Source: a virus (lineage: Duplodnaviria; Caudoviricetes). Taken from it: 64,000 nt of DNA. Positions 1 to 64,000 of the stretch are shown here, one piece after another. A program made the translations under genes and the position numbers. The DNA lies in IMG/VR virus record IMGVR_UViG_3300031992_000072, positions 16,402-80,401 of that record; one strand, given 5' to 3'. How positions within the stretch are numbered: position 1 is the stretch's first letter; the number at the start of each line of letters is the position of its first letter. Under the pieces are notes generated by a model. It worked only from the letters and a program-made list of their open reading frames with translations, made no database searches and was not told where the DNA came from.

Positions 1-104
1 CTTTGGAGTTCCGTCAAACTGTTTTACAACACGATAGCCAGATCTTTTATTGGATGTTGTGTTAGCATAGCATAAAACATACGAAGGCCAGAACGAACCA
101 TTTT

Positions 105-2927
105 TTATGTCTCTGTCGAGGACAATAGCAAGCGAGTAGTACGTGCTTCTATAATCGCTTTCTGTTCTAGTCGTTTGGCTCGCTGTGTTGCCTTCTTCTG
201 CACCAGTCTGTATGTTATTTGGCAATCTTCACATCTGCACTGGTTAGATGCTTTACGCTCACACATTATTCCGCAGTCAATGCATTCATAGAAACCTTTG
301 GTGTTCTTTACACACTGATGATTCTTTACCCAGCTTGGAATTTTTGTATTACAATCCAAGCAAGTGTCGCAATCTTTTAAGTTTGCTTTGATGTTTGACA
401 GAGCAATTTCTCCGAAAACACGCCAGAACATTTGCTTATGGGCAGGTTTATTCATTCCTTCGCCTGCAAACAAATGTTTTACAATATATGGATATGCATT
501 TTCCAACGAACCAAATTTTTCTGTTATTCTGTCTGTTATATCTTCGGCAACTATTTCATATCCATTTATCAGTTTTCTTTCATCTGTATAAGCATTGTCT
601 CTTGCCTCAATGATGCTTGCTTTATTTGAATTGTCCATCTCACAGAATAATTCCGGAATTTCAGGACGTGAATTCACACAAGGTGCTGACAAAAGCATCT
701 GCCAGTTAAATCGAGGCAAACCAGAATAATTTAAATTGATATTTCCAATATCATCAAATGCTTTACAGATACGATTCATTGTAGAATTATTTGGATCTGC
801 ATATTTCTTCTTGCGGTTGTGCGGAGTATCTTTACGCCCGTTCTTGCTGAATGCAAAGAACGTTGGCATACGACCATTCTTTCCGCCGCAGGCTCTGCCA
901 ATACGTTTTGCAATTTGTGGAAAGTCTTTATATTCATGGACGACACCAGTCTTTGCTCCGTCTATACGCAGATTGTTTAAATACGTAAGAAGAGCCGCTG
1001 CCACTCTATCCGGGTTGTCTTTATTCCAGACACGAGTAAGCATATTGGATATTTCGCCAATGTTTGAATAATCATGTGACCTTTTCAGTCCTCTGAAAAG
1101 AGAGTCAAAACTGATTGGTTCCGCATTAGCTACTTCAGCATCGTAAAACAACGGTACAACATCAAAAGCTTTGATATTTCTTTCTGCTATATCAACAAAC
1201 AAAGGATCAACTATAACATTTAGCTGATCCCCGTCGACATCGAACTGCAGAATTCTTGATATCATGCTTTTACAACTTGTATGGATAGCGTTTGTGTAAA
1301 ACCAATCATAAACATTTTGATCGTGTGATATTTTCTGTACAGAGTGCTCAAAATAAAGATGCGGAGATCTTAGAACATCAGCTTTATCATGTCTCCTGAA
1401 GATCTTACATGCGACTTCATCTTTTGCCAGCAAACCTTTCGGTTCTTTGATGCCAAGGAACCAATATTCACAAGCCGCATAAAAGTCAGGCAATACAAAA
1501 AGTCTTTTGTTTTCACACTTTATTTTGCCGGACTTTGCATCAAGAAGCATTCTTTTACGAATATCTCTTAAAGTTTCTTTTGTATAAGCTTCACGTAAAA
1601 GCTCTGGATAATATGCCAGCGCAGCCTTGTACGGTTGTTCAGAATTCTTTTCTGCTTTCAACGTTTTAAGCATCGTATCAGGATCTTTTGTAATACCTTC
1701 AATCCTTGAGTGCTCCTCAGCTGTAAACTGTTTTATTTCATCGTCTGTCATTATTTGAAGCGTCTGTATCTGCTGATAATTTGTGTATGTGTCTTTTATA
1801 TAGTCTTCTTCATAGTTTGTTCTGCTGAAATGACAGTTATTTTCTTTGTAAAATTTCTTATATTCATCCCAGTCTTTATAAAGCTTATATAGTTTAAACA
1901 TAGATGTTGTTAAGATAACATTGATTCTTTCTTTTATAAGATCATGTTTTACACCCCATGCATCTTCTATAATCGGATCAACGTTATTAACCTTGCACCA
2001 TTTTATATAATCCCAGCTGCCCAGTAATCCTTTAATCCAGTCACCTCGTACCATAAAGTTGGATTTTGAAACTTCAGGAAGCATCATTCCGCATCCGTCT
2101 GTATGATCAATCTCAACAGTGCGTACTCCAACTTCATATGAATAATCAGGCTTTATATACATCATTCTGTCTGTTACAGGAGCTTTAAATTCTTTGATAA
2201 CGATACAACGATCTATATCAAAGTCTGTCCACTCTTCTGTGGCTGACGCAGCCAGTGCAAGATATGCCATATATTTTGAAACGTTCAGACTTCCTCTTGA
2301 ATTAATTAAGTCCCAGTCCATTCCGCATTCAAGACGTGCATGAACTTTATCCCACATTTCATCCGAGATGAATACAACCTTATCTCTTCTGAGTTGTCCT
2401 GCGCTGGCTGAGAAAAACCTGTAATGTTTATTCACAACCTTATCGCCATTCAACACAGAAAGATAAAATCCGTTTAAAACAAACTGTCTTAATATTTCAA
2501 GATTTTTCCATTTAATCACAATCAAGTCAAGCGTCTTATCAAGATGCTTCAACCCCATTGATCGTGATAATTCACAACAAAATTCTGCAATCTTCTTTCC
2601 TGTTTTCAGATTATCATATGTAACGCCTTCAGGAAACGGATAATCTGCATCTTTAGGATAATAGATTACGGATTTCAGTCTGACAAATCGTGGTTCATTT
2701 TCATGTTCGTGAATTAACTTTTCAAGGGTTTGCTTTATTTCATTTTTTCTTTGAATGACATTTTCCCGTTCTTCTCCTCCTTTAATGTTTTGAGCGTCCA
2801 TTTCGTCTAGCTTGTTCTTTTCTGCGATTATCTGCATATATAAGTCATATTCTTCGTCAGTGAACAAGTCATAGCTGGATAGGGATACCAACCTTATCTG
2901 CTCTTGCAGATATGTTTTTACAGACAA
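105..2927 (-). CDS. YonO/RdRP-like single-subunit two-barrel RNA polymerase (RNAP-1) with C-terminal Cys-rich Zn ribbons
   Basis: Motifs SASAGQLR, TDGCG, VLRSPH and catalytic FDVDGD (about 1227-1241); C-terminal CxxC pairs. Start moved to TTG at 2927, which follows AGGAGG (about 940 aa). Confidence 0.85.
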   Translation of the reverse strand: MSVKTYLQEQIRLVSLSSYDLFTDEEYDLYMQIIAEKNKLDEMDAQNIKGGEERENVIQRKNEIKQTLEKLIHEHENEPRFVRLKSVIYYPKDADYPFPEGVTYDNLKTGKKIAEFCCELSRSMGLKHLDKTLDLIVIKWKNLEILRQFVLNGFYLSVLNGDKVVNKHYRFFSASAGQLRRDKVVFISDEMWDKVHARLECGMDWDLINSRGSLNVSKYMAYLALAASATEEWTDFDIDRCIVIKEFKAPVTDRMMYIKPDYSYEVGVRTVEIDHTDGCGMMLPEVSKSNFMVRGDWIKGLLGSWDYIKWCKVNNVDPIIEDAWGVKHDLIKERINVILTTSMFKLYKLYKDWDEYKKFYKENNCHFSRTNYEEDYIKDTYTNYQQIQTLQIMTDDEIKQFTAEEHSRIEGITKDPDTMLKTLKAEKNSEQPYKAALAYYPELLREAYTKETLRDIRKRMLLDAKSGKIKCENKRLFVLPDFYAACEYWFLGIKEPKGLLAKDEVACKIFRRHDKADVLRSPHLYFEHSVQKISHDQNVYDWFYTNAIHTSCKSMISRILQFDVDGDQLNVIVDPLFVDIAERNIKAFDVVPLFYDAEVANAEPISFDSLFRGLKRSHDYSNIGEISNMLTRVWNKDNPDRVAAALLTYLNNLRIDGAKTGVVHEYKDFPQIAKRIGRACGGKNGRMPTFFAFSKNGRKDTPHNRKKKYADPNNSTMNRICKAFDDIGNINLNYSGLPRFNWQMLLSAPCVNSRPEIPELFCEMDNSNKASIIEARDNAYTDERKLINGYEIVAEDITDRITEKFGSLENAYPYIVKHLFAGEGMNKPAHKQMFWRVFGEIALSNIKANLKDCDTCLDCNTKIPSWVKNHQCVKNTKGFYECIDCGIMCERKASNQCRCEDCQITYRLVQKKATQRAKRLEQKAIIEARTTRLLLSSTET

Positions 2928-2985
2928 ACAGACCAGTCCTCCTTTTATGAATTTATATGATAAATCCCTTACGGGAATTGAATTT

Positions 2986-3017
2986 AAAAGCCGTGCGTTA
3001 TGGGCGTTTCGCACGGC
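2986..3017 (-). terminator. Terminator-like hairpin in the RNAP-1 leader
   Basis: GCCGTGCG-N12-CGCACGGC followed by TTTT on the minus strand, about 60 nt before the start codon. Confidence 0.5.
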
Positions 3018-3264
3018 ACGTAGCCATTCTCCCATGCCCTATGGCTTGCACCCATCAGGTTCGCCTGTCCCTGAACTATGACGAGAAACGAGAATACACC
3101 AAACGGGTTCGAACTTGAGAGGGTGTGCTGACAAAATCCTATTGCTCGCTCGTTTCTTTTTGTTGGAAAGGAGGTGTCACTCACAACACGTTTAACGTCA
3201 CCACACTATAAATGACGGGAGCTTTTCCAGTCAGAGCAATAAGTATTTGCCTCTCAGAAATTAG

Positions 3265-3335
3265 TAGGGCGTCTGAGAATTGAACTCAAATTGATGGTTT
3301 ATAAGACCATTCTTCTACCGTTGAAGTAACGCCCA
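3265..3335 (-). tRNA. trnI: tRNA-Ile(UAU)
   Basis: Cloverleaf folded by hand: D stem CTTC/GAAG, anticodon arm ATGGT-CTTATAA-ACCAT, T arm TTGAG-TTCAATT-CTCAG. U1:U72 mismatch; no encoded CCA. Confidence 0.8.
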
Positions 3336-3645
3336 TCAAAAAGAGCCGCTATAGAACAACGAAAGGAAAATCTATAACGGCTCAGGCAACACGAGAACTC
3401 GTACTGGTCTTGGCTAATGACTCGAAGGATGTTCGCGAGTCTTCACGCACGAGAGAGTTGCTGCTGCATCAGTAAGTATCGTCCCAATACCGCTGTGAAA
3501 TCGTATTTTAAAATTGTGTGAGGTGATGATACATACTCTTTTTATTAAATTGGCGGCATCAGGAGGTGAGCCTGACATTAATGCTTGATCACGCAACCGC
3601 ATATAAAGACTGCATTGGATATCACTGTGTCCTTTTAATGCAGCT

Positions 3646-3697
3646 TCTTTCCTTTACGGTCTATTTCGCTTGACTTCATATTTCGGTACCTAACTAA
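3646..3697 (-). promoter_or_regulatory. Conserved intergenic motif A, copy 1 (candidate phage promoter or RNA motif)
   Basis: GTTAGGTACC..TGAAGTCAAGCGAAATAGACCGTAAAGGA; recurs at 13821, 23461 and 36662. Confidence 0.6.
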
Positions 3698-3760
3698 AAA
3701 AAGGAGCGAGTAAAAATACCCGCTCCTTTGCATAACAAACTAAATATGAAATATTACACA

Positions 3761-3830
3761 AGAAAAGAATGACAATACCCTGGAAACCTGAAAATTTATT
3801 TTCAGGTTTCCTGGGTTTTGTCTTTCTTTT
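3761..3830. repeat. Long imperfect inverted repeat downstream of the RT
   Basis: Perfect core GGAAACCTGAAAAT (3782-3795) / ATTTTCAGGTTTCC (3798-3811); extends with a few mismatches to about 30 bp. Confidence 0.85.
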
Positions 3831-3893
3831 ATTGAATGACATACCTTTGTGTGTCATCACATAACATGTAATGAGTCTCTCGACATTTCTTTG

Positions 3894-5045
3894 TTATGCT
3901 ATAGTTCCATTCAGGTATTTCTTAAACATGCTGCCAACATTTACAGACCATTTTTTATTGTATTGATCAATTATCTTTTTGAAATACTCAGGTTCTATCA
4001 TGCTGTAATAAGATAGTTGTCCTCTGAGATGCGTTACATCTCCTATATCCCAAAAGTTCTTGTTCTTTGTATCAAGGATGAAAGAACAAAGAGCTGCTTT
4101 GAAATAGTTCTTTTTCTTTACCGAAACTGTAATGTCATTATCCTTATTCAGCAACAATCCAAGACACCAGTTTGCTGATTTCCCAGCCTTTTTTCCGAAG
4201 TGCGTCTTTTCGTTTTTGATTTTAAAAGGCGCTCCAAACTCTTTTAATGTATCTTCAATTAGTTTAACAATTTCTTCATAAGGAAAGCATTTTTCTGCGG
4301 ATATATGAATATCATCTGCATATCTGGTGTATATAATTTTCCTATCGGCAAGCATATTAAACAGCTTATGATCGATAGGAATCATCATAATATTTGTGAG
4401 CGTTGGCGAAAGCACTGTACCCTGTGGCAGTCCGCCGTTCAGGAAACCAAGCGATAAAGCTTTTTCTAGTTCGTTTCGTCCTTCTTCAGATTTGCAGATT
4501 TCTGAAAGAGGAAAGATAATCGAACACATTTTCATAACAAATTCCAGCGTTGTACTCGGAAAGAATCCGCTAAAATCTGTTTTCAAAAACCAGTTACTAT
4601 TATTCCTTTGGTGTTTTTTAACACAATCTACGATACATCTGTCTTCAATATATGCAAAAGCAGATGTATGATACAGAACACCACAGTCATTTTTCAGAAA
4701 ACTACTCAGTACTCTTAGTGCGTTCTGTAGTTCGTCGCATGGTGCGTCTATTTGTCTGAAGCCGCCAGTAGTCTTTGGAATTTTAAAGCTGTTATATAAA
4801 CTTTTTCTGTCTTTTTCAAACAAATTACTGTTTAATAAATTAAACTTTCTCAACCAGTTAATCATTCCATTAACATCTATTTTATTTAGAAATGCTTCCG
4901 GAATTTCTTCAAACTTCTTTGTAATAGTAGCACTTGAATAGCTTTTTTCATTTGTAAGTTCGTTTAGAACTATTTTTTCGTTAAATACATCTTCCCAAGT
5001 TAACTGATGAGGTTTGCGATTTTGTTTTACTGTTAAATATATCAT
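3894..5045 (-). CDS. Retron-like reverse transcriptase
   Basis: FKIPKTTGGFRQIDAP, KTDFSGFFPS, GLPQGTVLSP, YTRYADDI and LGLLLN motifs; 383 aa, stand-alone, no maturase or endonuclease extension. Confidence 0.9.
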   Translation of the reverse strand: MIYLTVKQNRKPHQLTWEDVFNEKIVLNELTNEKSYSSATITKKFEEIPEAFLNKIDVNGMINWLRKFNLLNSNLFEKDRKSLYNSFKIPKTTGGFRQIDAPCDELQNALRVLSSFLKNDCGVLYHTSAFAYIEDRCIVDCVKKHQRNNSNWFLKTDFSGFFPSTTLEFVMKMCSIIFPLSEICKSEEGRNELEKALSLGFLNGGLPQGTVLSPTLTNIMMIPIDHKLFNMLADRKIIYTRYADDIHISAEKCFPYEEIVKLIEDTLKEFGAPFKIKNEKTHFGKKAGKSANWCLGLLLNKDNDITVSVKKKNYFKAALCSFILDTKNKNFWDIGDVTHLRGQLSYYSMIEPEYFKKIIDQYNKKWSVNVGSMFKKYLNGTIA

Positions 5046-5058
5046 TTCTTTTGCCTCG

Positions 5059-5330
5059 CACTTAAACTAAATTACTAGAACCAGTCATCTCGCTGCCTCC
5101 TCGAGTCGCCGCGCTTGATTCTTTTCCGTCGCTTCTTCCCGATTTCGGGGTCTTTGTTTAGGTTTCTGACTTGTGATTTGTCCATGTTTTCATTTTCTAG
5201 CCCTTTCGACATCCTACTGGGCACCGTATCCGGACCACCTCGTGCTTCCAGGAAGGCGTTTTTACCGGGCAAAGTGATACAATTCATTACATGAATTGTT
5301 CAACGAGTGAACGTTGATTTTCTTTAAGTG
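5059..5330 (-). ncRNA. Candidate retron msr-msd ncRNA
   Basis: Terminal inverted repeat CACTTAAA (5330-5323) / TTTAAGTG (5066-5059); G immediately after a1; two hairpins at 5300-5317 and 5279-5299; ends 13 nt before the RT ATG. Confidence 0.6.
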
Positions 5331-6002
5331 TTACAAGACAAGTGTTTCGAAATTAAACGGATTCAGTATCATTGCTCTTTCAAGTTTCTCTTCTTTAACA
5401 AAATTAACAAAATTTATCACACCAGCCATTGCGACGCTCCACACAGTCGGCATTACGCAAAGTGATACTTTACATGCGCTGACAGGAACATTCTTTTCAG
5501 CTTCTGCGTGAGTAAAATCCATTGTTTCAAGTAACGCTTGAATATCAGAAGTTTTAGTCCAGTCAGCAGCATAATGCTGCGCGGAAACCAAAGCAGTCCT
5601 GAAATCGAACATCGCCTTAATATTCAGGTTATACTTATTCTCTTCGACAATGCGCTTCCTAAGCTCAATATTGTCAACACAAAGAAAAACATAACCATTC
5701 AGCTTATTTCCATCCCAGCCGTCTCCGTATAATTTAATTGTCTTCGCTGCTTCCGGATTAATCTCAACCCAACGGTCATATACACCTTCAAGTTTTGGTT
5801 TATAAAGATTTTTCGTAGTAAACATCTGATTAGCCAGATTATGTTCTTCAACAACGTCAAAGTCATACAAACTGACATTTTTCAAGCCAAATCTGGCAAG
5901 CAGCTCAGCCACCGTAGAACCGACTGAGCCGCAGCCAATGATATGAATTCTGTCTGTACACTTTTCAGGGTTAAAGAACTCAGCACTTTTTGCTAAATTC
6001 AC
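5331..6002 (-). CDS. ThiF/E1-like adenylating enzyme
   Basis: IIGCGSVG nucleotide-binding loop, DFDVVEEHNLANQ, CVDNIELR, downstream Cys (CKVSLC). GTG start overlaps the JAB stop. Confidence 0.9.
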   Translation of the reverse strand: MNLAKSAEFFNPEKCTDRIHIIGCGSVGSTVAELLARFGLKNVSLYDFDVVEEHNLANQMFTTKNLYKPKLEGVYDRWVEINPEAAKTIKLYGDGWDGNKLNGYVFLCVDNIELRKRIVEENKYNLNIKAMFDFRTALVSAQHYAADWTKTSDIQALLETMDFTHAEAEKNVPVSACKVSLCVMPTVWSVAMAGVINFVNFVKEEKLERAMILNPFNFETLVL

Positions 6003-6772
6003 CAGTCATACCCTCCGTAATACGTTCCGTCCCAATAGTCATTGAGATAGACTGTTTCGTTTTTTTCGTTTTTTTTACTCTTTTTCTGAACCGGATAATA
6101 ATTCTGATAAGGATAAGTTTTCTTTTCCAGCACCAGTTCTTTTGTAGAAGCGATAAAACCAGAAACTGTGTCGTCTTCGTCTTCAATATCAATCACTACA
6201 TCGTTTTTATCATAGAACATATTATTATCCAGATCATAAAGATAAGTATTAATATCTCCGCTCTTATTCCAAATCTGGAAAATATAGAAACCAGACTTAC
6301 CCATACTTCTGACAACATCTGCCTGGTTTTGAAGGTCTACTCCTGATGCTGCTGTAGACATCTTTACATGAGAATGCGCCTGAAAATGCATATGTTCAGC
6401 TTCATCATCTGTAAGAGAATTGAAGAACTCAAGAGTATCATTATCTTCAGTGTCAACCTTACTGCCATTTACATACTGCTTACAGATTTTTACATCATAT
6501 ACATAATAGAGCGTATCAGACAGTTTCTTGACAAGCCCATACCAGGCGACCTCAGTGTCATAATAATTGACCAAGGCTTCCATACGAACATATGCCTTCT
6601 GAGAATAAACGATAGTAATCTTTTCTTTTGCTTTCATTGAAAAGTCTGTAGAAAATGTGAACTTTGTATCATTCATATTTTCCTTAAACTTTTCCCATTC
6701 TTTTCTAAAGTTTGCAAAGAATGATTCAAGCATTTTATTTTCAACTTCTTCTGTTATTTTAATCGGCTTCAT
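5999..6772 (-). CDS. JAB/JAMM metallopeptidase
   Basis: Glu in EVAWYG plus an exact HxH-x7-S-x2-D motif (HSHVKMSTAASGVD). Confidence 0.85.
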   Translation of the reverse strand: MKPIKITEEVENKMLESFFANFRKEWEKFKENMNDTKFTFSTDFSMKAKEKITIVYSQKAYVRMEALVNYYDTEVAWYGLVKKLSDTLYYVYDVKICKQYVNGSKVDTEDNDTLEFFNSLTDDEAEHMHFQAHSHVKMSTAASGVDLQNQADVVRSMGKSGFYIFQIWNKSGDINTYLYDLDNNMFYDKNDVVIDIEDEDDTVSGFIASTKELVLEKKTYPYQNYYPVQKKSKKNEKNETVYLNDYWDGTYYGGYDW

Positions 6773-8229
6773 TCTTCTTTCTCCTTGTCAACCAAATAAA
6801 TCAACGCTTCTTCAGGAGTCATATCTACCCCATCTTTACGGCGAAGAACTTTCTCACGGCTGGTCAGAAGCCAACCAAGAAACGGTCTGAAGTTCTGTTC
6901 AGTTTCTTCAAGATTAACAGAACCTGCGGAAGCACAGCAATATTCAACCGCAACAATATAATTACGATTCAACATTGCATCAATAATCCTGTCGCCAAAC
7001 TGACCGAAACAGGAATAATTCTTAAAATGAGGATTCGGAATATATTCTTTCAATTCCGGATCAGCAACTACATAATCATACGTTCTTGTTGACGTACAAT
7101 TGCAACTATCAAAGTCAAGCGTATAATTACTGCAAATTTTAATCGCAAATTCAGGGCTTTCACAGAAAATGCTGTTCAACAAAATCTTCCTGTTTTCACG
7201 GTCTTTGAATGCATCGAGCAGGTTATTCTGCATATACTTGCCGTCAAAGATATGTCCTGCTTTTGCAAAGCTTTCCCATGCATCCTCATTATAATTATTC
7301 AGCAAAGTACCAACCGCAAATGTAAGCTTGCTTCCCTGGATCTTCAGATTAAACAGTTGCTTATTTGTGCTGAGATATTCAACAAATTCATCTTCAAGAT
7401 CATTCACATTTTCAGTTGCTTTCAGTCCTTCATAAAGAACAATAAGTTCCTTCAGATGCTTAATTGCGTTTGTATATTCAGTCTTTGTCGATTCTACATA
7501 CCGCCTCTGATCTGATACATCCCTGAAAGCATGATTGACTTTACCTTCATGCATTGCCTTCAGAAGTGTACCAAGCATCATGCGTCTGAAGTCCATTGTA
7601 TAAGGAGCTACCGCATTCTTGATGCTCTGAACAAACGCAAGCTTATCATTCTTTGCGAGCGTTGTAATGATCGAATAATCTTTCTGTTCAAGAGGCTTAT
7701 ACTTAAACAGATTCGGCATCATAAGACTAAGGAACGAAATAAGAAGATGATAATATTTTATATCCTTGGATCTGATAAAGATTGCCGCAATATTCTTTTC
7801 TTTATGCCGAGCAGCAATACAATCCACATCAGCTTTTTCTTTCAGAAAAGCACCAATCTTTTCAATAATAACATAATCATGAAGCGCCAAATCAGACTTA
7901 ACATTATCATAATTATGCGTATATGTATAATAGCAAAACATCGGAACGTCTGTAAGAGATTCTTCTCTATCAAACAGATTCAATACTGCTGAACTTTCTT
8001 CTGGATACGAACAATAAACACCACTAATACCTTTATAAGGATTGATTCTTTCTTTCAGAAGAGCAATCCCAAGACATGTCAACGAGTAATCAGGCTCGTT
8101 TTCCAGCCTGGAAATAGTGTCAATATACTCCTGTGGAATAGGATCGATAGGATTCTGAATATATTCTCTGAACATTTCTTTTGTTTCTCCGTTTCTTTTA
8201 TTAAAATTAGGGGAGCTGATATATTTCAA
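6769..8229 (-). CDS. Large protein with a C-terminal prokaryotic E2-like domain
   Basis: PNPHFKNYSCFG motif (His..Cys) near the C-terminus; central coiled coil; lies between the Ubl and JAB genes. Confidence 0.6.
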   Translation of the reverse strand: MKYISSPNFNKRNGETKEMFREYIQNPIDPIPQEYIDTISRLENEPDYSLTCLGIALLKERINPYKGISGVYCSYPEESSAVLNLFDREESLTDVPMFCYYTYTHNYDNVKSDLALHDYVIIEKIGAFLKEKADVDCIAARHKEKNIAAIFIRSKDIKYYHLLISFLSLMMPNLFKYKPLEQKDYSIITTLAKNDKLAFVQSIKNAVAPYTMDFRRMMLGTLLKAMHEGKVNHAFRDVSDQRRYVESTKTEYTNAIKHLKELIVLYEGLKATENVNDLEDEFVEYLSTNKQLFNLKIQGSKLTFAVGTLLNNYNEDAWESFAKAGHIFDGKYMQNNLLDAFKDRENRKILLNSIFCESPEFAIKICSNYTLDFDSCNCTSTRTYDYVVADPELKEYIPNPHFKNYSCFGQFGDRIIDAMLNRNYIVAVEYCCASAGSVNLEETEQNFRPFLGWLLTSREKVLRRKDGVDMTPEEALIYLVDKEKEE

Positions 8230-8253
8230 TCAGCTCCCCGTATATTACGGAGA

Positions 8254-8862
8254 TTATTTAGCAATAATCAGCTTATCAATCTCCGCTTCCTTTTCCGTGA
8301 TTTCCTTCAGCAGATCAGGAATTTCCTTTTCAATTTGATTCAGGTCAAGCAGTGCAGAACCCATAATGTCCTTCACCGCAGCCAGCTTATCATCGACATC
8401 CTCGTCGAGCAGGACGGTCACAGTGGCCTTGCCGCCGTCATTGGTATAGGTGCCGAAGCAGACACCATATTCATTGATAGAGCCACTGCCACTGCAGGTC
8501 TTCACCTTAAACAGAGCGTCACCGTCTTCATCAACGATCTTCAGCGCTTCGGGAGCATACTTTTCTACACGCTCCCAGTCTTCCCGAGCCACATCAGATA
8601 CAACAACAGCAGAAGCACCGGAAATTTCAACATGAGCAGCATTGTCGATCTTCACGATGGAAGACAGACGGCACTCCTTGTCGACGCCCCACTCACGCAG
8701 AGTCTTGTCCATTCCGGCAGGGTCAATACGAGTACCATCGATACAGTTGGTGGCTACAGAATAGTCCACGTCGAAAGCATCGAAGATCTCACGGATAGTG
8801 GTTCCTTCATCAAACAGGTCACTCTTGCGTCCAGCGGCAGTGGTAACATAAACTTTAATCAT
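8254..8862 (-). CDS. Ubiquitin-like (beta-grasp) protein fused to a C-terminal extension
   Basis: N-terminal 75 aa MIKVYV..TTIREIF..DG..MDKTLREWGV..RLSSIVKIDNA has a Ubl-like pattern; first gene of the E2-JAB-E1 operon. Confidence 0.65.
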   Translation of the reverse strand: MIKVYVTTAAGRKSDLFDEGTTIREIFDAFDVDYSVATNCIDGTRIDPAGMDKTLREWGVDKECRLSSIVKIDNAAHVEISGASAVVVSDVAREDWERVEKYAPEALKIVDEDGDALFKVKTCSGSGSINEYGVCFGTYTNDGGKATVTVLLDEDVDDKLAAVKDIMGSALLDLNQIEKEIPDLLKEITEKEAEIDKLIIAK

Positions 8863-8994
8863 CTTTTAATCTCTCCTTTTCTTTTATTAATCTTTTTAAT
8901 AGATGATTATTATATATAGCAAGTTTCCTTGCAATATACCAAAAGTAAGAAAAACAAATTGTAAGGGAATGAGGTCAAGCATGGAGCCCATCCC

Positions 8995-9041
8995 TCATAG
9001 TAATTGGCGGAGTTTACGACGCCAGGATGTAGAAACTATAT
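8995..9041 (-). promoter_or_regulatory. Conserved stem-loop motif B, copy 1
   Basis: TGGCG-GAGTTTACGA-CGCCA (plus strand); second copy at 18438-18484 has a compensatory base pair. Confidence 0.55.
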
Positions 9042-9429
9042 TTTGTATTAAAGAGAAAATGTGCCGTAAGACCAGTCTTAAAAATCTTACGGCACAATTC
9101 TTCCCGGGCGCAAAACCACGCATTCATAGGAAGAAATGCTCTTACTAACCAGTCTTACTGCCTATGCCTGATCGTCTTCGTTTTACAACAGTTGACTAAA
9201 CTGATACGACGACATCACAGAATAGGCGCTGTAACTTCAGAGCCGGGAGTCACCCTGTTAACAAGTCGGTTTATCCTCATGCTTAGGAGTTGGATTCTTC
9301 TTTCGCGTCCGCCGAGAAGAGAAAGAAGATTTCGACACTACGCCACCAGGCGGGCTGTTAAGAAAAGGTCGGCTAAGCTGATTAGCCAGTTACTTTACCT
9401 TCCTGATTATTTGGTTAGTGTCTTTAGTA

Positions 9430-9524
9430 TAGTATTACAGGGACTTGTTCGGTATTTAGTCTGCGCAAACATCAACCGCGCCTCACATTAAGTTCTCATA
9501 GCGCAGAGAACCCCTGTAATACTA
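9430..9524 (-). ncRNA. Candidate 95-nt structured RNA closed by a 13-bp terminal stem
   Basis: TAGTATTACAGGG (9430-9442) / CCCTGTAATACTA (9512-9524); internal GTTCTC/GAGAAC hairpin; abuts the tRNA-Gln 3' end. Confidence 0.45.
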
Positions 9525-9525
9525 A

Positions 9526-9603
9526 TGGCTGGCGTGGCTGGATTCGAACCAGCGGAGTCTCCGGGTCAAAGCCGGATTCGTTAAACCGCTTCGACACACG
9601 CCA
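9526..9603 (-). tRNA. trnQ: tRNA-Gln(UUG)
   Basis: Acceptor TGGCGTG/CACGCCA, anticodon arm TCCGG-CTTTGAC-CCGGA, GTTCGAATC T loop, encoded CCA. Confidence 0.92.
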
Positions 9604-9786
9604 ATGTAAAAAGCCGCATAAAGCGGCTAAGTAGAAGGTAGAAGTCCTTTTATCATGCACTCAGATTCTATTTTCTATACATGGTTTACGTGCGCACCTG
9701 AGCCCTTTTTATTCGCCCGATCAAGGAACGAGCCAATCTGTGCCTTTGGTGGACTTCAATATCAGGCGTCCCTGAATTTCCCTTCC

Positions 9787-9857
9787 TGGTGCCAGCCCCG
9801 GGAGTCGAACCCAAGCCGAGCGCATAATTGCACCCTCTTCCGCTGAGTTAGGCTGAC
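9787..9857 (-). tRNA. tRNA-like gene with a non-canonical anticodon arm (identity undetermined)
   Basis: Acceptor GTCAGCC/GGCTGGC plus ACCA, GTTCGAC T loop and D arm present; only 71 nt; anticodon loop folds as about 6 nt (AATTAT). Confidence 0.6.
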
Positions 9858-9952
9858 ATATTATTTTTTCATTCTATTGTTAAGATCTGCAATTGTATAT
9901 AAGATCCAACCAATTAATCCAAAGACAAGAATAACATTGATTAATCCAGTAA

Positions 9953-10210
9953 TCATTTAGATTCCTTCCTTTTTCCATCAGCACAGAACCAATCCTTATC
10001 CGGCTTGAATTTTATGTTGTGTTCATTTCTCATGTTCCTACAATATCCATCATCCATGAAACCATAGTGGTCAATTAAAAATCTGCAATCTTTGCAACGG
10101 ACAAGTTCTCCGTGATTGTCATTCCATTGATAATCAGAACCGAGCTCACCGCCTGTCCAATATGATTCTATAAATTCAATTTTTCTTTTTTGCGGTCTGC
10201 TTTCGCTCAT
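9953..10210 (-). CDS. Small Cys-rich phage protein (VRCKDC...FCADGKRK family)
   Basis: ORF; shares motifs with 10908-11210 and 11844-12146. Confidence 0.7.
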   Translation of the reverse strand: MSESRPQKRKIEFIESYWTGGELGSDYQWNDNHGELVRCKDCRFLIDHYGFMDDGYCRNMRNEHNIKFKPDKDWFCADGKRKESK

Positions 10211-10218
10211 TTTTCACT

Positions 10219-10722
10219 TCACCGACCTTCCTGCTTCATCTTTGCACCGCAATGCGGACAGTAATCAAATTCTTCTGTGCAATTGTCCATAATGCTAAAA
10301 ACGTGCTTACAGGCAGAACAAACAATGTGACTATCAGAATATGTTCCGTCATACGCAAGGCACTCCGGATATTCAATCCATTCCGCTTCCTGCTTTTTCA
10401 GCATGGAAACAATATCATCCATCTTTGAGCCAAGACCTTTTCCAATTTGCTCAAGTTGTGACAATGCAGTATCCCGTTCCCAACGAATTTGGTCTACGAC
10501 TCCTTGTGATACAAACTTTGGTGGAGCATCATGGAATTTGTGTTTCCATTCGATGACTTCAAGGCATAATTTATCTTTGTCTTTTTGTAATTTACGCAAC
10601 CGCTCTTCCTGCTCTTTCAGCAGTTCAAGAATGTATTCCGCATCCTCTTTCATCAGCCGAACATCCTCAATGTCTCCTGCTTCCTTTATTGCAGTAGACA
10701 GTTTCAATTCAATAATCGTCAT
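10219..10722 (-). CDS. Hypothetical protein with C-terminal Zn ribbon
   Basis: Start reset to ATG 10722 after AAGGAG; CSAC..CPHCG. Confidence 0.7.
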   Translation of the reverse strand: MTIIELKLSTAIKEAGDIEDVRLMKEDAEYILELLKEQEERLRKLQKDKDKLCLEVIEWKHKFHDAPPKFVSQGVVDQIRWERDTALSQLEQIGKGLGSKMDDIVSMLKKQEAEWIEYPECLAYDGTYSDSHIVCSACKHVFSIMDNCTEEFDYCPHCGAKMKQEGR

Positions 10723-10921
10723 TCTGCAATACGCTCCTTTCGTCCTTGTGGTAAATGTAGTCATGCACCATATTCTCAATAAACGTTTGTACAGAACCAA
10801 ATCCGTGTAGTTGTTCAAGGTATTCATATTCCTTCGGAGACAATCTGATGTTTACGATTTCATGATACGGACTATATGTATAGTGCAGTCCGTTTTCTTC
10901 TTTGACTTCATTGAGTATCAT
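10709..10921 (-). CDS. Hypothetical protein
   Basis: ATG at 10921 with RBS, 70 aa, fills the gap between neighbours. Confidence 0.55.
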   Translation of the reverse strand: MILNEVKEENGLHYTYSPYHEIVNIRLSPKEYEYLEQLHGFGSVQTFIENMVHDYIYHKDERSVLQNDDY

Positions 10922-11210
10922 CGTCTTTCCTTTCCCCGTCAGCGCAGAACCAATTATCTTCTGGATACCATGAATACCATTCGTCACCACAGCAACGGCA
11001 CGGGCATTTGCTTCCTTCTGGAAACTCAAGATCAAAACCGCTTTCATACGTTTCCCAATCTGGTTTCTTTGGTCTGTGCTTGCAATCCTTGCAACGGACA
11101 ACTGCTTCCTGCTCTTTCAGTAGGGAAATAGTGTCTGATATTAACTTCATCGTTTCTTTTGAACCATGAAGTTTTCTAAGTTCTTTGATAACCTTCTCCC
11201 TGTCAGGCAT
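10908..11210 (-). CDS. Small Cys-rich phage protein (VRCKDC...FCADG family)
   Basis: ORF with VRCKDC and WFCADGERK. Confidence 0.7.
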   Translation of the reverse strand: MPDREKVIKELRKLHGSKETMKLISDTISLLKEQEAVVRCKDCKHRPKKPDWETYESGFDLEFPEGSKCPCRCCGDEWYSWYPEDNWFCADGERKDDDTQ

Positions 11211-11246
11211 GTAAACATCTCCTTTCTTTTGATCTATAGTTTCCTT

Positions 11247-11630
11247 TTACGAAGTTAATTCAGCATATTCCTTTGCCTTATATCCTGCATTCTTCAGCCA
11301 TTCAGCAACCAAATGCCTATGGCAGAAATCATCAGGCTTTTCATAACAGATCAAAGCAAATTGTTTACCGCCAGATAAATTGTACAGCTCATCCACAACA
11401 TATGCTGGATTCAGATTTTCAAGCACTTCATTGTAAAAATGCTCGACATAATACTGATTGTCGTGATTTTTCTTCCATTCCATGAAGAAACCGATTTTCG
11501 GTGCAAGTTTCTTATACTGGATACCTTCGTACCATTCCGGTGCTTTTCCGCATATGGATATTGGTACAATCTCTGACGGCAGTTTTTTCAACTTGCCAAA
11601 GTATGATGTATAAATCATCTGCTCAGGCAT
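11247..11630 (-). CDS. DUF488-like protein
   Basis: IYTSYF, YKKLAPK, LICYEKPDDFCHRHLVAEWL. Confidence 0.75.
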   Translation of the reverse strand: MPEQMIYTSYFGKLKKLPSEIVPISICGKAPEWYEGIQYKKLAPKIGFFMEWKKNHDNQYYVEHFYNEVLENLNPAYVVDELYNLSGGKQFALICYEKPDDFCHRHLVAEWLKNAGYKAKEYAELTS

Positions 11631-11838
11631 TCCGCTTCACCGCCTTTTCATCACAATTGTTGTTTTTACACGTCACCATTTTCCCAAAATACGTGCCGCC
11701 AAGTTTTTGAATGACGTCTTTTATTACAATTCTTGTTTGAATCGGATATGCCTCATTAACATCATCTTCTTGTGCTATGTCTTCAAGAAGTCCAAGTAAA
11801 ATCATGCTTTCAGTTAGAGTGAGTTGTACTAAAAACAT
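11623..11838 (-). CDS. Hypothetical protein
   Basis: ORF in the tightly packed minus-strand run. Confidence 0.45.
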   Translation of the reverse strand: MFLVQLTLTESMILLGLLEDIAQEDDVNEAYPIQTRIVIKDVIQKLGGTYFGKMVTCKNNNCDEKAVKRNA

Positions 11839-11843
11839 TTACT

Positions 11844-12146
11844 TCACCCTTCTTTCCGTTTTCCATAAGCGCAGAACCAATCCGGTTCGTGGGAATTTCC
11901 GTCTATTCCGCAAACAACGTCTCCTGTTCGTTCCCAACATTTCTTATTACTGCAATCCTTGCACTGGACAATTTGTGGATGTTCTTTTAGAATCTCAAGG
12001 ATTTTGCAAATATGTTTTGCGTTAATACCTATTACCTTCGTCACACTTGCTAATGCTTTTATGTCTTGTGTATTTTGATATGTTCCAAACGCAGAATATA
12101 CAGACAAAACGGTGACTAATACAATCAAAATAACTACTGCTATCAT
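11844..12146 (-). CDS. Membrane-anchored member of the CKDC...WFCA family
   Basis: Hydrophobic N-terminus; QCKDC and DWFCAYGKRK. Confidence 0.6.
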   Translation of the reverse strand: MIAVVILIVLVTVLSVYSAFGTYQNTQDIKALASVTKVIGINAKHICKILEILKEHPQIVQCKDCSNKKCWERTGDVVCGIDGNSHEPDWFCAYGKRKEG

Positions 12147-12412
12147 TTACTTCATCCCATTTTCTTAAATATTAACATCAACGATAAACAAACAAATATT
12201 AACGATAAAATATATCTAATATCTTTCAACACTGCAACAAGTTCATTCATTCTTGTTTACCGCCCATTTTTGTGAAATCCATGCCAATCATGATATCTGC
12301 CCATTTTTCTTTTGAATCGTGCTTTTTTATATGCTTTTCTTATTGGAACAACACCATTATTAGTTACAATATATAAAACTATTCTGTTCATTTCCATTTT
12401 ACAAACTTTCCA

Positions 12413-12601
12413 TTAATTATATCCATGTTCAATCGCCCATTCGCTTTCGTGTGCAAGCTTTCCGTATTTATCGATGTAATCAGAGGCTTCTCCTCTTGTT
12501 TGCCCTTCAAACTTTGGCAATGGATATAGGCTATAATTCTGCATTTCGTCAATATGCTTTTTTTGCTTATCTGTTATCGGTCTTAATCTCCACGAATTCA
12601 T
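12413..12601 (-). CDS. Hypothetical protein
   Basis: ORF with RBS, in the gene run. Confidence 0.6.
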   Translation of the reverse strand: MNSWRLRPITDKQKKHIDEMQNYSLYPLPKFEGQTRGEASDYIDKYGKLAHESEWAIEHGYN

Positions 12602-12606
12602 TTTAC

Positions 12607-12867
12607 TTACTGGCCTTTCTTCGGTTTGATTCCGAAAACACAGTATCCATCTTCAATCCCCCAACCGTTCAAAACGTATGTGATTTCATATTCCTTTTTC
12701 ATCAGCGGATGACTTACCATTTCGCATCCGTCTGAATCGTATAAAACGATAAACCTTACAGTATCACCTTTCTGATAACCCCTGTCATTCTTGCGAACCT
12801 CAAACGTTTTATCGCCACGGTTAACCGCATCAGCAAACGATTCTTTTATTTTTATTGCGTGTATCAT
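12607..12867 (-). CDS. ASCH/DUF3850-like (PUA-fold) protein
   Basis: HAIKI..FADAV..GDKTFEVRKNDRGYQKGD. Confidence 0.85.
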   Translation of the reverse strand: MIHAIKIKESFADAVNRGDKTFEVRKNDRGYQKGDTVRFIVLYDSDGCEMVSHPLMKKEYEITYVLNGWGIEDGYCVFGIKPKKGQ

Positions 12868-12873
12868 TCTGCT

Positions 12874-13068
12874 TTACCGTCCTTCCGTATGAATCTGTTT
12901 CAAAAGTTCACACGATTCGCAATCTTCAAACAGCTTTCCTTCCCTGTTGCACTTCCACAACGGACAATCGGCAATCAGTTCTCCTGCGTGCCAACACTTT
13001 TTGTCATCACACTCAAAGCAAAGATTGTTTCGATGACATTCATGCATTTGAACATCCATTCGCTTCAC
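12874..13068 (-). CDS. Cys-rich hypothetical protein
   Basis: ORF with several Cys pairs. Confidence 0.55.
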   Translation of the reverse strand: MKRMDVQMHECHRNNLCFECDDKKCWHAGELIADCPLWKCNREGKLFEDCESCELLKQIHTEGR

Positions 13069-13092
13069 CGCCTATTTAGTTAAATGTTGTAT

Positions 13093-13353
13093 TTATCTCA
13101 ACCTGTTCAAAACATCCTTCAGTGATTTTGCTTCATATTCTAATTCAAGACTTCTTTTTTCTTCTTTTAATGCTTCTAAATCGCTTTGCAAATGTTGCCT
13201 ATAATCTTTCAATAACTCAAGAGCATATCCAATTGCAAACTCAGGCAATCCATCATGACAACAATCTTTTTCAATCGGGCATTCATCACATTTTCTTCTC
13301 CATGAATTTTTGCAACATTCATACACCTTAATAACCGTCTCAACATCTGCCAT
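13093..13353 (-). CDS. Hypothetical protein (Cys cluster plus coiled coil)
   Basis: ORF with RBS. Confidence 0.6.
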   Translation of the reverse strand: MADVETVIKVYECCKNSWRRKCDECPIEKDCCHDGLPEFAIGYALELLKDYRQHLQSDLEALKEEKRSLELEYEAKSLKDVLNRLR

Positions 13354-13378
13354 AAATACACTCCTTACGCAAAGTTAT

Positions 13379-13687
13379 TCAATGCAGGACCTCCAGCCAG
13401 TCATGTTCATTGATGCTTATTGTTTTTTCTTCAAGAAAATCAACTATAGTTACACACGGATAATCATCTAGTTCGTCGTATCTTTCATAATGAAAACTCT
13501 TCGAATTGTTGGTAGATTTAATGAAAATAGTTTTATACTTTTCCAGATAAGAAACAGTTATTGCACTTGCAAGTTCATCTCCGCTGTTCCATGTCATTTT
13601 AATTTTATCTTGCAGATCTTTAAGCAAATGCTCGTCTTCCAAATCAATTCTGATATAAAACTTTCCCTCTTTGAAATCCTCAAGCAT
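13379..13687 (-). CDS. Hypothetical protein, paralog family FxIRI...W(N/C)SGD
   Basis: Shares EGKFYIRI/WNSGD with 19566-19913 and 20747-21079. Confidence 0.7.
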   Translation of the reverse strand: MLEDFKEGKFYIRIDLEDEHLLKDLQDKIKMTWNSGDELASAITVSYLEKYKTIFIKSTNNSKSFHYERYDELDDYPCVTIVDFLEEKTISINEHDWLEVLH

Positions 13688-13715
13688 ACAGCTTCTCCTT
13701 TTAAATCCATATCAG

Positions 13716-13797
13716 TCGGCTAGGTGGGACTCGGACCCACACGCTCATAGAGCACGAGATTTTAAGTCTCGAATGTCTGCCATTCCATCACTAGCCG
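13716..13797 (-). tRNA. trnL: tRNA-Leu(UAA)
   Basis: Acceptor CGGCTAG/CTAGCCG, anticodon arm CGAGA-CTTAAAA-TCTCG, long variable arm; T loop reads TCCGAGT. Confidence 0.85.
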
Positions 13798-13820
13798 CAA
13801 ATAAACAGGAGAGAGTGCGC

Positions 13821-13874
13821 TCTCTCCTTTACGGTTTATTTCGCTTGACTTCATAGTAAGGTACCGAACTAAAA
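13821..13874 (-). promoter_or_regulatory. Motif A, copy 2
   Basis: GTTCGGTACC..TGAAGTCAAGCGAAATAAACCGTAAAGGAGAG, about 25 nt upstream of tRNA-Leu. Confidence 0.6.
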
Positions 13875-14225
13875 TGCTAACAATGAATCCCATTCAATCG
13901 TTTTCGGGCTTTCAAAAATAACTTCACCATAACAGGTTTCAGTTTTTCCGTCTTTAAAATATTCTTTCCAGAAAACATCGTTTTCCTGACAGGTTAATTC
14001 AAATACCATTTGCGGAAACTTCTCTGAAAGAATGATCATATGTCCTTCGTAAGCCGTCCATTCCTGCTGTTCCCAGCTGCAAAAGACAGCCTCATGTTCT
14101 TTCGAATAATAAGCGCCAGTATCAAATACATATCTATACAGATCAAATTCTTCCAGAGCGTCAGACAGATTATGAAATTTTCCAAGATTTTTTACATTGC
14201 GAACAACCAATGAATAATTTTTCAT
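13869..14225 (-). CDS. Hypothetical protein
   Basis: 118-aa ORF coupled to its upstream neighbour (ATGA overlap). Confidence 0.7.
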   Translation of the reverse strand: MKNYSLVVRNVKNLGKFHNLSDALEEFDLYRYVFDTGAYYSKEHEAVFCSWEQQEWTAYEGHMIILSEKFPQMVFELTCQENDVFWKEYFKDGKTETCYGEVIFESPKTIEWDSLLAF

Positions 14226-14686
14226 GATATCACCTGAAACATTGACATTAAATCATCTTCAGCTTTCTTGTTTTCAGTTGCGATTTGTTCGTCAATAGCC
14301 TTTTGTGCTTCAATGGATTTACGAATTTCTTCCAGATTAGAATCTCCGTCAAAATCATCAGAATCTTCAATTACTTCAATTTTACTGCCATGAAGATAAG
14401 CAAATGTACCAACTTCTGCGTCTCTTAATTCATACCGTGCATCGTCTATATCTCTTTCATTCTGTGATTCACAGAAGTTACTTTTCAGCTCACGAAAATT
14501 ATAATCGTCTGCCTGCTCAAGAATGTCGTAAGCCCAATAGCTTTCTCCATTAATAGAGATGCTTCCGTAAGCTTCATTTACCCATTCTTCAAAATAATCA
14601 TCGTCTTCATGATAATCTTCAACGATACAATACTCGATAGCATCATCAATGTTATCAAAAATTTCATTGTCAACCTGATATCTCAT
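14222..14686 (-). CDS. Acidic hypothetical protein
   Basis: 154-aa ORF with AGGAGG RBS. Confidence 0.75.
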   Translation of the reverse strand: MRYQVDNEIFDNIDDAIEYCIVEDYHEDDDYFEEWVNEAYGSISINGESYWAYDILEQADDYNFRELKSNFCESQNERDIDDARYELRDAEVGTFAYLHGSKIEVIEDSDDFDGDSNLEEIRKSIEAQKAIDEQIATENKKAEDDLMSMFQVIS

Positions 14687-14749
14687 ATTTGCCTCCTTTA
14701 ATAAAAAGGAGAGAGCAAGGAATTATCTCCTTGCTCTCTTTAAATTTAA

Positions 14750-15148
14750 TTAATACGGAACATCGTCTTCGTCAGGAGCTTCAGTCATTTCGATACCAGG
14801 AGCAGTAGCCCCTTTGCCATCAGAAATAAACCTGACCTGTTCAGCACGAACTTCCATCACAGTGCGAAGATTATTGTTCTTGTCCACATAGTTATTTAGT
14901 ACAACAGGACCGGAAACAAACACAGCACGGCCCTTCTTCAGAAATTTGGCACAAGTTTCGCCCAGTCCGCGCCAAGCATTAATACGGAAGAACTGTGTCT
15001 GTTTACGAACACCGTATCCTTCGTCTGCGGCAACAGTAAAATTGCATACTTTTGTTTTAACAATCTCTCCAGTTTCCTTATTCGGGTATTCCCGTTCATT
15101 CAGAATCGGGTCTGCAGTAAGGTTTCCAAGAACATCCAACCTATACAT
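14750..15148 (-). CDS. ssb: Single-stranded DNA-binding protein (SSB-1)
   Basis: LGNLTADP, NFTVAA, FFRINAW, KKGRAVFVSG; acidic tail DEDDVPY; start reset to ATG 15148. Confidence 0.9.
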   Translation of the reverse strand: MYRLDVLGNLTADPILNEREYPNKETGEIVKTKVCNFTVAADEGYGVRKQTQFFRINAWRGLGETCAKFLKKGRAVFVSGPVVLNNYVDKNNNLRTVMEVRAEQVRFISDGKGATAPGIEMTEAPDEDDVPY

Positions 15149-15465
15149 TTTTAGTCTCCTTTTCTTTTGTAAATTAATTTCTTTTGTCTGATGAGATTTA
15201 TAAATATACATATTGCTTTTTGGTTACAATATGAAATATTTTTGAAATTGTTTATTTTTATGCTATAAATGCAGTTTGTAATTCAAATGAAATTAAGTTA
15301 TTATTTGCTTTACGAATATGTTATGCAAGAATTACGTATAAAAATACACAAATCGTTATTTTGCTTGGTTTGTGTTGCTTAATATTATCTTTTGTCAAAT
15401 AGAATATTCATTCATTTTTCAAGAAAATTTATCTTCATCAAACTGCATTTATATAATACCACAAA

Positions 15466-16125
15466 TTAACCTTCGACCTTGACAATATGGTAACGACCAT
15501 ATCCGGAAGTGCGACCAGACCCGATGCCACCGCCAAATCCGGCGAGATTTACAATATTCAGAATCTGATCACGGCTATAAACATGATCCATGTAATCAAT
15601 CTGGAACTTTGCTTTCCAGTTATGGAAGTGATTCAGATGTACAGTAACAGGCTTGCCCTTCTTCGGGCTCATCAGCCGCTTTTCAACACTCCAGCCTTCA
15701 TAATCAACAGGAATCAACCCATTAGAGCAGCTAACATTAATAGCGTTTTTGAGCTTCGTAGAATACTGTGCAATTTCATTGCGAACAATAGCATCGCCAA
15801 AGCTCTGCTGAAGACCAAAAGCCGTAATGCAGGGCTTATTGTTTTCACGAAGATTATTCAGCATTTCTTCGTTGCATTCAGTATATGTATCTTCGCATTC
15901 AAGAGGTTTCTGCCAGTGAATTGACGTAATAATATCTTCCCAAACGTTGGGTCTTTCGTCAATGCTTTCACGGTCATCAGCCAGAAGTTTCCGTTCGTTA
16001 CGAGCATTCATCTTATTAAGAATCAGATCGCTATCACCTTCGATAGTAACCTGCATATGCTTAACTTTAGCTTCGATGCTCATCAGTTCCACAGTGTTAT
16101 TGTCTTTAATGGTTGCCTTTTTCAT
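15466..16125 (-). CDS. Stand-alone Cas7/RAMP-like protein
   Basis: N-terminal strand VTIEGDSDLIL; C-terminal glycine-rich loop AGFGGGIGSGRTSGYGRY; no other cas genes in the window. Confidence 0.7.
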   Translation of the reverse strand: MKKATIKDNNTVELMSIEAKVKHMQVTIEGDSDLILNKMNARNERKLLADDRESIDERPNVWEDIITSIHWQKPLECEDTYTECNEEMLNNLRENNKPCITAFGLQQSFGDAIVRNEIAQYSTKLKNAINVSCSNGLIPVDYEGWSVEKRLMSPKKGKPVTVHLNHFHNWKAKFQIDYMDHVYSRDQILNIVNLAGFGGGIGSGRTSGYGRYHIVKVEG

Positions 16126-16140
16126 TTTTAATTCCTTTCT

Positions 16141-16835
16141 TTTGTATTGTACTGTTGTGCGCTATTCTATTTTGTTGTAAGGTGTTGTTTTGAGCTATTT
16201 GCCAGCTCATAGGAGAACACACGTTCTCCTCGTATTATGGTATCGTTTGCTGCACTAAATTCTAATATTTTATTATATGCTGAGAGCTTATGCTCTCTTA
16301 TGAACTGGCAATTTATTCTGTCATGTTTTGTCGTATTATGATCTTTTGTGTACTTGCGCCATTGGCACAACAAGAGACTTATAATGCTTTACTGTCGTAT
16401 AGTATGGTATGCTGAATTATACTGAAGTTTACTTCAGAGAACTATAAGTCTCTGGTTGTACCAATGAAGCTGTCATATATTATTCTTAATTATCCTGTAT
16501 TATGCTTTCATGTCCTGATAAGGATGCAATAAATGTTATCTTATTTTGTCGTATGCTATATTAAAGTATGCTGTTATTAGCTGTGGTATATTTATGGATG
16601 CTATTGCATCCTTGTCAAGACATGAAAACTGGCTGGTATTACAGAGAACTTCTCTTAATTAAGCCAACAAAATTATTAATATTTATTCTATGTTTAACTA
16701 TGCTGTTCTGTCATATCCTGCGCTATTCTTTATGCCATGAAATTGACTGGCACTACAGAGAACTTCTATACTATGGTGTTTTATAATATCGTAAATTCTC
16801 ATAAGCTGTCCTATGCTTGAGAGCAGAAGCTCTCT
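16141..16835. repeat. Array of 5-nt-periodic tracts (TRY-NN on plus, RYA-NN on minus) separated by short hairpins and linkers
   Basis: 16143: TGT at TGT ac TGT tg TGC gc TAT tc TAT tt TGT. 16767: TAT ac TAT gg TGT tt TAT aa TAT cg. About 8 tracts; repeated linker ACTGG..TACAGAGAACTTCT at about 16628 and 16746. Confidence 0.8.
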
Positions 16836-16855
16836 ATAGTACCAGCCAAATTAAT

Positions 16856-17347
16856 TTAACTTGCCTGTTCCAGTTCCCGAATGGCTTTAAATACTGGTTC
16901 CAACTCTGTAAGAATCGAGTATTTGACCATAAACGCCTGAAGTTCTGATTTTGCCGTCATCAGAAGCTTTTCGTGAAGTGATGCATCCTGAACAATTAAT
17001 GTAATCGGACGATAACCAGTTTCTCCTTTAAGATTATGATACATTCTTAAAGGAACGCCAACCTTATCGGGTTTCTTTTCTTTATTCAGCCCAATCTCTA
17101 CAATATGCAAGTCGTGCATCACATCCGCAACCTGCTTTAGCCGATACTTTTCAGCAGCTTTTGTATCGTCCCATTCGATCAGTTTATGCATTTCTTTATG
17201 CTCATCCCGTGCCATATCCAGAATTTCTTCTGTTTCAGGATGTTCACCAAGAGCATAAATTTCTTCTGCTACCTTTTGCGCATCAGCTTTCTTGCGAAAA
17301 CTCTCTGAACCAGGTCTCCAGGTCGCAATAAAATTGCATTCCTTCAT
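16856..17347 (-). CDS. Conserved phage protein upstream of the repeat array and RAMP-like gene
   Basis: ILDMARDE..MHKLIEWDD..AAEKYRL; the same operon direction leads into the array. Confidence 0.7.
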   Translation of the reverse strand: MKECNFIATWRPGSESFRKKADAQKVAEEIYALGEHPETEEILDMARDEHKEMHKLIEWDDTKAAEKYRLKQVADVMHDLHIVEIGLNKEKKPDKVGVPLRMYHNLKGETGYRPITLIVQDASLHEKLLMTAKSELQAFMVKYSILTELEPVFKAIRELEQAS

Positions 17348-17351
17348 AAAC

Positions 17352-17573
17352 TCACTCCATTCTGAAACTGTCTTCTCCGGGAATCAGGGCTAACGTAGAC
17401 CCATTATCCCACTTCATATGAATCTGTCCTGCATCATCAATATAATCAACCGTTCCTGCATCTCCATGCTTCAGTTTTGTATAAGAATCATTCATAGAAA
17501 TCAATACAAGCCTTGTGCCAGCAGGATATACTTTCTTAATTCTTTCTACTTCTCTTTCGGTCATTCCAAACAT
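17352..17573 (-). CDS. DUF4314-like protein
   Basis: YPAGTRLVLISMND..GTVDYIDDAGQIHMKWDNGSTLALIPGEDSF. Confidence 0.85.
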   Translation of the reverse strand: MFGMTEREVERIKKVYPAGTRLVLISMNDSYTKLKHGDAGTVDYIDDAGQIHMKWDNGSTLALIPGEDSFRME

Positions 17574-17854
17574 GTAAACACCTCGTTAAATTCGTTTTCT
17601 GTTATTTCAAATTTCTTATCATCAACAGGCTCAAGCCACTCGTCAACAAAAACCCAATATCCATTATCATTTACATATTTTCCTGCATAAGCACCGTCTA
17701 ATTCATATACAGTGTGGCCTTCACGAGAATATTTATTTATAATCGTATAAACATTCCCGCAATATTTACTCATTCCATTAGCCCAATGTATAAAAAAATT
17801 ATTCTTTATATCGCTATAAAGCTTAACTCTTATAACATCACCAATTTCAAACAT
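17561..17854 (-). CDS. Hypothetical SH3/KOW-like protein
   Basis: FEIGDVIRV..WLEPV; similar to 21299-21553. Confidence 0.65.
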   Translation of the reverse strand: MFEIGDVIRVKLYSDIKNNFFIHWANGMSKYCGNVYTIINKYSREGHTVYELDGAYAGKYVNDNGYWVFVDEWLEPVDDKKFEITENEFNEVFTCLE

Positions 17855-17862
17855 ATTTTACC

Positions 17863-18084
17863 TCATAACGGAAGTTCATCTGTTATTTCATAATCTTCAA
17901 GACCTTCGAAAGGAACATCTTCTTCCTTGAACATTTCATCCGGATAGATCCAGTAGTTGTCTTCGTCATCTACGTCTTCATAAAGAAACATTCCGTGTTT
18001 CATAAATTCATCTGCTTCTTCTTCATTCTCAAACTGAGCAAGCAGAATCGTTGTACCACAATAATGAGCACAAACTTTAACCAT
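17863..18084 (-). CDS. Acidic hypothetical protein
   Basis: 73-aa ORF with RBS. Confidence 0.6.
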   Translation of the reverse strand: MVKVCAHYCGTTILLAQFENEEEADEFMKHGMFLYEDVDDEDNYWIYPDEMFKEEDVPFEGLEDYEITDELPL

Positions 18085-18085
18085 T

Positions 18086-18397
18086 TCAGTCCTCCAGCAA
18101 ACTTAATACGTCTTCTTCTTTTACATCCGGACAGATAGCATTAAACATCCGTTCATTGTTTTTGTACCATTGACTTAATTCAAAATGCCACCAGTAATAA
18201 TTATCAATACTGTAGCATTTGTAATCATCATTCACGTGCTCTTCAATAAACTCAAGTATATAAACAGTATCACCTTTAACTGTTAAAGTATCTTTTATCT
18301 TGCAGATACTGCCTTCCCAATGGTTTGCAACTTTTGTATATTCATTTTCAGTCGTTGAAGGCAGAATTCTGACTATATCGCCAATTGAGTATGGCAT
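18086..18397 (-). CDS. Hypothetical SH3/KOW-like protein
   Basis: Start reset to ATG 18397 (GGAGG RBS); YSIGDIVRI. Confidence 0.6.
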   Translation of the reverse strand: MPYSIGDIVRILPSTTENEYTKVANHWEGSICKIKDTLTVKGDTVYILEFIEEHVNDDYKCYSIDNYYWWHFELSQWYKNNERMFNAICPDVKEEDVLSLLED

Positions 18398-18437
18398 ACG
18401 AAGCCTCCGGGAATGAGTATAGTAAGAAAAACAAAAA

Positions 18438-18484
18438 TCATAGTATTTGCCGGAGTTTACGACGGCAGGCATATGAAACTATAT
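18438..18484 (-). promoter_or_regulatory. Stem-loop motif B, copy 2
   Basis: TGCCG-GAGTTTACGA-CGGCA (plus strand). Confidence 0.55.
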
Positions 18485-18879
18485 CAAAACGGGACTTCAA
18501 GAACATGCTTCAGAAAACATTCATCTTCAAGTTCATTATCCACTGCTTTGCTAAGCAGGTCATAATAAACAAGATTGATGTCTCCATTTTCATCGTGAAT
18601 CTTTTCATATGCATGAGACGGAAGAAAATACTCCAACGCATCAAGAATAGTATCAAAAGGTTCGCCATCTTCGCCAAACAAAACATTTGCCTGCTGAAGT
18701 TTTCTGTACTCATGAATAAATTTCAGCTGAAAATCTTCACTCCATGAAAGAAACTCTTTCTGGCACTGATTTTCTGTTTCAATCCTTAATTTTCTGGAAG
18801 TTTCCAGAGGACATTCTTTATCCAGTTCACATGGACGACCCAACTCATCCGCATAAGAACAAATTTTACAGTCTTTCAT
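18484..18879 (-). CDS. Hypothetical protein
   Basis: 131-aa ORF, coupled. Confidence 0.7.
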   Translation of the reverse strand: MKDCKICSYADELGRPCELDKECPLETSRKLRIETENQCQKEFLSWSEDFQLKFIHEYRKLQQANVLFGEDGEPFDTILDALEYFLPSHAYEKIHDENGDINLVYYDLLSKAVDNELEDECFLKHVLEVPF

Positions 18880-19112
18880 TCAAGAATCCTCCCAAATCTA
18901 GGATAGCCTTCTGATCTGAACTCAGAAAGCTGTTCAACATACTGCATAGAGCCACTTAGAACCTGAAGATTTTCCGCAGCTGCGATAATCGTAGCCATAG
19001 CGAGATCATCCAAATTGCGGTCAAGATAACCTTTTGTAAAGTCTACTACATCGTTTAAATATTTGCGTCTGTCTTCTTTTAAACATCTCAGCGCTTCTTT
19101 TTCATCAAACAT
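18876..19112 (-). CDS. Hypothetical protein
   Basis: 78-aa ORF, coupled. Confidence 0.65.
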   Translation of the reverse strand: MFDEKEALRCLKEDRRKYLNDVVDFTKGYLDRNLDDLAMATIIAAAENLQVLSGSMQYVEQLSEFRSEGYPRFGRILE

Positions 19113-19116
19113 ATCG

Positions 19117-19566
19117 TCACCTCAGGCTGACAATCACAACCTTATTCGGAATTTCCTTGGAGAAGTCTTCCAGCATTCCCTGAATAAGGTTCCAGTCGCC
19201 TCCCGCCAATCCACAGCCAATCGCATACGGAAAAGCAATCGGCACTTCAGGAAGAATGTGATGTTCAGCTACAAGCCGAATAATCTTTCCAAGACAGGTT
19301 TTAAAAGCTACATAGTCAGTATATCGCCTGTCTTTACCGAATCCGTCCTGAGCGTACATGTTGATACAGATTCTGCCATCAGTCGTGAACACAGGAAGAA
19401 TATTACCTAGTTTTGCAGGCTCATGTTTGTACTCCCTGTAAACTTCAGGGTATGCATTGCGAATCTGTTTTGCAAGTCCGGCACCCATTACCTGTTTGCA
19501 GTTTACCTGCTGGCAGAAGACAGGGTATCTTCCAGCAACAATGTCGCCTTTTTCAAAATACAGCAT
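19117..19566 (-). CDS. Macrodomain protein (ADP-ribose processing)
   Basis: CQQVNC..VMGAGLAKQI and IAFPYAIGCGLAGGDW. Confidence 0.9.
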   Translation of the reverse strand: MLYFEKGDIVAGRYPVFCQQVNCKQVMGAGLAKQIRNAYPEVYREYKHEPAKLGNILPVFTTDGRICINMYAQDGFGKDRRYTDYVAFKTCLGKIIRLVAEHHILPEVPIAFPYAIGCGLAGGDWNLIQGMLEDFSKEIPNKVVIVSLR

Positions 19567-19913
19567 TATATTTCTCCAAACAAATCCGTAAATTCATTTT
19601 CCTCGATAGTAAGTTTTTTTCCGATGAAATCTTCAAGATCAACAATTTCACCATGCTTATACAATTGCGGGTTAAGAGTCCAACAATCAGATTTTCTTGG
19701 ATTGGTACCACCAATATAGCTGCATCCGTTTGCGCTACAGCGCAGCCAAAGTTCTTCGTAACCTCTTAAAGCGCTTAGCATAACTCCACTGTCCAGTTCA
19801 TCTCCTGAACAGAATTTAATGCCAGGAATTTCTTCCTGGAACACATTAAGCAACGGAATATCATCTGTTGTTATATGAATCCAGATCTTTCCTTCTAAAA
19901 ACTGATCTTTCAT
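19566..19913 (-). CDS. Hypothetical protein, FxIRI/SGD paralog family
   Basis: EGKIWIHI..FCSGD. Confidence 0.7.
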   Translation of the reverse strand: MKDQFLEGKIWIHITTDDIPLLNVFQEEIPGIKFCSGDELDSGVMLSALRGYEELWLRCSANGCSYIGGTNPRKSDCWTLNPQLYKHGEIVDLEDFIGKKLTIEENEFTDLFGEI

Positions 19914-20052
19914 TTCCAGTCACTTTCTTTCAGGTTATTGATAATTTCATACAAAATGAACACAATCAGACCTAGAACAACCAAAGCATAAATAACTCCG
20001 GCAAAATCTGCTATCCATCTGTAAATCATACTTTTAGTCATAAGAGACATTT

Positions 20053-20271
20053 TCAGTCACTCCTTCTGTCCCAGAGATTCCAGACGTCTTCTTCGTTCGC
20101 CGTATGTTTTTTGTCCAGCCCGAAGGTAAACAGACCATGAGTTCTGCAGAAGCACTTAGTGCACCGGATATAGCCAACAATACATTGCTCAAAAGGAGTG
20201 ATATCTTCAAGCTCCTCGAAGTATTCAGGTTCTCCGCCACAGAAAGGACACAATTTATGCATACCAGTCAC
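20053..20271 (-). CDS. Lar-like restriction-alleviation Zn-finger protein
   Basis: CPFCGG..CTKC..WNLWDRR pattern. Confidence 0.65.
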   Translation of the reverse strand: MTGMHKLCPFCGGEPEYFEELEDITPFEQCIVGYIRCTKCFCRTHGLFTFGLDKKHTANEEDVWNLWDRRSD

Positions 20272-20441
20272 TCCTTTGTTAATGAGTTTAGCAATTTTAC
20301 ATATTCATTTACTGGTTTTTGTTTTCTTTCGTGCCAGTATTTCCTTGCCAATTCCAGTCGGTGAACAACCTGACAGTCACGGCAGCGCTTTTGTTTAGGA
20401 TTAATTCTTGGAATTTCCCTGTTGCAATCAACACATTTCAT
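20268..20441 (-). CDS. Small Zn-ribbon protein
   Basis: MKCVDC..KQKRCRDC; start reset to 20441. Confidence 0.55.
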   Translation of the reverse strand: MKCVDCNREIPRINPKQKRCRDCQVVHRLELARKYWHERKQKPVNEYVKLLNSLTKE

Positions 20442-20754
20442 ACAAACTCTCCAGTTCATCATCCTGAATTTCAAAATTCTTATCAAAAGAATTCAGAAAA
20501 TCAGTCACTGAAATAAACGGAACAGTTGGTTCTAATGCTGTATAAGTTACCGAACAAGGTCCAACTCTTTCTGTGTTATTATGGAGATAAATTGCAGTGT
20601 ATTTATTCATGGCTTCATCAAAGGAAAGCGTATCATCAATAGGACATCCGTCAACAAAACAAACAGGAAGCACTTTCGCAAGTTCAGTCATCAGATTCCT
20701 GTCATCCTCTGTTACTTTGACATAAAGATATTCTTTCAGAAACTTTTCAAGCAT
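20428..20754 (-). CDS. Hypothetical protein, FxIRI-like paralog
   Basis: FLKEYLYVKVTEDD resembles the N-terminus of 20747-21079. Confidence 0.65.
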   Translation of the reverse strand: MLEKFLKEYLYVKVTEDDRNLMTELAKVLPVCFVDGCPIDDTLSFDEAMNKYTAIYLHNNTERVGPCSVTYTALEPTVPFISVTDFLNSFDKNFEIQDDELESLYEMC

Positions 20755-21079
20755 CGAACATCCCTACCAGTTCGTCTTCTTCGATTATTATCGGTTTGTA
20801 GTCAAGGAATTCTTTCAGGTCAACATATGTCGCATTACCGATCTGACTTCTAAGCTTATAATGAATTCCGGTCGGACAAAAGTTATTTTTTTCACCACTT
20901 GGTTTTATAAAAATCTCCCTATAAGCATCGAGGTATTGTTCAGTCGTGGCGCTGTTCAGCCTGTCGCCGCTGTTCCATCTAAGATTTACTTTCAGCGCAA
21001 GAGCATTAAGAAGATCTTTATCGTCTTTTGTGATACGGATAAAGAATTCACGATCCAAAAAACTGTCAAGCATTGTCAT
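20747..21079 (-). CDS. Hypothetical protein, FxIRI/SGD paralog family
   Basis: FFIRITKDD..RWNSGD. Confidence 0.7.
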   Translation of the reverse strand: MTMLDSFLDREFFIRITKDDKDLLNALALKVNLRWNSGDRLNSATTEQYLDAYREIFIKPSGEKNNFCPTGIHYKLRSQIGNATYVDLKEFLDYKPIIIEEDELVGMFDA

Positions 21080-21302
21080 ACATCTCCATTAATCTTTTTC
21101 TGATCCAGTCCAGTCGGTCAGATCTTGTTTCGTATACTTCTTTTTCATAGTATTTTGATTCATCATGGTTTCTCATAGCCATAGCCTGACCATAAGAATA
21201 GGCGTCGCATTTCAGCCAGTAGAGTTCTTCCGGAAGAACATCGTTTACCAATTTCTCAAAAGAGTCTTTTTCATGCATTTCAATCCAGTCTTCAGTTTTC
21301 AT
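21066..21302 (-). CDS. Hypothetical protein
   Basis: 78-aa ORF, coupled. Confidence 0.6.
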   Translation of the reverse strand: MKTEDWIEMHEKDSFEKLVNDVLPEELYWLKCDAYSYGQAMAMRNHDESKYYEKEVYETRSDRLDWIRKRLMEMYDNA

Positions 21303-21553
21303 ATTCCTCCAAAGAGTTCATTGAACTCATCTGTTCCGATAGTAACATCATTCACAGGTTCCAGCCAGTCTTCCCGCCAGAACCATACGCCGTTATCTTC
21401 TTTTAATTTATAAGTCGGATAAAGTTTATCCCAGGATGCTTCAGTACAGACATTAACAGTCGCTTCGGTTCCAACCATTTTCTGCATTTCCGGCACATGA
21501 TCTGTACATTCACGAATAAACACTTTATCATTAACATTAAATTTATGTTCCAT
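21299..21553 (-). CDS. Hypothetical SH3/KOW-like protein
   Basis: Start reset to 21553 (GGAGG); FNVNDKV..WLEPV. Confidence 0.65.
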   Translation of the reverse strand: MEHKFNVNDKVFIRECTDHVPEMQKMVGTEATVNVCTEASWDKLYPTYKLKEDNGVWFWREDWLEPVNDVTIGTDEFNELFGGI

Positions 21554-21599
21554 AAAGCTTCTTCCTCCTTCTACAATAATCTTCATTTCATTCACTCTT

Positions 21600-22200
21600 T
21601 CATGTTAATTATTTCTTTAGTAATAAATAATCTATATTTACTAGCAGTAATTGCTATAGCAGTAACTGTATTTATAGAGTAATAAGAATATAAACTTTAG
21701 TAATCAGTATATATTCTAAGAGAGCTTTCTCTATTAAAAAGAGAAAGCTCTCTCTTATAAGGCTTTAGTAATTTATAGAATTGTAGATATAAGAATATAA
21801 ACTTCAGTCATTCTATAAGGTAATCAGAATATATATAAACCAGTATATAAAAAGCATATAAGAAGTGTATAAAGCATATAGAATTAGTGTAAAAAGCATA
21901 TAGAATAAAAAGAATATAGTGTAAAAGGTAAAAAGTATATAGAATTATTCTATTCTATAGATTAACCACCCTATAAGAATAATATACCTTAAATATACAC
22001 CATTCTATAAAGTAATCACCCTAATACAGATTAACCAGAATATAAGGTAATTACCATTCTATAAATAATTACCACATATAAAAAAATATCTATAAATAAT
22101 AAATCACCTATAGATAATTCATTTATATTCTTTAGTAATTACTTTTAAAGTAATTAATTCTTTATATATTATATATATTATATATATAAGAAGAAACTTT
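21600..22200. repeat. Very AT-rich non-coding region with short direct repeats (candidate replication origin)
   Basis: Repeats of AAAGCATATA(A)GAA, CATTCTATAA and ATAAGAATATA; perfect 14-bp inverted repeat at about 21719-21753; no ORF of 60 aa or more. Confidence 0.55.
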
Positions 22201-22205
22201 TCAGA

Positions 22206-22406
22206 TTATTCACTGAAGACAGAGAGAATTTCCTTGTCAGTCACGTCTATTGGTTTAAAAAGATTATTGTATGCAGCAATAACTCTGTCTTTTTCCTCGT
22301 TAGTATAGTTGCATGACGGATTGCAGTATTTTAAAGGACAACCTTTCCTGTCACTGCACGTATCGTACAGACGACAGATAGCTGCATGCATTTCACTGAC
22401 AGTCAT
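22206..22406 (-). CDS. Cys-containing hypothetical protein
   Basis: Start reset to 22406 (AAGGAG). Confidence 0.55.
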   Translation of the reverse strand: MTVSEMHAAICRLYDTCSDRKGCPLKYCNPSCNYTNEEKDRVIAAYNNLFKPIDVTDKEILSVFSE

Positions 22407-22647
22407 CCTGTTTCTCCTTCCGTTCATCAAGCTGCTTGTCAGTCGGGAACGGAGCAGCGCATTCAGTATATTCAGGACAGTCACTGCAGAATACATAATC
22501 CTTACAGCTCATTCTTACACCTCTTTCGATTATATACCTTGGCAGAAGGCTTGGTACGGGTCACAGGAGAGAATTCCCATGCAACACGCTTTTTGCTGTT
22601 AGCAAGTTTCCTGTCTTTCTTGGACATTTTGTTATAAGAAGTAAATT

Positions 22648-22950
22648 TCATTTCATTTCCTTTCTCAGCAATGCCAGCCGCTCTGCTCTGGCCTGTCGCT
22701 CTTCTTCTGTGCAGACCTTTATCTTGCGAGGGTATATCCCTACAGCTTTAGGGTGCACAGAGAATGTCATGCTGTATTTATCTTCTTTAACCAGTCGGCA
22801 GAGATCAGGTCGCTGATGCGACAGCTTCTCGTACCTCTTCATGATAATCTTGTCAGTCGTGTATAGCTCTGCCCATACGTCAGGACGGAACTTGGGATAA
22901 TTAATAACTGTTTCAGTGTCTTCTTCAGCCATTACAACTTTTTCAATCAC
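22648..22950 (-). CDS. Hypothetical protein
   Basis: 100-aa ORF with AGGAGG. Confidence 0.7.
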   Translation of the reverse strand: MIEKVVMAEEDTETVINYPKFRPDVWAELYTTDKIIMKRYEKLSHQRPDLCRLVKEDKYSMTFSVHPKAVGIYPRKIKVCTEEERQARAERLALLRKEMK

Positions 22951-23155
22951 GGTTGCTCTCCTCCTGTGTTCTTTGCTTAATCCAGCCTGTAACTCAGGCA
23001 GTCCTGAAGATATCCTGTAGCGAGTATGATAAAATACCCATCCGGAAAAAATAAACCTTCAGGAAGCCGTATTTCAGGGGATAAAAAAATAAAGCCGGTA
23101 AACCGCAGGTATGTAAACTGGCTGTATGCTCTCACTGCATCTAATTGAACATACA

Positions 23156-23293
23156 TTATTTATGTATCTCTGATCTGCTCACATAGATTTTTTCGGTTCC
23201 TCCGGTTTCTGTCATGCGGTACATTCCATCCGCTGTAAGGAACACAGGATAATCTTTTTCATTGACGGTAATAAATCCGATATGAATAACCAT
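23156..23293 (-). CDS. Small hypothetical protein
   Basis: ATG at 23293 after AAGGAGG, 45 aa. Confidence 0.45.
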   Translation of the reverse strand: MVIHIGFITVNEKDYPVFLTADGMYRMTETGGTEKIYVSRSEIHK

Positions 23294-23460
23294 TTTCTTA
23301 ATCCTCCTTACGTCACCAGTCGTGGAGCTAGAAAAGAGGCGAACCCGTTGTGTGCGTAATAGGCAGTCATTCCGTTCCGCATTCACCGATTCCTTTTTAG
23401 TGTCCTCTACCAGCACCTGACTGTGATGCAGATAAAGCCCGACGCTATTATTTCAGTTCC

Positions 23461-23514
23461 TCTTCTCCTTTACGGTACATTTCGCTTGTCCTCAAAGTTA
23501 GGTACCTAACGAAA
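23461..23514 (-). promoter_or_regulatory. Motif A, copy 3
   Basis: GTTAGGTACCTAAC (perfect palindrome) then TTTGAGGACAAGCGAAATGTACCGTAAAGGAGA. Confidence 0.6.
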
Positions 23515-23602
23515 TGCACTGTAAAAGAGGAGGGTTCAAGTATGGAACCCTCAAAAAAACAGGAGCCTGATTTAGTCACCAGGCTCCTGTGTAAAGTCGG
23601 AA

Positions 23603-23986
23603 TTACTTTTCCGGGAAGGGCAGCTCGTTCTCCAGGGCAGGAGCTTCAGCAGGAGCTTCCACCTCACCAGCCTCATTGGCGGTGATGAAGGTCACCTGCG
23701 GATTGCTCATCTCGAGCTGGCAGGCGGGCTGACCGTTCTTGTCGATGTACGCACGACCGTACACACGACCGACCAGCTGAATCGGGCGACCCTTGGTCAG
23801 GTACTGCGCCAGCTTGGCACCCCGGTCACGCCAGATGCTGATCCGGTAGAACTGGGTCTTCCGGGAGCCATCAGAACCCTGATAGTTCTCCGCGACGTTG
23901 AAGTCGGTCACCAGCACAGCGGCACCGCCGACCATAACAGTGCGGGTTTCAGCAGCCTTAGAAATGTTTCCAACGAAAGTAGTCAT
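23603..23986 (-). CDS. ssb: Second SSB-like OB-fold protein (SSB-2)
   Basis: FVGNISK, DFNVAEN, FYRISIW, LTKGRPIQLVGR; tail ELPFPEK; start reset to 23986. Confidence 0.8.
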   Translation of the reverse strand: MTTFVGNISKAAETRTVMVGGAAVLVTDFNVAENYQGSDGSRKTQFYRISIWRDRGAKLAQYLTKGRPIQLVGRVYGRAYIDKNGQPACQLEMSNPQVTFITANEAGEVEAPAEAPALENELPFPEK

Positions 23987-24242
23987 AATCAAATACCTCC
24001 AATAATTTCTTTTGTAGATTAATTTCTGTCGTACAAGCCGTATCTCACGCCTTGTGGAGTCATACTGTTCTGCCCGTATGCGACACCCGTTTGTTTCGAG
24101 TCGGGACTTCTCTATCCGACGGCGGTATTTAGTGTGGGTATCGGACGCCACATATATGTTAAAACGGATTCAGGAACGAATCCTAAATCCGTCATCACCC
24201 GACCTGCCCGACGTAAGGAGGGCATTAGCAGTCAGGGAGAAA

Positions 24243-24497
24243 TCAAGTATGGTTTTCGATCTGCTGGACAGCCCTTCCGTTTTCTTTCAGGCGGTCCATA
24301 AAAGGTTGACCAATGGGCACTCGCTGTTTACGTGCAGGAGGAGCCACATAGCCAACACCTTTAGAGGCTGCGTCCAGTCTTATCTGGTATTGGAGTTCGG
24401 AAATAATCCTGTCATTGTATCTATCGGAAATAATCTTGCCAGCCGAAAATGACAGGACAATCAGAATAAGGGCAATTAAGGCTTCAATTGTTAGCAT
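24243..24497 (-). CDS. Membrane-anchored hypothetical protein
   Basis: Hydrophobic N-terminus; AGGAG RBS. Confidence 0.6.
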   Translation of the reverse strand: MLTIEALIALILIVLSFSAGKIISDRYNDRIISELQYQIRLDAASKGVGYVAPPARKQRVPIGQPFMDRLKENGRAVQQIENHT

Positions 24498-24607
24498 ATT
24501 CAGCTTCTCCTTTTAAGACCCAGTCTTCCGGAATTTCCTGATGTTCGTTCATGTATTTACACAGTTCCTCAACTTCCTCATCTGTGTAGTCGGGGAACAT
24601 GTCTTCG

Positions 24608-25063
24608 TCAACGGAGAAGTTCATGGCGAGCCTTCACCCTCTCCTCGTTAGCAATCTTATTGGCACGCTCGTTGAGTTCGTCGCCGGAATGTCCCTTGAC
24701 TTTGACGAACCTTACGGTATGCTTGCCTTTGGAGACCTTGCAGATGAATTCCATCCACAGGTCTTCATTATCCCTTCCTTTGAACCAGGAGACCTTTCTC
24801 TTGGAACCGTCTTTGTTCCGACCGAGGGCGCAGTCGATGATGTACCTGGAATCCGTGTAGAAAGTAATTTCACACGGTTTCTTCTGGTACTTGTCAATCC
24901 AGTCAATCGTGGAAATCATCGGCTGGAGTTCCATGCGGTTATTGGTCGTGCTTTTGTAGTGCCCCCGAAGCACCCTTTCCTGTCCGTTGCACTGAAGGAT
25001 AGCTGCGTATCCGCCAACGCCAGGGTTGGAGCAGGAGCCATCCGTATAAGCGATGATATGCAT
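24608..25063 (-). CDS. rnhA: Ribonuclease HI
   Basis: YTDGSC, TTNNRMEL, TDSRY, VKGHSG, NERAN motifs. Confidence 0.93.
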   Translation of the reverse strand: MHIIAYTDGSCSNPGVGGYAAILQCNGQERVLRGHYKSTTNNRMELQPMISTIDWIDKYQKKPCEITFYTDSRYIIDCALGRNKDGSKRKVSWFKGRDNEDLWMEFICKVSKGKHTVRFVKVKGHSGDELNERANKIANEERVKARHELLR

Positions 25064-25151
25064 TTTTATTCTCCTTTCATGTATAAATCAAGTAAATTTC
25101 AAGGATATTGAAATGTGCAATAACCTTTTCTTTGAATTTTGCGTTCCGATC

Positions 25152-25547
25152 TTAGAGCCAGCTGTAGTAAGGATGCTTATTGTCGTAATCTATAACATCC
25201 TTTATAACGTTTGCATCTGATTGGTCGTATGGGCTGAAATATTCAGCGACTTTATATGCATTGATCTTATTCAGGCTTTTATCGACAAACCACAGTTCCG
25301 CAGTATGGTTATGGTATTCCGTGTCAGAGTCGTCGTTTATCCATTCTTTGAAATGCTTGATAGGAGTCGTGCAACTAGTAGGAGTGTTGTCATTTAGAAA
25401 GAATGTTGTATCAACAAGTTCGTCATTCCACCACTCGTCGTCGTGGTATTCATCAGACAGGTCCCAGAACCCATGCCACATGTAGAGAACGTAATATCCA
25501 GGATGGTTATAATCTTTTTCAATTGAGCGCTTTTTCTTTTCAGTCAT
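25152..25547 (-). CDS. Hypothetical protein
   Basis: Start reset to ATG 25547. Confidence 0.65.
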   Translation of the reverse strand: MTEKKKRSIEKDYNHPGYYVLYMWHGFWDLSDEYHDDEWWNDELVDTTFFLNDNTPTSCTTPIKHFKEWINDDSDTEYHNHTAELWFVDKSLNKINAYKVAEYFSPYDQSDANVIKDVIDYDNKHPYYSWL

Positions 25548-25775
25548 AGTGCTCTTCCTTTCATTTCGTTCCGTCGGCTGGGCTTGCGGTTTCCAGCCTG
25601 CACGTTCTACTGGGCATATAGCCCAGCCCGCTCCGTGAGACGGAGTGTTCAATATACCAAGGCACAGATATGCACCGTCATGTTTAAGCCCAAGTGTGGG
25701 CGGACGGCTGAAGTCCAGTTTTGATACCCTGTCAGACTTCTTTTTAAACAGGGAGTCGTCGTATTAGCCCGAAGG

Positions 25776-25949
25776 CTACCCTGGCTTCCACCAGTCAGTT
25801 GACGGAATATCAATGGAGGACGGACGGATTTCCGCCTCCGGAATGGAGCAAACTACGCTCCGCTGATGCGCAATCTCTTTTTCGATCTTACGCATATGTC
25901 TTTCCAGCTCGCTGTACACTTCGTACATTGTTCTGTAGTAGCTGTGCAT
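25776..25949 (-). CDS. Small hypothetical protein
   Basis: ATG at 25949 after AAGGAG. Confidence 0.5.
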   Translation of the reverse strand: MHSYYRTMYEVYSELERHMRKIEKEIAHQRSVVCSIPEAEIRPSSIDIPSTDWWKPG

Positions 25950-26307
25950 AGTCTGTCTCCTTTCGTAACATGTTGAGGGCTGATTATGGCTCAACCCTGG
26001 AAGCCATGATAGCGAGGTTGGGGCTGGTTTCCCACGCCAGCCCCGTAGAAAGGAGGAGTCCCATGAAGATCAGACGCTTTAAGTCTGTTGATCAGCAATA
26101 TCCGCCGGGCGTCCTTTTCCCAGCGGACCAAACAGGACAAGACACTTCATGCTGGCAACAATCCATATCTTGTAGCTGTCTGTAGGACAAGAAGGTATGC
26201 GTCTTTGCCAATCGGCATACTTTCACCTACAGCGCTTCCCTGTGTATTCAATTCTGCACTCACCGCCAGCGCAAAGCAGTAGCCCGAGTGCAGCACAGAA
26301 TATACAA

Positions 26308-26559
26308 TTAAGCAGGCATCGGAGCGTAGAATTCCTTCACGCTCTTCTTCGCCTTTGCCAGGAACACGTTCTTTTCGTGGATGTACTCGATAAGCTCATC
26401 CACCCGCTCGTGTTCCTTCTTGGTCAAGGGACGGGTCTTAGCCAGGGCGTCCCACTGTTCGCTTTCCTTCACAGCGGACGCCATGAATGTCTCAACCAGA
26501 ACGATCTGGTTCTTCAGGAGTTCAATCTCCTGAGCGTGGTTCAGTTTCCGTGTAGTCAT
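26308..26559 (-). CDS. Helical hypothetical protein
   Basis: AAGGAGG RBS; 83 aa. Confidence 0.7.
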   Translation of the reverse strand: MTTRKLNHAQEIELLKNQIVLVETFMASAVKESEQWDALAKTRPLTKKEHERVDELIEYIHEKNVFLAKAKKSVKEFYAPMPA

Positions 26560-26589
26560 GGCAATACCTCCTTAAAGTTTGGGCTTTGA

Positions 26590-27280
26590 TGCCCACCCGA
26601 GCTGTCCGACGTAAGTCGGACTTATGACGCTGGAAAGAACGCTGATTGGGCCGTCAAGCATGCCCAGGCTCCATACTGCAAACTGACGAGCGTTTAGCAT
26701 GGTTAGCTCAGAGTGGGGCGTTCTTCTTGGTCCTCGACCTTCCCCTTGCCGAGTCTCATACGGTTCTTTCTATGAGCCGAAAAGTTCAGGTTTGATTCCG
26801 CAGGTTCCATCTGCGTAGCGGTTTAACGTCATGCTGGCTGGACGGATGATCGCAACTGTCCCCGGTTTTACATCAGCCCGTGCTATCGGCTGAACCCGAC
26901 CCTTTAACGTCTGGGCTTCGACGGATATGCTTGCTGTGTTTCACATTTCTCGCACCCCGCAAGCACGGGCCGTGTGCCGGACTACGCCAGATCCGGAGAG
27001 TGGGATTACTACGTTCCCCAACGGAAGACTTGTTGTCTTCACCCGACCTGTCCGACGTCAGGAGGACATCACGAGATGCATCGAAGAACTGCATGGGGAG
27101 GAACATTGCAGTTGCTTACGTTGCCGTTTTGAAGCATTGTTGCTTATGTTCTGCTTATCATGTCAGCAGAGTACTCGTTTGGATGTTCGGAGCGTCGGGG
27201 AGCGGAGCGAAAAAATCCCCCCGCCTAAAAATGGGAGCCGCCCCCATCGCCACAAAGAATGCCGTAGCATTCTCGTAGGC
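26590..27280 (-). ncRNA. Candidate large structured ncRNA
   Basis: About 690 nt, GC-rich, no RBS-supported ORF; many hairpins (GTCCGAC-TTAC-GTCGGAC, GAAGAC/GTCTTC, CGCAG/CTGCG, CTCATA/TATGAG). Confidence 0.4.
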
Positions 27281-27320
27281 ATAAAAAAATAAAAAAGAAC
27301 CAGTCAAAACTGGTTCTTTT
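27279..27320 (-). terminator. Intrinsic terminator (conserved early-region type)
   Basis: AGAACCAG-TTTTGA-CTGGTTCT followed by TTTTTATTTTTTTATGC. Confidence 0.8.
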
Positions 27321-27335
27321 TAAAGGTGTAATGTT

Positions 27336-29102
27336 TTAATTTACGAGTTCCTGAAAAGTCTCATAACTATGTATTCTTACGTTTTCCCAGAAACGTCCTT
27401 TGTAGCCATTGATGCTTGCATCTGCTTTAACGAGCGTTAAATCAGGAAGCTCTTTTTGATCATAGTCTGCTGCTCTTATTACAGCCCAGTTGTATGTTCT
27501 GTTTTGTTCTGCTCCCATGTTGTCGTAATCATCGCAGTTAGCGCTGACTTTCAGTTTTGCATGGTTCATCCATTCATCGATAAAGGGTTTGTATTTAAGT
27601 TCAACAAAGTTGTTGAACTTTGCCTTAATCTGATGAATTTCATTTGCACGAACTTCAATGCAAGCAATATACTTGTTGCCTTTCATCATTTTTACAATTG
27701 TTGTAAACTTTTGAACAGCTGCATTAGCATAACTGCCAACGCAAATTCCCATTCTTTCGCCAACAACAGCAAGATCTACTGAATCTTTCGCTAATTCAAA
27801 CCTGATGTCGCCATATTCACGGTTGAATCTGTTTCGCTCAAAGTCGTTATATTCAATCTCTCTGTTAGTGTATGATTTACGGGTAAGCCTATTGTAGTAA
27901 TGCTGCATAGAGTCATGGATTTCTTGGAAGTTCTTTGCCTCACGTATAATGTACATGAGTCCATCTTCTGGGATGCGCGGCATCATTCTTGAACAATCTC
28001 TGAATACGTTAATATCCTCTTGTTCAAGATGACTGATAACCCAATTTCTGTTCCTAAGCTCAAATAGCTTCGTAAGGAATGTCTTTATTTCAACCCTATG
28101 TTCTTTATATGTTTCGAGAAGTTTAACGCCAAGCGAAAAGCATCTTGGAATTTCATCAACATTTACAATTCCGGCATTCATAATCATTTTCACAATGGCA
28201 ATGTTGTTAATGTTCTTCAAGTAAAGCTTTTTGAAGGCTTTAGACATAGGAACATTGAACTTTCTTGCAATGTAGTAAATCAGGTCCTGTTCAGAGATGG
28301 CTTCTCTTATTTTCAGGGAGTTAAACCATTCAGGGCGAGTTATGCCAAAGACATTAAGACGAACGGCTTCTTTGCGATAAGTATCAAGAGCAAAACTTTT
28401 TGTCGGTCTTAACGCAGCGTTCAGTAACGAATTCTCATCAGCTTTCTCGATGATCCATGCCTTATCAGGATAGAAGGTTTTGAGACATTCTTTAAGTGCA
28501 TGGAGAGTTTCCTGTGCAAGTTTAAGATCGCTGAATGAATTTTTCGCCCAGGAAATCTGACGAATACTTTTTGATAACCCGTCATAAACATAGCAACGAC
28601 CATCAGCTGTAAAGGTATAAGATTTTGAATATTTGGTTTTCTTTACAATGTTTGCGATGCGCATTAATTCAACGTATTCAGTAGTTACTTTCAGATATCC
28701 ATCCGCAATACTGATGTGCTGGTAGATTGGAATTTCACGCACTCTTCTTCCGAGGTGTTCTTTCTGGATATAGATGTTAAATCGAATACTGAATACTTTT
28801 TTGTACTGACGCATTTTGGTTCCGTCAATATAACCGCAGATTTTTTCGCCGTTTTTGTACACGATATATGCTTTCTTTTCAGTGCATTTATCTTTAGCAA
28901 AGGCTTCTGCGTCTTCCAGAGTAGCAAACGGATACAGCGTCCGGTTGCTTTTGTTCTTGACGATATACTTCCAGGTATTCTCGTCATACTTTTCTACGAT
29001 TTTCCGAGCGTAACCGATAGACGAAACATGGGAAATTGTCACGCCTGTCAGCGGGAAATAGATGCACTTTGTGCGAGGAATGTACCACCAAATTTTGTTC
29101 AT
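27336..29102 (-). CDS. PcfJ-domain protein
   Basis: C-terminal L..VGERMGICVGSYA..IACIEVR..IHQIKAKFN; start reset to ATG 29102 (GGAGG). Confidence 0.75.
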   Translation of the reverse strand: MNKIWWYIPRTKCIYFPLTGVTISHVSSIGYARKIVEKYDENTWKYIVKNKSNRTLYPFATLEDAEAFAKDKCTEKKAYIVYKNGEKICGYIDGTKMRQYKKVFSIRFNIYIQKEHLGRRVREIPIYQHISIADGYLKVTTEYVELMRIANIVKKTKYSKSYTFTADGRCYVYDGLSKSIRQISWAKNSFSDLKLAQETLHALKECLKTFYPDKAWIIEKADENSLLNAALRPTKSFALDTYRKEAVRLNVFGITRPEWFNSLKIREAISEQDLIYYIARKFNVPMSKAFKKLYLKNINNIAIVKMIMNAGIVNVDEIPRCFSLGVKLLETYKEHRVEIKTFLTKLFELRNRNWVISHLEQEDINVFRDCSRMMPRIPEDGLMYIIREAKNFQEIHDSMQHYYNRLTRKSYTNREIEYNDFERNRFNREYGDIRFELAKDSVDLAVVGERMGICVGSYANAAVQKFTTIVKMMKGNKYIACIEVRANEIHQIKAKFNNFVELKYKPFIDEWMNHAKLKVSANCDDYDNMGAEQNRTYNWAVIRAADYDQKELPDLTLVKADASINGYKGRFWENVRIHSYETFQELVN

Positions 29103-29140
29103 GAGTAACCCTCCTAAAATGTTTTTTGGAACCAAACGTT

Positions 29141-29178
29141 CCCATAAAAAAATAAAAAGGCTAGCCGGAGCTAGCCTT
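29141..29178 (-). terminator. Intrinsic terminator
   Basis: AAGGCTAG-CTCCGG-CTAGCCTT followed by a T-rich tract. Confidence 0.8.
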
Positions 29179-29184
29179 ATAGGA

Positions 29185-32100
29185 TTAGTCGATCTTAAGA
29201 TCGTCTTCCGTGGCAGAGAGAGCAGCTTCTGCTTCGTCTGCACAGCTGATTTCAACGGCAAGACCGCCGAAGATCAACCGATACGCAGACCAGAGCTTAT
29301 TCCTGATGAAGTCGGTCTTCCCGTCCATCTTCAGGTACTTCTCATCGCAGTACGCGAACATCTGCCAGGTGATCACGTCGTATGCGTCTTCCAGCGTCTT
29401 TCCGTGAGCGACCGCGAAGGCTTCGATCTCTGCAAGAGCGTTTGCTCTCCATGCCATTTCGAAGGTAACTTCGTCGTCGTCTTCGCTGACATTGTTCTTG
29501 TCCTTATTGCTATCATCGTCCAGCCAGACAGCACGGTCACGGTCCAGCCTTCTGGCAAGGCTGTTAAACAGACCCTGATTCGGACGGAACCTTTCACCAT
29601 TGATGGTTACGAGTTCTCCGTTTCCTTCCCGGATCAGTCCGGTCAGACCACGATATCCGCATTCCTGATTGAACATGATCTTCTTGTAGTCGAACTGTCC
29701 TTCAGGCGCATCGTCGATCTTTACGTCTCTCCGAGCATTCTCTGCATACAGAGCGAAGAGCTTGTTCAGCGTCTTATACCTGTGGAGCTCGTTGAGCTTG
29801 GACGGATCAGCCAGTTCATCCAGATGGTTCTTGGGAGTCTGAAGCAGACTGTCGTTCAGATAGAGGCTATTGCTCTTATCAAGCGAGAACCTGTCGATCA
29901 TTACAGGTTTTCCGTCCGGTCCAAGCTGAACGATTCCGTCATCGTCCGTAAGGACAACGTACCTGGTTTCCTTGTAGTACGTGTTTGCTTCCCGAGCAGT
30001 TGCGAAGAACTTTTTCTTACCGTTGTGCTTTACATACCAGATGTTGCCTTCATCAACGGCATCTTTGTATACCTTCGCCCACGGCTGAAGCATACGAGCA
30101 CAGATAGAGCTTTCTTCAGGCTCTTCAATTTCCGCTCCGCCATGCTTGCTTGCGTCTACCAGAACGTTCGCAGCGAACTTCTTGAAGTCTACGCCGCGAT
30201 GAGTGACGGGCATCCTCTTGGTATACCAGCGTTTGTCCACTTCGTCCTGTTCTGTGAGCAGACCGTTCAGCAGAGCATTGAGCCCATAGACGGTAAGCCC
30301 AAGCTCATTCATATGGGTCAGACCCGCGAAGTACTCTCGAAGAACCTCTTCGGTAATCACAGTCTTCTCCGGGTTGGGCGTTTCCCAGATAATCAGTCTG
30401 TTCCATACCTTGAGTGTTTCTTTGACAGCCTCGATGATCGCAGGATCATCGCTGGTGTTGGCGTGGTCTCCATCAAAGTCCATGTCCATGGCGACTGCTA
30501 CGTCGTCATGGCAGTTCAGGAAGATTGTATATTCTTCGTTCTTAATGAACTTTCTGTAATTGCTCGGAATGGATACATTCTCCAGAACACGGACACTGTT
30601 CGGATGAACCACAGGGCTACGCCACATGGCGAGCTCTCCGTGCTTCACGGTCGGCAGATGGATCTGACCAGCCTTCAGCATTCCGTTGTCGTTCTTCCCA
30701 TGCCACGCGGCAAGGATGAAGAACGGATCGGGACAGACAAAGCTGTAGAAGCAGTCCTTCAGAATCTTTCCCGAAAACGCTTCGTTGATGTTCTGCTCCA
30801 TCTTATGTTCAATATGTTCTCTGAAAGAGGGAACGTTCACGAGCTCAGGATACTGTACGGCAACGCTGCCCCATTCTCTTCCGAGCATCTTTGTAGCGCT
30901 TTCAACTGTGTGATTGTCGTTCAGACGCTTGATGGTCTTTGCAGCCATCTTTGCAACCTGTTCATCGGTTGCTTCGCACAGGCACTGCGTTACCTGATAC
31001 GAGATGTTCTTCTTTTCCTTGGGATGAGTCTTGACTACGGTGCCAAGGGTGATCTTTTCACCCATAGCCGTACACCAGTCTTCAAAGGTCTTGTAGGCCT
31101 TGTTCTTGCCAATGCTGGTCTTGATGACAGACTCGTCCACGAAGAAGACGATATCATCGATATCCCGTCCGTCAGGTGTCTTGGTTACGCCAATGGACTT
31201 CAGGTAGGCCTGAGCATTCACATTCTTGCAACCCAGACCTTTCAGCTTCACGGGGTTGCCCCTGTAGCTGTAGAACGACGTGTCGTTCTGGAAGTCGTTC
31301 AGAATCTTGTCTGCCTTTTCAGCAGACATTCCGTTGTAAACCATCTGGTTGTGTAGTTCCATCTGAACCTTCTTCGTCATGCTGATGACGAAGAATCCGT
31401 CAGAGAACTTCACAGGAACAAGATCGTTATCCCTGTCTTCGGCATGACCGTCAAGATACAACTTCGTTGTGTTTGCCACAACGTTCTTGACTACAGTCGG
31501 ATAGATGCAGAACATCTCCGGCTTGAACGGAATTTCGATCTGGTGGCTGTACACTGCGATCAGACCTACGGTATAAGCGATGTTCTTGGCAGCAGTGTTC
31601 TGCCATTCATCATCGACTCCGCCATTAGTGTATTCCCGCATCTTGTCATAGATACTTTCTTTTACTGCAATGGTCTTGCACCATTTCGCAGCGTTCGTGC
31701 CGTGTCCGAAGATACGGTACTTGACGTTGTTCACGAGAAGACCGTTCTCGATCACGTCCAGCCATGCATCGAGCAGCCTCTCGGCACGGATGATACCTTC
31801 GAGGTCTTCCTCGTTCTTCGGCTCTGCGATGCGGCTAACTACGTGGATGACAGCATCTTTACCGCCAATTTCCATTGCCTTATCTTCTACAAGACTGACG
31901 GACTTGCGGATCGTGTCATAGACCCACAGGTTTTCAGACGTAGGATCGTTGTTCAGCTGAGCACGAATGAACTCCATGCTTTTGTACGTCTTTACGGTTT
32001 CAGGCTTACAGATCTTCCGCAGGGCGCGGACAACCTTGATGGCGGTTTTCTCACCGATGCCCTTGATTGCCGTAAGCTTCTCGATATTGTTGGTGGCTAC

Positions 32101-32436
32101 TGCGTTCCGCAGCTCACCACAGTCAATCTTGATGACAGCCTCGATCATCGGCTTATTGATCTTTTCCTTGATCATCAGCCCAATGGCGTTGATCTGCCAC
32201 TGCTTTTCGTCCAACAGTGTGTAGCAGTCATAGTCCCAGTTGTGAGCGTCAAGGACGACTCTGGTTCCATCGATAACGGACTCCAGAAGGCACTGATAAT
32301 CGCCCTTCTTGGCGTCTTCAAAGTAGCCGTAAGCCACCTTGAGATCGTCGCGTTCTACAAAGTGTACTTTTCCTGCGTTCGGGCCTTTCTTGATGATGCA
32401 AGAAACCCTGAACAGAATGTTAATAAGTTTCGCCAT
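29185..32436 (-). CDS. Second YonO/RdRP-like two-barrel RNA polymerase (RNAP-2) with N-terminal helix-hairpin-helix
   Basis: FSDGFF, WRSPVVHP and MDFDGD (about 30466-30480); LTAIKGIGEKTA HhH near residue 120; AGGAGG RBS; C-ending codon bias. Confidence 0.8.
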   Translation of the reverse strand: MAKLINILFRVSCIIKKGPNAGKVHFVERDDLKVAYGYFEDAKKGDYQCLLESVIDGTRVVLDAHNWDYDCYTLLDEKQWQINAIGLMIKEKINKPMIEAVIKIDCGELRNAVATNNIEKLTAIKGIGEKTAIKVVRALRKICKPETVKTYKSMEFIRAQLNNDPTSENLWVYDTIRKSVSLVEDKAMEIGGKDAVIHVVSRIAEPKNEEDLEGIIRAERLLDAWLDVIENGLLVNNVKYRIFGHGTNAAKWCKTIAVKESIYDKMREYTNGGVDDEWQNTAAKNIAYTVGLIAVYSHQIEIPFKPEMFCIYPTVVKNVVANTTKLYLDGHAEDRDNDLVPVKFSDGFFVISMTKKVQMELHNQMVYNGMSAEKADKILNDFQNDTSFYSYRGNPVKLKGLGCKNVNAQAYLKSIGVTKTPDGRDIDDIVFFVDESVIKTSIGKNKAYKTFEDWCTAMGEKITLGTVVKTHPKEKKNISYQVTQCLCEATDEQVAKMAAKTIKRLNDNHTVESATKMLGREWGSVAVQYPELVNVPSFREHIEHKMEQNINEAFSGKILKDCFYSFVCPDPFFILAAWHGKNDNGMLKAGQIHLPTVKHGELAMWRSPVVHPNSVRVLENVSIPSNYRKFIKNEEYTIFLNCHDDVAVAMDMDFDGDHANTSDDPAIIEAVKETLKVWNRLIIWETPNPEKTVITEEVLREYFAGLTHMNELGLTVYGLNALLNGLLTEQDEVDKRWYTKRMPVTHRGVDFKKFAANVLVDASKHGGAEIEEPEESSICARMLQPWAKVYKDAVDEGNIWYVKHNGKKKFFATAREANTYYKETRYVVLTDDDGIVQLGPDGKPVMIDRFSLDKSNSLYLNDSLLQTPKNHLDELADPSKLNELHRYKTLNKLFALYAENARRDVKIDDAPEGQFDYKKIMFNQECGYRGLTGLIREGNGELVTINGERFRPNQGLFNSLARRLDRDRAVWLDDDSNKDKNNVSEDDDEVTFEMAWRANALAEIEAFAVAHGKTLEDAYDVITWQMFAYCDEKYLKMDGKTDFIRNKLWSAYRLIFGGLAVEISCADEAEAALSATEDDLKID

Positions 32437-32610
32437 GGTATTTTCCTCCTAAGATAGTTTTTTAGTCTGCTGACAAGCAACAGGCAGTATCAGTTGCGCT
32501 TTGGGAATAGCGCCTCTCGTGACGTGAGAGCAACGGTGGCATCGCACCACACACCGCCAACTCCGGTTGATTCAAGGTTTCCCCGCACCTGCAGGACGGC
32601 TTGCCTTCTG

Positions 32611-32652
32611 CCGCATAAAAAATAAAAAAGCTGAGCCGTTAAGCTCAGCTTT
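32611..32652 (-). terminator. Intrinsic terminator
   Basis: AAGCTGAG-CTTAACGG-CTCAGCTT followed by TTTTATTTTTTATGC. Confidence 0.8.
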
Positions 32653-32657
32653 TAATG

Positions 32658-33440
32658 TTATTTTGCAAGCTGCAGGCTTTCGATGAACGCTTGTGCTTCT
32701 GCCATTTCTTCATCAGAGAGCAGATTCATAGGTGCTGCTTCACGCGGGTCATGACCTCCCCATTCCCTCCAAGAAATTTCTTCAGGAATTGGGTATTCAT
32801 ACTTAATAGTCGCAATCTTTGTGGAGTACTTCTCCTCAATGGTTGCAATCTCTGATTGCTTCATTGTGCCGATATATCCGATTTGTACATTCTTGATGAT
32901 GATGTCATTTCCGTTACACCGCTCTACTCCAACAAAGTCACCGACTTTGTGAGCAGAGTTTGTTTTGAATGTATATTTTGCCTCTTCGTTTGGAGAATAG
33001 CGAACTTTTACAATGCTAATATCAGGATCATCAGAAATAACCTGCCTGACAGGCAAAACAGGTTTCTTCCAGCTCGGAGCAATAATTTGAATATTTGTTA
33101 TTCCAGTTATGGCGAGTTGTCTTGCCCGTTCAACTTGCCTAGTGATCCAAGTCTTATGAGACAGAGGTTCTAAGCGACCAACCTCTGTGAAGCCGATCAC
33201 CTCAAGCTGCTTATCGGCTTCGATGTATGTGACACCGACAGCCTCAACGCCTTTAAAATACGCTCTCTTCAAGGCATCCATCAGTTCTTTTACGGCATTT
33301 TCGCCGTTAAAGAACTTGTAATGTTTAACTATACCTTCATACCAGAAGATGAAGGTAAGGCGCATGAACAGCGTAATGTTCATTATAGGGTCTGCGATAT
33401 ACAGCAGCTGTTCAGTTCCGAAGGTCTGAGTAAGTTTCAT
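32658..33440 (-). CDS. Hypothetical early protein
   Basis: 260 aa, AGGAGG RBS. Confidence 0.75.
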   Translation of the reverse strand: MKLTQTFGTEQLLYIADPIMNITLFMRLTFIFWYEGIVKHYKFFNGENAVKELMDALKRAYFKGVEAVGVTYIEADKQLEVIGFTEVGRLEPLSHKTWITRQVERARQLAITGITNIQIIAPSWKKPVLPVRQVISDDPDISIVKVRYSPNEEAKYTFKTNSAHKVGDFVGVERCNGNDIIIKNVQIGYIGTMKQSEIATIEEKYSTKIATIKYEYPIPEEISWREWGGHDPREAAPMNLLSDEEMAEAQAFIESLQLAK

Positions 33441-33510
33441 AGGAACACCCTCCTTGTTTTATTGTCGGACTTTGTCCGTATAAAAAATAAAAAAAGCACC
33501 CGAAGGTGCT

Positions 33511-33789
33511 TTACACGCCATATGCGTTACATATCCATGAAGGAAGACAAATATGTGTTTTTATATTTATACCTTTTTCCTTCAGAAGTTCTTCCGCTGC
33601 AATAATTTCATCATTTATTGCAACAAGATCAAATGGATGCGCTGCTCTGATTGCAACATATATTCCTTCAATCTTTTCGTCATTAATACTCTCAATTTCA
33701 TCGAGAGCATCGTTGATCCAAGATTCAAGGAATCTTTTACTTCTGTTGTACATCCAATCCCATTTAGAATTCGTGCCAACACGTGCCAT
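33511..33789 (-). CDS. Hypothetical early protein
   Basis: GGAGG RBS 8 nt before ATG 33789; followed by a terminator at 33476-33511. Confidence 0.7.
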   Translation of the reverse strand: MARVGTNSKWDWMYNRSKRFLESWINDALDEIESINDEKIEGIYVAIRAAHPFDLVAINDEIIAAEELLKEKGINIKTHICLPSWICNAYGV

Positions 33790-33901
33790 TTCAAGCACCT
33801 CCTATTTTTTATTTGACAGCTGTAGACTGCCACAACCTATTGTGGATAGGCTGCATAAAAATAAAAAAAGAGCCCTATCTCACGACAGTGCTCTTTTTTT
33901 G

Positions 33902-34192
33902 TTAATCGTTATACAATTCAGGATGGATAACATAGTTAACATCTGAATCATATTCAAGACGATTCGTTTTAATGTTGTATTCAAAGAACTTATCTTCAAA
34001 TACGACAATATCGTCTTTATAATACACACAACCAAGATCTATAGCTTCATCGAGTGAAGCGTAACGGACTTCCCAATCCTGCCGCATGAAATACGGCACT
34101 GTAGCAAAAGCCTCTTCTTTGCTGGAAGCAGCAAACAGATACGTCTTTTCATCTCCGGCGATGGAGACACACCAAATGTAAAACAGGAACAT
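33902..34192 (-). CDS. Hypothetical early protein
   Basis: RBS present; terminator at 33851-33900. Confidence 0.7.
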   Translation of the reverse strand: MFLFYIWCVSIAGDEKTYLFAASSKEEAFATVPYFMRQDWEVRYASLDEAIDLGCVYYKDDIVVFEDKFFEYNIKTNRLEYDSDVNYVIHPELYND

Positions 34193-34388
34193 AACAACAC
34201 CTCTTTCTTTATTATTTGCAGCTGGACTACACTGCTATTTAAAGTCCATTAAAATAAAAAAAAGAGTCAGGCCGAAGCCTGCTCCTTTATGATTACGATA
34301 CTGCCATGGATTTCCGCATCTGGGTAATCTTCTCTGACTTCTGTAGCGGAATCGTAGTAGTATGTATTATCGCCATCTATGACTTTGA

Positions 34389-34784
34389 TCATATGATACC
34401 TCCATAGTATACTTGAAGGATTATATCGTCGAAGATGCTTTTTGGATCACCTGATTTTTGAACAAGGAATCCAACGATGTCGTCTTCTTCGAGTTCATCG
34501 TCTTCTTCCTTCTCCCATAACCAGATGACCCCTGCGCCATCTCGGATGTAGGCGACGTTCTCTTCGTCTACATCCTCAATGATGCCAACACGAACGTAGA
34601 TATCGTCCGTGTTAATCGCGGTGATCTCCTCGGCTCCTGCTGGAGTAACGAAGATGATCATTAACAACAGCATAGCAACTACGATGATACTTGCTGGTAC
34701 TTGCCAGCATTTCTGGCAAAGTTTGATGAAGAGATATCCAGCGAGGATACCAATCAGAATGATATACATTACAACAAACAACAT
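34389..34784 (-). CDS. Membrane protein
   Basis: Two hydrophobic segments then an acidic domain; AGGAGG RBS. Confidence 0.7.
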   Translation of the reverse strand: MLFVVMYIILIGILAGYLFIKLCQKCWQVPASIIVVAMLLLMIIFVTPAGAEEITAINTDDIYVRVGIIEDVDEENVAYIRDGAGVIWLWEKEEDDELEEDDIVGFLVQKSGDPKSIFDDIILQVYYGGII

Positions 34785-34886
34785 AGGAACATACCTCCTT
34801 TTTCTTAGTCAGCTAAGTGTTGCTTCTTAGCCGCCGTAAAAAAAAAAGAACAGGACTCAACAGTCCTGTTCCCATGGAAGGGTTCT

Positions 34887-35096
34887 TTACACAAAGAACC
34901 CTTTTTCTTCTCTCATTTCTAAATAACGCTGGAAGTAATAATATGCCACAGCGTTATCAGAATTTATCTGTTTGCCCTTCTCATATCTTACGATTATCGT
35001 GAAAAGGGCGTGTGTGCTTTCTTGCGAAAGCTTCATGCCTCCTTTTTCCAGCTTTTTGATAATCTGGAAATTAGGAATCGATTTTTTAACTGACAT
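34887..35096 (-). CDS. Small basic hypothetical protein
   Basis: AAGGAG RBS before MSVKKS. Confidence 0.55.
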   Translation of the reverse strand: MSVKKSIPNFQIIKKLEKGGMKLSQESTHALFTIIVRYEKGKQINSDNAVAYYYFQRYLEMREEKGFFV

Positions 35097-35349
35097 ATTA
35101 TTATCTCCTTTTCTTTTAGTTGACAACCTTTGTTTTTAGGCTGCATAAAAATAAAAAAGAGCACAGCTTTCTCAAGCTGGCTCTTTATATTCAGTTGTAT
35201 TTAATTAGATTCTTGATGGTGACTCAGCCTTTATAAAAAAAAGAAAAGCATGAATTAACATGCTTTTCTCTTAATATTTAGTTTTTTAGAGATTATATAT
35301 ATAAGCTTCTCTCTACTGCGTCTTTGCAACCCAAGCTACTTGTTGCAAA

Positions 35350-36110
35350 AACTTCTTCTCTCTATCTTGCTTTAAGAGAAAGGGGCAATGGGTCCCTAAG
35401 CTTGCTTAAGGCTCTTTTGGAGCAAGCACATCGCCTCTCTTGTACGGACGTTGTGCCACATTGTGCTTAATTCCCCATCTTGTAGGATGGCGGGCTCCAA
35501 TGTTGGGCACAACTCCAAGAGATTTAATGCGACAAGGCTTCTCACGTTTTGTGAGAACGATTGCGAGTTACCTATTTGGTGTTACTTCCCTCGCAGTACG
35601 CTGCTTCTTCCTCTTACGTTTTCGTAGTGCTTTAGCTTTTGCTCTGCAACGTCGGTTTACCAACGAACCTTCGATGCATTTACTACTTGCTTCAGCACAC
35701 TGAACGTGGGTGTTCAGCGGTCATTTTGCTGGATGACACTCCTGACCATAATCCGCTATGCCTGTGTCACGAACTCTTTGCAGAATTCCATTCAGAAAGA
35801 AGTCTTCACATTAGACTTTCCGTATCACTCTACAAATAACGTTTCAGGTTTTGCTCCTGCCTAGTCGCCCAAGCAACACCGTGTTGCTGTTTGACTCCAG
35901 CTAGACCAGAAACTTTTTTGCAGAGACTTCATAGCGGATTACGCTTTTCTCTTCAACATTTTCTACGAGTTTCTTCGAGCCATGTTGTTACTCGCATACT
36001 ATTGTTTGCAGCCTATCCTGTTATGCTCACAGGATTTGGTCTTCCTCGAATTGCTTCTGAGGCACATCCACCAGCTGTGGATGGGGATAGATCCCGTGGT
36101 CTATCGCCGC
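35350..36110 (-). ncRNA. Candidate long non-coding or structured RNA region
   Basis: About 750 nt bracketed by early-type terminators; no convincing minus-strand ORF; several hairpins (TTCTCAC/GTGAGAA, GCAACAC/GTGTTGC, ATCCAC/GTGGAT). Confidence 0.3.
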
Positions 36111-36129
36111 ATAAATAAAAAAAAGGGGC

Positions 36130-36309
36130 TTAGCCCCTTTCCGGCACGACCAGAGCCGGAGCCCAGATGGAAAACCATCTGACTTCGCTTTCACCGTCGT
36201 CAGCCCGGACGTATTCCGCCACTTCGGCAGATACTTCCTTTTTCTCCGCATCGACGCTAATTGTGTCGATACCAGTGATCCTTGTGTAAACGACCTTGTA
36301 CATTTTCAT
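36130..36309 (-). CDS. First early gene, hypothetical
   Basis: ATG at 36309 after AAAGGAG, 59 aa. Confidence 0.55.
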   Translation of the reverse strand: MKMYKVVYTRITGIDTISVDAEKKEVSAEVAEYVRADDGESEVRWFSIWAPALVVPERG

Positions 36310-36661
36310 TGTTGTTCTCCTTTCGTGCCGGTGTCCTCTAAGCCATTCACCATGAGGTGTGGCGCATCCCGCGCTGAGAACCGCTTCATCCACAGCGTAA
36401 ACCGCGAATTTACGCTGCGAAATTCGCATTAAAGAAAAAAGAAACATATATATTCCATTCCAATACACTTTTAAATTCCATTCCAAACCACTTCCAAATT
36501 CTCTTCCAATACTTTTTAATGCCTTTCAAATATTCTTCAGTTTTACGCTGAAATAAAAAAAGCATGCTTTTAAAACCTCTTCCCATAGCTTTTAAAAAAA
36601 CAATAACAATATAAAAAGAACAATAAACATAAATGATACTTTTCTTATCTTTTTTCAGCGT

Positions 36662-36692
36662 GTCATTCGAAACGAACCGTAAGGGAGAGAGA
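36662..36692 (+). promoter_or_regulatory. Motif A core, copy 4, at the head of the virion operon
   Basis: GTCATTCGAAACGAACCGTAAGGGAGAGAG matches the GTCA-NN-CGAAA-NNN-ACCGTAARGG core. Confidence 0.5.
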
Positions 36693-36725
36693 TCCTCTCT
36701 ACAAAGATTAAACGGAGTGATTATT

Positions 36726-37109
36726 ATGGAGATTAGTATCCCTAAGTTTGTGTTTGATAAGGAATATTCAACACAGTGGAGGCGTGAAGTACAGTTTCTT
36801 GAGGATAAGGGAATTGCTTATACTTATGCTAAGAAGAATCCTAAATATCCGATCATAAGGTATAAATATACTAAAACGCCTGAACTCTTTTTAGCCCTGG
36901 CTGAGTTTTACAACCAGGTTCGTAATGAACAGTTCTTCAAAAAGGCAGAAAAGACAGCGGAAACTGTAAAGCTGCCGATTGAGGAAGGATGTATTACGCT
37001 TAAGCCGGAAGAGATGACAAACGCTGAAAAGAAACTTATGGAAGTAACTGAGGAAGAAGTAATTGCCGTACTTGATGACAGCTCTACTGTCAAAGATGAT
37101 ACGGAGTGA
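36726..37109 (+). CDS. Conserved phage protein (DUF5659-like)
   Basis: YSTQWRREVQFLEDKGI..YKYTKTPELF..L..FY; start reset to ATG 36726. Confidence 0.6.
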   Translation: MEISIPKFVFDKEYSTQWRREVQFLEDKGIAYTYAKKNPKYPIIRYKYTKTPELFLALAEFYNQVRNEQFFKKAEKTAETVKLPIEEGCITLKPEEMTNAEKKLMEVTEEEVIAVLDDSSTVKDDTE

Positions 37110-37115
37110 TGCCCT

Positions 37116-38054
37116 GTGGCTTTAATTTTATCCAAACCACGAAATAATAAAGCGCCTACCCAGACGAAACTTTGTTTGCATTGCAACCAGACTAAACCTT
37201 TGTCGCAGTTTTACGCAAACAGGAACTGGGTTGCGAACGGAAATAAAGACGCATGGTGCAAACAGTGTCTGGCTAAAATCAGGACCAAGGATGAAATGAG
37301 AAGATATTTCTGGGAAAACAACAGGGAATGGAAAGAAAATGTCTGGGAGAATGCTTTGAAACAGGCAGAAGTACAGGCTTCCAAGTCTACTGTTTACCAG
37401 AAGTCCAACGAGGAAAGAAGGCATATTCTTCTTGAGTCTGTTGCGTGTCCCATAATTCCGAAACTGATGCAGCAAACACAGAATTATAAGTACGAAGACC
37501 ACACACAGGACGTGAACACAAACAATTACGATGAAGCCAAAGAAAGCGGAAAGATCGTAGAACTTAATCCTTCAAATCCTTCAGCGGCAAAAGACAAAAA
37601 TCTTAAAGTATACAACGAATTCTTCAACGGCGAATTTAAGCCTGCGGAAATTGAGTATCTTGAGAATTATTACTCAGGACTTGAAGAAGATTTTGACTTG
37701 TCGGATATAGCATTAAGGGATTCTGCGAAAAAGGTGGCAAAGGCTTCTTTGCTTGCGGATAAAGCACAGAATGAATATATGCTTGGACGTGGGTCTTTGC
37801 AGGATGTTAAGGACGCAAACGCTGTTTTGGATATGCTCATGAAAACAGGTAATTTTGCGGCGTGCAAACGTAAACCCGGAGACAAGAATACTTTGAATAA
37901 CTGGGCTGAGACTACACAATATTGTGAAACACATGGTCATCCGTGTATTAAAAAAATTGAATGGCCTAAAGATGTTGTTGACACAGCGTTGGACGGTTTG
38001 GGCTATATAATTGAGTCCTTACGGGATGATGATATGGGTGATGTAAATGAGTAG
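37116..38054 (+). CDS. Putative terminase small subunit with N-terminal Zn finger
   Basis: CLHC..WCKQC; directly upstream of and overlapping the large terminase. Confidence 0.6.
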   Translation: MALILSKPRNNKAPTQTKLCLHCNQTKPLSQFYANRNWVANGNKDAWCKQCLAKIRTKDEMRRYFWENNREWKENVWENALKQAEVQASKSTVYQKSNEERRHILLESVACPIIPKLMQQTQNYKYEDHTQDVNTNNYDEAKESGKIVELNPSNPSAAKDKNLKVYNEFFNGEFKPAEIEYLENYYSGLEEDFDLSDIALRDSAKKVAKASLLADKAQNEYMLGRGSLQDVKDANAVLDMLMKTGNFAACKRKPGDKNTLNNWAETTQYCETHGHPCIKKIEWPKDVVDTALDGLGYIIESLRDDDMGDVNE

Positions 38055-39738
38055 AACCTTTAATCGCTCAGGACAGATCTCCAACTGGGACGCAATTGAA
38101 GAACAGATTATTTACTATCGTACCCATATGGATATGTTTATCGAGGATGCGTTTGCTCCTGTTAAACTTACTCCTGTTCAGCATGTTATAGCCAGAGGCG
38201 TAGGAAATGCTACAACCTCAGCTGTTGTTGCTTCCCGTGGATATGGTAAAACATGGCTTACTGCTTTTATTGCAGTAAGCCTTGGCTGTTTGTATCCGGG
38301 AACTTCAATTCTTGTAGTTGCGCCAACCGCTGATCAAGCTACACGTATTGCTGAAAAGATACGTGACCTGTGCAACGAGAACGAAAATTTCAGAAATGAA
38401 ATTAAACCTACAAACGCAAGGACATACGTTTCAATTTCAAAGGATGAGTCAACAGTAAACTTAAAAAACGGTTCTGTTATATGCTCTGTCCCTATGATCC
38501 GTGCACGTTCAAGGCGTGCTAAAATGGTTATTGTCGATGAAGCACGGGATATAGATATGGACATTTTAAGGGCAGTTGTTAATCCTACAAGAAATGAAAC
38601 AAGATATAATGCAAGAACATATGGTTTTGATGACTTTGACTCAAAACTTATTTACATTACTTCAGCCTGCCCGAAAAACTTTGCTTTCTTTGAAGAGTTT
38701 CAGCGTATCGTTAAACGAAGGGCTATGGGAGATATGTCTTATTTTGCTATTGTTTTGCACTATAAAACTCCTATAGCCGAGGGGCTTACCAAAGAAAGCT
38801 TCTACGAAGAAGAACGAAGAAGCAATCCTGAATCTACTTTTGCTATGGAATATGAATCCAAATTCTTAGGATCATCTGAGAATTCAGCGCTTCCTTTTGA
38901 CTTAGTTCAGAGTTGCAGGACTTTAAACATTGTTGAAATGGAACAGCCGAAAGGTTCCAAGTCCAGATATGTTTTGTCTTTGGACATTGCAACGTCAAAA
39001 GCAAAAGGATCGGATAACAGCATTTTAATAATGCATAAGTTTAATGAAAAAAAAGACGGCTCTTTCAGCCGTCAGATTGTTCATATTCGTTCTTTTAATG
39101 GTGTACCTCTGGACAGGCTTACGGAAATAGTCCGTAAATATTATCATATTAAATTTCCGAATACAGAAAAAATAATTTATGACGCCAGAGGTATTGGAGA
39201 CAGTTTTGACAGATTTTTTGACAAAGCATGGATTGATATGGAATCCGGTAAGGAATTTCCTCCTTTGGTCGTAGACGACGAACCTTTAACAAATCCTGAC
39301 GCAATTCAGGCTTTACACCCTTTCAGGGCTGTAAATACTCTTAATCAGCGTATTTATACGAATTTAAGGGTTGCTCTTGAAAAACAAACCATTGAACTTC
39401 CAAGTTCTTCAAGAATTATCAAGGAAAAGCTGAATGAACTTGATAAAAAAATGGACAAAGAAGAATTTGCAAATTTTATTGAAGCAGATGCTTTACAAAT
39501 TGAAATGGGTAATATTGTTGCAAAAACAGGAGCAAGCGGCAATGTCCTGTATGACGTTCCGAAATCTACTATGCATAAGGACAGATACTCTTCTTTGGCT
39601 ATGGGAAATGATTATATTTCTGAGCTTGAAAAAGAAAGTATCAGAATGCATCAGCATGGGCCTGTTTGTGTAGGTGTTGTCGGAGGTTTTGAAGATGCGG
39701 CTTCAAAACGTATTATGAAATCATTTGGAAAATTTTAA
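38047..39738 (+). CDS. Terminase large subunit
   Basis: ASRGYGKT Walker A, VIVDEAR Walker B, ITSA motif, SLDIA and KDRYSSL nuclease motifs. Confidence 0.93.
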   Translation: MSRTFNRSGQISNWDAIEEQIIYYRTHMDMFIEDAFAPVKLTPVQHVIARGVGNATTSAVVASRGYGKTWLTAFIAVSLGCLYPGTSILVVAPTADQATRIAEKIRDLCNENENFRNEIKPTNARTYVSISKDESTVNLKNGSVICSVPMIRARSRRAKMVIVDEARDIDMDILRAVVNPTRNETRYNARTYGFDDFDSKLIYITSACPKNFAFFEEFQRIVKRRAMGDMSYFAIVLHYKTPIAEGLTKESFYEEERRSNPESTFAMEYESKFLGSSENSALPFDLVQSCRTLNIVEMEQPKGSKSRYVLSLDIATSKAKGSDNSILIMHKFNEKKDGSFSRQIVHIRSFNGVPLDRLTEIVRKYYHIKFPNTEKIIYDARGIGDSFDRFFDKAWIDMESGKEFPPLVVDDEPLTNPDAIQALHPFRAVNTLNQRIYTNLRVALEKQTIELPSSSRIIKEKLNELDKKMDKEEFANFIEADALQIEMGNIVAKTGASGNVLYDVPKSTMHKDRYSSLAMGNDYISELEKESIRMHQHGPVCVGVVGGFEDAASKRIMKSFGKF

Positions 39739-39757
39739 GGAAAGGGGCTGAGTCCCG

Positions 39758-41329
39758 ATGGGTTTAATTGATCGGCTGTTTAGCCGAAAAGAAACAGTTG
39801 TGGCTGATCAGCCTCAAAAAAAACAAATAGCAGTTGGAGCGGGAAAAGAAAGTGATCAGGAAACGATTCAAAGTTTTTCCAATTCCAACTTTACATTCAG
39901 TGGGGATTTGTCAAACTATGATTACGTATCAATTCTCCGCGACAAGCAGAATAATATTCAATCTTTCTATCAGCTGGCAGACTATTATACGGACGCAGAT
40001 CCTATTGTTCATGGAATCATAAAGCATGTATATGTTCCTTTTTCTACCTGTTCTGATTGGTATCTTACAGGTTCGAAACAAAAAACATATGCTCTTTACG
40101 AAGAACAGTATAAACGAATGCGACTGAGAGAAAAAATTGATGCTATTATGCTTGAAATCTGGAAATACAACAATGTTTGTTGTTATTTATATGATGGCGA
40201 TCTTATTACTCTTCCTGTAAATAAATGGAGAATCGGTAATACCATGTTTAACGGAACACCGATTGTAGACTATGATTGTCAGAGTATTTTAAACGAAATC
40301 CAGATGAAACCTTACAGCATCGATGAAAAATTCGCAAAGGACAGTCAGCAGGAATATATTCTTAAAGGCTATCCTGAAGAAATTCAGAAAGCTATAAAAG
40401 CAGGACAACAATATGCACAGCTTGATCCTGCAAATACGTTTGTGCTACAGGGTTCTAAGGAAAGCTGGCAAAGATATGCTATTCCGTTTATTTCAGCCGC
40501 TCTCAGGGCTCTTGCAAAGAAAGAACTGATTTCAAGCTATGAGGACGCAATGCTGAATATTGGTAAACGAAGCTTCGTTCATGTAAAATACGGAGAAAGT
40601 TCCAAGACAACTGATATTCTTCCGGATCAGGTCCAGCTTGCAGCAGTAAGGAAAATATTCCTGTCCGCAATGAGCGGAACGCCTCTTGCGGTTACAAATC
40701 ATTTAGCAAGCGCTGAACCCATTCAGTTTGATATGGATGACTTATTCCAATGGGACAAGTATCGTAATGTTAATAACGACATTCTTTCAGCCGGAGGAAT
40801 CAGCGGAGTTCTGGTAACAGGAGTTTCTGAAGATGGTTCTACGTTTGCTTCTGCTCAGGTTTCAACGCAAACTGCTGAAGCACGTATAAATTCCATTCGT
40901 GATGAATTCTGCGAAATGATGACACAGATAAACAAACGTCTTGCCGAGGTTATTCCTGGAACGTACAACCTTAAAGAAACGCCTGAATTCCATTTTCAGC
41001 CATTGACAATGGAAGGTAAAAAAGCATTGCGCGAAAAAGCGCTTGAGCTTTGGGAAAAGGGTGTCGTTTCTACGCAGCATATGCTTGAAACACAAGGCTA
41101 TTCAATCGAAGTAGAAAAGGCGAACAGAGAAAAAGAAAAGAAAGACGGAACGGATGAAGTTATGATTCCGAGAGAACTTTCTGACATGCAATATACAGAA
41201 GAAACAACCAATAAAGTAGGACGTCCGGAAATGGACGATACTGAACGAACATCTGATCCTGAATCCGCTATACGTGGCAAACAGCCAAAACCGAGTAATC
41301 CGGAAGGATCAATGAGTGATGGGACGTAA
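39758..41329 (+). CDS. Portal protein
   Basis: 523 aa immediately after the terminase; position and size typical. Confidence 0.8.
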   Translation: MGLIDRLFSRKETVVADQPQKKQIAVGAGKESDQETIQSFSNSNFTFSGDLSNYDYVSILRDKQNNIQSFYQLADYYTDADPIVHGIIKHVYVPFSTCSDWYLTGSKQKTYALYEEQYKRMRLREKIDAIMLEIWKYNNVCCYLYDGDLITLPVNKWRIGNTMFNGTPIVDYDCQSILNEIQMKPYSIDEKFAKDSQQEYILKGYPEEIQKAIKAGQQYAQLDPANTFVLQGSKESWQRYAIPFISAALRALAKKELISSYEDAMLNIGKRSFVHVKYGESSKTTDILPDQVQLAAVRKIFLSAMSGTPLAVTNHLASAEPIQFDMDDLFQWDKYRNVNNDILSAGGISGVLVTGVSEDGSTFASAQVSTQTAEARINSIRDEFCEMMTQINKRLAEVIPGTYNLKETPEFHFQPLTMEGKKALREKALELWEKGVVSTQHMLETQGYSIEVEKANREKEKKDGTDEVMIPRELSDMQYTEETTNKVGRPEMDDTERTSDPESAIRGKQPKPSNPEGSMSDGT

Positions 41330-41623
41330 CATGCTTCAGGCGTCTTTAAATAAACTGAGAGCTATAAGGTTGTTGCGCCTTAAAGCAACGTTGTTGTGGT
41401 AACGGCTCCCAAAAGCCGACAAACGGATAGTTCTATCAGCGCCTCTTACTAACGGACAACATCCAATTTTAGCGTTACGTAATGCGCACCTTGATAGTGC
41501 TGGGCATTCTTCGGATGTAAGTCCCAGCATTTTTGATGCAATCGTTCTTTCAGAACGTTTGTATAGATTAGCCTTGCGCTCTTTGTCTTCCCCCATCGAA
41601 CGCAAAGCAAAGGGAGAGTGCTT

Positions 41624-42868
41624 ATGAGCAAAATTACTTTTGCTTCTGTTATCTCCGAAATCCAACAGTCTGATGTTTTCATGACTGTGAAAGCTCGCAT
41701 CTGCGAAGCTCCTGAGGCTAATCTTAACGGAGCAAGAGTTACCGAAGCTTTCATTGATGAAATTGTAGGTAATGAAGCGCGGTATGTCGGGCTGCCGCTG
41801 TATGCTGATAAAAAAGCTTTAATTGGCGGCAACTACAATCGCCTTGGTCATCTGTATGACACAAAAACAGGCGAATTTCATTCTACGCAAATCGGATCGT
41901 TTTATAAGTTTGAAAAACAAACCAATGGAGACACATGCTATCTTGTTGGATATGCACGTATTCCAAAGCGCAATAAAAAACTTAGCAAAGCTATTTCTGA
42001 ACTTTTTGCAGATGGAGCTTTGAAATTTTCATTTGAGCTTTCTGTTGGTGAGTATGAAGAACTTGATGATGAAACAATCCTGATCGATGCGTCTGAAAAC
42101 AATTATTTGGAAGGCACAGCCATTGTGACCTATCCCGCCTGCGAAGATGCTGTGGCACTTGAACTGGTGGCACAGAAAGCAGATGAGACCAGAAAGGGTG
42201 ATGAGGAAATGGCAGAAGTCGAAAACAAGGCTGAAGTTGTTGAAACAGAAGCCGCTCAGCCTGAACTGGCTGAAGAAGAAAAGGAAGTTTCTGAAGAAAC
42301 TGAAGAAGTCGAAGCGGCCTGCAAAGATAAAAAAGAAAAGGCCGAAGAAGAAACCGCCGCTGTTGTAACTCATGAATACCATGAAGAACGTCATACAAGC
42401 ATGGCATATGATACAGAGACTGGCAAAGAAGTAAGCCAGACTGTAACAATTGAAACTGTCAGCAATAACGTTCAGGAAGGTACTCTTGTAGAATCTGCGG
42501 ATGGCGTTCATGTTGCTGAGGAAGTTGTTGCTGAAGATGAAACTCCTTCTTCTGATCCGCCTGCTGATGACAGCACGGATTCCAATGATGGAGACGATTC
42601 CGGCGACGACGAAGAAGAAGATCCGGTTCCGGAGGAAACGGATCAGGACAGTTACGAGCCTCGCAAAAAGAAAACTGCTGAACAGATGATTTCAGATCTT
42701 ATTGAAGTTGTTGCTGAATTAAAATCTGAAATTGAAGATCTTAAAAAGCAGAAAGAACAAAAACAAGTAACTGCAGAAATTAACCCCTTTATGAGCGATA
42801 TCAACGCTAAGGGCAAGTACACATTACTTGAATCGGATACCGCTCCTTCGCAATACACGCTGCTTTAA
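41624..42868 (+). CDS. Prohead protease/scaffold fusion
   Basis: N-terminal KFSFEL..AIVTYPA protease-like part; long acidic coiled C-terminal part. Confidence 0.75.
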   Translation: MSKITFASVISEIQQSDVFMTVKARICEAPEANLNGARVTEAFIDEIVGNEARYVGLPLYADKKALIGGNYNRLGHLYDTKTGEFHSTQIGSFYKFEKQTNGDTCYLVGYARIPKRNKKLSKAISELFADGALKFSFELSVGEYEELDDETILIDASENNYLEGTAIVTYPACEDAVALELVAQKADETRKGDEEMAEVENKAEVVETEAAQPELAEEEKEVSEETEEVEAACKDKKEKAEEETAAVVTHEYHEERHTSMAYDTETGKEVSQTVTIETVSNNVQEGTLVESADGVHVAEEVVAEDETPSSDPPADDSTDSNDGDDSGDDEEEDPVPEETDQDSYEPRKKKTAEQMISDLIEVVAELKSEIEDLKKQKEQKQVTAEINPFMSDINAKGKYTLLESDTAPSQYTLL

Positions 42869-42902
42869 GCGTGTTAATTTTTTATGAAAGGACTGAATAG
42901 CT

Positions 42903-43334
42903 ATGGCTGGCTATATGACAAAGCTTCAGGGCTATGTATACGAAGGCGAGCTTGTTAATGGTGCTTCCGCTGCTGTTGAGAACGGTATTCTGATGGTTCA
43001 GGGTACGAGCACGGACGCTGGTAAGCTGAAGCTGATTGGCAGTGCTGATACTACTACTAAGCTCCTGTGCAAGGAAGTTACAACTATTTATGATGGTGTT
43101 ACTGCGTATCGTTTTGTTGTTAATAAGCTGAATGCCAATTATTATTTTGTTGAAAATGGCTTTGATATTAACGACAATGCTGCTTATGATAAGCGGACTT
43201 ATACTACCCCTGTCGGCGCTGAGCTGCGTGCTCATCCGCTGCTGGTTGGTGAAGAATTTGTGACCGATAAAGTGACCGGGACTATCGCTGCCGGAACCGA
43301 GTACGGCGTGAAGACCGATGGCACTATCGGTTAA
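42903..43334 (+). CDS. Head decoration/minor capsid protein
   Basis: 143 aa, just before the capsid gene, high-expression codon usage. Confidence 0.65.
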   Translation: MAGYMTKLQGYVYEGELVNGASAAVENGILMVQGTSTDAGKLKLIGSADTTTKLLCKEVTTIYDGVTAYRFVVNKLNANYYFVENGFDINDNAAYDKRTYTTPVGAELRAHPLLVGEEFVTDKVTGTIAAGTEYGVKTDGTIG

Positions 43335-43349
43335 TGGGAGGTGCCGAAA

Positions 43350-44354
43350 ATGAGTGAAATTAACGTTTCCCGCGATAGCAAGCTCATCAAGGTGCTTGCC
43401 GCACAGGTCAACAATCAACGTGTTGACTCTGACAAGTCCGAAGAAGCTGCTCAGATTATCTCTGAACTGGCTCAGGATATGAATCCCCAGAACATGCATC
43501 AGATTGCTCAGATTGTTGGCTATACTGTTGATGAACTGCAGCAGAAATCTCTTGATTTCCTGAATCTGGTTGCTGATATCAAGAACATTGGCTATGGCGA
43601 CAAGGCTGCGTTTAAAGTACGCACTGGCGGCATTAAGGCTGTGTTCCAGGCTAAAGGTGCTACTGCGCCTCGTAGCTACGTGGCTGACAGCCAGATCCTG
43701 GTTGAAACCCGGGAAATCGCGGCTCGTCCTGCCATTAACATTGTTGATCTGCGTACCAATCGTGTGCAGATGTCCGAACTGATCCGTCTTGCGAATGAAG
43801 CGATTACTCTGAAGAAGATTGCTCTGGTTGAAACTGTACTGCACGATTCTATCGATAACTACAGCTCTCCGTTCTATGCGGCTTCCGGCACGACTCCTCT
43901 GGTTATTGCTACTCTGGATGCTCAGCTGAATTACTTCCGTAGGCTTGGTCCTGTGACGCTGCTTGGCGACATCGCCGCTGTAAGTCAGCTGGCTGGTCAT
44001 ACTGGTATGGCTGTCAGTGCTACTGGCAAGCAGTTCTCCGGAGATCTGATCAATGAAAACAATAATAATGGTTTCATCGGTCGTTATCGTGGCTGCGACG
44101 TCATTGCTATGACAAACGCTTATGCCGAAGGTCAGACTGCTCATCCGATCCTGGCTGAAGACTGGATTTACATCATTCCCGGCGGTCAGAGCCCTGATAT
44201 GCGGAACCTCAAGATTGTTAACGAAGGCCCCGTTAACTCCATGGCTTCTCAGAACATTGACGACAGGACTTATGAAATCCTGCTCGATCAGTGGTTCGGT
44301 GTTGCTTTTGTGGTTGGAAAAAATCCGACCAGCGGTGCTCATTATATTGGATAA
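43350..44354 (+). CDS. Major capsid protein
   Basis: About 334 aa, high-expression codon usage, position, followed by a hairpin terminator (about 44365-44395). Confidence 0.8.
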   Translation: MSEINVSRDSKLIKVLAAQVNNQRVDSDKSEEAAQIISELAQDMNPQNMHQIAQIVGYTVDELQQKSLDFLNLVADIKNIGYGDKAAFKVRTGGIKAVFQAKGATAPRSYVADSQILVETREIAARPAINIVDLRTNRVQMSELIRLANEAITLKKIALVETVLHDSIDNYSSPFYAASGTTPLVIATLDAQLNYFRRLGPVTLLGDIAAVSQLAGHTGMAVSATGKQFSGDLINENNNNGFIGRYRGCDVIAMTNAYAEGQTAHPILAEDWIYIIPGGQSPDMRNLKIVNEGPVNSMASQNIDDRTYEILLDQWFGVAFVVGKNPTSGAHYIG

Positions 44355-44416
44355 TCAAACTACGGGACGGCGGTTTCTTGCCGCCGTCCCTTTTTCTAAG
44401 AAAGGTATGAAGGATT

Positions 44417-44866
44417 ATGGATGGAGATATGAAATACCGCGTCTATAACAGATGCAAATATGACATTGGTGTCAATTTATTATCTGGACAACAAGCTAAT
44501 ATTGCAGCAGGCAATTTTATTATGCTGTCTGTAAATGACATTCTTTATATTGAAGGTCTGTCCAAAAGGAAAGTTTTCTCTGCCAAAATGCTGGTTCCGG
44601 TAGATGAAAACAACAATGACGTAGCTCTCGAAGATATTGGCGGATATCCGGATGCTTATGCAACACCTCATCTCAGTGACGAGGAAATTATTGATAAGCT
44701 TGGTAAATCGGCAAAAGCAATCGGGGCATGGCTTGATACGATTGAAGAACCGGAAGAGCTTCATGCAATTTATAAGGTTGCTAAAGAGTTGGATTTACCT
44801 GCCAGCAAATTAAAAATTCTTCAGGCAAAAATGCCAAATAAGGACATGCTCGAAGAAGATGAATAA
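44417..44866 (+). CDS. Virion-module hypothetical protein
   Basis: ORF after the capsid gene. Confidence 0.7.
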   Translation: MDGDMKYRVYNRCKYDIGVNLLSGQQANIAAGNFIMLSVNDILYIEGLSKRKVFSAKMLVPVDENNNDVALEDIGGYPDAYATPHLSDEEIIDKLGKSAKAIGAWLDTIEEPEELHAIYKVAKELDLPASKLKILQAKMPNKDMLEEDE

Positions 44867-44877
44867 TACAGGAAGGA

Positions 44878-45321
44878 GTGATTGACATGTACAATATTGA
44901 AGAAGTCGCTAAAGAACTGAAGTTCGACAATGCATGGCGCAGTACTCCATATCCTGTCCCAGACAGCGATTATGTTAAAATTGTTGTATGGGCAATTAAA
45001 AAATTTTATGTGGATGTCAATCACCCGGACCAGTATGACCGAACTTTGTTTATAACTGACGAACAGAATATCCTGTACTATGACTATGACTTTGATATCC
45101 TTCAGGAAGAGTATATGTATATTTTATGTAAAATGCATTTTCTTAATCTTGTTTATAGCGAATTAGCCGGAGATGGAGCAGTAAGTTATACAACAAATGC
45201 TTTATCTGTTACTGGCGCTAAAGAAGGATATAAGTCTGTTCAACAGGAGCTTGATGCTCTCGAACAGGAACGGATTCGTGTTTTCCATAAAATGATGGCT
45301 CGTGATACGTCCGAGTCGTAA
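44878..45321 (+). CDS. Putative head-tail adaptor
   Basis: Position and helical composition. Confidence 0.5.
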   Translation: MIDMYNIEEVAKELKFDNAWRSTPYPVPDSDYVKIVVWAIKKFYVDVNHPDQYDRTLFITDEQNILYYDYDFDILQEEYMYILCKMHFLNLVYSELAGDGAVSYTTNALSVTGAKEGYKSVQQELDALEQERIRVFHKMMARDTSES

Positions 45322-45332
45322 GGGTGATGTAA

Positions 45333-45665
45333 ATGAGTGATTTTAAAGTGAAAATCTCATACAAAAACAAAGATATGGAAACCGTTGTTGAAAAAGAATA
45401 TGACTTTTTAGATTACACAATGTTAATCAACCTTGATTTGAAAAAAATTTTAGGTCTTATTGAAAATTCGTTTTCTTATTTCAATGACGGTAAGCCAAAA
45501 CAAGAATGGTCGAAAGAATCGTTAGAACGCTTCAATGAAATTCGGCATAAACTTCTTGATCAGGCAAACGCTGTAAAAAGGCTACCGGAAACACTTTTTT
45601 ATAAAGATGTTTCTGCAAACACTGTAAGTTTCAGCGAGTGTATCGCAAAAATTATAAATAAATAA
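45333..45665 (+). CDS. Hypothetical protein
   Basis: 110-aa ORF. Confidence 0.65.
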   Translation: MSDFKVKISYKNKDMETVVEKEYDFLDYTMLINLDLKKILGLIENSFSYFNDGKPKQEWSKESLERFNEIRHKLLDQANAVKRLPETLFYKDVSANTVSFSECIAKIINK

Positions 45666-45678
45666 AGAAGGTGAGCCA

Positions 45679-46467
45679 ATGTCTATTCCCTATGTACCGC
45701 AAGGTACAACTAAGCGGTTCAGGGTTCCTCGGACACTGGCTGCTGATTTTGATTCCTTTTTAAATATGGATATACCTAATACAGTAATGGATTTTGAGTT
45801 GGTTCGTAATTGGTATGACAAAAACAAAACAGAATATGAGCCAGCTTATGTTCGCGCAGAAATATATCCTGATGCAACTAAATCCAGATATGAAAATACC
45901 GATAATAATATGAATATACGTTTTTCTTTAAAAGACGATATTCGTAAAGGCGATATGGTTATAGAACCGGATGGTACTATTTATATTCTGGACTGGGCAA
46001 TCCATAAAGAATCAAATAACGCTCCTTCACGGGCTTTAAGATGCAATATGATGCTTGAAGTGTATGAGTATCAAAACGCAACAGTAGACGAAGAAGGTTA
46101 TCTTGTAGATGACGAGGGATACGTAATCAGCGGTGAAAAATATTCAAAACATGCTGAAAACAATAAAAAGAACAATAAAAAGATTATTGTAAACAGTATT
46201 CCTGCTAATGCATACAGGTATGACGGGCGTCCTGAATATGTTGCTGTTTCCGGAACTCCTGGTACAATTGCCGGAATATTAACATTAATGACAGTACAAT
46301 TTAATGCTCAAACAAAGAACATCCTTATTGGGAATTATTTTGATTGGGCTGACAATACGTATGAAATTGTAGATGTTAATGAAGTTGGTGTTGATATCAC
46401 TGGAGAATATGGAACACTGAAACTTCAAGCTAAAAGAGCGGCTGGTGGTTTACATGGCTACGAATAA
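45679..46467 (+). CDS. Putative head closure protein
   Basis: Beta-rich; position in the neck cluster. Confidence 0.5.
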   Translation: MSIPYVPQGTTKRFRVPRTLAADFDSFLNMDIPNTVMDFELVRNWYDKNKTEYEPAYVRAEIYPDATKSRYENTDNNMNIRFSLKDDIRKGDMVIEPDGTIYILDWAIHKESNNAPSRALRCNMMLEVYEYQNATVDEEGYLVDDEGYVISGEKYSKHAENNKKNNKKIIVNSIPANAYRYDGRPEYVAVSGTPGTIAGILTLMTVQFNAQTKNILIGNYFDWADNTYEIVDVNEVGVDITGEYGTLKLQAKRAAGGLHGYE

Positions 46468-46963
46468 TATAGCAGATATTGTTATATCTTACGTTGATGT
46501 AGAACCAATAAACATAGCCATTAAAAGTCGGGCAGAAGCACTGGCTTCGCAAATGAACCCAGAAGCTGCAGAAGAGTTTGTGTCTGAAATGAGTGAATTA
46601 ATCTGTGATGTTGAACAAAAAGGCGATTCAATTTCGTTTAAAATAAAAGCATCTGATGCTTATCTTCTCGAATATCTTAAGAACCATGGTACTCCTGTTC
46701 TGGGCGGCGACAATGGTATAGCACATAATGTAGATGGGTCTACATATAAAAGCCAAGTTCCTTCGCACCTATGGGGAACACCATTACCGGATCTTGAACT
46801 TCCTACTTTAGCAGGAGAAGATGAGGCATATCATATTGCAGAAATAATGGCTCCAGACGCAACGCAAAATGCGGTAAGCGAAAGCAAATCAGAAATTGCA
46901 GAATTGGTTGTAAAACCATTTATAACGGAACAACTGCGGAATATAGGAGGTGATGATCCATGA
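46454..46963 (+). CDS. Putative neck/tail completion protein
   Basis: Position; overlaps both neighbours. Confidence 0.45.
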   Translation: MATNNIADIVISYVDVEPINIAIKSRAEALASQMNPEAAEEFVSEMSELICDVEQKGDSISFKIKASDAYLLEYLKNHGTPVLGGDNGIAHNVDGSTYKSQVPSHLWGTPLPDLELPTLAGEDEAYHIAEIMAPDATQNAVSESKSEIAELVVKPFITEQLRNIGGDDP

Positions 46964-47424
46964 TGGGCTGGATTAACGCATGGAATACCATTATTCGTAA
47001 AGTTATATGGCCCGACCATGAACTCAAAACCTTAATGAAGATGCCTCCTAAAACTGGTATTATTCAATTTGTTGAACGTTATTTTATTCAGGCTGGATAT
47101 TCTAACAAATTACTTACAGACGAAGCAGTACGTATAGTTTATTCAGATACACAAGGATATGAAACAGAAGTTCCTAATATTAAAAAGAACTTAATGATGT
47201 TTGATATTTATGTAAAAGATAGTGAAATGCGAAATATAGGCGATGATCGTCTTATAACTCGTGACCAGTTAATTGTTGAAAGACTATATAAGTTGTTAAC
47301 AAACGAACGTTATCTTCACGAAACAGGATATCGTTTCTGGATCGCAGGAGATTGGGACGGAGGAACAAGAGTTACAGGTTATCATCGTAAAACCATTGCG
47401 TTTTATTACATGAAAGTTTATTAA
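46960..47424 (+). CDS. Putative tail terminator
   Basis: Directly upstream of the tail tube gene. Confidence 0.5.
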   Translation: MMGWINAWNTIIRKVIWPDHELKTLMKMPPKTGIIQFVERYFIQAGYSNKLLTDEAVRIVYSDTQGYETEVPNIKKNLMMFDIYVKDSEMRNIGDDRLITRDQLIVERLYKLLTNERYLHETGYRFWIAGDWDGGTRVTGYHRKTIAFYYMKVY

Positions 47425-47583
47425 CAGTTATAACTGCCGCCATGATACAAGGTGGCTAATAAATATTGCATCAAAGGTTATCTGAAGGCCTCTTAATAAG
47501 TATAACCAACTGAAAGCTAAAGAGAGGGGAAGCTCAGAAGCTTGATGTTTGTTATAAATACACAAAGAAAGAGGTCATGTACT

Positions 47584-48363
47584 ATGGCTACTTACATTCC
47601 TGAGTTTCAGGGCTATATCGCTGACGTACCGCGGATGTGGTTTAAACGCTGCGATGGGCGGATGTTCTATTTCGATGAACTGACCGCTGCTACCGTTACT
47701 CCTAACGTACAGTACACTGAAATCAATGCTGGTTGGTCTCTGTTCCCAGTTGCTTACTTACCGGGTCAGTCCACCTTTGAAATGCAGTGTACTTCCGGTA
47801 AATTCGAAGCTGACCTGTTCGTTATGACGAACGCTACCAACTTCGTTGCCAATGCTAACTACGAAGTTCCGAAGACTGAAGTCCTGACTCTCGACGGTCA
47901 GAACGAGGTCGCTCTGGCAGAAGATCCGGTACCCGGCTCTGTGTCTATTGCTGGTATGGAAGAAACTGCTCAGAGTCCGACTGCAGGTTATTTCAAAGTT
48001 ACCGCTGCTGCTGGTGCAAATCCTGCAAAGATCACCTTCGCTGCGAGCGATGTTGAAGGTGGCAAGGTGGAAGTCAACTACTTCTATTACAAAGCGGCTC
48101 AGGAAGCCAACATCACCAACCAGAGCTCCGCTATGGGTGAAGCCGTTATGGTTTACCCGGTGTACGGCAACGGCGATGACTGCACCGATAGCTCTATTAT
48201 CGGTCATGTGTATGTACGTGTGTACAAGTGCCGTGTGACGGCTCAGCCTGGTTTCGATGCTTCTTACAAGACTGCCAACACCTTCCAGTTCACGGTTGCT
48301 GCTATGGACGCGAAGCGTGAAGACCAGGCTTGCTACTCCATTGCGTATATTAAGAACGCTTGA
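47584..48363 (+). CDS. Major tail (tube) protein
   Basis: 259 aa, high-expression codons, FQFTVAAMD-type C-terminus, followed by a terminator (about 48415-48450). Confidence 0.75.
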   Translation: MATYIPEFQGYIADVPRMWFKRCDGRMFYFDELTAATVTPNVQYTEINAGWSLFPVAYLPGQSTFEMQCTSGKFEADLFVMTNATNFVANANYEVPKTEVLTLDGQNEVALAEDPVPGSVSIAGMEETAQSPTAGYFKVTAAAGANPAKITFAASDVEGGKVEVNYFYYKAAQEANITNQSSAMGEAVMVYPVYGNGDDCTDSSIIGHVYVRVYKCRVTAQPGFDASYKTANTFQFTVAAMDAKREDQACYSIAYIKNA

Positions 48364-48471
48364 TTATAATCTTGCTTAAGGTTTTATATAAAGGTTACAG
48401 TAGGATTTAATCTTAGGGGAATACTGTAACAACAGTATTCCCCTTTTTTTTTACTTGAAGGGAGAAAGGTT

Positions 48472-49059
48472 ATGAATAAAATACCAACACCTAGTGAAGG
48501 CAAAGAATTGCCAACCAGCATAAGAGAAAAAATTGAAATGCCAAGCGAAACAAAACTGAATACAGAAAATCCAAGAGAATCTGCATTAAAAAACGATCAA
48601 CCAACAGAATCTCCAAAACGCACAGACAAACCTGCAGAATCTCCTGTTAAAGAGGAAACTCCAGAAGCTTCCCCAGAAAAGATCGAAAAACCCTCTGATG
48701 TTTTAGAAGAAAACTGTGTTATGGTCGGAAATAAAAAAATTGAATTAAAACCAACAAAACTCAAATATTTCAGAAATAAAGCCGCATCGGCATATGGAAT
48801 TATCAAAGCAGTTCCTTTGCATGAATTGTTAACTTATGGCAAAGGAATTATTGATGAAACAAGAGACGCTGATCAGTTGTTGTATGACTTTCTTGTTGCA
48901 GCTTTTGATGACAGAAATTTTGTAAGAGATAATTATGACGAACTTGATGCTGATACTATCGACAGAATATGTAAAATATTTGGTCGGTTGAATCACATAG
49001 ACGAAAAAGAAGAGCAAGCAAGAAAAAACAAGGAAGCCCAGGCGCAGGCGAAGCATTAA
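48472..49059 (+). CDS. Tail assembly chaperone G
   Basis: Lies between tube and tape measure; slippery heptamer A AAA AAC at 49023-49029. Confidence 0.7.
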   Translation: MNKIPTPSEGKELPTSIREKIEMPSETKLNTENPRESALKNDQPTESPKRTDKPAESPVKEETPEASPEKIEKPSDVLEENCVMVGNKKIELKPTKLKYFRNKAASAYGIIKAVPLHELLTYGKGIIDETRDADQLLYDFLVAAFDDRNFVRDNYDELDADTIDRICKIFGRLNHIDEKEEQARKNKEAQAQAKH

Positions 49060-49406
49060 GTTTAGACGAAGCAGCAGCTGCTGTAGCCGCTCACCTGGGC
49101 GAAGTAGACGAAAATAAAATCAACGATATGGCTTATATTTGGTTTAACAGTGTGTTAGAAGCACTTGGTAAGCGAATCAATTATGAGTCTATCTCTAATA
49201 TATACGGGAACTCGTTCGCAAAAGACTCTGCTAAAATTGTTCAAGCTGCTAATCCGCTTATCAAAACTGGCGGTGGAACTGGCGGTGGAATTATGGGTCT
49301 TACTGGACAAATCAAAATCATTGACAATAAAAACAAAGACAACGCAAAACAGGCGCTTAAAGCACAGCTTGGTGATATTAGCTGGGCTGAAGGACTGCCA
49401 ATATAA
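49023..49406 (+). CDS. Tail assembly chaperone T part (-1 frameshift extension)
   Basis: The -1 frame is open from the slippery site through EALSLDEAAAAVAAHL to the stop at 49406. Confidence 0.6.
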   Translation, partial: KKQGSPGAGEALSLDEAAAAVAAHLGEVDENKINDMAYIWFNSVLEALGKRINYESISNIYGNSFAKDSAKIVQAANPLIKTGGGTGGGIMGLTGQIKIIDNKNKDNAKQALKAQLGDISWAEGLPI

Positions 49407-49419
49407 GGAGTGAAGAAAA

Positions 49420-49917
49420 ATGAATGTAAATAATCAAAAGTATAAAATGTTTAAACTAATGAAGCAAGGATATGCAGAAGGAAATAAAAGTAATGTTGAA
49501 CAATGTGCTCATTGTTGGTTACAGCTTGAAGAAGTAAATCCTTTTGAGTATGGCACTCTTCCTTTTGAAGAATTTTTTCAAATGAAAAGATGTTATACAA
49601 TTTATAGTCGTCATGATATTGATCAGAAAATCAATCGGCGTAGAATGGTTGAGCACGCAATGAAATTATGCGAACTCAATCCTAAAAATCCTTATACGTT
49701 TGACAAAAAAGCCGAAGAAGAAGATCTTAAAATTGAAAAGGAAAAGTATGAAAAATCTTTAATTAAAGAAGAACCTAAGCAAATAGTTGAAAAAGTTGTT
49801 CTTGAAGAACCTATTACTGTTACAAACGCGCTTCCTGAGGAAAAAAAGAATTGGTTGAATTTTTTATTTCCGTGGAAAAAAGAAGGTGTCTCCAATGACA
49901 GTAAGGGAACTAATTGA
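49420..49917 (+). CDS. Hypothetical protein
   Basis: 165-aa ORF with RBS. Confidence 0.65.
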   Translation: MNVNNQKYKMFKLMKQGYAEGNKSNVEQCAHCWLQLEEVNPFEYGTLPFEEFFQMKRCYTIYSRHDIDQKINRRRMVEHAMKLCELNPKNPYTFDKKAEEEDLKIEKEKYEKSLIKEEPKQIVEKVVLEEPITVTNALPEEKKNWLNFLFPWKKEGVSNDSKGTN

Positions 49918-50053
49918 AGAACTTGAAGAATATCCAATGGATCTGCCCGTTGTATCTGTAGAAAAAGAAATTCATAATATAAGGCTTGTAGAATCTATGT
50001 ATTATCTTGATGAAATAGGATATACATCAGGGACTGCTGTAGAATTGGAGTGA
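49895..50053 (+). CDS. Small protein (MTVRELIEEL family)
   Basis: 52-aa ORF read by hand; paralogous to the next ORF. Confidence 0.55.
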   Translation: MTVRELIEELEEYPMDLPVVSVEKEIHNIRLVESMYYLDEIGYTSGTAVELE

Positions 50054-50058
50054 ATGTT

Positions 50059-50238
50059 ATGACGGTAAAAGAACTTATCGAAAATCTTAAAAAGCAACCA
50101 AGTGATGCTATAGTTATGTACCGCCATAATAAATACGGAAGAATTGACATAGATACAATACATTATTCGGAAGAAGAACTATTGTTTGGGTATAAGATAA
50201 AAACGGTTACATTTGAAGGAGAGTCAAAGGAGAATTGA
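50059..50238 (+). CDS. Small protein (MTVKELIENL family)
   Basis: Same N-terminal pattern as 49895-50053. Confidence 0.6.
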   Translation: MTVKELIENLKKQPSDAIVMYRHNKYGRIDIDTIHYSEEELLFGYKIKTVTFEGESKEN

Positions 50239-50239
50239 T

Positions 50240-50620
50240 ATGTTATATACAGAATTTATAAATAAAGCTATTAATGAAACCATTGTTGAAGCTGATAATG
50301 GATTATGGTATTTAGAGCCTTTATGGAGAAATATTTTACATGACAATGGTTTATTTTTTAATGATGTAAGTGACTTTGAAACAGAACCGGATATTGTTGA
50401 AGATGTTTTAAAATTAGAAGTTGAAAAACGTAACACAATCAATTCCAAGAAACCAGCAGTAATTGATTGGTTATATGATCTGATTACTACTCAGGTTGAG
50501 CCTACTATGCTTCAGGAAGAAACTGATTATATTAAACAAGTAATCGAATTCATGAAAACTAATCATGAACAGCAGAAATCAGACGAACAAATCGAGTGGG
50601 ATAAATTTAAAAACTCATAA
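50240..50620 (+). CDS. Hypothetical protein
   Basis: ATG at 50240 after AAGGAG; followed by hairpin AATACGGGAGTGCC/GGCACTCCCCTATT. Confidence 0.65.
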   Translation: MLYTEFINKAINETIVEADNGLWYLEPLWRNILHDNGLFFNDVSDFETEPDIVEDVLKLEVEKRNTINSKKPAVIDWLYDLITTQVEPTMLQEETDYIKQVIEFMKTNHEQQKSDEQIEWDKFKNS

Positions 50621-50767
50621 TAATACGGGGAGTGCCATTAAAGGCACTCCCCTATTTTTAATTTTGAAACTATCATGTTTTCAAATTTATTTTGTTGCAT
50701 GTTTATATAGATAATTAATTACTTAAAAAATATATTATACAAAAAACTATAAAGGAGGAATAAAGCT

Positions 50768-53700
50768 ATGAGTAATCCAACAATACAAATTGATCTCGAA
50801 GTTAATGGCGAAAAAGCATTACAATCAATAAGCAATTTTAAAAAAGATGCAGATGAAAAACTTTCTTCTATTGGGAAAATTGAAAAATCGTTTGCTCCGG
50901 CTGTTGAACAGTTAAATTCTGATAAATCATTATTAGGTTCTGGTGAAGCTTTTGATTCGTTTGCTAACTCAATAATGACTGCAAACAATGCAATTGCTCA
51001 AATGAGAAAAACGTTGAATAGTTTTTCTTCTTCTATTGATCTTGGAAACATTACAGACGGTATGACACGAATGTTTGAATCTGCATACCGCACAATGTTA
51101 TCAAGCATAAAAACATTAAATGCAGAAGTTGATAGAGGATTGTCAAAAGGTCCAAAAAACATTAACGCATATACGCAAGCTGAAAAATCAATAAAACTTG
51201 CCTCTGTGACTGGTCAGTCTGCTTCTGCCGACATGATTAGAATGTTAAGAATTGTCAACAACGCGCATCGTGAAACAGGATTAAATGCAGATCAGCTTGG
51301 CGAAATCATGCCAGCTCTTTCTTCTATTGTTAGAGCTAAAACGGACGAATATAGAAAAGCAACAAAATCTACTCCAAGATTAAGTGAATTAGCAAACTTT
51401 ATTGCAAATGAGGATATATTTAAAAATACAGTTGGATCATCTATTAAAGGATATAATCCTACGCAACAGCAACTTGCACAAATTGCAAAAGGAGCAATTG
51501 TTGCAACAAGAAGCAATGCATATAGAGATAATTTAGAGATTCTTAAAGCGGCTGGACTTAAAGGCAGCGAGTATCAATATGTAACAGATCAAATGCCTGA
51601 AGTATTTAAAAAAGCATATATTAATTACGGAAGACCGAATAGTTCAAAAGAAACAAATATTATCGCTAAAAATATAGGTAAACAAGCCGTAGATGAAGAA
51701 GTTTACAAAAAATTTATGCAGCTTGTTCGGAACGGAAACCAGCAAGCTATTAAGATTGGACAGGATGTAGGACTTGTACGTGCTAGAAACGGTTCTTATC
51801 AGTTTACTGGTAATGCAAGAAAAGCACAATTCGATACAATGGCTGGTATTGTTGCTCAAGTTGCTGGTGAAGCAAAGAGTTCTTTACCCTATCATTACAT
51901 TCAAAGAAACGATCAAACACAACAACAGAAACTATTAAACAGAAACAATAATATTTTTAACGATGCTCTTGAACTAATGGAAATTTTAAGCGGACAATCT
52001 GGACTTGATCCAAATGCTTATGGATACGTTCCGTTTGGTACAACAAGAGAATCTTTAAAGAATTATAGAGACTTGTTTGGTTTTGTTGGCTCTGGGAAAA
52101 ACTATAGACGCTTCAATAAAAATGCTCCTAAAATTCAAACGCTTGGTGTTGCTAATCAGTATGTTGTTCCTAAAACACATTTGGATCAAAATGGAAATCT
52201 TGTATGGAGAGATCCATCTTGGCAAAAGACAAATGGTGTTCAAGAGTCGAAAGATGATCAGTTTGCAACAATAGGTAACAGTGCTCTTACATATTTGCTT
52301 GGAATGCATGGGCACAATACATACGGATATGGGAGAACTGACGAAGGAGAAGCAAATTATCAAACACCAAAGGTTGTCAGAATAAGCACGTCACATTTAT
52401 ATAAACAAATAAGAGAAAAAAATGGGACAAGGATGATTGTAGATCCTGAAAAACAGACAGAAGCTGATCGCATTAATCGTCTTTTTGCTAGAAAAGAAAC
52501 AGCTCACTACACTCGTCCTGGCGAAAAAGAAAACGATGATAATGAATATATTGCTGCTATGGGTGATGCAGAATCACTTACAATGATTCGTAAAAAGGAT
52601 TATGATGCTATAGTAAGTAATTTTGCTAAATATGGTATGGCAAATCCATTTGATAACATGAACACAGGCGGTTTGTTTATATCTGGTGATTATAAAAATG
52701 CGGCAAAACAAATTGACTTGTCCAAGAAAAAGGCAACGCCAGGATTTCGTTATGCAGAATTAGGATATGCAAAATCTCCTTCTGCTGCTTTGGTAGACTT
52801 TGAGCAGTTATATGAATATCTTGGAATACCAAAAAACAATCAATTTATGCGTCAAAGTCAGCGTCTGGATGGTCTTGCTCTTTTTGATCCAAGCGTTCTT
52901 GGTGTCAATGCGCAGATGCGTGCTGGTATTGTTGGAAAATTTATGGGTCAAGCAACGGACTGGCGAAAATTATTATACGAATCTGGCATATTAGAAAGTG
53001 CATACAAAAAAGCAACAACTGGAGACAAAAGAAATTCAGGATTAATTGTTAAAAATGGAAGCAACGGTGTTCCTCAGGATTATTCTTTTTATATGCCTAT
53101 GGTTGGCTTAGAAAAAGAAGAAGCGCAATCATATATTGATAGAATAAATGAACTTCAAAGAAAAGCCAACAATGGACCTATTTCTGAAGATGAAAAAAAT
53201 GAGCTTGAACGAATCAGAAACACATATTTTTATGATATCATGGATAAAAAATATGATGCTCTGATTGCCGAATCTACGATAAAGAACAACGATAAGTATA
53301 GAATTATTTCAAAAAATGCTTTTACAAATAAAGATGGTTTATTTCGTGGAGAAAAATGGGTAAAAGATCGCGGAGATGGAACTGTTGAATTATCAGCAGA
53401 CCAACAACGCAGATATTTTGAAGCAGCTGTTAAAGAATCTGGTGGCTATTGGATTAACAAAACTGGATATGACTTTCGTACTGATAAAGATTTTATACCT
53501 GAATCTCTTGCAACAGCTATGGGTCTTGAAGTTGGGGATTTAAAAGATCAATCTAATGAAAATTATAACGAATACATTCATAAACTTGAGACAGATAAAA
53601 ATGCAAGAATAAACTTTTTAAATACAACAGCTTACGGAAGACGTCTTGTCCAAGAAGGGTTATATGACAGTGATCTTGCAGATAGGTTAATCAGATCACA

Positions 53701-56700
53701 CATTAATGATTATGCTTCTAAGCAACAACAAGGACACTTGTTTCTTCCTCAGTATGGGATAGATAATCTTTTAACTGGTGTTTTGCCTGGTTCTATATTT
53801 GGAAATATTTTTGAACAAGGTTTTGATGTAAAGGTTTCAGATAATAATGATTATAGAAAATTGTTTTCGTATCAAGGCGATGAAGATCGTGTATTTATGA
53901 AAACGTTAAACGGAAAACAACAAGAAGCGTTACGAAATAATGCAATAGCTGCAAAGCTTATGTTATCTCGTATGCCAGCTGGCCCTGGCGAATATGGGAT
54001 AGGCGTACAAAACTTGGGTGACATAGAAGCTATGCAGAAAGCTTTGGATGCACTTGGTGTTGATTATTCTGATACTATATTTACAGACCCAAGTCTTCAA
54101 TATAAATTAATGACAGGTGACTACGATGGAGATACTGCTTGGGTTATCAGAGGTTTAAACGACAATCAATTTGCTCGAATGCAACAAATTCAAGATTATG
54201 TACAACGAGCAAGAGAGAAAATAATGTCACAAATGGACACAGCTTCTCCAGAAGAAAAAAAAAGACTTGAAAATGACTTACAAGCTTTTACTAATTTTGG
54301 CGCTGATCACTTTACCGCTCAAATTGGTATGGGTCAAGCTACAGCTGCAATAAGAAACTCTCTCGCAGACTTGTCCGATAACGATCCTGATAAATGGATA
54401 GCGATAGCAGAAGCTATCGACGCATATGATAAAAATACTTCTGAAGCTATGAAAGAAGGCAAGATTGTAAATCTTGGTGTGCACGCTTCAAAACAAGCAA
54501 TGGAAGGTGGATTGTTCAGAAGGTTTATCAAACAGATTAACGCTTACGGGCAAGGCTCTGAAAACGCTCATCCAGACTTGTTTGCTACAAGACTTCCAGA
54601 AATTCAAGATACAGGAACATTATTCGATATTGTTTCTAACTTTAGAAATAAAAGAAATGGTAGCGATGTTGGTAAACGGTTTGGTAGTGATCTTGATAGT
54701 TGGTTGTTTGAACAGTATGGTTATTCAAATTCTTTTGAAGCGCAAGCTGCCAGAGCTTATGCTGATATGTTTAAAAACATAGAAGGTGGCATTCGTTTAA
54801 CTTCAAAAGACGATATTTCAAATGCGAGATTAATTGCGGTAAGATGGCAAAATTCTCTTGAAAAAGATAGAAAAGCAAACAGAGATCCTGAAGCTTTGGC
54901 AGAAGAACAACATCGTTTAAATCAGTTTGTCAAAAGACTTCACCAAGTAGAAACATCCGGTTCTTTGCATGAAGATTTTTTAGCACAAACAGAAGAACTG
55001 GAAAATGAAAGAACACGACTTATTAAATCTGGTGTTACTGAAGATGATAAAAGAATTATTGGTTTAGATAAGAAAATTGGATTATATAAAACTTTAACAT
55101 CTGATCTTTCTCTTCCTTTCCAAATCGCAAAAGAAAACTGGGAAACAGAACAAAAGGAAATGGACGAAGAAGTTCGCAAAAGATATGAAGCAAATCTTGC
55201 ATTAGCTAAGACAAATAATGTAAATATGACCAACGGTGTTATGGCTATGCTTGGACCTGCTTTGTCTACAGATTTAGTTAAAGCGGGCAAAATTAACTTT
55301 TCAGATGTAACTCCTTGGTTGTATGAAAATCTTGCTAAAGATCAATTTAGACTTAAAGGCATTGAAGGTTTTGAATTTAATGAGAATGGCGAAATGGTCA
55401 GAGACAAACTGCCAAAGAAAACTGTTGACTTTTTCCCATGGCCTCATAATGTTGAAGGTATTAAAAGTCAAAAAGCAGAAATTCTTGCAAGAGAAATGGA
55501 CACTCGCCATGAATGGGTCCCGGGTTATTCAGAATCTATTGCGACAATAATGGGTAAAATTCGACATGAATCTTTCGAAGAAGCATTGTTGCAATACGCA
55601 AAAGGCGAAACTGCTGATATCGCAAAGATTTATGAGGGAATGTTAACTGCTGCAGATAGCAGTACAAGCTCGCCATTTAGAAAATTAGGGTACTCTCTTA
55701 AAAGGGATGAAAAAACAGGAGTATATACGGTAGAAGGTGCAGATAATTCAATCAACGAAGGTATAAGAGGAGCCTTAGGAACATGGAATGAAAAGACTCA
55801 AAAATATGAAGGCGGCTCTCTTTCGAATTTGTATAATTATATTACTTCTAACGGATATCGTGTTGCCAACATAGAAGGTTTTAACATTAATAAAAAAGGC
55901 GAAAAAATGAATTCTAGGGAAACCGTACCAGATGATTACTTTGGTCGTGGTACAGTTCTTAGAACAAAGATAAAAAGCCCAACAGGAGAAGAAATCGATA
56001 AAGTTGGTACATTTGCTCCTGATTTAATTCTTCAGGGTAAAGATGGAAAGTACCATATGTTAGACTACAAATCTGGAGAACAAGGTGCTTATGATAGTCT
56101 TTACCAAATGATGATTTATGCAGCTGATATTCAGGAAAAAGTTCAGCAATTCAGAAATTCCGGACAAAGAGCAGAAGCTAAAAAACTTGGTTGGGATCAA
56201 TATCTTGACAATAAAGGAAATTTAAAATTTGGTAGTGTTTTTGGTTTTGATACGCAAGCCGGAAAAGGATATAAATTTTCATTTAGCCAAGATGCCGCAC
56301 AAGAATTATCTTCGAGATACAAAGAATCTATTCAGTCAAAATTGTTTGCAAGCGATGAAGAACTTGTTTCTGCTCAAAGACGCCTTGTTGCAGAAGTTGC
56401 TAAAAAGTACGGAATCGAACAAGAACATATCCAAAAGAAATCTACAGAAGAAGCAGTTCGTGGATTAACAAAAGATGATGCAAGAGGAAGTTGGTATTCT
56501 AATTATCTTGCCGATAAATTCAATAAAGACGAAGATACGTTAAGAGAAATTTCAAGCACAGGATATGCCGCAATTCGTCGCTATGGCGATAGAGAAGTTG
56601 GTGGATACAGCAAATATGCATCTTCTCGTAGAATGCTTGATGAAATGATTGATCCTGAAACGATAGATCAATTAATAGGACAAGCAAAAGAAAAAGGAGA

Positions 56701-59700
56701 TTCTGGGGCCATATTATCATTGCTTGAGTATCAACAAAAAATTAATAGAGCCAGAGAGACACTTAATCAAGGCGAACTTCTTGCTGCACAAAATTCTTTT
56801 AAGGATATTAACTCTTATATACAAGAACAATTTTTTGGCGTAAAAGAGTCAAAACCTTTAGCGGCTTTTAATGCTGTTAGAAAGCGTATTTTAGACGCTG
56901 AATCTATTCGTGAAGGCTTAAAAGAAAATAAAGATGTTTATGATGCTGTTAATCAAAAATGGCTCAATGATGAATATCGTGATGCGTATATTGAAGCTGG
57001 TAAAGATAAAGAAATAGCATTAGAAACATTTGATTCATTATTGCCAGATTTTAAAAACAGAGCCATAAAAGAAAATAATAAAAATTTACAAAAACTAATT
57101 TCAAATAACAATGAACCAACTGCTGAAGATGAAATTGAACAATATTATCAAAATAGATATGATGCTCTTGAGCAATATGTTAAACAACAAGAGCATGATC
57201 TTGATGAATACAGTAAAAAGCTTGCACAAAAAGACGATAAAGGACAACTTGTTTTAAAACACGGATCAAAAGCACGACAAATATTTGAAGAACTTAGAGA
57301 TAACAGTCACGATAATTTAATTGAAGCTTTTAATGCACTTAACAATACAAGCGCATTAGAAGAAGTTGCACGAACAGAATACGAAAAATCTATCGGCCTT
57401 GTTGGTGGAGAACGTGCTAAAAAAAGATCAGATAAACAAAGAGAATATTTAGATAAAATAAAAAAAGAATACGACGAAACTCGTGATGAAAATTTAAATC
57501 CTTTGCGCCAAGAATTATATGAAGCAGAACTTTCTGGAGATACTGAAAAATATAATAAAATACGAAAGAAACTTGATAAGATTTATAAAGATACTCCTCG
57601 TCGTAGAAAAAAGATGCAAGAATATGCTCAATTCGAAGAAGAGCAAAGAATGCAAAAAGAAATTGAAGACACAGAAGATCAGTTAAAAAGGGGTTCAATA
57701 GATAGATTATATTCCGGAAAAGGAATGTCTGAAGAAGATAGTATAAATGCAATATTCTTGCAGCGAAAAAAACAAGCACAAGAATATGCAGCAACTTTAG
57801 ACAAAGATGCAAGAGAAGAATTTTGGAAAACACATCAAGACGACACTCTTAAAGCGCAGATTAAACAAGAAATAACCGAAAGCAAGGAATTACAAGATCT
57901 TCAACGAGAAAATGCACGTCTTAATCTTGTTGATCAGGGTGATGTCCGTGTTCGTAATATGCGTCATCAATTTGATCGCCAAAACAGGCAACAGCAAATG
58001 CGCTATTCTCGTTCTCGTATTGTTCAGGCTATGTATGGGGCTGAACAACGCAGAGACGCTAAAGAACAAGAAATTCAAAATATTGAAGATCAACGTAAAT
58101 CCATACAAAGACAACAGAATTATTACGCAAAAGAACTTGAACTTGCAAAAAAATCAGGCGATGAAGAACGTATAAACAAAGCTCAATTTAATTATGACCA
58201 AACGGCACAACAACTTCAAAATTTAGACAAAGCCTCTAAAGAAGCTAAAGATCAGCTTGATCAATTAAATAACGGTGCTCAGACTGCTCAGGCTGTTTTC
58301 GGAGCATTTGGTCAAACGTTGGGCATGGTTGCTTCTCGTCTTGGTCGTCGCCTTTTCCAAAAGACTCTTCAAGAGACAAAACAGTTTATAAAACAATTTG
58401 ATGCTTCAATGAACGAAATCCAAACCATTACCCTTAAGTCAGATAAAGAAATGCAAGGAATTCGTTCTCAAACAATAAACAAAGCTCTTGGATTAAGGAC
58501 GTCCGTCTCTAACGTTTCTAATGTTGAAGCAGCACTTTACCGTCAGGGTTTAAGTGACCAGGAAGTTTCTGCTCGTACAGATTCTATTATAAAATTTGCC
58601 ACTGTTACCAAGCTTAATGTGCAAGAAGCAACAAAGATTATTACTACTGCTCTTCAAAACGACTTAGTAGCTTCTGCCAATGAAGCAATGGATGCATTGG
58701 TTGCTTTAGGCGATAACGCTGCAACAACTGCGGCTGAAATTGGTAAAGGTATGCAAAAAGCTGCAGCATCCGCTAAAGTTGCAGGCGTATCTTATGCAGA
58801 ACTTACCGCTCTTTTAACTATTGGCACATCTGATACGCAATTAAGCGGAACGCAAGTAGGTACTGCATTACAAACAGTGTTCTCTCGTATGAGAAGAATG
58901 TCTGTCAGTGGATGGACGGCTGATCAGAACGGCAAAAAAACAACTGCGAGTGACGCAGAAGCAGCATTAGCCTCTGTTGGTGTAGACCTCTGGGATAATA
59001 AAGCTATTGGCAAGATGCGCACTGCTTATGATGTGTTGCTTGACTTGTCTAAGGTATGGCAAAACTTAAGTGACGCTCAGAAGAACATTGTCATGAATGC
59101 AATGGCTGGCACTCGTCAAACAAATGTGTTCTCTACATTAATGGAGGGTATGTCTGAAGATAGCGGTGCTACGCTTGAAAAGTACTTAGGACTTGCTGAA
59201 GGTTCCGAAGGTATTACACAATCCAAGTATGAAATTGCTATGCAAAGTCTATCAGCCGCTATGGACAAGTTAAAAAGCTCGTGGGATGCGGTTGTAGAAA
59301 GTTTTACAAACGCTGGTGCAATTACTGGCGCTATTGATCTTATTTCTGGATTCTTACAGAAAATAGCTGATGTTGCATCTAGCGATACTGCTGGTCAAAT
59401 AGGATTGGTTACTGGTGCTATTATCTCTGGAATAGCTGGAATAGCTGCTACATGTATAGCAGCAAAAACAGCCGTTGCGCCCATTGCTAGTCTTATAGGT
59501 TTACTAATTGGTGGCGGAATAGCGATTGCTTCTGGATTAACTTTAAGTTCTTTGTTTGAAGGAAAATCTGAAGACGAACTTCTTGCTGAACAAAATCAAC
59601 AAGCATTAAGCAATATATCTTCTACTAGAAAGATTAATGATGCTACAGTTTCTGATGCGAACAAAGCAATCGATAAAGTTAAAGAGGCAGGTAAAGAATG

Positions 59701-62700
59701 GGAAAAACTTGATAATGGAGAAAATACAGATAACCTCAAAGTTGCTCTTCAGAATCTTGCTGATATTTTCCCAAATGTCTCAAGTGCCGTTAAAGAGTCT
59801 ATAACAGATTTAAGCAAATGGTCCGACGTCGTCAAAGAAGCAAAAGAAAAAGTAGACCAATTCGCTACAACTGGGCAACGAGATGTTGTGAAGAAAACTC
59901 TTGATTATATTGATGAGAATCTGTATGGAGATTACGTGTTAGACCGAAAGCTTAAAATTTCTTCATTGGAAGGCGCACAGGAAGCAGAAAGTGAATTTAA
60001 AAAAGCTTATTATGGCAAAGGTTCTTCGGTCTTATATAATTCAAACAATGATTTATTTAGCGGCATTGTTCTCGATGTAAATCCTGATAAACTATTATCT
60101 GAAGGTACAAAAGAAGAACAAGCAATTGCTTTAACTGAAGCATATAGAAACAATCCTAATTTCGCAAAATACGCCAAACCTTATTTAAATTCAGAAGTAA
60201 TTAATCAACTTGATAATAAATCTATTGAACGGCCTTACGATTCTGATTCTTTTGTTGAGTGGGCTTCTGGCGGACTTGTTCGCATACTTAATGACATTAA
60301 TGCAAATAAAACAAGAGACGATATTAATGCTGCGGCAGCGTTCCTTTCCAAGTCATACAAAGATGAAGATTCTTTGAATAGATTTGCGAATTATATTTCT
60401 GAAAATGGAGAAGTAATTTGGGATAAATTTAATACACAAGAGAATACACGCGAAAACGCTCTGATGTTTGCGCAGTTGGCTTCCGGAAGTAAAGTGCTTC
60501 AATCGTGGATTGGTAATACGAATCCAGAAGTAAGAAAAAATATATTTAAAAATGGAGAGATTAATTATTCGTATTTAAACGAAAACGAAGAAATAATATC
60601 TAACTTAGCAAAAGAGTATGCTAACGATCAAGTCAATTCAACTGAATATGCTGCAAGGCGTTCTGCTTCAAGGACTTTCTTGAAAGAAAAGTTACCAGAA
60701 GTTTTAGCGGATGATTTTGCTATGATGGCAAATGATCGATTTAGCGCTGAAGATGTACAAACTTTATTTTTGCGTGGACTTGAAAGTGAAATCAAAAACA
60801 ATCCAGATTTAATTAATGCTGATGGTAACTACGATACAGAAGCTTTAAAAACGTTTGTAAGTAAATTCCTTAACAGTTGGCTAGATAATACTTCTAGTTT
60901 CTTAAATGAATATGTTGCAGAATATGGAGACTATAGAGATTTCGCATACCACATAAATGAAAAAGACAGTAATACGTGGTTTAACGATTATGATAAAGCA
61001 GTAGAATATGCAAGGACGCATAATGTTAAATTTGATGAAATTAAAGATAAAAACGGAAACGTTGCTTATCAAACAAATCGACAGTTATTATCCGCGAAAC
61101 AACAAGAAGCAAACGCAAATAATAGACAAAATTTATTGAAGAATATTATATATGGATATAACGAAGGTGCTGGATTCAATCTTCTTACAGAAGCAGAACA
61201 GCGAGAGATTGCAAAAGACAAAGCTAGATCATTAATTGGGCATGGAATGCCAGTAACTGAAAAAGATATTATAAGTATGACAGAAGATCTTTCCAAAAAA
61301 GCTTCTGAACAAGGAATTGAAACTTATGGCAGCATATATAAGCTCGAACAAGCTGCAAAAGAAGGTGGATGGGACGCAGATCTTGCTAACGCAATTTCTG
61401 GCAACTCTAATGCTATGGCAGCTTATCTTGCTAATGATTATGATGCTCTTGTAAAATCCTTACAGGAAGAAATTGTCGGCAAGTCAACTCCACAATCACG
61501 AGCTGATTTAATGCGTTCATTCGGTTCTATGTTTAGCGGTAATCGTGCTGCTGTAGAATCATTTAGAAAAGAAGGATTAACTTCTGATGCATATAAACAA
61601 TGGCAGTCTTTCTTTGGAGATAACGCAGATTTAATTTTAGATGAACTTGCAGCAGGAACCCTCGAGCAAAATAAAGCGTTGTATGACGAATATCGTCGTA
61701 TTCTTGCCGAAAAAGGATTAAAGATAGGAACCGGGAAAATGTTTACCGGTGTTGAAACAACAGGATTAGCGCAGCAAATTCTCTCCGGCGGATTTAAAGA
61801 TTGGGCAGAAGCTCAAGAAAAGATGACTGAGTGGACTACAGATGAATGGAGTGCTCTTGAAAGTAAATATCCTGCTTTAAAACAGTATATGCAGATGACA
61901 GAAGAGCAGCGTAATTCTCAGGAAGGACAAAACTTACTTCGTAACGTAAAAATTCAGATGAGTGTTTCTGGAATTAGTGATCTTGAAGAGGCTGGTAAAA
62001 TAGCAGAAGGAACCGCTACAGAACTTGAAAAGCTTCAAAAAGGCGGTCATATTGCTATTGAAGTTCTTATGCAGTATCGCACCGAAGCGTTTGAGAATAA
62101 GCAAAAATCAGCAAAGCTTTATAACGGCACTATGCAAGAACAAGATGAAGCTGCAATGTCTGTTCTCAATATGTCCGAAGAACAATATTACGCAAATAGA
62201 CAAGCTAACCTTGAACTTGCAAGACGGACAGAGCAAAATGACAGAAAATATCGTGCAAGGACTTGGCAAGAAAGATATGAAAATGCAGCAACAAAAGAAC
62301 AAGCAGATGAAATTTTAAGGGATGCAAAACTTGAAGGATATGCGTATGTTAAAAACGGAGATTACAGTGAATATAAAATCCCGGCTGGATATACTGTAGA
62401 TGAATTTGGAAATGTTTATGATAAAAATGGGAACTTTAGCGATACAGAAACTTTAAAACGTGAAGCATCTGTAGGCCATTCGTTTATACACAGCGGTACA
62501 GGCAGTGTTACACGAAACGATTATTTTGGCAACAAAGAAGCGTTATACACAAATTCTCAATTAGCTTCCTGGGCAGAAGAAATTCTTAAAGGTGACTTAA
62601 CTGCTAACACTAAAGACAGAGAGAATGAGTATACAGCCGCAGCCGCGAAACTCGGAGAATATTCTGTTGAATATTTACGGATGCTTGATTTAAACAAAGC

Positions 62701-64000
62701 ATTAACAGAAGCAGGTGAAGAACCTTTATACGATGAAACAGCCTTAGCTGAAGCTAAACAAATGGCAGATGCTGAAGTACAAAAGGCTAAGGAAAACGCA
62801 GCAGAGCAAGATGCTCTTAAAGAAGCTGAACTTAATAATATTTCTTTAAGTGGAGCTTTTGCATATCAGCAACTTCAACGTCGGCAACAAAACAAAGGTG
62901 CTTATGCAGCTGAAAGATTATTTACATCTCTAAATGACAAAACAGTTAATAATTTTGATGACTTATTGGATGTTGTTGGCAGCGCAGATGCAAACGACTG
63001 GAAAGACTTTATTGAATCATCTAGCGACCTTAGTAATAAGCTTGCTGATATGGGTGTTAAGATCGGAGAGGATGGTTTTGACTTCAGCGATCTTGAAAAG
63101 AATGGATATGAAGCGGCTGACGTTCTTAAAGTTTTAAAAGAAGCGGCTTCTGAAGCATCTAATGGATTAAAAGGATTCAAAGAAGTATTAACAACAGGTC
63201 AAGAAACAGCGCGAGCAGAAGAATTTATCGGCGGTGAAGTCACTGACGAAAATTATAAAGCATTTGAAGCATTTATCGGAAATAATGAAGTTGCACAAAT
63301 TGCCAAAAACTATGCTGTTCAATACAAAGCTGATAAACAATTATACGATGAATATCAAGGTTTAACAAATACTTCAGATAGAGCAGCGTGGTTAATAAAC
63401 CATAACAATAAAGAGCCAACAAATCCTGGCGAATTTGATTTATTCGGTCAATACGAAGGATACAACAGAGATTATGTTGAAGCGCTTTATGATAATGCAC
63501 TGCTTGGTAAACAGGGATTAACAGATGCAGATAGACTTCGTATGTTTGAAGGAATTATGAACGACGTTGGTCAAGGGACTTCTGTCGAACAAATTCGTAA
63601 GTCAAACAACACCGGATTTTATTCAGATGTTCTTTCCGGAGTTAATGGCGGCGAAGACTATCTTCAGATGATTGAAATTCTCAACGGCAAAGGGCTTGAT
63701 TTTAAACAATTTAAAGGAATTGAAGAAACAAGCGATGAATTCCAACAGCTTCAAGCAGCGTTTGAAGGAACAGATTATTCTGCAAATCAATTCCTTCTTA
63801 CGTCAGAAGAAATTGACAATGAGTTGAGAAGTAATGCAATTTCAACATATAAGCTGTTTGGTAAAGAAACTGAGAAAGTCAACGGGATTTACAAAAAATT
63901 AAACGGCACAGTAGAAGAACAGCTTGAAGCTAGAAAAGAAATGACCAGGCATAAGCTTGATCTTTCAAATGCTACTTATTACACTTCCGGCAAAGGTGCA
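50768..64000 (+). CDS. Giant tape-measure protein, 3'-truncated by the window, with embedded DxDGD polymerase-like and PD-(D/E)xK nuclease-like regions
   Basis: AAGGAGG RBS then ATG 50768. In-frame motifs: RLDG (52862), LSRMP (53963), TGDYDGD (54113), PDLI (56018), DYKSG (56063) and tape-measure core FDASMNEIQ..GDNAATTAAEIG..GTALQTVFSRM (from 58397). Continuity inferred from frame consistency and the lack of any closed long ORF in the track. Confidence 0.85.
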   Translation, partial: MSNPTIQIDLEVNGEKALQSISNFKKDADEKLSSIGKIEKSFAPAVEQLNSDKSLLGSGEAFDSFANSIMTANNAIAQMRKTLNSFSSSIDLGNITDGMTRMFESAYRTMLSSIKTLNAEVDRGLSKGPKNINAYTQAEKSIKLASVTGQSASADMIRMLRIVNNAHRETGLNADQLGEIMPALSSIVRAKTDEYRKATKSTPRLSELANFIANEDIFKNTVGSSIKGYNPTQQQLAQIAKGAIVATRSNAYRDNLEILKAAGLKGSEYQYVTDQMPEVFKKAYINYGRPNSSKETNIIAKNIGKQAVDEEVYKKFMQLVRNGNQQAIKIGQDVGLVRARNGSYQFTGNARKAQFDTMAGIVAQVAGEAKSSLPYHYIQRNDQTQQQKLLNRNNNIFNDALELMEILSGQSGLDPNAYGYVPFGTTRESLKNYRDLFGFVGSGKNYRRFNKNAPKIQTLGVANQYVVPKTHLDQNGNLVWRDPSWQKTNGVQESKDDQFATIGNSALTYLLGMHGHNTYGYGRTDEGEANYQTPKVVRISTSHLYKQIREKNGTRMIVDPEKQTEADRINRLFARKETAHYTRPGEKENDDNEYIAAMGDAESLTMIRKKDYDAIVSNFAKYGMANPFDNMNTGGLFISGDYKNAAKQIDLSKKKATPGFRYAELGYAKSPSAALVDFEQLYEYLGIPKNNQFMRQSQRLDGLALFDPSVLGVNAQMRAGIVGKFMGQATDWRKLLYESGILESAYKKATTGDKRNSGLIVKNGSNGVPQDYSFYMPMVGLEKEEAQSYIDRINELQRKANNGPISEDEKNELERIRNTYFYDIMDKKYDALIAESTIKNNDKYRIISKNAFTNKDGLFRGEKWVKDRGDGTVELSADQQRRYFEAAVKESGGYWINKTGYDFRTDKDFIPESLATAMGLEVGDLKDQSNENYNEYIHKLETDKNARINFLNTTAYGRRLVQEGLYDSDLADRLIRSHINDYASKQQQGHLFLPQYGIDNLLTGVLPGSIFGNIFEQGFDVKVSDNNDYRKLFSYQGDEDRVFMKTLNGKQQEALRNNAIAAKLMLSRMPAGPGEYGIGVQNLGDIEAMQKALDALGVDYSDTIFTDPSLQYKLMTGDYDGDTAWVIRGLNDNQFARMQQIQDYVQRAREKIMSQMDTASPEEKKRLENDLQAFTNFGADHFTAQIGMGQATAAIRNSLADLSDNDPDKWIAIAEAIDAYDKNTSEAMKEGKIVNLGVHASKQAMEGGLFRRFIKQINAYGQGSENAHPDLFATRLPEIQDTGTLFDIVSNFRNKRNGSDVGKRFGSDLDSWLFEQYGYSNSFEAQAARAYADMFKNIEGGIRLTSKDDISNARLIAVRWQNSLEKDRKANRDPEALAEEQHRLNQFVKRLHQVETSGSLHEDFLAQTEELENERTRLIKSGVTEDDKRIIGLDKKIGLYKTLTSDLSLPFQIAKENWETEQKEMDEEVRKRYEANLALAKTNNVNMTNGVMAMLGPALSTDLVKAGKINFSDVTPWLYENLAKDQFRLKGIEGFEFNENGEMVRDKLPKKTVDFFPWPHNVEGIKSQKAEILAREMDTRHEWVPGYSESIATIMGKIRHESFEEALLQYAKGETADIAKIYEGMLTAADSSTSSPFRKLGYSLKRDEKTGVYTVEGADNSINEGIRGALGTWNEKTQKYEGGSLSNLYNYITSNGYRVANIEGFNINKKGEKMNSRETVPDDYFGRGTVLRTKIKSPTGEEIDKVGTFAPDLILQGKDGKYHMLDYKSGEQGAYDSLYQMMIYAADIQEKVQQFRNSGQRAEAKKLGWDQYLDNKGNLKFGSVFGFDTQAGKGYKFSFSQDAAQELSSRYKESIQSKLFASDEELVSAQRRLVAEVAKKYGIEQEHIQKKSTEEAVRGLTKDDARGSWYSNYLADKFNKDEDTLREISSTGYAAIRRYGDREVGGYSKYASSRRMLDEMIDPETIDQLIGQAKEKGDSGAILSLLEYQQKINRARETLNQGELLAAQNSFKDINSYIQEQFFGVKESKPLAAFNAVRKRILDAESIREGLKENKDVYDAVNQKWLNDEYRDAYIEAGKDKEIALETFDSLLPDFKNRAIKENNKNLQKLISNNNEPTAEDEIEQYYQNRYDALEQYVKQQEHDLDEYSKKLAQKDDKGQLVLKHGSKARQIFEELRDNSHDNLIEAFNALNNTSALEEVARTEYEKSIGLVGGERAKKRSDKQREYLDKIKKEYDETRDENLNPLRQELYEAELSGDTEKYNKIRKKLDKIYKDTPRRRKKMQEYAQFEEEQRMQKEIEDTEDQLKRGSIDRLYSGKGMSEEDSINAIFLQRKKQAQEYAATLDKDAREEFWKTHQDDTLKAQIKQEITESKELQDLQRENARLNLVDQGDVRVRNMRHQFDRQNRQQQMRYSRSRIVQAMYGAEQRRDAKEQEIQNIEDQRKSIQRQQNYYAKELELAKKSGDEERINKAQFNYDQTAQQLQNLDKASKEAKDQLDQLNNGAQTAQAVFGAFGQTLGMVASRLGRRLFQKTLQETKQFIKQFDASMNEIQTITLKSDKEMQGIRSQTINKALGLRTSVSNVSNVEAALYRQGLSDQEVSARTDSIIKFATVTKLNVQEATKIITTALQNDLVASANEAMDALVALGDNAATTAAEIGKGMQKAAASAKVAGVSYAELTALLTIGTSDTQLSGTQVGTALQTVFSRMRRMSVSGWTADQNGKKTTASDAEAALASVGVDLWDNKAIGKMRTAYDVLLDLSKVWQNLSDAQKNIVMNAMAGTRQTNVFSTLMEGMSEDSGATLEKYLGLAEGSEGITQSKYEIAMQSLSAAMDKLKSSWDAVVESFTNAGAITGAIDLISGFLQKIADVASSDTAGQIGLVTGAIISGIAGIAATCIAAKTAVAPIASLIGLLIGGGIAIASGLTLSSLFEGKSEDELLAEQNQQALSNISSTRKINDATVSDANKAIDKVKEAGKEWEKLDNGENTDNLKVALQNLADIFPNVSSAVKESITDLSKWSDVVKEAKEKVDQFATTGQRDVVKKTLDYIDENLYGDYVLDRKLKISSLEGAQEAESEFKKAYYGKGSSVLYNSNNDLFSGIVLDVNPDKLLSEGTKEEQAIALTEAYRNNPNFAKYAKPYLNSEVINQLDNKSIERPYDSDSFVEWASGGLVRILNDINANKTRDDINAAAAFLSKSYKDEDSLNRFANYISENGEVIWDKFNTQENTRENALMFAQLASGSKVLQSWIGNTNPEVRKNIFKNGEINYSYLNENEEIISNLAKEYANDQVNSTEYAARRSASRTFLKEKLPEVLADDFAMMANDRFSAEDVQTLFLRGLESEIKNNPDLINADGNYDTEALKTFVSKFLNSWLDNTSSFLNEYVAEYGDYRDFAYHINEKDSNTWFNDYDKAVEYARTHNVKFDEIKDKNGNVAYQTNRQLLSAKQQEANANNRQNLLKNIIYGYNEGAGFNLLTEAEQREIAKDKARSLIGHGMPVTEKDIISMTEDLSKKASEQGIETYGSIYKLEQAAKEGGWDADLANAISGNSNAMAAYLANDYDALVKSLQEEIVGKSTPQSRADLMRSFGSMFSGNRAAVESFRKEGLTSDAYKQWQSFFGDNADLILDELAAGTLEQNKALYDEYRRILAEKGLKIGTGKMFTGVETTGLAQQILSGGFKDWAEAQEKMTEWTTDEWSALESKYPALKQYMQMTEEQRNSQEGQNLLRNVKIQMSVSGISDLEEAGKIAEGTATELEKLQKGGHIAIEVLMQYRTEAFENKQKSAKLYNGTMQEQDEAAMSVLNMSEEQYYANRQANLELARRTEQNDRKYRARTWQERYENAATKEQADEILRDAKLEGYAYVKNGDYSEYKIPAGYTVDEFGNVYDKNGNFSDTETLKREASVGHSFIHSGTGSVTRNDYFGNKEALYTNSQLASWAEEILKGDLTANTKDRENEYTAAAAKLGEYSVEYLRMLDLNKALTEAGEEPLYDETALAEAKQMADAEVQKAKENAAEQDALKEAELNNISLSGAFAYQQLQRRQQNKGAYAAERLFTSLNDKTVNNFDDLLDVVGSADANDWKDFIESSSDLSNKLADMGVKIGEDGFDFSDLEKNGYEAADVLKVLKEAASEASNGLKGFKEVLTTGQETARAEEFIGGEVTDENYKAFEAFIGNNEVAQIAKNYAVQYKADKQLYDEYQGLTNTSDRAAWLINHNNKEPTNPGEFDLFGQYEGYNRDYVEALYDNALLGKQGLTDADRLRMFEGIMNDVGQGTSVEQIRKSNNTGFYSDVLSGVNGGEDYLQMIEILNGKGLDFKQFKGIEETSDEFQQLQAAFEGTDYSANQFLLTSEEIDNELRSNAISTYKLFGKETEKVNGIYKKLNGTVEEQLEARKEMTRHKLDLSNATYYTSGKGA

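Follow-up and report, generated by a model that had tools for sequence, protein, structure and literature searches.

An uncultured SPbeta-like phage predicted to encode three two-barrel RNA polymerases, one of them fused to its tape measure protein

Polymerase genes of the locus

We analyzed a 64,000-nucleotide window (positions 16,402 to 80,401 of IMG/VR record IMGVR_UViG_3300031992_000072) of an ~80-kb contig that makes up ~69% of the genome, roughly 115 kb, of an uncultured SPbeta-related phage of the siphovirus type. Two free-standing genes and one domain of a giant open reading frame (ORF) appear to give this single phage three separate single-chain RNA polymerases (RNAPs) of the two-barrel (double-psi beta-barrel) class, an assignment drawn from sequence for RNAP-1 and from predicted models for RNAP-2 and the tape-measure domain (Table 1). 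A first-pass annotation of the DNA had reported a DxDGD motif in each of these ORFs, always preceded by RxP, and both observations proved correct. The RxP motif is R556-S-P558 in RNAP-1, R606-S-P608 in RNAP-2 and R1068-M-P1070 in the giant ORF, lying 41, 45 and 48 residues, respectively, before the first aspartate of the triad. The pattern D-[hydrophobic]-DGD occurs four times in the six-frame translation, whereas shuffles that preserve composition contain 0.05 +/- 0.26. The fourth copy, at nt ~14356, falls in an acidic ORF of 154 aa that has no companion motif, and is probably there by chance.

Table 1. Coordinates of the polymerase genes, their motifs and the repeated DNA elements (positions in the 64,000-nt window)
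Feature	Position (nt)	Strand	Residues	Remarks
RNAP-1	105..3035	-		976 aa as longest ORF; database gene calls are 940 aa, with the start 36 codons later
RNAP-1 RSP	1362-1370	-
RNAP-1 first-barrel DG	2094-2099	-
RNAP-1 R..K	2031-2048	-
RNAP-1 FDVDGD	1227-1241 (DVDGD)	-	598-603
RNAP-2	29185..32436	-		1083 aa; first large gene of the leftward early block
RNAP-2 (HhH)2 domain	31999-32202	-	~79-146	N-terminal; HhH profile matches
RNAP-2 RSP	30613-30621	-
RNAP-2 MDFDGD	30466-30480 (DFDGD)	-	652-657
Giant tape measure ORF	50768..64000	+		Single open frame (table 11), open to the end of window and contig
Predicted two-barrel RNAP domain	52265..54667	+	~500-1300	From AF2 model, structure search and motifs
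Tape-measure RNAP LDG	52862-52873	+
Tape-measure RNAP QMR..K	52913-52939	+
Tape-measure RNAP RMP	53969-53977	+
Tape-measure RNAP GDYDGD	54119-54133 (DYDGD)	+	1117-1122
PhageMin_Tail (PF10145), tape measure core	58484..59110	+	2573-2781	Pfam E 1.5e-28, 100.5 bits (cut-off 33.2)
Early-region cassette	27279..36124; copies at 27279, 29142, 32613, 33478, 33853, 35143, 36109	-		Seven copies of a stereotyped junction
Motif A	3649-3680, 13824-13855, 23465-23496; one more 12.8 kb upstream of the window	-		Four co-oriented copies, ~46-54 nt; repeat search and fuzzy search of the contig
Motif A, partial copy	36662-36691	opposite to motif A		Head of the virion (late) operon

In alignments of 31 RNAP-1, 16 RNAP-2 and 18-19 tape-measure-domain homologues, each family shows little or no variation in the four motifs DG, R..K, RxP and DxDGD. 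The three triad aspartates and the glycine of DxDGD do not vary at all among 31, 16 and 18 homologues, respectively, and the first-barrel DG and R..K, 265-420 residues upstream of the triad, are conserved in each of the three families. Any of the enzymes might have been missing its second barrel, but at the level tested none is: DG and R..K are kept in all three, and the structural alignments of the predicted models described below span both barrels for RNAP-2 and the tape-measure domain. Searching PDB sequences with phmmer returned nothing relevant for any of the three.

RNAP-1 is, by sequence, a clear orthologue of SPbeta YonO. It is 32% identical to yonO over 87% of the query (tblastn, E 4e-109) and matches both phrog_8308 (E 2e-165) and the Pfam RdRP profile PF05183 (E 6.9e-14, above the curated cut-off), and its motif residues are invariant in the 31 homologues. 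YonO homologues comprise more than 760 proteins.

RNAP-2 is more divergent. It matches phrog_8308 over residues 115-697 (E 1.4e-29), scores 23.2 bits against PF05183, slightly below the cut-off of 23.8, and aligns to the RNAP-1 family over 493 columns that cover both barrels (HHalign probability 99.8%, E 3e-28). Its AF2 model (pLDDT 83.6) retrieved two-barrel polymerases in a VIA-align search, namely ZmRDR2 (Z 18.2, 646 aligned), QDE-1 (Z 16.8), P74 gp62 (Z 15.0) and P23-45 gp96 (Z 10.9), followed by beta-prime subunits of cellular and viral RNAPs at Z 8-9. These alignments span residues 147-1075 of the predicted model and thus both barrels. Residues D346, G347, R392, R606, P608, D653, D655, G656 and D657 are invariant in the 16 homologues. 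Sequence comparison and modeling together indicate that RNAP-2 is a divergent YonO-family paralogue that is predicted to fold as a two-barrel RNAP. A tblastn search with RNAP-1 and RNAP-2 found a single YonO-family match, and no RNAP-2 orthologue, in SPbeta or other cultured phage records.

A polymerase domain within the tape measure ORF

The giant ORF shares its strand with the terminase, portal and virion structural genes and comes after them, and an identical region occurs within a 5958-aa database protein, its full-length form. Besides PhageMin_Tail, twelve tape-measure PHROGs match it at residues ~2370-2920. The label "tape measure" is therefore well founded, since these matches fall in the same uninterrupted ORF as the polymerase domain. 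One polypeptide of the tail module carries both a tape measure core and a domain with a predicted polymerase fold, which is the architecture of gp96 from phage P23-45. All full-length homologues are likewise giant, 4352-6710 aa long, and carry the polymerase domain at residues ~450-1550. The same arrangement is found in a 4565-aa homologue (P0013), in which Pfam confirmed PhageMin_Tail.

The fold assignment comes from an AF2 model built on 21 sequences (pLDDT 77.7, pTM 0.71), in which model residues 510-620 around the catalytic loop reach only 38-61. The top Foldseek matches were QDE-1 and ZmRDR2 (probability 0.97). An unbiased VIA-align search over 48,161 solved chains gave Z of at least 8 for only three, ZmRDR2 (Z 11.8, 476 aligned), P74-26 gp62 (Z 9.3, 408 aligned) and QDE-1 (Z 8.9, 493 aligned), and the next rows were short helical matches to C-terminal helices. 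The alignments span residues 4-789 of the predicted model, which takes in both barrels.

At the level of sequence, the domain has no match in Pfam, PHROG or PDB, and BLASTP of the segment against RNAP-1 and RNAP-2 gave nothing significant. HHalign comparison to the two YonO-type alignments was marginal (E 0.001 and 0.033, probability 21% and 1.5%), so that the polymerase call rests on predicted structure and motifs. We considered the domain as a member of the YonO family and rejected this, given these HHalign probabilities and the missing Pfam and PHROG matches; by the phrog_8308 and PF05183 profiles, only RNAP-1 and RNAP-2 belong to that family. Relations among the three domains were judged by profile scores and structural Z-scores, and the tape-measure domain has only short motifs in common with the other two. 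It represents a separate family within the two-barrel clade to which its predicted fold assigns it. Thus, the first-pass proposal of three distinct two-barrel polymerases is borne out by orthology for RNAP-1, by homology to YonO over both barrels for RNAP-2 and by predicted fold and motifs for the tape-measure domain.

Neither the tape-measure RNAP segment nor its version in the relative G001 matched any of 50,697 cultured phage records by tblastn, and a search for related loci with the single tape-measure segment found none. We also looked for hosts or prophages with a degenerate DNA pattern for TGD[FY]DGDT over 596 Gb of prokaryote genomes; among the at least 120 loci listed, almost all encode FG-GAP/VCBS-type repeats and none was homologous by tblastn.

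The trio itself is kept in related complete genomes. Two complete circular relatives, G006 (110.6 kb) and G007 (107.1 kb), carry a YonO gene, an RNAP-2-like gene and a giant ORF with RxP...GDVDGDT, with gene order and strands unchanged. The giant ORF, in the tape-measure position, encodes 5494 aa in G006 and 6648 aa in G007, and PhageMin_Tail was confirmed in that of G006, as it was in P0013. A fragment (G003) has RNAP-2 and the fused form. The 95%-complete G001 has YonO and the fused domain with no detectable RNAP-2, so some lineages can do without a third enzyme. A megablast search with the late region gave no match among cultured phage records. In another relative, L017, late genes contain in-frame TAG codons.

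Repeated DNA elements and a proposed transcription relay

The early region contains a stereotyped, AT-rich cassette in which a GC-rich hairpin is followed by TTTTTTATTTTTTATGC and by a second small palindrome. One copy (32613-32629) precedes RNAP-2 by 175 nt. When the entire 80-kb contig was scanned for approximate matches, clear copies turned up in the early region only, all of them on the minus strand. This region has 27 terminator-like sites (8.7 +/- 2.9 expected) and no excess of sigma-70-like promoters (11 versus 16.4 expected), which points to a need for another initiating enzyme. We regard the cassettes as candidate terminator-plus-promoter units. A GC-rich 35-mer is present at 24191, 26589 and 27035. 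Motif A, a longer element, precedes the yonO-like gene, and part of it recurs at the late operon's head, where the alignment score of 40 exceeds that of shuffled sequences (16.6 +/- 2.9, maximum 29). One of the non-virion RNAPs may use motif A as a promoter or leader. Its occurrence at both places is a poor fit to a clean three-step scheme with a middle-late split. The SPbeta yonN-yonK intergenic region, which contains the mapped YonO start site, did not match motif A significantly (score 29, shuffle maximum 30). Neither the cassette nor motif A recurs verbatim in the relatives L016, L017 and G006, so conservation ties no motif to a given polymerase.

The gene order fits the assignment of RNAP-1 to a middle module, RNAP-2 to an early module and the fused enzyme to the virion module. 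We consider it probable that the locus as a whole is best explained by three two-barrel RNAPs, the tape-measure one delivered by the virion, with phage enzymes carrying out staged early, middle and late transcription. The tape measure fills the tail tube and is the first protein to leave the virion, and the fused enzyme would thus most likely be delivered together with the DNA. During genome entry it could then transcribe the first genes, as gp96 does. The gene for RNAP-2, a paralogue with an added (HhH)2 domain, comes first among the large genes of the leftward block, so that RNAP-2 would be made early and would transcribe the middle genes, including the yonO-like gene. In a last step, RNAP-1 would transcribe the structural and lysis operon, as YonO does in SPbeta. 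Such a relay, and with it independence from host RNAP, is plausible because of the YonO orthology, the precedent of gp96 and gp64 in P23-45, the DNA motifs restricted to particular regions and the lack of a sigma-70-like excess in the early region. In this way, the phage probably controls the bulk of its gene expression itself, stage by stage; the activity of the three enzymes, the degree to which they work independently of host RNAP and the genes that each of them reads we infer.

One alternative is that only two of the enzymes are transcriptases and that the tape-measure polymerase does another job, either drawing the genome into the cell through non-specific RNA synthesis or, like QDE-1, producing primers or double-stranded RNA. 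Its nearest solved folds are indeed RNA-silencing polymerases with dual DNA- and RNA-templated activity, no promoter can be assigned to it, and the AT-rich early cassettes could equally be intrinsic terminators with leaders. However, gp96, the only tape-measure-fused enzyme studied so far, transcribes pre-early genes from specific promoters (PMC10770324), and the early region, lacking a sigma-70-type excess, needs another initiating enzyme. We consider this alternative unlikely. More doubtful still is a role for the fused domain as a decayed, catalytically dead relic that serves structurally in the tail or ejection channel. No profile library recognizes the domain and model confidence is lowest around the catalytic loop, but none of the homologues that extend over the site departs from TGD[YF]DGDT, and RxP, QxR..K and DG are likewise invariant, down to ~25% identity; the site persists as GDVDGDT or GDFDGDT in the more distant G001, G006 and G007 proteins. 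This pattern indicates purifying selection on the active site and makes a dead relic very improbable.

RNAP-2 might instead be a primase, or an R-loop-forming enzyme, of the phage replisome. It bears an (HhH)2 DNA-binding module, it shares its block with PcfJ-like, RNase H and two SSB genes, and the near-complete relative G001 manages without it. Against such a role, which we think has only a slim chance of being correct, RNAP-2 is a paralogue of a proven transcriptase, and in relatives it likewise heads the early block, adjoining the divergent structural operon, rather than lying among replication genes. Additionally, P23-45 uses a second enzyme of this kind for early and middle transcription.

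Returning to the staged relay, we put forward tentatively, and with less than even confidence, that it extends to a clade of SPbeta-like phages with genomes of ~105-120 kb, three of which we examined. These phages would follow a host-RNAP-free, three-stage program in which the fused enzyme switches on RNAP-2 and RNAP-2 switches on YonO, with one promoter class for each and with late-gene TAG recoding in some members.

Relation to known polymerases and phages

The finding extends known parts and introduces no new principle. No simpler relatives of the cellular transcription enzyme are known than the two-barrel RNAPs encoded by phages. To our knowledge, YonO and the gp96/gp64 pair of P23-45 are the only single-chain examples from long-tailed phages studied so far, and we know of published tape-measure-fused RNAPs only from Thermus phages. 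The SPbeta lineage now has such a fusion too, alongside YonO and a second YonO paralogue; we found no published report of such a trio in one phage, although its parts are known singly or in pairs. As a natural system, the phage combines in a single genome three minimal polymerases from two very different families, presumably with three promoter specificities. It could provide small orthogonal RNA polymerases for synthetic biology, it allows a direct test of transcription-coupled genome entry, and it offers a case study for the duplication and specialization of two-barrel polymerases. A relay of the kind proposed would also help explain how such phages escape defenses directed at host RNAP. As far as we know, template-dependent RNA synthesis that depends on the aspartate triad has been demonstrated only for SPbeta YonO, gp96, gp64, QDE-1 and phi14:2 gp66.

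QDE-1 and RDR2, the eukaryotic RNA-silencing polymerases of Pfam PF05183, are among the top structural matches for the RNAP-2 and tape-measure models, and the three phage enzymes relate to that profile in different degrees: RNAP-1 passes its threshold, RNAP-2 nearly does and the tape-measure domain has no match. Unlike QDE-1 and RDR2, these are phage enzymes, and the studied family member YonO works on DNA templates. Virion-packaged RNAPs inside giant proteins are also known from the crAss-like phage phi14:2 (gp66) and from N4 (vRNAP), where they are thought to be injected to start early transcription. The embedding of a polymerase in a giant virion protein is common to these systems and ours, and gp66, of the QDE-1-like two-barrel class, appeared in structure searches with both the tape-measure domain and RNAP-2 models. 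In contrast, gp66 and the N4 vRNAP are podovirus ejection proteins rather than tape measures, and the N4 enzyme is T7-like rather than two-barrel. The three-polymerase scheme of N4 uses the host enzyme for late genes.

Cultured SPbeta-like phages infect Firmicutes, and the present phage likely comes from Firmicutes of the rumen or gut. The SPbeta tape measure, about 2285 aa long, is far shorter than the one described here, and tblastn found neither an RNAP-2 orthologue nor a match to the tape-measure RNAP in SPbeta. RNAP-1 belongs to the same length class as YonO, which transcribes the SPbeta late genes (Forrest et al. 2017, PMC5467207), and has the same aspartate triad. The structural module, too, contains SPbeta-type genes (YonB, YomU tube and YomG-like, in the relative L001).

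The closest parallel is P23-45, in which gp96 is a tape-measure-fused virion RNAP that carries out promoter-specific transcription of pre-early genes and gp64 is a non-virion RNAP (Chaban et al. 2024, PMC10770324; PDB 8h2m, 8f5m). Both phages are long-tailed siphoviruses with a single-chain two-barrel RNAP at roughly residues 300-1300 of a tape measure of ~5000-6000 residues, a second, free-standing two-barrel RNAP among the first genes and an AT-rich repeated motif that marks the earliest region. In Thermus phages, the occurrence of that motif goes along with the fused domain. Structure searches with our models retrieved both solved P23-45 enzymes, whereas sequence similarity was not detectable. 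In structure, the fused domain resembles RDR2, gp62 and QDE-1 more closely than gp96 (VIA-align Z 6.5, 349 aligned, for gp96), and the fusion of an RNAP to a tape measure may have arisen here independently of the gp96 lineage. Unlike P23-45, a Thermus phage whose late genes are read by host RNAP, this member of the SPbeta-like lineage has a third enzyme, and its late genes are therefore probably read by a phage RNAP.

The YonO-related enzymes and the tape measure domain

A first-pass annotation had proposed that this phage encodes three two-barrel polymerases, with RxP ahead of each DxDGD motif, that would act as a relay. All three DxDGD motifs lie where it placed them, and we confirmed RxP 41-48 residues upstream of the aspartate triad in all three proteins. 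The six-frame translation contains four D-[hydrophobic]-DGD motifs against 0.05 expected; the fourth, near 14356, belongs to a short acidic ORF and is without companion motifs. Additional DG and R...K motifs sit 220-370 residues further upstream of RxP in each of the three proteins, and alignments of 31, 16 and 18-19 homologues show little or no variation at the triad, RxP, DG and R...K residues.

RNAP-1 is an orthologue of SPbeta YonO, a proven DNA-dependent RNA polymerase whose aspartate triad is essential (PMC5467207). It aligns with SPbeta yonO at 32% identity across 87% of its length (E 4e-109) and also with the YonO genes of every SPbeta-like phage, and it is recognized by phrog_8308 (E 2e-165) and by Pfam RdRP above the curated threshold. 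In metagenomes its family spans >760 clusters, many from 100-180-kb contigs.

RNAP-2 belongs to a rare family (16 sequences in the profile). Residues 115-697 match phrog_8308 (E 1.4e-29), the Pfam RdRP score is slightly below threshold, and a profile-profile comparison with the YonO family covers both barrels (probability 99.8%, E 3e-28, 493 columns). Two HhH models match residues 111-141, and RuvA/UvrC-type (HhH)2 modules match residues 79-146 of the AlphaFold model (pLDDT 83.6). Among solved structures, the model aligns with ZmRDR2 (Z 18.2, 646 residues), QDE-1 (Z 16.8), P74-26 gp62 (Z 15.0) and P23-45 gp96 (Z 10.9), and its second barrel aligns with beta-prime subunits of cellular, poxvirus, ASFV and phiKZ polymerases (Z 8-9). 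A tblastn search of cultured phages found no RNAP-2 orthologue and matched YonO weakly.

The third enzyme lies within a giant ORF that is open to the contig end and whose region is identical in a 5958-residue database protein. Twelve tape measure PHROGs match around its PhageMin_Tail domain, and residues 500-1500 have no counterpart among Pfam, PHROG or PDB sequence entries. When 1.84 billion representatives were searched exhaustively with phmmer, only 25 relatives of the polymerase region emerged; each is a protein of 4352-6710 residues, or a piece of one, that keeps the region in the same position, and TGD[YF]DGDT does not vary in any relative spanning the site. A model built with these homologues (pLDDT 77.7, pTM 0.71) ranked QDE-1 (E 3.5e-3) and maize RDR2 (E 5.6e-3) at the top in Foldseek, with probability 0.97. 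An aligner independent of Foldseek placed three of 48,161 chains at Z of at least 8, namely ZmRDR2 (Z 11.8, 476 aligned), P74-26 gp62 (Z 9.3, 408 of 592) and QDE-1 (Z 8.9, 493 aligned), with P23-45 gp96 at Z 6.5. HHalign similarity is marginal (E 0.001 to RNAP-2, E 0.033 to RNAP-1) and pairs RxP with RxP and triad with triad. Very probably, then, this domain represents a third polymerase of the two-barrel type, from a family separate from YonO. Because its active-site residues are invariant, we argue that it is predicted to be active.

Distribution among related genomes

Related genomes carry the set wholly or in part, and the three-polymerase set is therefore a feature of the lineage rather than an assembly accident. 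The giant proteins of G001, G006 and G007 share 29-45% mutual identity across about 1030 residues, and that of G007 matches an HMM of the window's family at positions 3-733 (E 5.5e-49). The RNAP-2 type was not detectable in G001; it is not universal in the lineage.

Coordinates of polymerase genes and associated features in the window and its relatives
Feature	Sequence	Position	Details
RNAP-1 (YonO orthologue)	window	105-3035 (-)	
RNAP-2	window	29185-32436 (-)	
PcfJ-like ORF	window	27336-29261 (-)	641 codons; E 4e-11
Giant ORF	window	from 50768 (+)	
PhageMin_Tail domain	window giant ORF	residues 2573-2781	E 1.5e-28
Between polymerase domain and tape measure core	window giant ORF	55500-56130 (+)	residues ~1580-1790; no Pfam match
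GC-rich 35-nt element	window	24191-24225, 26589-26623, 27035-27069	core CACCCGACCTGYCCGACGT; between early cassettes and RNase H / SSB genes
47-nt element	window	8995-9041, 18438-18484	two copies, 83% identical
44-nt GC-rich element	L016 (118-kb contig)	15473-18888	five copies
YonO	G006 (110,614 bp, terminal repeat, 100% complete)	4.9-7.3 kb (-)	
RNAP-2 type	G006	27.3-28.9 kb (-)	
Giant ORF	G006	from 50,485 (+)	5494 codons, TAG read as sense (57 in frame); RWP...GGGDVDGDT at residue 998; PhageMin_Tail domain
YonO	G007 (107,106 bp, 107-bp terminal overlap, 100% complete)	63.4-65.1 kb (-)	
RNAP-2 type	G007	81-82.6 kb (-)	
Giant ORF	G007	across contig ends	6648 codons, 36 in-frame TAG; same motif as in G006, at residue 1046
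RNAP-2 type (HhH-bearing) and fused form	G003 (44% complete)		YonO, if any, outside fragment
YonO and fused domain	G001 (95% complete)		RFP...TGDFDGDT at residue 1039
TAG-bearing late genes	L017 (ENA ERZ28613770 scaffold_66)	1-8000	1-4 TAG per gene
TAG-bearing late genes	G006	50485-66967	
TAG-bearing late genes	G007	giant ORF	

Separately, the late (structural) genes of three relatives contain in-frame TAG codons. None occurs in the L017 early genes checked, RNAP-2 included, and no stop interrupts RNAP-2 in G006 or G007, so that TAG recoding looks confined to late genes in these three. Read with the standard code, the window's own late genes have no such interruptions.

Gene order, regulatory DNA and a proposed relay

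The 80,401-bp contig, of which the window is bases 16402-80401, terminates inside the giant ORF and is estimated at 69% completeness (CheckV-type). One of its proteins is also present on a 116,861-bp contig, so the whole genome is probably ~115 kb. Genes run leftward up to ~36.3 kb and rightward beyond. The HNH/terminase, portal, virion structural and tape measure genes make up the rightward block. In the leftward block, small early genes and RNAP-2 are accompanied by a PcfJ-like gene, RNase H and two SSBs, with the YonO-like gene further on. RNAP-2 is the first large gene beside the divergent structural operon in the relatives L016 and L017 as well. The PcfJ-like gene lies directly downstream of RNAP-2; its longest-ORF form overlaps the RNAP-2 3' end by 77 nt, and its true start is probably further in.

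A stereotyped junction, in which a GC-rich hairpin is followed by TTTTTTATTTTTTATGC and a second small palindrome, occurs seven times, only at 27.3-36.1 kb and always on the coding strand, with one copy 175 nt upstream of RNAP-2. Terminator-like sites in this interval are at three times the expected number, and sigma-70-like promoters show no excess there. The GC-rich 35-nt element is a candidate second class of promoter or operator. Motif A (46-54 nt) has four copies on the leftward strand, spaced 10-16 kb, and one of them precedes the yonO-like gene by ~600 nt; the 3' half of the motif is found again in the opposite orientation at 36662-36691, the head of the virion operon. In SPbeta, YonO transcribes the late operon from one start site, whose promoter is undefined (PMC5467207), and motif A has no significant match to the region holding that site. 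The 47-nt element contains a hairpin with one compensatory change. The junction and motif A are not kept verbatim in the relatives L016, L017 and G006. The 44-nt element of L016 lies immediately downstream of RNAP-2 in that contig, which suggests a repeated regulatory motif particular to each lineage.

The most likely reading is a cascade of three enzymes. By analogy with P23-45 and with the general behavior of tape measure proteins, the embedded polymerase would enter with the DNA and transcribe the early cassettes, RNAP-2 included. Gene position suggests that RNAP-2 would then transcribe the middle region, with the yonO-like gene in it, and orthology that the YonO-type enzyme would transcribe the late operon. 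We consider it likely that three functional polymerases exist; the full relay, as the first-pass annotation had it, we put forward tentatively, as somewhat less than an even prospect.

Comparison with published systems

In the literature searched, we found no paper joining YonO-type phages with tape measure polymerases, and none describing three phage-encoded two-barrel enzymes. In two rumen MAG contigs (L087, RUG14537; L026, RUG11534), ORFs of >2100 codons contain ...NDLTGDFDGDTLAAV... and have no detectable similarity to the polymerase families studied here; they may represent another unrecognized polymerase-like protein, or chance.

Many viral genomes encode two RNAPs, and the part of the published survey table seen here lists RNAP pairs, YonO pairs among them (PMC10770324). 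Tape measure-fused RNAPs have been published only for P23-45 and close relatives, and in P23-45 the fused enzyme uses AT-rich promoters and the second enzyme GC-rich ones (PMC10770324). The AT-rich junctions and GC-rich elements of the window, as candidate motifs, recall these promoter classes; for the 35-nt element the likeness is to the GC-rich class that the P23-45 non-virion RNAP uses.

Follow-up and report, generated by a model that had tools for sequence, protein, structure and literature searches.

A predicted phage retron linked to a ubiquitin-like conjugation cassette

Organisation of the cassette

The locus lies in IMG/VR record IMGVR_UViG_3300031992_000072, from a large, uncultured gut phage, and was analysed within a window of 64,000 nt (positions 16,402–80,401 of that record), to which the coordinates below refer. 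The cassette is encoded on the minus strand in the order Ubl-X, E2-like, JAB, E1, a 285-nt spacer and a reverse transcriptase (RT), and the gene coordinates thus agree with the same-strand order given in a preliminary description of this DNA. Its features are as follows:

8906–8934, minus strand: promoter-like site 5′ of the Ubl-X gene, TTGCAA-17-AATAAT, a consensus match only
8254–8862, minus strand: Ubl-X fusion gene, 202 aa
8635–8862, minus strand: ubiquitin-like (Ubl) beta-grasp domain, residues 1–76 of the fusion, ending ...VKIDNA
8254–8634, minus strand: domain X, residues 77–202, a beta-rich core and helical hairpin, delimited by alignment with stand-alone X
8210–8239, minus strand: G+C-rich hairpin of 11 bp, then TAATTTTAAT, from a terminator-like scan and sequence
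6769–8229, minus strand: E2-like open-reading frame; likely gene 6769–8175, 468 aa
5999–6772, minus strand: JAB/JAMM metalloprotease, 257 aa
5331–6002, minus strand: minimal E1-like adenylating enzyme, 223 aa, GTG start
5046–5330, minus strand: E1–RT gap, 285 nt
5059–5330, minus strand: predicted retron-type ncRNA (msr-msd), from sequence and covariation
5323–5330, minus strand: a1, beginning right after the E1 stop codon
5322, minus strand: invariant G after a1, alignment column 13
5301–5316 and 5280–5298, minus strand: ncRNA hairpins, from sequence
5059–5066, minus strand: a2, preceded by TTTAG and ending 13 nt before the RT start
3894–5045, minus strand: retron-type reverse transcriptase, 383 aa
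3700–3729, minus strand: terminator-like hairpin of 13 bp with a T run, the nearest such site past the RT on this strand, from a terminator-like scan

Start/stop overlaps of 4 nt each join the E2-like gene to JAB (6769–6772) and JAB to E1 (5999–6002), as had been described earlier. The hairpin at 8210–8239 sits between the Ubl-X gene and the enzyme genes, inside the upstream part of the E2-like open-reading frame, and is a candidate attenuator, a function that is putative here. Because the homologue clusters of the E2-like protein begin at 8175 without exception (119/119), and because this strong hairpin occupies the upstream part of the reading frame, the gene most likely starts there (MFRE..., 468 aa) and not at the ORF start, 8229. 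A scan for terminator-like sites on the minus strand returned none from E1 to the RT, the first being the one at 3700–3729, after the RT, in keeping with the earlier remark that no terminator is evident between these two genes.

Predicted conjugation proteins

An AF2 model of the Ubl domain (pLDDT 94) matched ubiquitin and SUMO in Foldseek with a probability of 1.00 (TMt 0.65–0.73, rmsd 2.2–3.0 over 71–77 residues), and VIA gave matches at Z 9.5–8.6, including 8tyz_B from a bacterial E1-E2-Ubl complex (Z 8.6) and 6jc0, the molybdopterin synthase small subunit (Z 8.9). The C-terminus of the domain is Asp-Asn-Ala instead of Gly-Gly, and the window's Ubl has no exposed C-terminal glycine, running on into domain X. 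Stand-alone Ubl homologues stop exactly past the Asp-Asn-Ala, most of them ending in K-x-D-N-A, and the fusion junction reads DNG in two fused relatives, L026 and L027. In distant relatives, X is a separate protein of ~130 aa whose N-terminus (M-A-K/Q-I...) aligns in register with the residue after Asp-Asn-Ala in the fusions, and X and Ubl are separate genes in reversed order (X then Ubl, compared to the fused Ubl-X). From these split, reversed genes we infer that the fusion must be cleaved, with a predicted cleavage point after Asp-Asn-Ala and before the Ala that follows it; the same reversal indicates that the fusion is not simple read-through. Relatives of domain X were absent from Pfam, PDB sequences and Atlas, and the homologue alignment contained no invariant lysine in X.

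The E2-like protein, modelled with AF2 at a pLDDT of 92, consists of an N-terminal alpha/beta domain of unknown kind, a long helix and a C-terminal UBC/RWD-like domain. The C-terminal domain carries an invariant motif, PNPHx5CxG, in which N381, H383, C389 and G391 are invariant among homologues and C389 lies six residues past N-P-H. The best VIA matches other than coiled coils were RWD domains, namely those of Knl1 (4nf9, Z 7.2, and 8q5h), SEA (8adl) and Ltn1/listerin (9gy4 and 8aaf), all at Z 6.4–7.2 and under the tool's caution line of 8. Foldseek against pdb gave no match, NCBIfam gave none, and no Pfam domain was found in the 119 homologue clusters, no member of which matches a Pfam E2 family. 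The preliminary label of a complete E2 stands in part, as the invariant NPH...C in a UBC/RWD-like fold agrees with it and the Foldseek, Pfam and NCBIfam searches lend it no support; fold and motif weakly suggest an E2-type protein.

In JAB, the motif ExnHxHx7Sx2D is invariant in 25 homologues (E74, H133, H135, S143 and D146), the profile matches Rpn11 with the motif aligned (E 0.007), and nine of the 25 homologues match Prok-JAB weakly. The E1 has a ThiF domain match (2.4e-18), and its profile matches MoeB 1jw9 at 1.2e-7 as well as ThiF, UBA5 and Cap2. Residues invariant in 24 E1 homologues comprise GCGxxG, D47, D49, N55, N58, Q59, K70, D110, R115 and C177, and the adenylation site is intact (GCGxxG, D47, D49, K70 and D110), the MoeB alignment covering the nucleotide-binding region. 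Resemblance to Cap2 E1 domains was found with PADLOC E1-E2 models (to 3e-14) and in the PDB (7tsq/7to3), and in NCBIfam all E1 scores were far under the ThiF and MoeB family cut-offs.

Spacer ncRNA, reverse transcriptase and gene linkage

Retron hallmarks had been claimed for the 285-nt gap, and comparison of 12 aligned loci bears this out, as the a1/a2 helix and one msr hairpin (hairpin 2) covary across them. The 8-bp core helix of a1 and a2 is kept in the 12 loci through differing sequences, with changes on both sides in 9/12 helix pairs. Over the whole structure, 84% of cells were paired in the 12 loci compared to 34–42% in slid controls, and double-sided changes numbered 47 compared to 5–11; 0/500 shuffles came up to the observed value. 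The branch point from which retrons prime through a 2′-5′ bond is a guanosine conserved where a1 ends, on its 3′ side; the G after a1 is invariant in 12/12 loci, and the G at 5322 is a candidate branch point. In all of the aligned loci, a1 lies directly at, or a few bases beyond, the E1 stop codon. These features point to the spacer being a retron-style ncRNA. Past the hairpins it has a long template that is purine-rich and weakly paired, and its middle differs from locus to locus in both length and sequence. In a folding comparison neither the spacer as a whole nor its middle did better than shuffled sequence (z −0.35), and a classic msd hairpin was not evident. Covariance model R1 found one copy, that of this spacer, whether the window or the full 80-kb record was searched, and extra copies of the ncRNA are present in some relatives. 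In a far relative, L014, just 60 nt separate E1 from the RT, so that this gap need not be the site of the ncRNA in every locus.

The RT has an RVT_1 domain match at 1.9e-20 and an intact YADD motif, with Y239, R241, D244 and D245 invariant in 32 representatives. In PADLOC the best match was RT_II-A (2e-49), and the best 25 matches listed were all retron RT models; in NCBIfam the best was retron_St85_RT (NF038233; 3.7e-53, 180.7 bits, the cut-off being 235), with group II intron and DRT models scoring far below it. Judged by these profiles, the RT is a member of the retron clade of prokaryotic RTs. Its N-terminal ~75 residues are conserved, clade-specific and not covered by other retron RTs.

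A synteny survey of RT homologues, which the preliminary description had proposed, was run on in-clade RT loci (32–73% identity) with enough upstream DNA. At least E1 and JAB lay upstream of the RT in 75/75 IMG/VR loci and 17/17 MAG loci, nearly all with the full X/Ubl/E2-like/JAB/E1 set, and the cassette genes were beside none of 63 retron RTs from outside the clade. The linkage was also seen from the E2-like side (3/3 loci) and from far RT representatives at 36–38% identity, and cassette order and strand were constant across RT identities of 32–73% and E2-like identities of 20–69%. The earlier observation that no toxin gene lies next to the RT held as well, with no toxin-type retron effector domain found in the cassette by Pfam, PADLOC or the homologue sets. 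Since the linkage is clade-wide and such a domain is absent from the cassette, the predicted Ubl conjugation kit is taken to be the conserved partner of the RT, which supports the suggestion that the tagging machinery is the retron's partner. Conserved synteny of this kind shows functional coupling, not which part regulates which. The RT was present in 6/32 large phages with the same terminase family, and in 2/20 of those at least 90% complete, which makes the cassette an accessory element of this lineage of phages.

Comparison with known systems and working model

The pairing of a retron with a Ubl kit was not found in the literature searched, and an X/Ubl/E2-like/JAB/E1 partner set is not mentioned in the retron classification of Mestre et al. 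2020 (PMC7736814), consistent with the earlier remark that the pairing is not known from characterised retron types. With retrons the locus shares a retron-clade RT, an ncRNA directly upstream, an a1/a2 helix, a G after a1, msr hairpins and tightly linked accessory genes, the nearest RT profile being that of the St85/Sen2 family of type II-A. Unlike type II-A (St85/Sen2/Ec86), however, the RT scores under the NF038233 cut-off (180.7 compared to 235), and no nucleoside deoxyribosyltransferase-like effector was found among the cassette proteins (Pfam, PADLOC, NCBIfam) or homologue sets; membership in type II-A was rejected on these grounds. The locus also differs from known retrons in the extra N-terminal region of the RT, the lack of a known effector, the five linked products (X, Ubl, E2-like, JAB and E1), the lack of a clear msd hairpin and its carriage by large phages. 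Taken together with the linkage, this suggests a phage-borne retron of a new type, and the pairing may represent a novel mode of retron action.

Bil (BilABCD) and Bub, described in 2024 papers, are bacterial operons with Ubl, E1, E2 and JAB. The phage cassette likewise brings these four predicted roles together in one operon, filled by an adenylating E1, a cysteine protein of E2 type, a JAB and a Ubl of beta-grasp fold. It differs from them in a Ubl that has Asp-Asn-Ala at its end and X either fused to it or encoded beside it, in a minimal E1 of 223 aa, in an E2-like protein that has 468 aa, includes two additional regions and matches none of the known E2 families in sequence, in the RT and ncRNA that are always attached, and in being carried by a phage rather than a bacterial defence island. 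CBASS type II is similar in that the E1 resembles that of Cap2 and that a conjugation enzyme, with a JAB opposing it, is tied to a nucleic-acid-related enzyme, but in the phage cassette E1 and E2-like are separate genes, not fused as in Cap2, and a free-standing Ubl exists. Pfam and PADLOC showed neither a CD-NTase nor a cyclic-nucleotide effector among the cassette genes, and membership in CBASS type II was rejected for lack of a cyclase and of an E1/E2-like fusion. The PRTRC cassette (ParB-related, ThiF-related) is a comparable mobile-element set of ThiF-like, E2-like and JAB-like genes; membership (NCBIfam TIGR03735–03742) was rejected, as the E1 scored 19.3 bits against a TIGR03736 cut-off of 144.75 and the other four proteins matched no NCBIfam model in this comparison.

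We consider it reasonably probable that the locus is a retron of a new type, carried by a phage, with a Ubl conjugation module rather than a toxin as its partner. In the working model, the RT would copy part of the ncRNA into msDNA and remain bound to it, and JAB would cleave Ubl-X after Asp-Asn-Ala, giving a Ubl that ends in Ala and an X that begins with Ala. The E1 would adenylate Ubl, its invariant C177 possibly forming a thioester, and Ubl would then move to the E2-like protein, which would receive it on its invariant cysteine and join it to a target. The RT-msDNA complex would be a sensor or scaffold that restrains or directs tagging, as in other retrons, a cooperation of the RT with the tagging kit that we infer from sequence. 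Given that only some phages of the lineage carry the cassette, the setting is likely one of conflict, of phage with phage or of phage with host; anti-defence and inter-phage competition, the roles put forward in the preliminary description, would be candidates. In a more speculative version, which we regard as very unlikely, msDNA or the RT-msDNA complex would itself be the Ubl substrate, yielding a protein-nucleic-acid conjugate active against a rival phage or host defence, and Ubl-X would be a tag store releasable by JAB; the E1 and E2-like protein would then load Ala-terminated Ubl onto retron DNA or its RT.

The direction of control may also be the opposite, with Ubl placed on the RT, on X or on the msDNA-RT complex as an on-switch that JAB reverses, and with cDNA or RT activity as the output. 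In CBASS type II, Cap2 primes the cyclase and Cap3 reverses this, and the match of the E1 to Cap2 E1 domains (PADLOC, PDB), the conserved clade-specific N-terminal ~75 residues of the RT and the look of the fused Ubl-X as an encoded conjugate of Ubl to an N-terminus would fit such self-tagging. We nevertheless think it unlikely, as Pfam and PADLOC revealed no CD-NTase or other obvious output enzyme in the cassette and X has no invariant lysine. That the E1 and Ubl are instead a sulfur-carrier pair of the ThiS/MoaD-ThiF/MoeB type, serving thiolation rather than protein conjugation, is highly improbable: although E1 matches ThiF and MoeB best and one VIA match of the Ubl is the molybdopterin synthase subunit 6jc0 (Z 8.9), sulfur carriers end in Gly-Gly and not Asp-Asn-Ala, the best fold matches of the Ubl are ubiquitin and SUMO, the pair is always accompanied by a JAB and a cysteine-bearing UBC/RWD-like protein, and the E1 scores are far under the ThiF and MoeB family cut-offs.

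Alternatively, the linkage could be kept for housekeeping: the cassette would serve the life cycle of the phage itself, for example in replication, transcription take-over or the assembly of virions. The neighbours of the cassette are of early or replication type, with an SSB upstream and a YonO-like RNA polymerase downstream (SNF2/MCM downstream in L012), and distant carriers share the terminase (27–30% identity) and the YonO-like polymerase (25–28%), with the RT and E1 better conserved at 41–50%. The presence of the RT in only 6/32 large same-terminase phages, and in 2/20 near-complete ones, indicates however that the cassette is dispensable for the lineage at large, and we judge this role to be quite unlikely. 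It is scarcely credible that the Ubl operon and a stand-alone retron are independent modules that are neighbours by chance. Weak promoter consensus sites leave room for a promoter inside E1, but co-occurrence is complete, in the same order and on the same strand over RT identities of 32–73% and E2-like identities of 20–69% (0/63 for other retron RTs), the scan found no terminator-like site from E1 to the RT, and in the 12 loci aligned the E1 stop is followed by a1 at once or within a few bases, which brings the reading as chance neighbours close to refuted.

Gene order and linkage of the tagging genes to the reverse transcriptase

The IMG/VR virus record containing the window is 80.4 kb long, with genes for a portal, a large terminase and two YonO-like RNA polymerases; the genomes of its close relatives are complete at 148 kb and have terminal repeats. 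The preliminary description had proposed co-oriented genes for a ubiquitin-like (Ubl) fusion, an E2-like protein, a JAB protein, an E1 and a reverse transcriptase (RT), linked by two start/stop overlaps, and this arrangement is present on the minus strand from 8862 to 3894, with 4-nt overlaps at the E2-like/JAB and JAB/E1 junctions. The features of the locus, in the direction of transcription, are as follows.

8906-8934, minus strand: promoter-like site from a strand scan
8254-8862, minus strand: Ubl-X gene (X, a partner domain fused C-terminal to Ubl), 202 aa
6769-8229, minus strand: long ORF (E2-like), likeliest start 8175, 468 aa
5999-6772, minus strand: JAB gene, 257 aa
5331-6002, minus strand: E1 gene, 223 aa
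5046-5330, minus strand: E1-RT gap, 285 nt
3894-5045, minus strand: RT gene, 383 aa
3700-3729, minus strand: terminator-like site, the first one past the RT

A sequence scan of the minus strand gave no terminator-like site between E1 and RT, in agreement with the earlier reading of this junction. The 8-10 kb bin (window positions 8001-10000), which holds Ubl-X, has a G+C content of 0.44, compared to 0.36-0.37 on the side of the enzyme genes, and this richer stretch could stem from high expression or from another origin. Together with a 3′ hairpin at 8210-8239, it would be compatible with a tag expressed above the enzymes.

A synteny survey of RT homologues, named in the preliminary description as a check that could refute the pairing, instead upheld it. 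A first RT-based scan recovered six viral loci, and all five with upstream DNA carry every gene of the set in identical order. A wider RT scan of IMG/VR yielded 80 loci with RT identities of 41-73%; E1, JAB and E2-like genes lie upstream of the RT in 75/75 loci with enough upstream DNA, nearly all with Ubl and X as well, and the remaining five loci are contig edges. Searching with the E2-like protein added three distant members, each with JAB, E1, gap and RT, and far RT representatives (36-38% identity) have E1 immediately upstream. Among GTDB genomes, one per species, E1 and JAB, at the least, precede the RT in 17/17 in-clade loci (RT identity 32-50%), every one of them on a contig of a metagenome-assembled genome from gut samples. 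In the same genome set, none of the five cassette genes was found beside any of 63 other retron RTs (≤34% identity), most of which are without the N-terminal ~75 residues. Within a single RT clade the pairing is thus complete and beyond that clade it is absent, which supports the proposal that the Ubl machinery is the partner of the retron. Clustering gives at least 150 groups of RTs (50% identity) and 119 of E2-like proteins (90% identity) for this family. One subclade of related loci (L005 at 6478-7038; L039, L056, L058 and others) encodes a very acidic protein of ~186 aa between JAB and E1, and in other loci similar acidic genes are located a few kb further downstream.

The spacer RNA and the reverse transcriptase

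The 285-nt gap had been described as bearing retron hallmarks, which the comparison of related loci confirmed by covariation of the pairing ends (a1 and a2) and an invariant G in 12 loci. Coordinates of the pairing ends were read off the alignments by hand.

5323-5330, minus strand: a1, CACTTAAA, beginning immediately past the E1 stop codon
5059-5066, minus strand: a2, TTTAAGTG, ending 13 nt upstream of the RT start

The alignment of 12 loci opens 12 nt ahead of the G after a1 and runs to 12 nt into a2. The a1/a2 helix is preserved despite divergent sequences, for example TACGTAAA, GCGTAAT, CTCACAAT, CATGCAAT and TTATCATAAT. When a1/a2 and the second msr hairpin were counted over the 12 loci, 84% of cells were paired, compared to 34-42% with the partner slid by 1-3 columns, and 47 cells were changed on both sides, compared to 5-11 in the slid controls. 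The observed percentage paired, two-sided cells, further pair types and covariation score were matched by 0/500 shuffles, and the number of pairs changed on both sides by 6/500. The G following a1, at 5322 in the window, is the invariant one, and the three bases before a2 are TAG in 10 of the 12 loci and GAG in the remaining two. The central part of the RNA is purine-rich and variable in length and folds no better than shuffled sequence (z -0.35), so there is no evident msd hairpin of the classic kind.

R1, a covariance model of the 5′ part built from the subclade of the window and not reaching the RNAs of distant relatives, finds one copy in the window and no other across the 80-kb record. 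Additional msr-like 5′ elements occur in other loci, as a tandem pair in the E1-RT gap of L025 (6400-6486 and 6686-6770) and kilobases beyond the RT in L018 (13658-13752), L066 (8561-8649 and 14774-14861), L068, L085, L089 and L107. These extra copies suggest that a single RT serves several template RNAs. The E1-RT gap ranges among carriers from ~60 nt (locus L014, 2403-2463) to ~1540 nt (locus L077, 5461-7001), so some loci may have the RNA at another site, and in others the gap may contain additional RNAs or genes.

The 383-aa protein is, judged by its sequence, a retron-clade RT. It matches the PADLOC model RT_II-A (2e-49) and scores 180.7 bits against the NCBIfam model retron_St85_RT, below the cut-off of 235, and all 32 representatives keep its YADD residues unchanged. 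The cassette shares with retrons the RT clade, the a1/a2 pairing and the conserved G; it differs from retron type II-A in falling short of the family score and in the absence of the NDT effector. The words ThiF, JAB and ubiquitin do not occur in the retron classification paper (Mestre et al. 2020, PMC7736814).

Proteins of the conjugation module

The predicted structure of Ubl-X (pLDDT 94) places a ubiquitin/SUMO-type beta-grasp at residues 1-76 (Foldseek probability 1.00, TMt 0.65-0.73), with Z scores of up to 9.5 in the structure-comparison tool VIA and matches that include the Ubl of the bacterial E1-E2-Ubl complex 8tyz. For X (residues 77-202), searches of Pfam, PDB sequences and the Atlas found no relative. 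In distant relatives, X (~130 aa) and Ubl (75-84 aa) are separate genes with X before Ubl, and the order in window-type loci is flipped to Ubl then X, with both fused; Ubl-X is thus not a simple read-through of adjacent genes. The stand-alone Ubl terminates in K-x-D-N-A, indicating that the working C-terminus of the tag is Ala and not Gly, and because the fusion blocks this end, cleavage after D-N-A would be required, for which the JAB protein would be the obvious candidate. The residue after D-N-A in the fusion aligns with the residue following Met in stand-alone X, mostly Ala, so mature X would start with Ala in either layout. More speculatively, the fusion may mimic a conjugate of Ubl to a protein N-terminus.

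The likeliest start of the E2-like gene is 8175, the start shared by all 119 homologue clusters; the ORF stretch upstream of it is taken up by an 11-bp G+C-rich hairpin. In an exhaustive VIA comparison of its predicted structure (pLDDT 92), the best rows other than coiled coils were all RWD domains, aligned to residues ~255-420: Knl1 (4nf9, Z 7.2, and 8q5h), the SEA complex (8adl) and listerin (9gy4 and 8aaf). RWD domains belong to the UBC/E2 fold superfamily, and this region has an invariant N-P-H with an invariant cysteine, C389 in the 468-aa numbering, six residues on, recalling the HPN...Cys of E2 enzymes. The E2-like label is reasonable but not proven, as the VIA scores lie below the caution line of the tool (Z 8) and no member matches the Pfam E2 families. 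A Foldseek search of the PDB returned no match at E ≤ 0.001, the ESM Atlas gave no usable match, and a second VIA run returned only coiled-coil and weak MoaB/MoeA-like rows for the N-terminal part. The single BFVD match is an uncharacterised Siphoviridae protein, and tblastn against GenBank phages gave one weak match, to an unannotated faecal phage contig.

From its matches to ThiF (2.4e-18) and MoeB (1.2e-7), and further to ThiF, UBA5 and Cap2, the 223-aa protein is a minimal E1-type adenylating enzyme, with the GCGxxG loop, D47, D49, K70, D110 and C177 invariant in 24 homologues. The JAB protein itself has no Pfam match; its E...HxHx7Sx2D residues, which include E74, H133 and H135, are invariant across 25 homologues, nine of which weakly match Prok-JAB, and the family profile aligned with Rpn11 (E 0.007).

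Retron output and carriage by large gut phages

Known retrons combine an RT-msDNA with a toxin-like effector, and a protein-tagging system as the sole conserved partner would represent a different logic of retron output. The evidence supports the locus as a new type of retron, with a Ubl conjugation module as its conserved partner. The composition and linkage of the cassette are well supported; the order of events, target and biological role we infer. Four roles are common to the cassette and Bil/Bub-type systems; the cassette differs in that its tag has another C-terminus and comes with X, its E1 is minimal, its E2-like protein is large and a retron is attached. The cassette is not a CBASS type II system, and membership in PRTRC cassettes was rejected with NCBIfam models. 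In full text, no paper was found on a retron paired with Ubl conjugation. To our knowledge no earlier link between reverse transcription and ubiquitin-like conjugation is known in prokaryotic viruses, and the pairing would be the first.

The distant carriers, with complete genomes of 114-139 kb, have a terminase and a YonO-like polymerase that are 27-30% and 25-28% identical, respectively, to those of the window phage; these shared genes indicate that the carriers form one deep group of large phages. In a sample of 32 large records (>100 kb) with this terminase family, which include many proviruses, the RT is present in six, and in 2/20 of those at least 90% complete, indicating that the cassette is dispensable for the group at large. 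An accessory, conflict-type role fits better than housekeeping, without this being proof. The cassette is accessory cargo of large uncultured gut phages, and big phages of this kind carry a large family of it. The Ala-terminated Ubl, encoded Ubl-X fusion and new E2-like architecture offer clean handles for experiments, and compact retron RTs with defined RNAs are of practical interest as genome-editing tools.

The region had no megablast match among GenBank phages, and an Rfam search of the window gave two tRNAs and nothing else. Minus-strand tRNA genes for Ile(TAT) (3264-3335), Gln(TTG) (9526-9603) and Leu(TAA) (13715-13797) bracket the cassette, all decoding A/T-ending codons. The two YonO-like polymerase genes (two-barrel, RdRP-related) lie at 105-3035 and 29185-32436, both on the minus strand; the 976-aa protein adjoining the cassette matches phrog_8308 (2e-165) and Pfam RdRP (7e-14), and its 1083-aa paralogue matches phrog_8308 at 1.4e-29. 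On the plus strand, an ORF of at least 4411 codons occupies 50768-64000 and continues past the window end.

Follow-up and report, generated by a model that had tools for sequence, protein, structure and literature searches.

We find that positions 5059-5330, on the minus strand of a 64,000-nt stretch of gut phage DNA (the window; positions 16,402 to 80,401 of the IMG/VR virus record IMGVR_UViG_3300031992_000072, Duplodnaviria; Caudoviricetes), are a conserved retron-type RNA gene. It is only one of two template cassettes placed around a single reverse transcriptase (RT), and relatives carry up to three. The long unstructured interior of this cassette, its inferred template, evolves unusually fast, and the whole unit is linked to a putative ubiquitin-like conjugation operon, a combination that we found described nowhere in the literature searched. 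That cDNA is made from these cassettes is inferred.

The window is part of an 80-kb record that is about 69 % complete and encodes a terminase and a portal protein. A megablast search of positions 3000-8300 against a phage collection gave no match. Reading the minus strand, we found the first arm of the closing helix (a1, CACTTAAA) at 5330-5323, starting 1 nt after the stop codon of the upstream E1 gene, followed by an unpaired G at 5322. A 6-bp hairpin, TCAACG/CGTTGA, lies at 5317-5312/5305-5300 and a 9-bp hairpin, ACAATTCAT/ATGAATTGT with loop GTA, at 5299-5291/5287-5279. About 211 nt follow, ending in G5067 and the second arm (a2, TTTAAGTG) at 5066-5059, with 13 nt to the RT start codon at 5045; a2 abuts the RT ribosome-binding site (GAGG, 5056-5053). 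The initial annotation, which had read a retron-like msr-msd here, thus placed each motif correctly and its observation holds. A repeat search lists the a1/a2 pair, extended to 14 nt at 86 %, and the 9-bp hairpin. In this single sequence, however, the 8-nt repeat is not above chance because two other perfect 8-nt inverted repeats lie in the same 600 nt, and the whole element folds at only z = −1.2. A scan of positions 3000-7000 against Rfam at E up to 1 found no RNA family at the element, only a tRNA and chance hits on the downstream hairpin. The significance of the frame therefore comes from comparison with relatives.

The adjacent gene (3894-5045, minus strand) encodes a 383-aa RT with a YADD motif that belongs to the retron clade. 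The best 25 PADLOC hits are retron RT models, led by RT_II-A at 2e-49. Among NCBIfam models retron_St85 scores best at 3.7e-53, although its 181 bits are below the curated cutoff of 235, compared to 2.7e-20 for group II intron RT and 3.5e-12 for Drt2. Thirteen of 14 solved-structure hits are retron-type RTs, the last being a group II intron maturase. Aligned to the Ec83 RT, the retron signatures NAxxH and VTG are degenerate and read CVKKH and CLG. H145 of region X and G296 of region Y, the residues that Mestre et al. call the most conserved (PMC7736814), are aligned and invariant in the family, while N, A, V and T are replaced. The RT has 4516 relatives at E <= 1e-20 and more than 547 loci in viral contigs encode one. 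A scan of genome contigs gave only two loci, both in metagenome-assembled genomes.

The frame is conserved across about 150 related phage loci, and the upstream regions of about 80 loci share one layout: a1, G, hairpin 1, hairpin 2, a box with consensus AGTAACAAnTTGyCGGG, 160-320 variable nt, AT(T/G)TAG, a2 and a short gap to the RT start. A search for the best helix with no other condition recovers a1 followed by G, and a2 preceded by (T)AG, in most loci. With a2 defined only by a TAG near the RT start, and so independently of a1, its exact complement plus G is found upstream in the same locus in 40 of 63 cases, compared to 0.9 % of 3614 cross-locus pairs, with 19 distinct a1 heptamers. A second count, selected by pairing, gives 14 distinct, perfectly paired 7-nt arm pairs. 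Covariation of a1/a2, whose absence had been named beforehand as evidence against a retron, is thus present. The G after a1, the candidate branching (priming) G, is invariant in 36 of 36 aligned cassettes. The two hairpins, where a retron msr has one to three, have a covariation score of 0.668, compared to 0.223 for shuffles (0 of 500 reach it) and at most 0.282 when the partners are slid. Thirteen of 14 pairs change on both sides: all 6 pairs of hairpin 1 show compensatory changes, and 7 of 8 pairs of hairpin 2 change on both sides. In the window the single-stranded box, conserved in two alignments, is ATCACTTTGCCCGG at 5265-5278; it is likely the end of the msr, where reverse transcription would stop, a role that is inferred. 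At the other end ATTTAG (5072-5067), ending in the G opposed to G5322, would provide the first templated bases.

The region between these elements (5068-5264) is the inferred template, or msd equivalent. Over 58 non-redundant cassettes the central region is 159-322 nt long and folds no better than dinucleotide shuffles (median z = −0.31). The window copy has z = +1.5 as RNA, and its predicted 198-nt cDNA has z = +0.65. The weak pairing noted in the initial annotation is therefore a property of the family, and the long stable stem-loop of 10-50 bp that is part of the usual definition of a retron ncRNA (PMC7736814) is absent from this cassette. In one cluster a third small hairpin and a 10-bp long-range helix bracket the variable part, but across the family a closing helix is only a weak tendency (median z = −0.68; 5/58 at p < 0.05). 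The purine richness, also noted, is true of this copy (A 0.37, G 0.30; purine 0.67) but the family median is 0.52; what is shared is T-poverty (median T 0.19). A 70-aa ORF exists at 5075-5287. Stop-free frames are no commoner than in shuffles (4/58 sense and 3/58 antisense at p < 0.05), and ORF position and length are not conserved, so this ORF is chance, and an objection to the retron reading based on its translation is unlikely to apply.

The interior of the cassette is hypervariable. In closely related pairs the 5′ domain is 95-100 % identical while the interior diverges far more than third codon positions of the adjacent RT gene. The borders are sharp: everything up to about 30 nt past the box is constant, as are the last 25-35 nt before TAG, while the interior is full of substitutions and changes in A-run length. 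Long A runs of up to 22 nt occur in the interiors of four of the related loci (L017, L035, L037 and L079), with length differences between near-identical phages. In a cluster of 16 phages interior diversity is 0.234, compared to 0.119 at 4-fold sites of the RT. In close pairs the interior diverges 4.2-fold more than RT third positions, and a second cluster gives 2.8-fold. Variable columns split 57 transitions to 55 transversions, compared to 39:6 at 4-fold sites. Part of the excess over 4-fold sites could come from codon-usage constraint on those sites, from recombination or from residual misalignment. The stretch downstream of the RT, first taken as a neutral comparator, was withdrawn because it is itself a second cassette. 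In the window's own lineage, contigs from two independent DNA runs are mostly 95-99 % alike over the operon. They align up to about 5090-5096 and from about 5247-5265, and run into unlike sequence in between, placing the hypervariable core at about 5097-5246. The window's interior matches nothing else in the window or in about 150 loci. Conserved ends around a variable interior are as expected if the ends serve priming and termination.

Most loci have a very stable structure just downstream of the RT, which the initial annotation had missed. In the window this second cassette (3730-3899, minus strand) is framed like a retron RNA and looks canonical. Its first arm, GCATAACAAA, lies at 3899-3890, overlapping the RT stop codon, and is followed by G3889, a 9-bp hairpin with an ATGTTAT apex at 3874-3854, a long hairpin at about 3834-3759, ATTTAG ending at G3740 and the second arm, TTTGTTATGC, at 3739-3730, the exact complement of the first over 10 nt. 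The element folds at z = −9.26. Helices of this kind with flanking Gs score at least 20 in 34 of 56 loci, compared to 3 of 56 shuffles. The window-type element is conserved, with co-varying arms and small hairpin, in the related loci L004, L006, L007, L008, L010, L012, L014, L015 and L017.

To ask whether the same design is repeated, we built a covariance model only from upstream 5′ domains. In the window it finds just the upstream copy, so that the two msr domains differ here and may not be served equally; a similarity between them that we had seen by eye was not supported, only the frame and the hairpin-2 apex being shared. In other clades the model finds two or three copies per locus, all on the RT strand; by our count 23 loci have three copies and about 15 have two. 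Almost every copy has its own distinct a1/a2, G and (T)AG, and the arms co-vary. The window's closest relatives (L004 at 2465 and L015 at 2404) have a further cassette in tandem upstream, between E1 and cassette 1, where the window has only one. In the 16-phage cluster the interior diversity of cassettes 1, 2 and 3 is 0.237, 0.184 and 0.104, while the 5′ domains have 0.011-0.038.

The gene context is also conserved. Using tblastn with the window's proteins we found an E1 homologue upstream on the RT strand in 77 of 82 loci, a JAB homologue in 75 and the E2-like protein in 39, the 3-kb flank limiting detection of the latter. The most distant locus (L001, 47 % RT identity) keeps the order Ubl, E2-like, JAB, E1, RT. 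In the window, on the minus strand, the E1-like adenylating enzyme (5331-6002, 223 aa) is ThiF by Pfam (2.4e-18) and matches PADLOC E1-E2 models. The JAB/JAMM peptidase candidate (5999-6772, 257 aa) has no HMM hit and rests on a JAMM motif read by eye (H-S-H, seven residues, S-G-V-D). The E2-like protein (6772-8175, 468 aa counted from Met19 of the ORF) has an invariant N-x-H-x5-C-x-G motif (N381, H383, C389, G391), and the C-terminal domain of its model (pLDDT 91) resembles RWD domains at Z 6.6-7.2, which is suggestive only; a Foldseek search with the whole model found nothing significant. The first gene (8254-8862) is predicted to encode a Ubl fusion, with a ubiquitin/SUMO-like beta-grasp domain (residues 1-73) ending at an invariant D-N-A-A and followed by a second domain (model pLDDT 87; SUMO/ubiquitin matches with target TM 0.6-0.71 and 2.1-2.6 Å rmsd). 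ESM Atlas searches for the E2-like and Ubl proteins were uninformative. The Ubl fusion is the best conserved protein of the unit, with 57-88 % identity among the homologues found compared to 24-69 % for the E2-like protein. By analogy with CBASS we considered the RT's own C-terminus as the conjugated Ubl, but the termini are not conserved (30 end in R, 20 in A and 6 in G) and this was rejected.

No terminator lies between E1 and the RT, and an intrinsic terminator (3700-3729; 13-bp stem followed by a T run) directly follows the second arm of cassette 2. A strong terminator-like hairpin (8210-8239, minus strand; 11 bp, 7 GC) lies between the Ubl and E2-like genes and could attenuate transcription and set the ratio of Ubl to the enzymes. 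Many clades carry an extra 269-aa gene with no family match between E1 and cassette 1 (for instance at 1328-2137, plus strand, of locus L084), which the window lacks. Beyond the unit lies a tRNA gene (3265-3335, minus strand; Rfam 59.9 bits; anticodon loop CUUAUAA) and then a 976-aa protein (105-3035, minus strand), one of two paralogues of phrog_8308 in the window, the other being at 29185-32436 (minus strand). The first hits Pfam RdRP (PF05183, 6.9e-14), so it may be a two-barrel RNA polymerase of the kind reported for crAss-like phages; it follows the RT unit in the window's subfamily only (12/82 loci). Elsewhere in the window a single open frame of at least 4411 aa (50768-64000, plus strand) runs off the end.

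Contigs from public runs give a weak hint of expression. One metatranscriptome contig covers 4993-5302 at depth 116, compared to 2-6 for neighbouring operon genes in the same run, and carries one substitution and one insertion inside the interior; its start at 4993 lies next to adapter sequence. Contig depth cannot rank genes and DNA may be present in the library, so this is no more than a hint that the region is abundant. RNA contigs give no cover over cassette 2, and one RNA-library run, whose high-depth contigs cover 3000-3620, gives none over cassette 1, but absence of cover in contigs proves nothing.

Taken together, these results lead us to propose, with fair confidence, that the a1/a2 helix brings the unpaired G5322 opposite G5067, and that the RT, which would bind the two msr hairpins, uses the 2′-OH of G5322 to start cDNA synthesis at G5067 and copies the template towards the box at 5265-5278. 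The product would be a branched, largely single-stranded, pyrimidine-rich DNA of up to about 200 nt. The same RT would also serve cassette 2 with its classical long-hairpin template, and cassettes and RT would form one transcription unit with the Ubl-fusion, E2-like, JAB and E1 genes, which occupy the place that effector genes hold in bacterial retrons. The analysis itself establishes the RNA architecture and its conservation, the clade of the RT, the lack of structure and hypervariability of the template region and the gene linkage, whereas the synthesis of branched cDNA, its extent and its function are inferred, the priming step from the conserved priming geometry. The interpretation in the initial annotation is thus partly supported: the retron-type frame upstream of a retron-clade RT and the absence of the usual long hairpin hold, but the purine bias is particular to this copy, and the second cassette, the hypervariability and the operon were missed. 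Nothing here speaks specifically for its proposal of a decoy for ssDNA sensors or SSB.

Our working hypothesis is that the RT-DNAs act as sensor or scaffold molecules for the Ubl-conjugation module in a phage-host or phage-phage conflict. The fast-evolving template would reflect either an arms race over its sequence or RT errors fed back into the template by recombination of the cDNA with its own gene, and the conserved ends would be the parts needed for priming, termination or annealing. It is conceivable, although unlikely on present evidence, that these phages carry a self-diversifying single-stranded DNA system in which one RT copies a small array of cassettes into long unstructured DNAs. 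Through write-back of copying errors or through an arms race each phage lineage would have its own ssDNA repertoire, working with the conjugation machine as its sensors, scaffolds or even substrates in counter-defence or in competition between phages.

Alternatively, cassette 1 may be a structured RNA that binds the RT but works only as RNA, for example by controlling RT translation or as a decayed paralogue that titrates the RT, with only the hairpin-type cassette being reverse-transcribed. In the MFE fold the a1/a2 helix extends towards the RT ribosome-binding site, in the window's subfamily a2 lies 7-13 nt from the start codon, the interior lacks the msd stem, a canonical cassette exists downstream and the RNA may be abundant and intact in one RNA library, the last being weak evidence. 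We consider this unlikely because the priming geometry (both Gs and TAG) is conserved in every cassette, including those whose a2 lies 20-30 nt from the start codon. In addition, in most clades all the cassettes are of this type, some are not next to any start codon, and a pure regulator would not need a 160-320 nt spacer held to a set length and composition.

The remaining alternatives are very unlikely, and each of the rival readings, the RNA-only one included, fails at least one direct test. The template repeat of a diversity-generating retroelement, or of another mutagenic homing system that rewrites a target gene, would account for an RT next to an A-rich, hypervariable non-coding template, but the interior has no second copy in the incomplete 80-kb record, the window or about 150 related loci, the variable part is the template itself, the RT is far closer to retron RTs than to other classes, and the A-richness argues against A-directed mutagenesis acting on it. 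A DRT2-like mechanism, in which rolling-circle reverse transcription builds a repetitive gene with an endless reading frame, would fit the 70-aa frame running across the interior of this copy, but open frames occur at the chance rate and the Drt2 model scores 46 bits against a cutoff of 390. A gene for the 70-aa protein itself, present as an ORF in T-poor sequence that has few stop codons, is opposed by its lack of conservation and of any family hit, by evolution faster than 4-fold sites with indels and by a start codon inside a co-varying RNA hairpin. Miniature inverted-repeat transposable elements, suggested by short terminal inverted repeats, a length of 170-370 nt and several copies per locus, are dismissed because the arms differ between copies but stay complementary, indicating selection on pairing rather than on a transposase site, and because the copies are always on the RT strand, always flank the RT and are found nowhere else in the 64-kb window.

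Retrons are known as bacterial anti-phage systems with one RNA template per RT, a hairpin-shaped DNA product and a toxin-like effector. The family described here is large (more than 500 loci in IMG/VR) and departs from that picture in being encoded by the virus, in having several templates per RT, in having long, unstructured templates that evolve faster than silent sites and in having a putative ubiquitin-like conjugation machine as its partner module. If the cDNAs are made they would be, to our knowledge, the longest natural retron DNAs, and largely single-stranded, which is of direct interest for retron-based genome editing. The linkage also offers a testable connection between reverse transcription and ubiquitin-like conjugation.

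The closest systems are the bacterial retrons, especially types I-A and II-A (Ec78/Ec83, Ec86, Sen2/St85), which share the RT clade, an ncRNA on the RT strand framed by a1/a2 with two opposed unpaired Gs, hairpins in the msr, the long-hairpin msd seen here in cassette 2 and partner genes in one operon. The present system differs in being encoded by phages of about 100-160 kb, in having two to three cassettes per RT placed on both sides of it, in having a main cassette with a 160-320 nt unstructured, hypervariable template in place of a stem-loop, in the reduction of NAxxH and VTG to xxxxH and xxG and in its partners, which are in none of the 13 described types (PMC7736814) nor in the 2026 SPIRE survey (PMC13712802). 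Engineered retron arrays (multitrons, bioRxiv 10.1101/2023.07.17.549397) also have one RT with several msr-msd cassettes but are man-made, and our literature search found no natural multi-cassette retron, nor a paper linking an RT to a ubiquitin-like operon. Diversity-generating retroelements share a phage RT beside an A-rich non-coding template with localised hypervariation, whereas here there is no variable-repeat target, the template itself varies, the RT is of the retron clade and the priming frame is of retron type. Bil and type II CBASS (Cap2/Cap3) ubiquitin-like conjugation modules similarly combine E1 (ThiF), a JAB peptidase, a beta-grasp Ubl and an E2-like protein with an invariant Cys in one operon, the JAB peptidase being here a candidate read from its motif and the E2 fold being only suggested (Z about 7 to RWD domains). 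In contrast to those modules, the operon described here is phage-encoded, its Ubl ends in D-N-A-A and is fused to a second domain, and it is linked to an RT and its RNA cassettes.

What the first reader, a model, noticed from the sequence alone, without database searches (positions are those of the whole stretch)
15230..17347. Solo Cas7/RAMP-like gene with a 5-nt-periodic repeat array: candidate RNA-guided system using a gapped code
Seen: between a conserved partner gene (16856-17347) and a RAMP-like gene with a glycine-rich loop (15466-16125) lie about 700 nt of non-coding DNA. It holds about 8 tracts of 7-12 pentamers with a near-constant triplet (TAT/TGT/TGC on plus; ATA/ACA/GCA on the coding strand) and variable dinucleotides, separated by short hairpins (GAGAGC/GCTCTC, AGGAGAAC/GTTCTCCT, GGATGC/GCATCC) and a recurring ACTGG..TACAGAGAACTTCT linker. 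A more degenerate 5-periodic tract also follows the RAMP gene (about 15250-15400). Known: Cas7 filaments bind guides with fixed periodicity and flip out bases. Inference: each tract is a guide whose constant triplets bind protein and whose NN pairs read a target. I recall similar viral RAMP plus pentamer systems (VIPR, GGY-NN register) being reported but cannot verify that here; the RYA register here would be a different code.
Basis: partly seen in the sequence, partly recalled or inferred. Interest (0 to 1): 0.9.

Follow-up and report, generated by a model that had tools for sequence, protein, structure and literature searches.

The report
Phage VIPR system with ACA-NN guides
A gut phage carries a recently described CRISPR-like system (VIPR), but its guide RNAs are written with A-C-A instead of G-G-Y spacer letters. 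One guide spells the first two letters of eleven consecutive codons in the DNA primase gene of rival prophages.

Summary
The 730-nt gap at 16126-16855 has the strongest 5-nt periodicity in the window (z 8.3). It contains eight tracts of 7-13 pentamers with three semi-fixed and two free bases.

It lies between a Cas7-like RAMP gene (fold Z 9.3 to Cmr4/Csm3) and a partner gene. Partner, array and RAMP gene occur in that order in 78 of 80 related phage loci.

Three things differ from the characterised type II:
- The fixed triplet is R-Y-A (ACA 61%, only the last A invariant), not GGY.
- G·U pairs place the RNA on the gene strand (174 versus 47).
- Every other guide is enclosed by a 14-28 bp stem, instead of carrying a 3' pseudoknot tail.

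The published 1-nt-skip code applies. Guide A matches at least 120 IMG/VR contigs exactly, 115 of them as the codons of GAWIRFNPV in a prophage primase-helicase gene. The same letters at 2-nt spacing match none. Close relatives carry AG instead of CG at the arginine codon, and that variant hits 61 primase genes that use AGA or AGG.

A 2026 preprint already lists non-GGY VIPR repeats, and this scan found an AYA-NN VIPR in another gut phage. I therefore call this a new variant of a known kind.

The parts
16856..17347 (-). Partner (accessory, vap-like) gene, 163 aa
   Evidence: A homologue lies upstream on the same strand in 78 of 80 related loci. It matches phrog_15946 and no Pfam, PADLOC or NCBIfam family. 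The model has pLDDT 80.8 and no convincing fold match. It shows no similarity to SUSP1 vap1.
16126..16855 (-). vrRNA-like array of eight R-Y-A/NN pentamer tracts; stem-enclosed units alternate with inter-stem units
   Evidence: Period-5 z = 8.3. The same kind of array lies upstream of the gene in about 75 of 80 relatives.
16743..16849 (-). Unit A: a 25-bp closing stem with G.U pairs enclosing guide A. Tract 16765-16816; NN = GC GG GC TG AT CG TT AA CC GT GA.
   Evidence: MFE -49 kcal/mol, z -8.2. The 1-nt-skip pattern hits the primase motif (A)GAWIRFNPV(D). The orthologous units in L249 and L250 keep the NN pairs while the triplets vary.
16681..16731 (-). Unit B: inter-stem tract of about 10 pentamers
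   Evidence: Register shown. Its 18-nt 1-skip pattern had no exact hit in IMG/VR.
16504..16629 (-). Unit C: closing stem enclosing a tract of about 11 pentamers (16530-16584)
   Evidence: MFE -38.9 kcal/mol, z -8.8. No exact target hit.
16469..16508 (-). Unit D: inter-stem tract of about 8 pentamers
   Evidence: Register read from the fold map. Not searched in the collections.
16368..16458 (-). Unit E: closing stem enclosing a tract of about 8 pentamers
   Evidence: MFE -25.3 kcal/mol, z -4.2. The 16-nt seed gave 7 scattered hits, which I do not accept as a target.
16312..16351 (-). Unit F: inter-stem tract of 8 pentamers
   Evidence: Found by the tract finder.
16199..16311 (-). Unit G: closing stem with two inner hairpins enclosing a tract of about 10 pentamers
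   Evidence: MFE -41.3 kcal/mol, z -6.8. The NN series is conserved in L249 and L250 with single-pair changes. No accepted target.
16136..16200 (-). Unit H: last tract, running up to the ribosome-binding site of the RAMP gene
   Evidence: Relatives show the same arrangement of a tract followed directly by the RBS.
15466..16125 (-). Vipr-like RAMP gene, 219 aa
   Evidence: AlphaFold model pLDDT 82.5, pTM 0.76. The top structural matches are Cas7-family subunits: Cmr4 6s6b_I at Z 9.3 and Csm3 9g9a_D at Z 9.1. Pfam RAMPs scores below its cut-off (E 0.0048). There are 2,203 homologues in metagenomes.
15496..15540 (-). Codons of the glycine-rich loop (residues 196-210, GFGGGIGSGRTSGYG)
   Evidence: Invariant block in alignment A1. 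This is the only segment that aligns with SUSP1 Vipr; SUSP1 D177-W178-R179 fall on S-G-R here. The same loop of rival vipr genes is the target of a guide in relative L016.
15212..15465 (.). Intergenic stretch after the RAMP gene, claimed to be weakly 5-periodic
   Evidence: Not significant: z 1.2-1.3. I do not count it as part of the system in this window.

Best explanation
This is a VIPR-type RNA-guided DNA-silencing module of a gut or rumen phage, laid out as partner gene, guide-RNA array, Vipr (minimal Cas7-like RAMP) gene, all on the minus strand.

Shown here:
- The array holds eight guides made of R-Y-A/NN pentamers.
- It is read on the gene strand.
- Alternate guides are enclosed by long G.U-containing stems.
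- The NN pairs of guide A equal codon positions 1-2 of eleven consecutive codons, (A)GAWIRFNPV(D), in the PriCT-2/AAA_25 primase-helicase gene of temperate phages of Firmicutes. The skipped base falls on the wobble position.
- Close relatives carry the variant for the other arginine codon family.
- Guides of other relatives hit further conserved motifs of the same prophage module, and one hits the glycine loop of rival vipr genes.

Inferred from the published type II VIPR work:
- Vipr protomers coat each tract, one per pentamer. They hide the R-Y-A triplet and expose the NN pairs.
- The filament binds double-stranded DNA with one target base skipped per repeat and blocks transcription. Here that would be the replication gene of resident or co-infecting prophages.

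Inferred from anatomy only:
- The long stems are processing signals, most simply for host RNase III. Cleavage would cut the transcript into both loop-derived and inter-stem guides.
- A stem that stayed closed could not coexist with an extended filament.
For: Periodicity and tract anatomy. Conserved partner-array-gene module.

Pentamer logo from 88 unique tracts: A 0.86 / C 0.74 or T 0.22 / A 0.97 / N / N. Tract length is 8-20 repeats, most often 10-13.

RAMP fold.

Strand: helix mismatches are G.U on the gene strand 174 times against 47 (41 units against 4). Duplex energy is -33.1 on the gene strand, -27.9 on the opposite strand and -16.4 shuffled. All 6 substitutions in the unit A stem between the window and L249 keep pairing on the gene-strand RNA.

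Target of guide A:
- The 18-nt 1-skip pattern gives at least 120 exact IMG/VR hits, 115 of 120 encoding GAWIRFNPV in frame.
- The same NN pairs at 2-nt skip give 0. Two other 18-nt patterns give 0 each.
- The 22-nt pattern gives 16 hits in Lachnospiraceae, Oscillibacter, Clostridium, Streptococcus and Enterococcus genomes.
- 40 loci match 22/22.
- The gene is PriCT_2 + AAA_25, phrog_2597 DNA primase, and sits in a prophage.

The CG-to-AG guide variant in L249 and L250 hits 62 metagenome contigs, 61 encoding GAWIRFNPV(D/E) with AGA or AGG.

Guides of L052, L005 and L251 hit conserved in-frame motifs at fixed distances from the primase motif. This happens only under 1-nt skip: 6 guides at E<0.01 against 0.3 for shuffles, and 0-1 under the other skip rules.

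An anti-vipr guide is present in L016. The window's genome has no self-target and no such primase.

Mechanism by analogy: 10.64898/2026.04.26.720920, .720927 and 10.64898/2026.10.15.759431.
Against: - No RNA or binding data exist for this family.
- Sequence similarity to the characterised SUSP1 Vipr is marginal (hhalign probability 26%, glycine-loop region only).
- Only one of the window's eight guides has an accepted target. Guides B, C, E and G gave nothing convincing.
- The many primase hits are homologous sites, not independent events. Several of the relatives' hits are 17-18 of 20 matches.
- The stem-processing step is pure inference.
- The promoter scan was uninformative: 9 sites found against 9 expected.
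Confidence: 0.85

Rival explanations
1. The system is the same, but the guides are transcribed from the plus strand, antisense to the genes. They would then read U-R-Y/NN (UGU, UAU, UGC), which is closer to the published GGY.
For: TGY shares two of three positions with GGY. The genomic-language-model preprint lists TGH/NN and WGT/NN motifs, which could be this family read on the other strand (10.64898/2026.10.21.760802). Target matching cannot tell the strands apart.
Against: G.U pairs in the closing stems lie on the gene strand 174 to 47, and would be C.A mismatches on the other strand. All 6 orthologous stem substitutions keep gene-strand pairing. Stems are on average 5 kcal/mol more stable on the gene strand. 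The array sits between two co-oriented genes in 78 of 80 loci.
Confidence: 0.08
2. The periodic DNA is not a guide array. It acts at the DNA level (iterons, a replication origin or a curved-DNA element), or is a decaying microsatellite, and the RAMP-like gene is unrelated to it.
For: The region is AT-rich and repetitive and lies next to an SSB gene. There is no direct evidence of transcription.
Against: The two free positions are close to uniform while the third triplet position is 97% A. NN pairs are conserved between orthologues while the 'fixed' triplets drift. Stems preserve RNA-type G.U pairing. Guide A and its variant spell a foreign gene's codons exactly. The array accompanies the RAMP gene in about 75 of 80 loci, whereas the SSB does so in only 4.
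Confidence: 0.03
3. It is a remnant or a minimal form of a class 1 CRISPR-Cas system, with a Cas7 that uses ordinary contiguous crRNAs from an array elsewhere.
For: The best structural matches are Csm3 and Cmr4, and there is a weak Pfam RAMPs hit.
Against: The protein matches no PADLOC or NCBIfam Cas model. No cas neighbour is conserved, and the locus has no CRISPR-type repeat-spacer array. The conserved neighbour is the pentamer array.
Confidence: 0.02

Closest known systems
Type II VIPR systems (Escherichia phage SUSP1, Pseudomonas fulva prophage): Vipr + vap1 + vrRNAs (bioRxiv 10.64898/2026.04.26.720920, .720927, 10.64898/2026.10.15.759431)
   Same: - Phage-borne two-gene locus without cas genes.
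- Small single-RRM RAMP with a glycine loop.
- Guides of about 10-16 pentamers with 3 fixed and 2 free bases.
- Targets read with one skipped base that falls on codon wobble positions.
- Targets are rival mobile elements, including rival vipr genes.
- The SUSP1 locus was re-read here.
   Different: - The fixed triplet is R-Y-A (ACA), with only its last A invariant, instead of GGY.
- SUSP1 residues D177 and W178, which read the two guanines, align with S and G here.
- There is no shared 3' tail or pseudoknot; alternate guides are enclosed by 14-28 bp stems.
- The array lies between the accessory gene and vipr.
- The accessory protein is unrelated to vap1.
- Protein similarity is marginal.
Non-canonical VIPR-like arrays in the genomic-language-model survey (21 clusters, 6,318 sequences; GAC/NN, CAC/NN, WGT/NN, TGH/NN; bioRxiv 10.64898/2026.10.21.760802)
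   Same: Period-5 arrays with a non-GGY fixed trinucleotide and about 10 repeats, next to a protein with a Vipr-like fold. TGH/NN or WGT/NN may be this family read on the opposite strand.
   Different: The text of that work at hand gives motifs only. It gives no strand assignment, guide architecture, skip rule or targets for these clusters. ACA/NN is not named, and the figure listing the motifs could not be read.
Cas7 backbone filaments of class 1 CRISPR effectors (Csm3, Cmr4, type VII Cas7)
   Same: RAMP fold, glycine loop and thumb-like hairpins (Z 7-9.3). One protomer per fixed step of the guide, with flipped bases.
   Different: The step is 5 nt instead of 6, with three bases withheld from pairing per step instead of one. 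There are no CRISPR repeats, no spacer acquisition genes, and no large or small subunit genes.

Membership tests
VIPR system (general) | Effector is a minimal RAMP: one RRM core, a glycine-rich loop, a thumb and a helical insertion | tested here: met
   Model pLDDT 82.5. Nearly all of the top 35 structural matches are Cas7, Cas5 or Cas6 RAMPs, best Z 9.3. The glycine loop at residues 196-210 is invariant in the family.
VIPR system (general) | Sequence homology to a published Vipr protein | tested here: inconclusive
   hhalign of the family profile against SUSP1 Vipr gives probability 26% and E 7e-4 over 49 columns around the glycine loop. The published seed X1U2U4 was not available.
VIPR system (general) | Guide RNAs made of tandem pentamers, 3 conserved + 2 hypervariable bases, about 9-16 per guide | tested here: met
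   Logo from 88 tracts; lengths 8-20, most often 10-13. The window has eight tracts of 7-13.
VIPR system (general) | Gapped recognition code: NN pairs match a target with one base skipped | tested here: met
   Tested in silico on natural targets only. Guide A gives at least 120 hits at 1-nt skip against 0 at 2-nt skip. The variant guide agrees. Family-wide excess appears only at skip 1.
VIPR system (general) | Minimal phage-borne locus with an accessory gene and no cas genes or CRISPR array | tested here: met
   The partner gene is conserved in 78 of 80 loci and other neighbours are not. No PADLOC or NCBIfam Cas hits. All relatives lie on viral contigs.
VIPR system (general) | Vipr-vrRNA ribonucleoprotein binds dsDNA and represses transcription | not testable with these tools
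   Needs RNA sequencing, pull-down, binding and reporter assays.
VIPR type II (SUSP1 clade) | Conserved triplet GGY (YNNGG repeat) | tested here: not met
   Gene-strand triplets are ACA 61%, ATA 19%, GCA 8.5% (647, 205 and 90 of about 1,060). SUSP1 tracts re-read here are GGT/GGC.
VIPR type II (SUSP1 clade) | Invariable 3' tail with a pseudoknot after each tract; vap1 accessory gene | tested here: not met
   Tracts are bounded by unit-specific closing stems, not a shared tail. The partner profile shows no similarity to vap1.
Published non-GGY VIPR-like clusters (10.64898/2026.10.21.760802) | Period-5 array with another fixed trinucleotide, about 10 repeats, adjacent Vipr-like fold | tested here: met
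   Whether this family is one of the 21 listed clusters could not be checked, because the figure is not held.
Class 1 CRISPR-Cas (type III/IV/VII Cas7) | CRISPR repeat-spacer array and companion cas genes (Cas5, Cas10 or Cas8, Cas6) | tested here: not met
   No such conserved neighbours. No Cas model hit. The only repeats are pentamers.

The most novel reading that the evidence does not exclude
The A-C-A/NN family would be a separate, very large VIPR type of gut and rumen phages (more than 2,200 protein clusters). In it the protein fixes essentially one base (the A before each NN) rather than GGY. Guides would be released from a single transcript by cleavage of long G.U-rich stems, yielding both loop and inter-stem guides. 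Guide repertoires would be tuned codon family by codon family (CGN versus AGR arginine) against the replication genes of resident prophages. If so, the gapped code is independent of the GGY scaffold, and the scaffold can be redesigned.
Probability: 0.45. Interest if true: 0.7.

Novelty: new variant of a known kind. Interest (0 to 1): 0.6.

Why it matters
VIPR was described only in 2026, and all mechanistic work rests on GGY/NN guides. This family shows, from natural targets, that the 1-nt-skip codon-reading code also works with a different scaffold triplet and a different guide packaging.

That separates the code from the scaffold. It also points to the protein pocket that sets scaffold specificity: S-G-R here against D-W-R in SUSP1.

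The family supplies a ready test case with a known natural target, the primase GAWIRFNPV motif, and a natural pair of guide variants for the two arginine codon families. It also suggests that gut phages use the system against the replication genes of resident prophages of Firmicutes.

Tried and rejected
- **Rfam families.** Scans of the window locus and of 19 related loci found no hammerhead or other family in the arrays, only tRNAs in L001.
- **GenBank phages.** No protein or DNA match.
- **PDB sequence search.** The family profile found nothing.
- **Promoter and terminator scan.** Equal to chance.
- **Downstream tract at 15250-15400.** Not significant.
- **Guides B and C.** No exact 1-skip hit in IMG/VR.
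- **Guide G.** A 16-nt seed hit 24 contigs, 17 of them in the PhoH motif KFIVARPM. The flanking NN pairs do not extend the match (17-18 of 22) and I judged these PhoH-carrying phages to be of marine type, so I treat it as a chance seed multiplied by homologues. The full 20-nt pattern found nothing in metagenomes.
- **Guide E.** Seven scattered hits, one in an SNF2 helicase at 19 of 20; not accepted.
- **Other window guides against the primase-bearing loci.** Only guide A hits them.
- **First pooled skip-rule test** on the 80 vipr loci. Underpowered, and its skip-3 'hits' were unmasked array self-matches.
- **Partner protein.** No fold match above Z 5.3, only a C-terminal helical hairpin. No similarity to SUSP1 vap1.
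- **Supplementary tables of the VIPR paper.** Not held, so a type I-VII assignment was not possible.
Full report
**1. The observation**

All genes at this locus are on the minus strand:
- a 163-aa partner gene at 16856-17347;
- a 730-nt gap at 16126-16855;
- a 219-aa gene at 15466-16125;
- a 254-nt gap at 15212-15465, followed by an SSB gene.

In the 730-nt gap, base identity at lag 5 is 0.371 and at lag 10 is 0.408, against 0.285 for shuffles. All of the top 15 sliding windows in the 64 kb fall inside this gap. With dinucleotide-preserving shuffles the combined lag-5/lag-10 statistic has z = 8.3, and 0 of 300 shuffles reach it.

Read on the gene strand, the gap contains eight tracts of 7-13 pentamers of the form R-Y-A + NN.

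**2. The protein**

Pfam gives only a sub-threshold RAMPs hit (E 0.0048). An AlphaFold model built on 22 homologues is confident (pLDDT 82.5, pTM 0.76).

Foldseek and the independent aligner both rank Cas7-family subunits first:
- Cmr4 6s6b_I, Z 9.3, 152 residues aligned, rmsd 4.1;
- Csm3 9g9a_D, Z 9.1;
- type VII Cas7 and gRAMP domains.

The C-terminal block GFG(G/L)GIGSGR(T/S)SGYGR is invariant and sits just before the last strand, as a RAMP glycine loop should.

The family is large and viral:
- 2,203 clusters at 90% identity;
- 156 clusters at 50% identity with E up to 0.001;
- 227 IMG/VR loci;
- a UniProt relative in an uncultured human-associated virus.

There is no match in GenBank phage genomes, PDB sequences, PADLOC or NCBIfam.

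**3. The module is conserved**

I fetched 80 related viral loci. About 75 have a period-5 region directly upstream of the gene. In 78, a homologue of the 163-aa partner lies upstream of that region on the same strand. The SSB and the other neighbours are not conserved. The unit is therefore partner gene, array, RAMP gene.

**4. The repeat**

Over 88 unique tracts the gene-strand logo is:

| Position | Composition |
|---|---|
| 1 | A 0.86, G 0.10 |
| 2 | C 0.74, T 0.22 |
| 3 | A 0.97 |
| 4 and 5 | close to uniform |

Tracts have 8-20 repeats, most often 10-13. In the window the triplets are looser (AUA, ACA, UUA, AGA), but the third A holds.

**5. Strand and architecture**

About two thirds of tracts are bracketed by sequences that pair with each other. 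Mean duplex energy is -33.1 kcal/mol on the gene strand, -27.9 on the opposite strand and -16.4 for shuffled flanks.

In 53 such units, transition mismatches inside the helix are G.U on the gene strand 174 times and on the opposite strand 47 times (binomial p 2.5e-18). By unit the count is 41 against 4. The units are related, so the p value overstates independence. The direction nevertheless runs against base composition.

Between the window and its 90%-identical relative L249, the stem of the first unit differs at six positions. Every change keeps a pair on the gene-strand RNA.

The RNA is therefore the gene strand and the motif is ACA/NN, not UGU/NN.

In the window, four units are enclosed by stems of about 14-28 bp (z -8.2, -8.8, -4.2, -6.8). 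They alternate with four tracts that lie between stems. No Rfam family, including hammerhead, occurs in the arrays.

**6. What is known**

VIPR systems were reported in April 2026 (10.64898/2026.04.26.720920). They comprise a phage RAMP (Vipr), an accessory gene (vap) and vrRNAs of 9-16 YNNGG repeats with a 3' tail. The NN pairs read double-stranded DNA with one base skipped. Seven types are described, with NNNGG, YNNNG and NNNNG variants.

The structures show two protomers holding each GGY through H17, D177, R138 and W178 and a pyrimidine pocket (10.64898/2026.04.26.720927). A third preprint shows that the skipped base follows codon periodicity in a satellite gene, and that solo guides target rivals' vipr genes (10.64898/2026.10.15.759431).

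A fourth preprint reports 21 clusters of VIPR-like arrays with non-GGY triplets: GAC, CAC, WGT and TGH (10.64898/2026.10.21.760802). TGH/NN or WGT/NN may be the present family read on the other strand. I could not see that figure.

This scan has also met an AYA-NN VIPR in another gut phage.

**7. Testing the code on natural targets**

Guide A (16816 to 16765) has NN pairs GC GG GC TG AT CG TT AA CC GT GA.

| Pattern | Collection | Exact hits |
|---|---|---|
| Same nine pairs, 2-nt skip | IMG/VR | 0 |
| Guide B, 18 nt, 1-nt skip | IMG/VR | 0 |
| Guide C, 18 nt, 1-nt skip | IMG/VR | 0 |
| Guide A, all eleven pairs (22 bases) | genome contigs | 16 |

- Of the 120 IMG/VR hits, 115 encode GAWIRFNPV in frame.
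- The 16 genome hits are in Lachnospiraceae, Oscillibacter, Clostridium symbiosum, Ruminococcaceae, Streptococcus and Enterococcus.
- 40 fetched loci match 22 of 22.
- The gene encodes a protein of about 670 aa with PriCT_2 and AAA_25 domains, phrog_2597 DNA primase.
- In an Enterococcus chromosome it lies with RusA and terminase genes, that is, in a prophage.
- The window's own genome has no such gene and no guide match above 75%.

**8. A natural control**

The orthologous guide in L249 and L250 (90% and 85% protein identity) keeps every NN pair except the fifth, which is AG instead of CG. Five of the ten 'fixed' triplets differ between the window and L249 at their first two positions.

CGN and AGR are the two arginine codon families. 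I predicted that the variant should hit primase alleles with AGA or AGG. The 20-base pattern found 62 metagenome contigs, 61 of them encoding GAWIRFNPV(D/E) with AGA (39) or AGG (22).

**9. Other guides of the family**

I searched 125 guides against the 198 fetched target loci.
- Under 1-nt skip, six guides reach E below 0.01, against 0.3 for shuffles. The 0-, 2- and 3-nt rules give 0, 1 and 0.
- Two of the six are there by construction.
- The others, from L052, L005 and L251, match conserved in-frame peptides: HHHSKGAQG in the same primase gene (about 940 nt downstream of the motif), and motifs mostly about 3.1 and 3.95 kb upstream of it. They match at 17-19 of 20 in 4-15 loci each.
- In the 80 vipr loci, a guide of L016 matches 18 of 20 to Y-A-G-F-G-L-G-I-G, the glycine loop of the vipr genes of L011 and L015.

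All of these matches are on the sense strand with the skip on the wobble base.

**10. What remains open**

Seven of the window's eight guides have no accepted target. The PhoH seed match of guide G does not extend and comes from what I judged to be marine-type phages, so I set it aside.

The partner protein has no recognisable fold and no similarity to SUSP1 vap1.

Similarity of the effector to SUSP1 Vipr is confined to the glycine-loop region. There, the guanine-reading D177 and W178 align with S and G. This fits a changed scaffold specificity, but it rests on a weak alignment.

Processing of the stems by RNase III is my inference. A filament of ten or more protomers cannot form on a loop whose ends stay paired, so the stems must be cut or opened.

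**11. Verdict**

The kind of system is already known, non-GGY repeats have been noted in print, and an AYA-NN case was found earlier in this scan.

Three things are added here:
- the strand assignment;
- the stem-enclosed/inter-stem architecture;
- evidence that the 1-nt-skip codon-reading rule holds for the ACA scaffold, with a concrete prophage primase target and a synonymous-codon guide variant.

I rate it a new variant of a known kind, interest 0.6.

Noticed in passing
15496-15540 (glycine loop codons) and L016:2874-2923: The window's Vipr and its closest relative P0005 read GFGGG where most relatives read GFGLG. That change (CTx to GGx) lowers the match to the anti-vipr guide of L016 from 16-18 to 14 of 20. 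It could be an escape from rivals' guides or mere drift.
   Followed up: partly
L054:3697-3761, L031:3651-3751, L040 and L042:3651-3801, L005:1351-1830: Some relatives also carry pentamer tracts downstream of the vipr gene; the L054 tract is stem-enclosed with 13 repeats. The window itself does not.
   Followed up: partly
16743-16767 and 16628-16652: The 3' arm of unit A recurs after tract B. The single 5' arm at 16825-16849 could therefore pair with either copy, enclosing one guide or two. This looks like a trace of unit duplication or an alternative fold.
   Followed up: no
related loci, 3' ends of tracts (e.g. L005:304-358, L006:2595-2669, L007:2258-2322): Many tracts in relatives end with ACATT followed by ACAAG or GCATC (ACATT is the penultimate pentamer in 17 of 88). 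This may be a short conserved 3' handle. The window's tracts lack it.
   Followed up: no
16856-17347: The partner protein has an invariant W within a conserved HK-x-(F/I)-(E/D)-W-(D/N)-D block and a C-terminal helical hairpin. A 34%-identical protein exists in an uncultured human-associated siphovirus (A0A8S5QID7).
   Followed up: partly
L001:1591-1659, 3731-3816, 5382-5454: Three tRNA genes flank the VIPR module in the 73%-identical relative on a 125-kb viral contig.
   Followed up: no
L250:3474-3866, L251:3492-3893 and window 14750-15211: An SSB gene follows vipr in the window and its two closest long relatives, but in only 4 of the 80 IMG/VR loci. The synteny is therefore recent, not part of the module.
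   Followed up: partly
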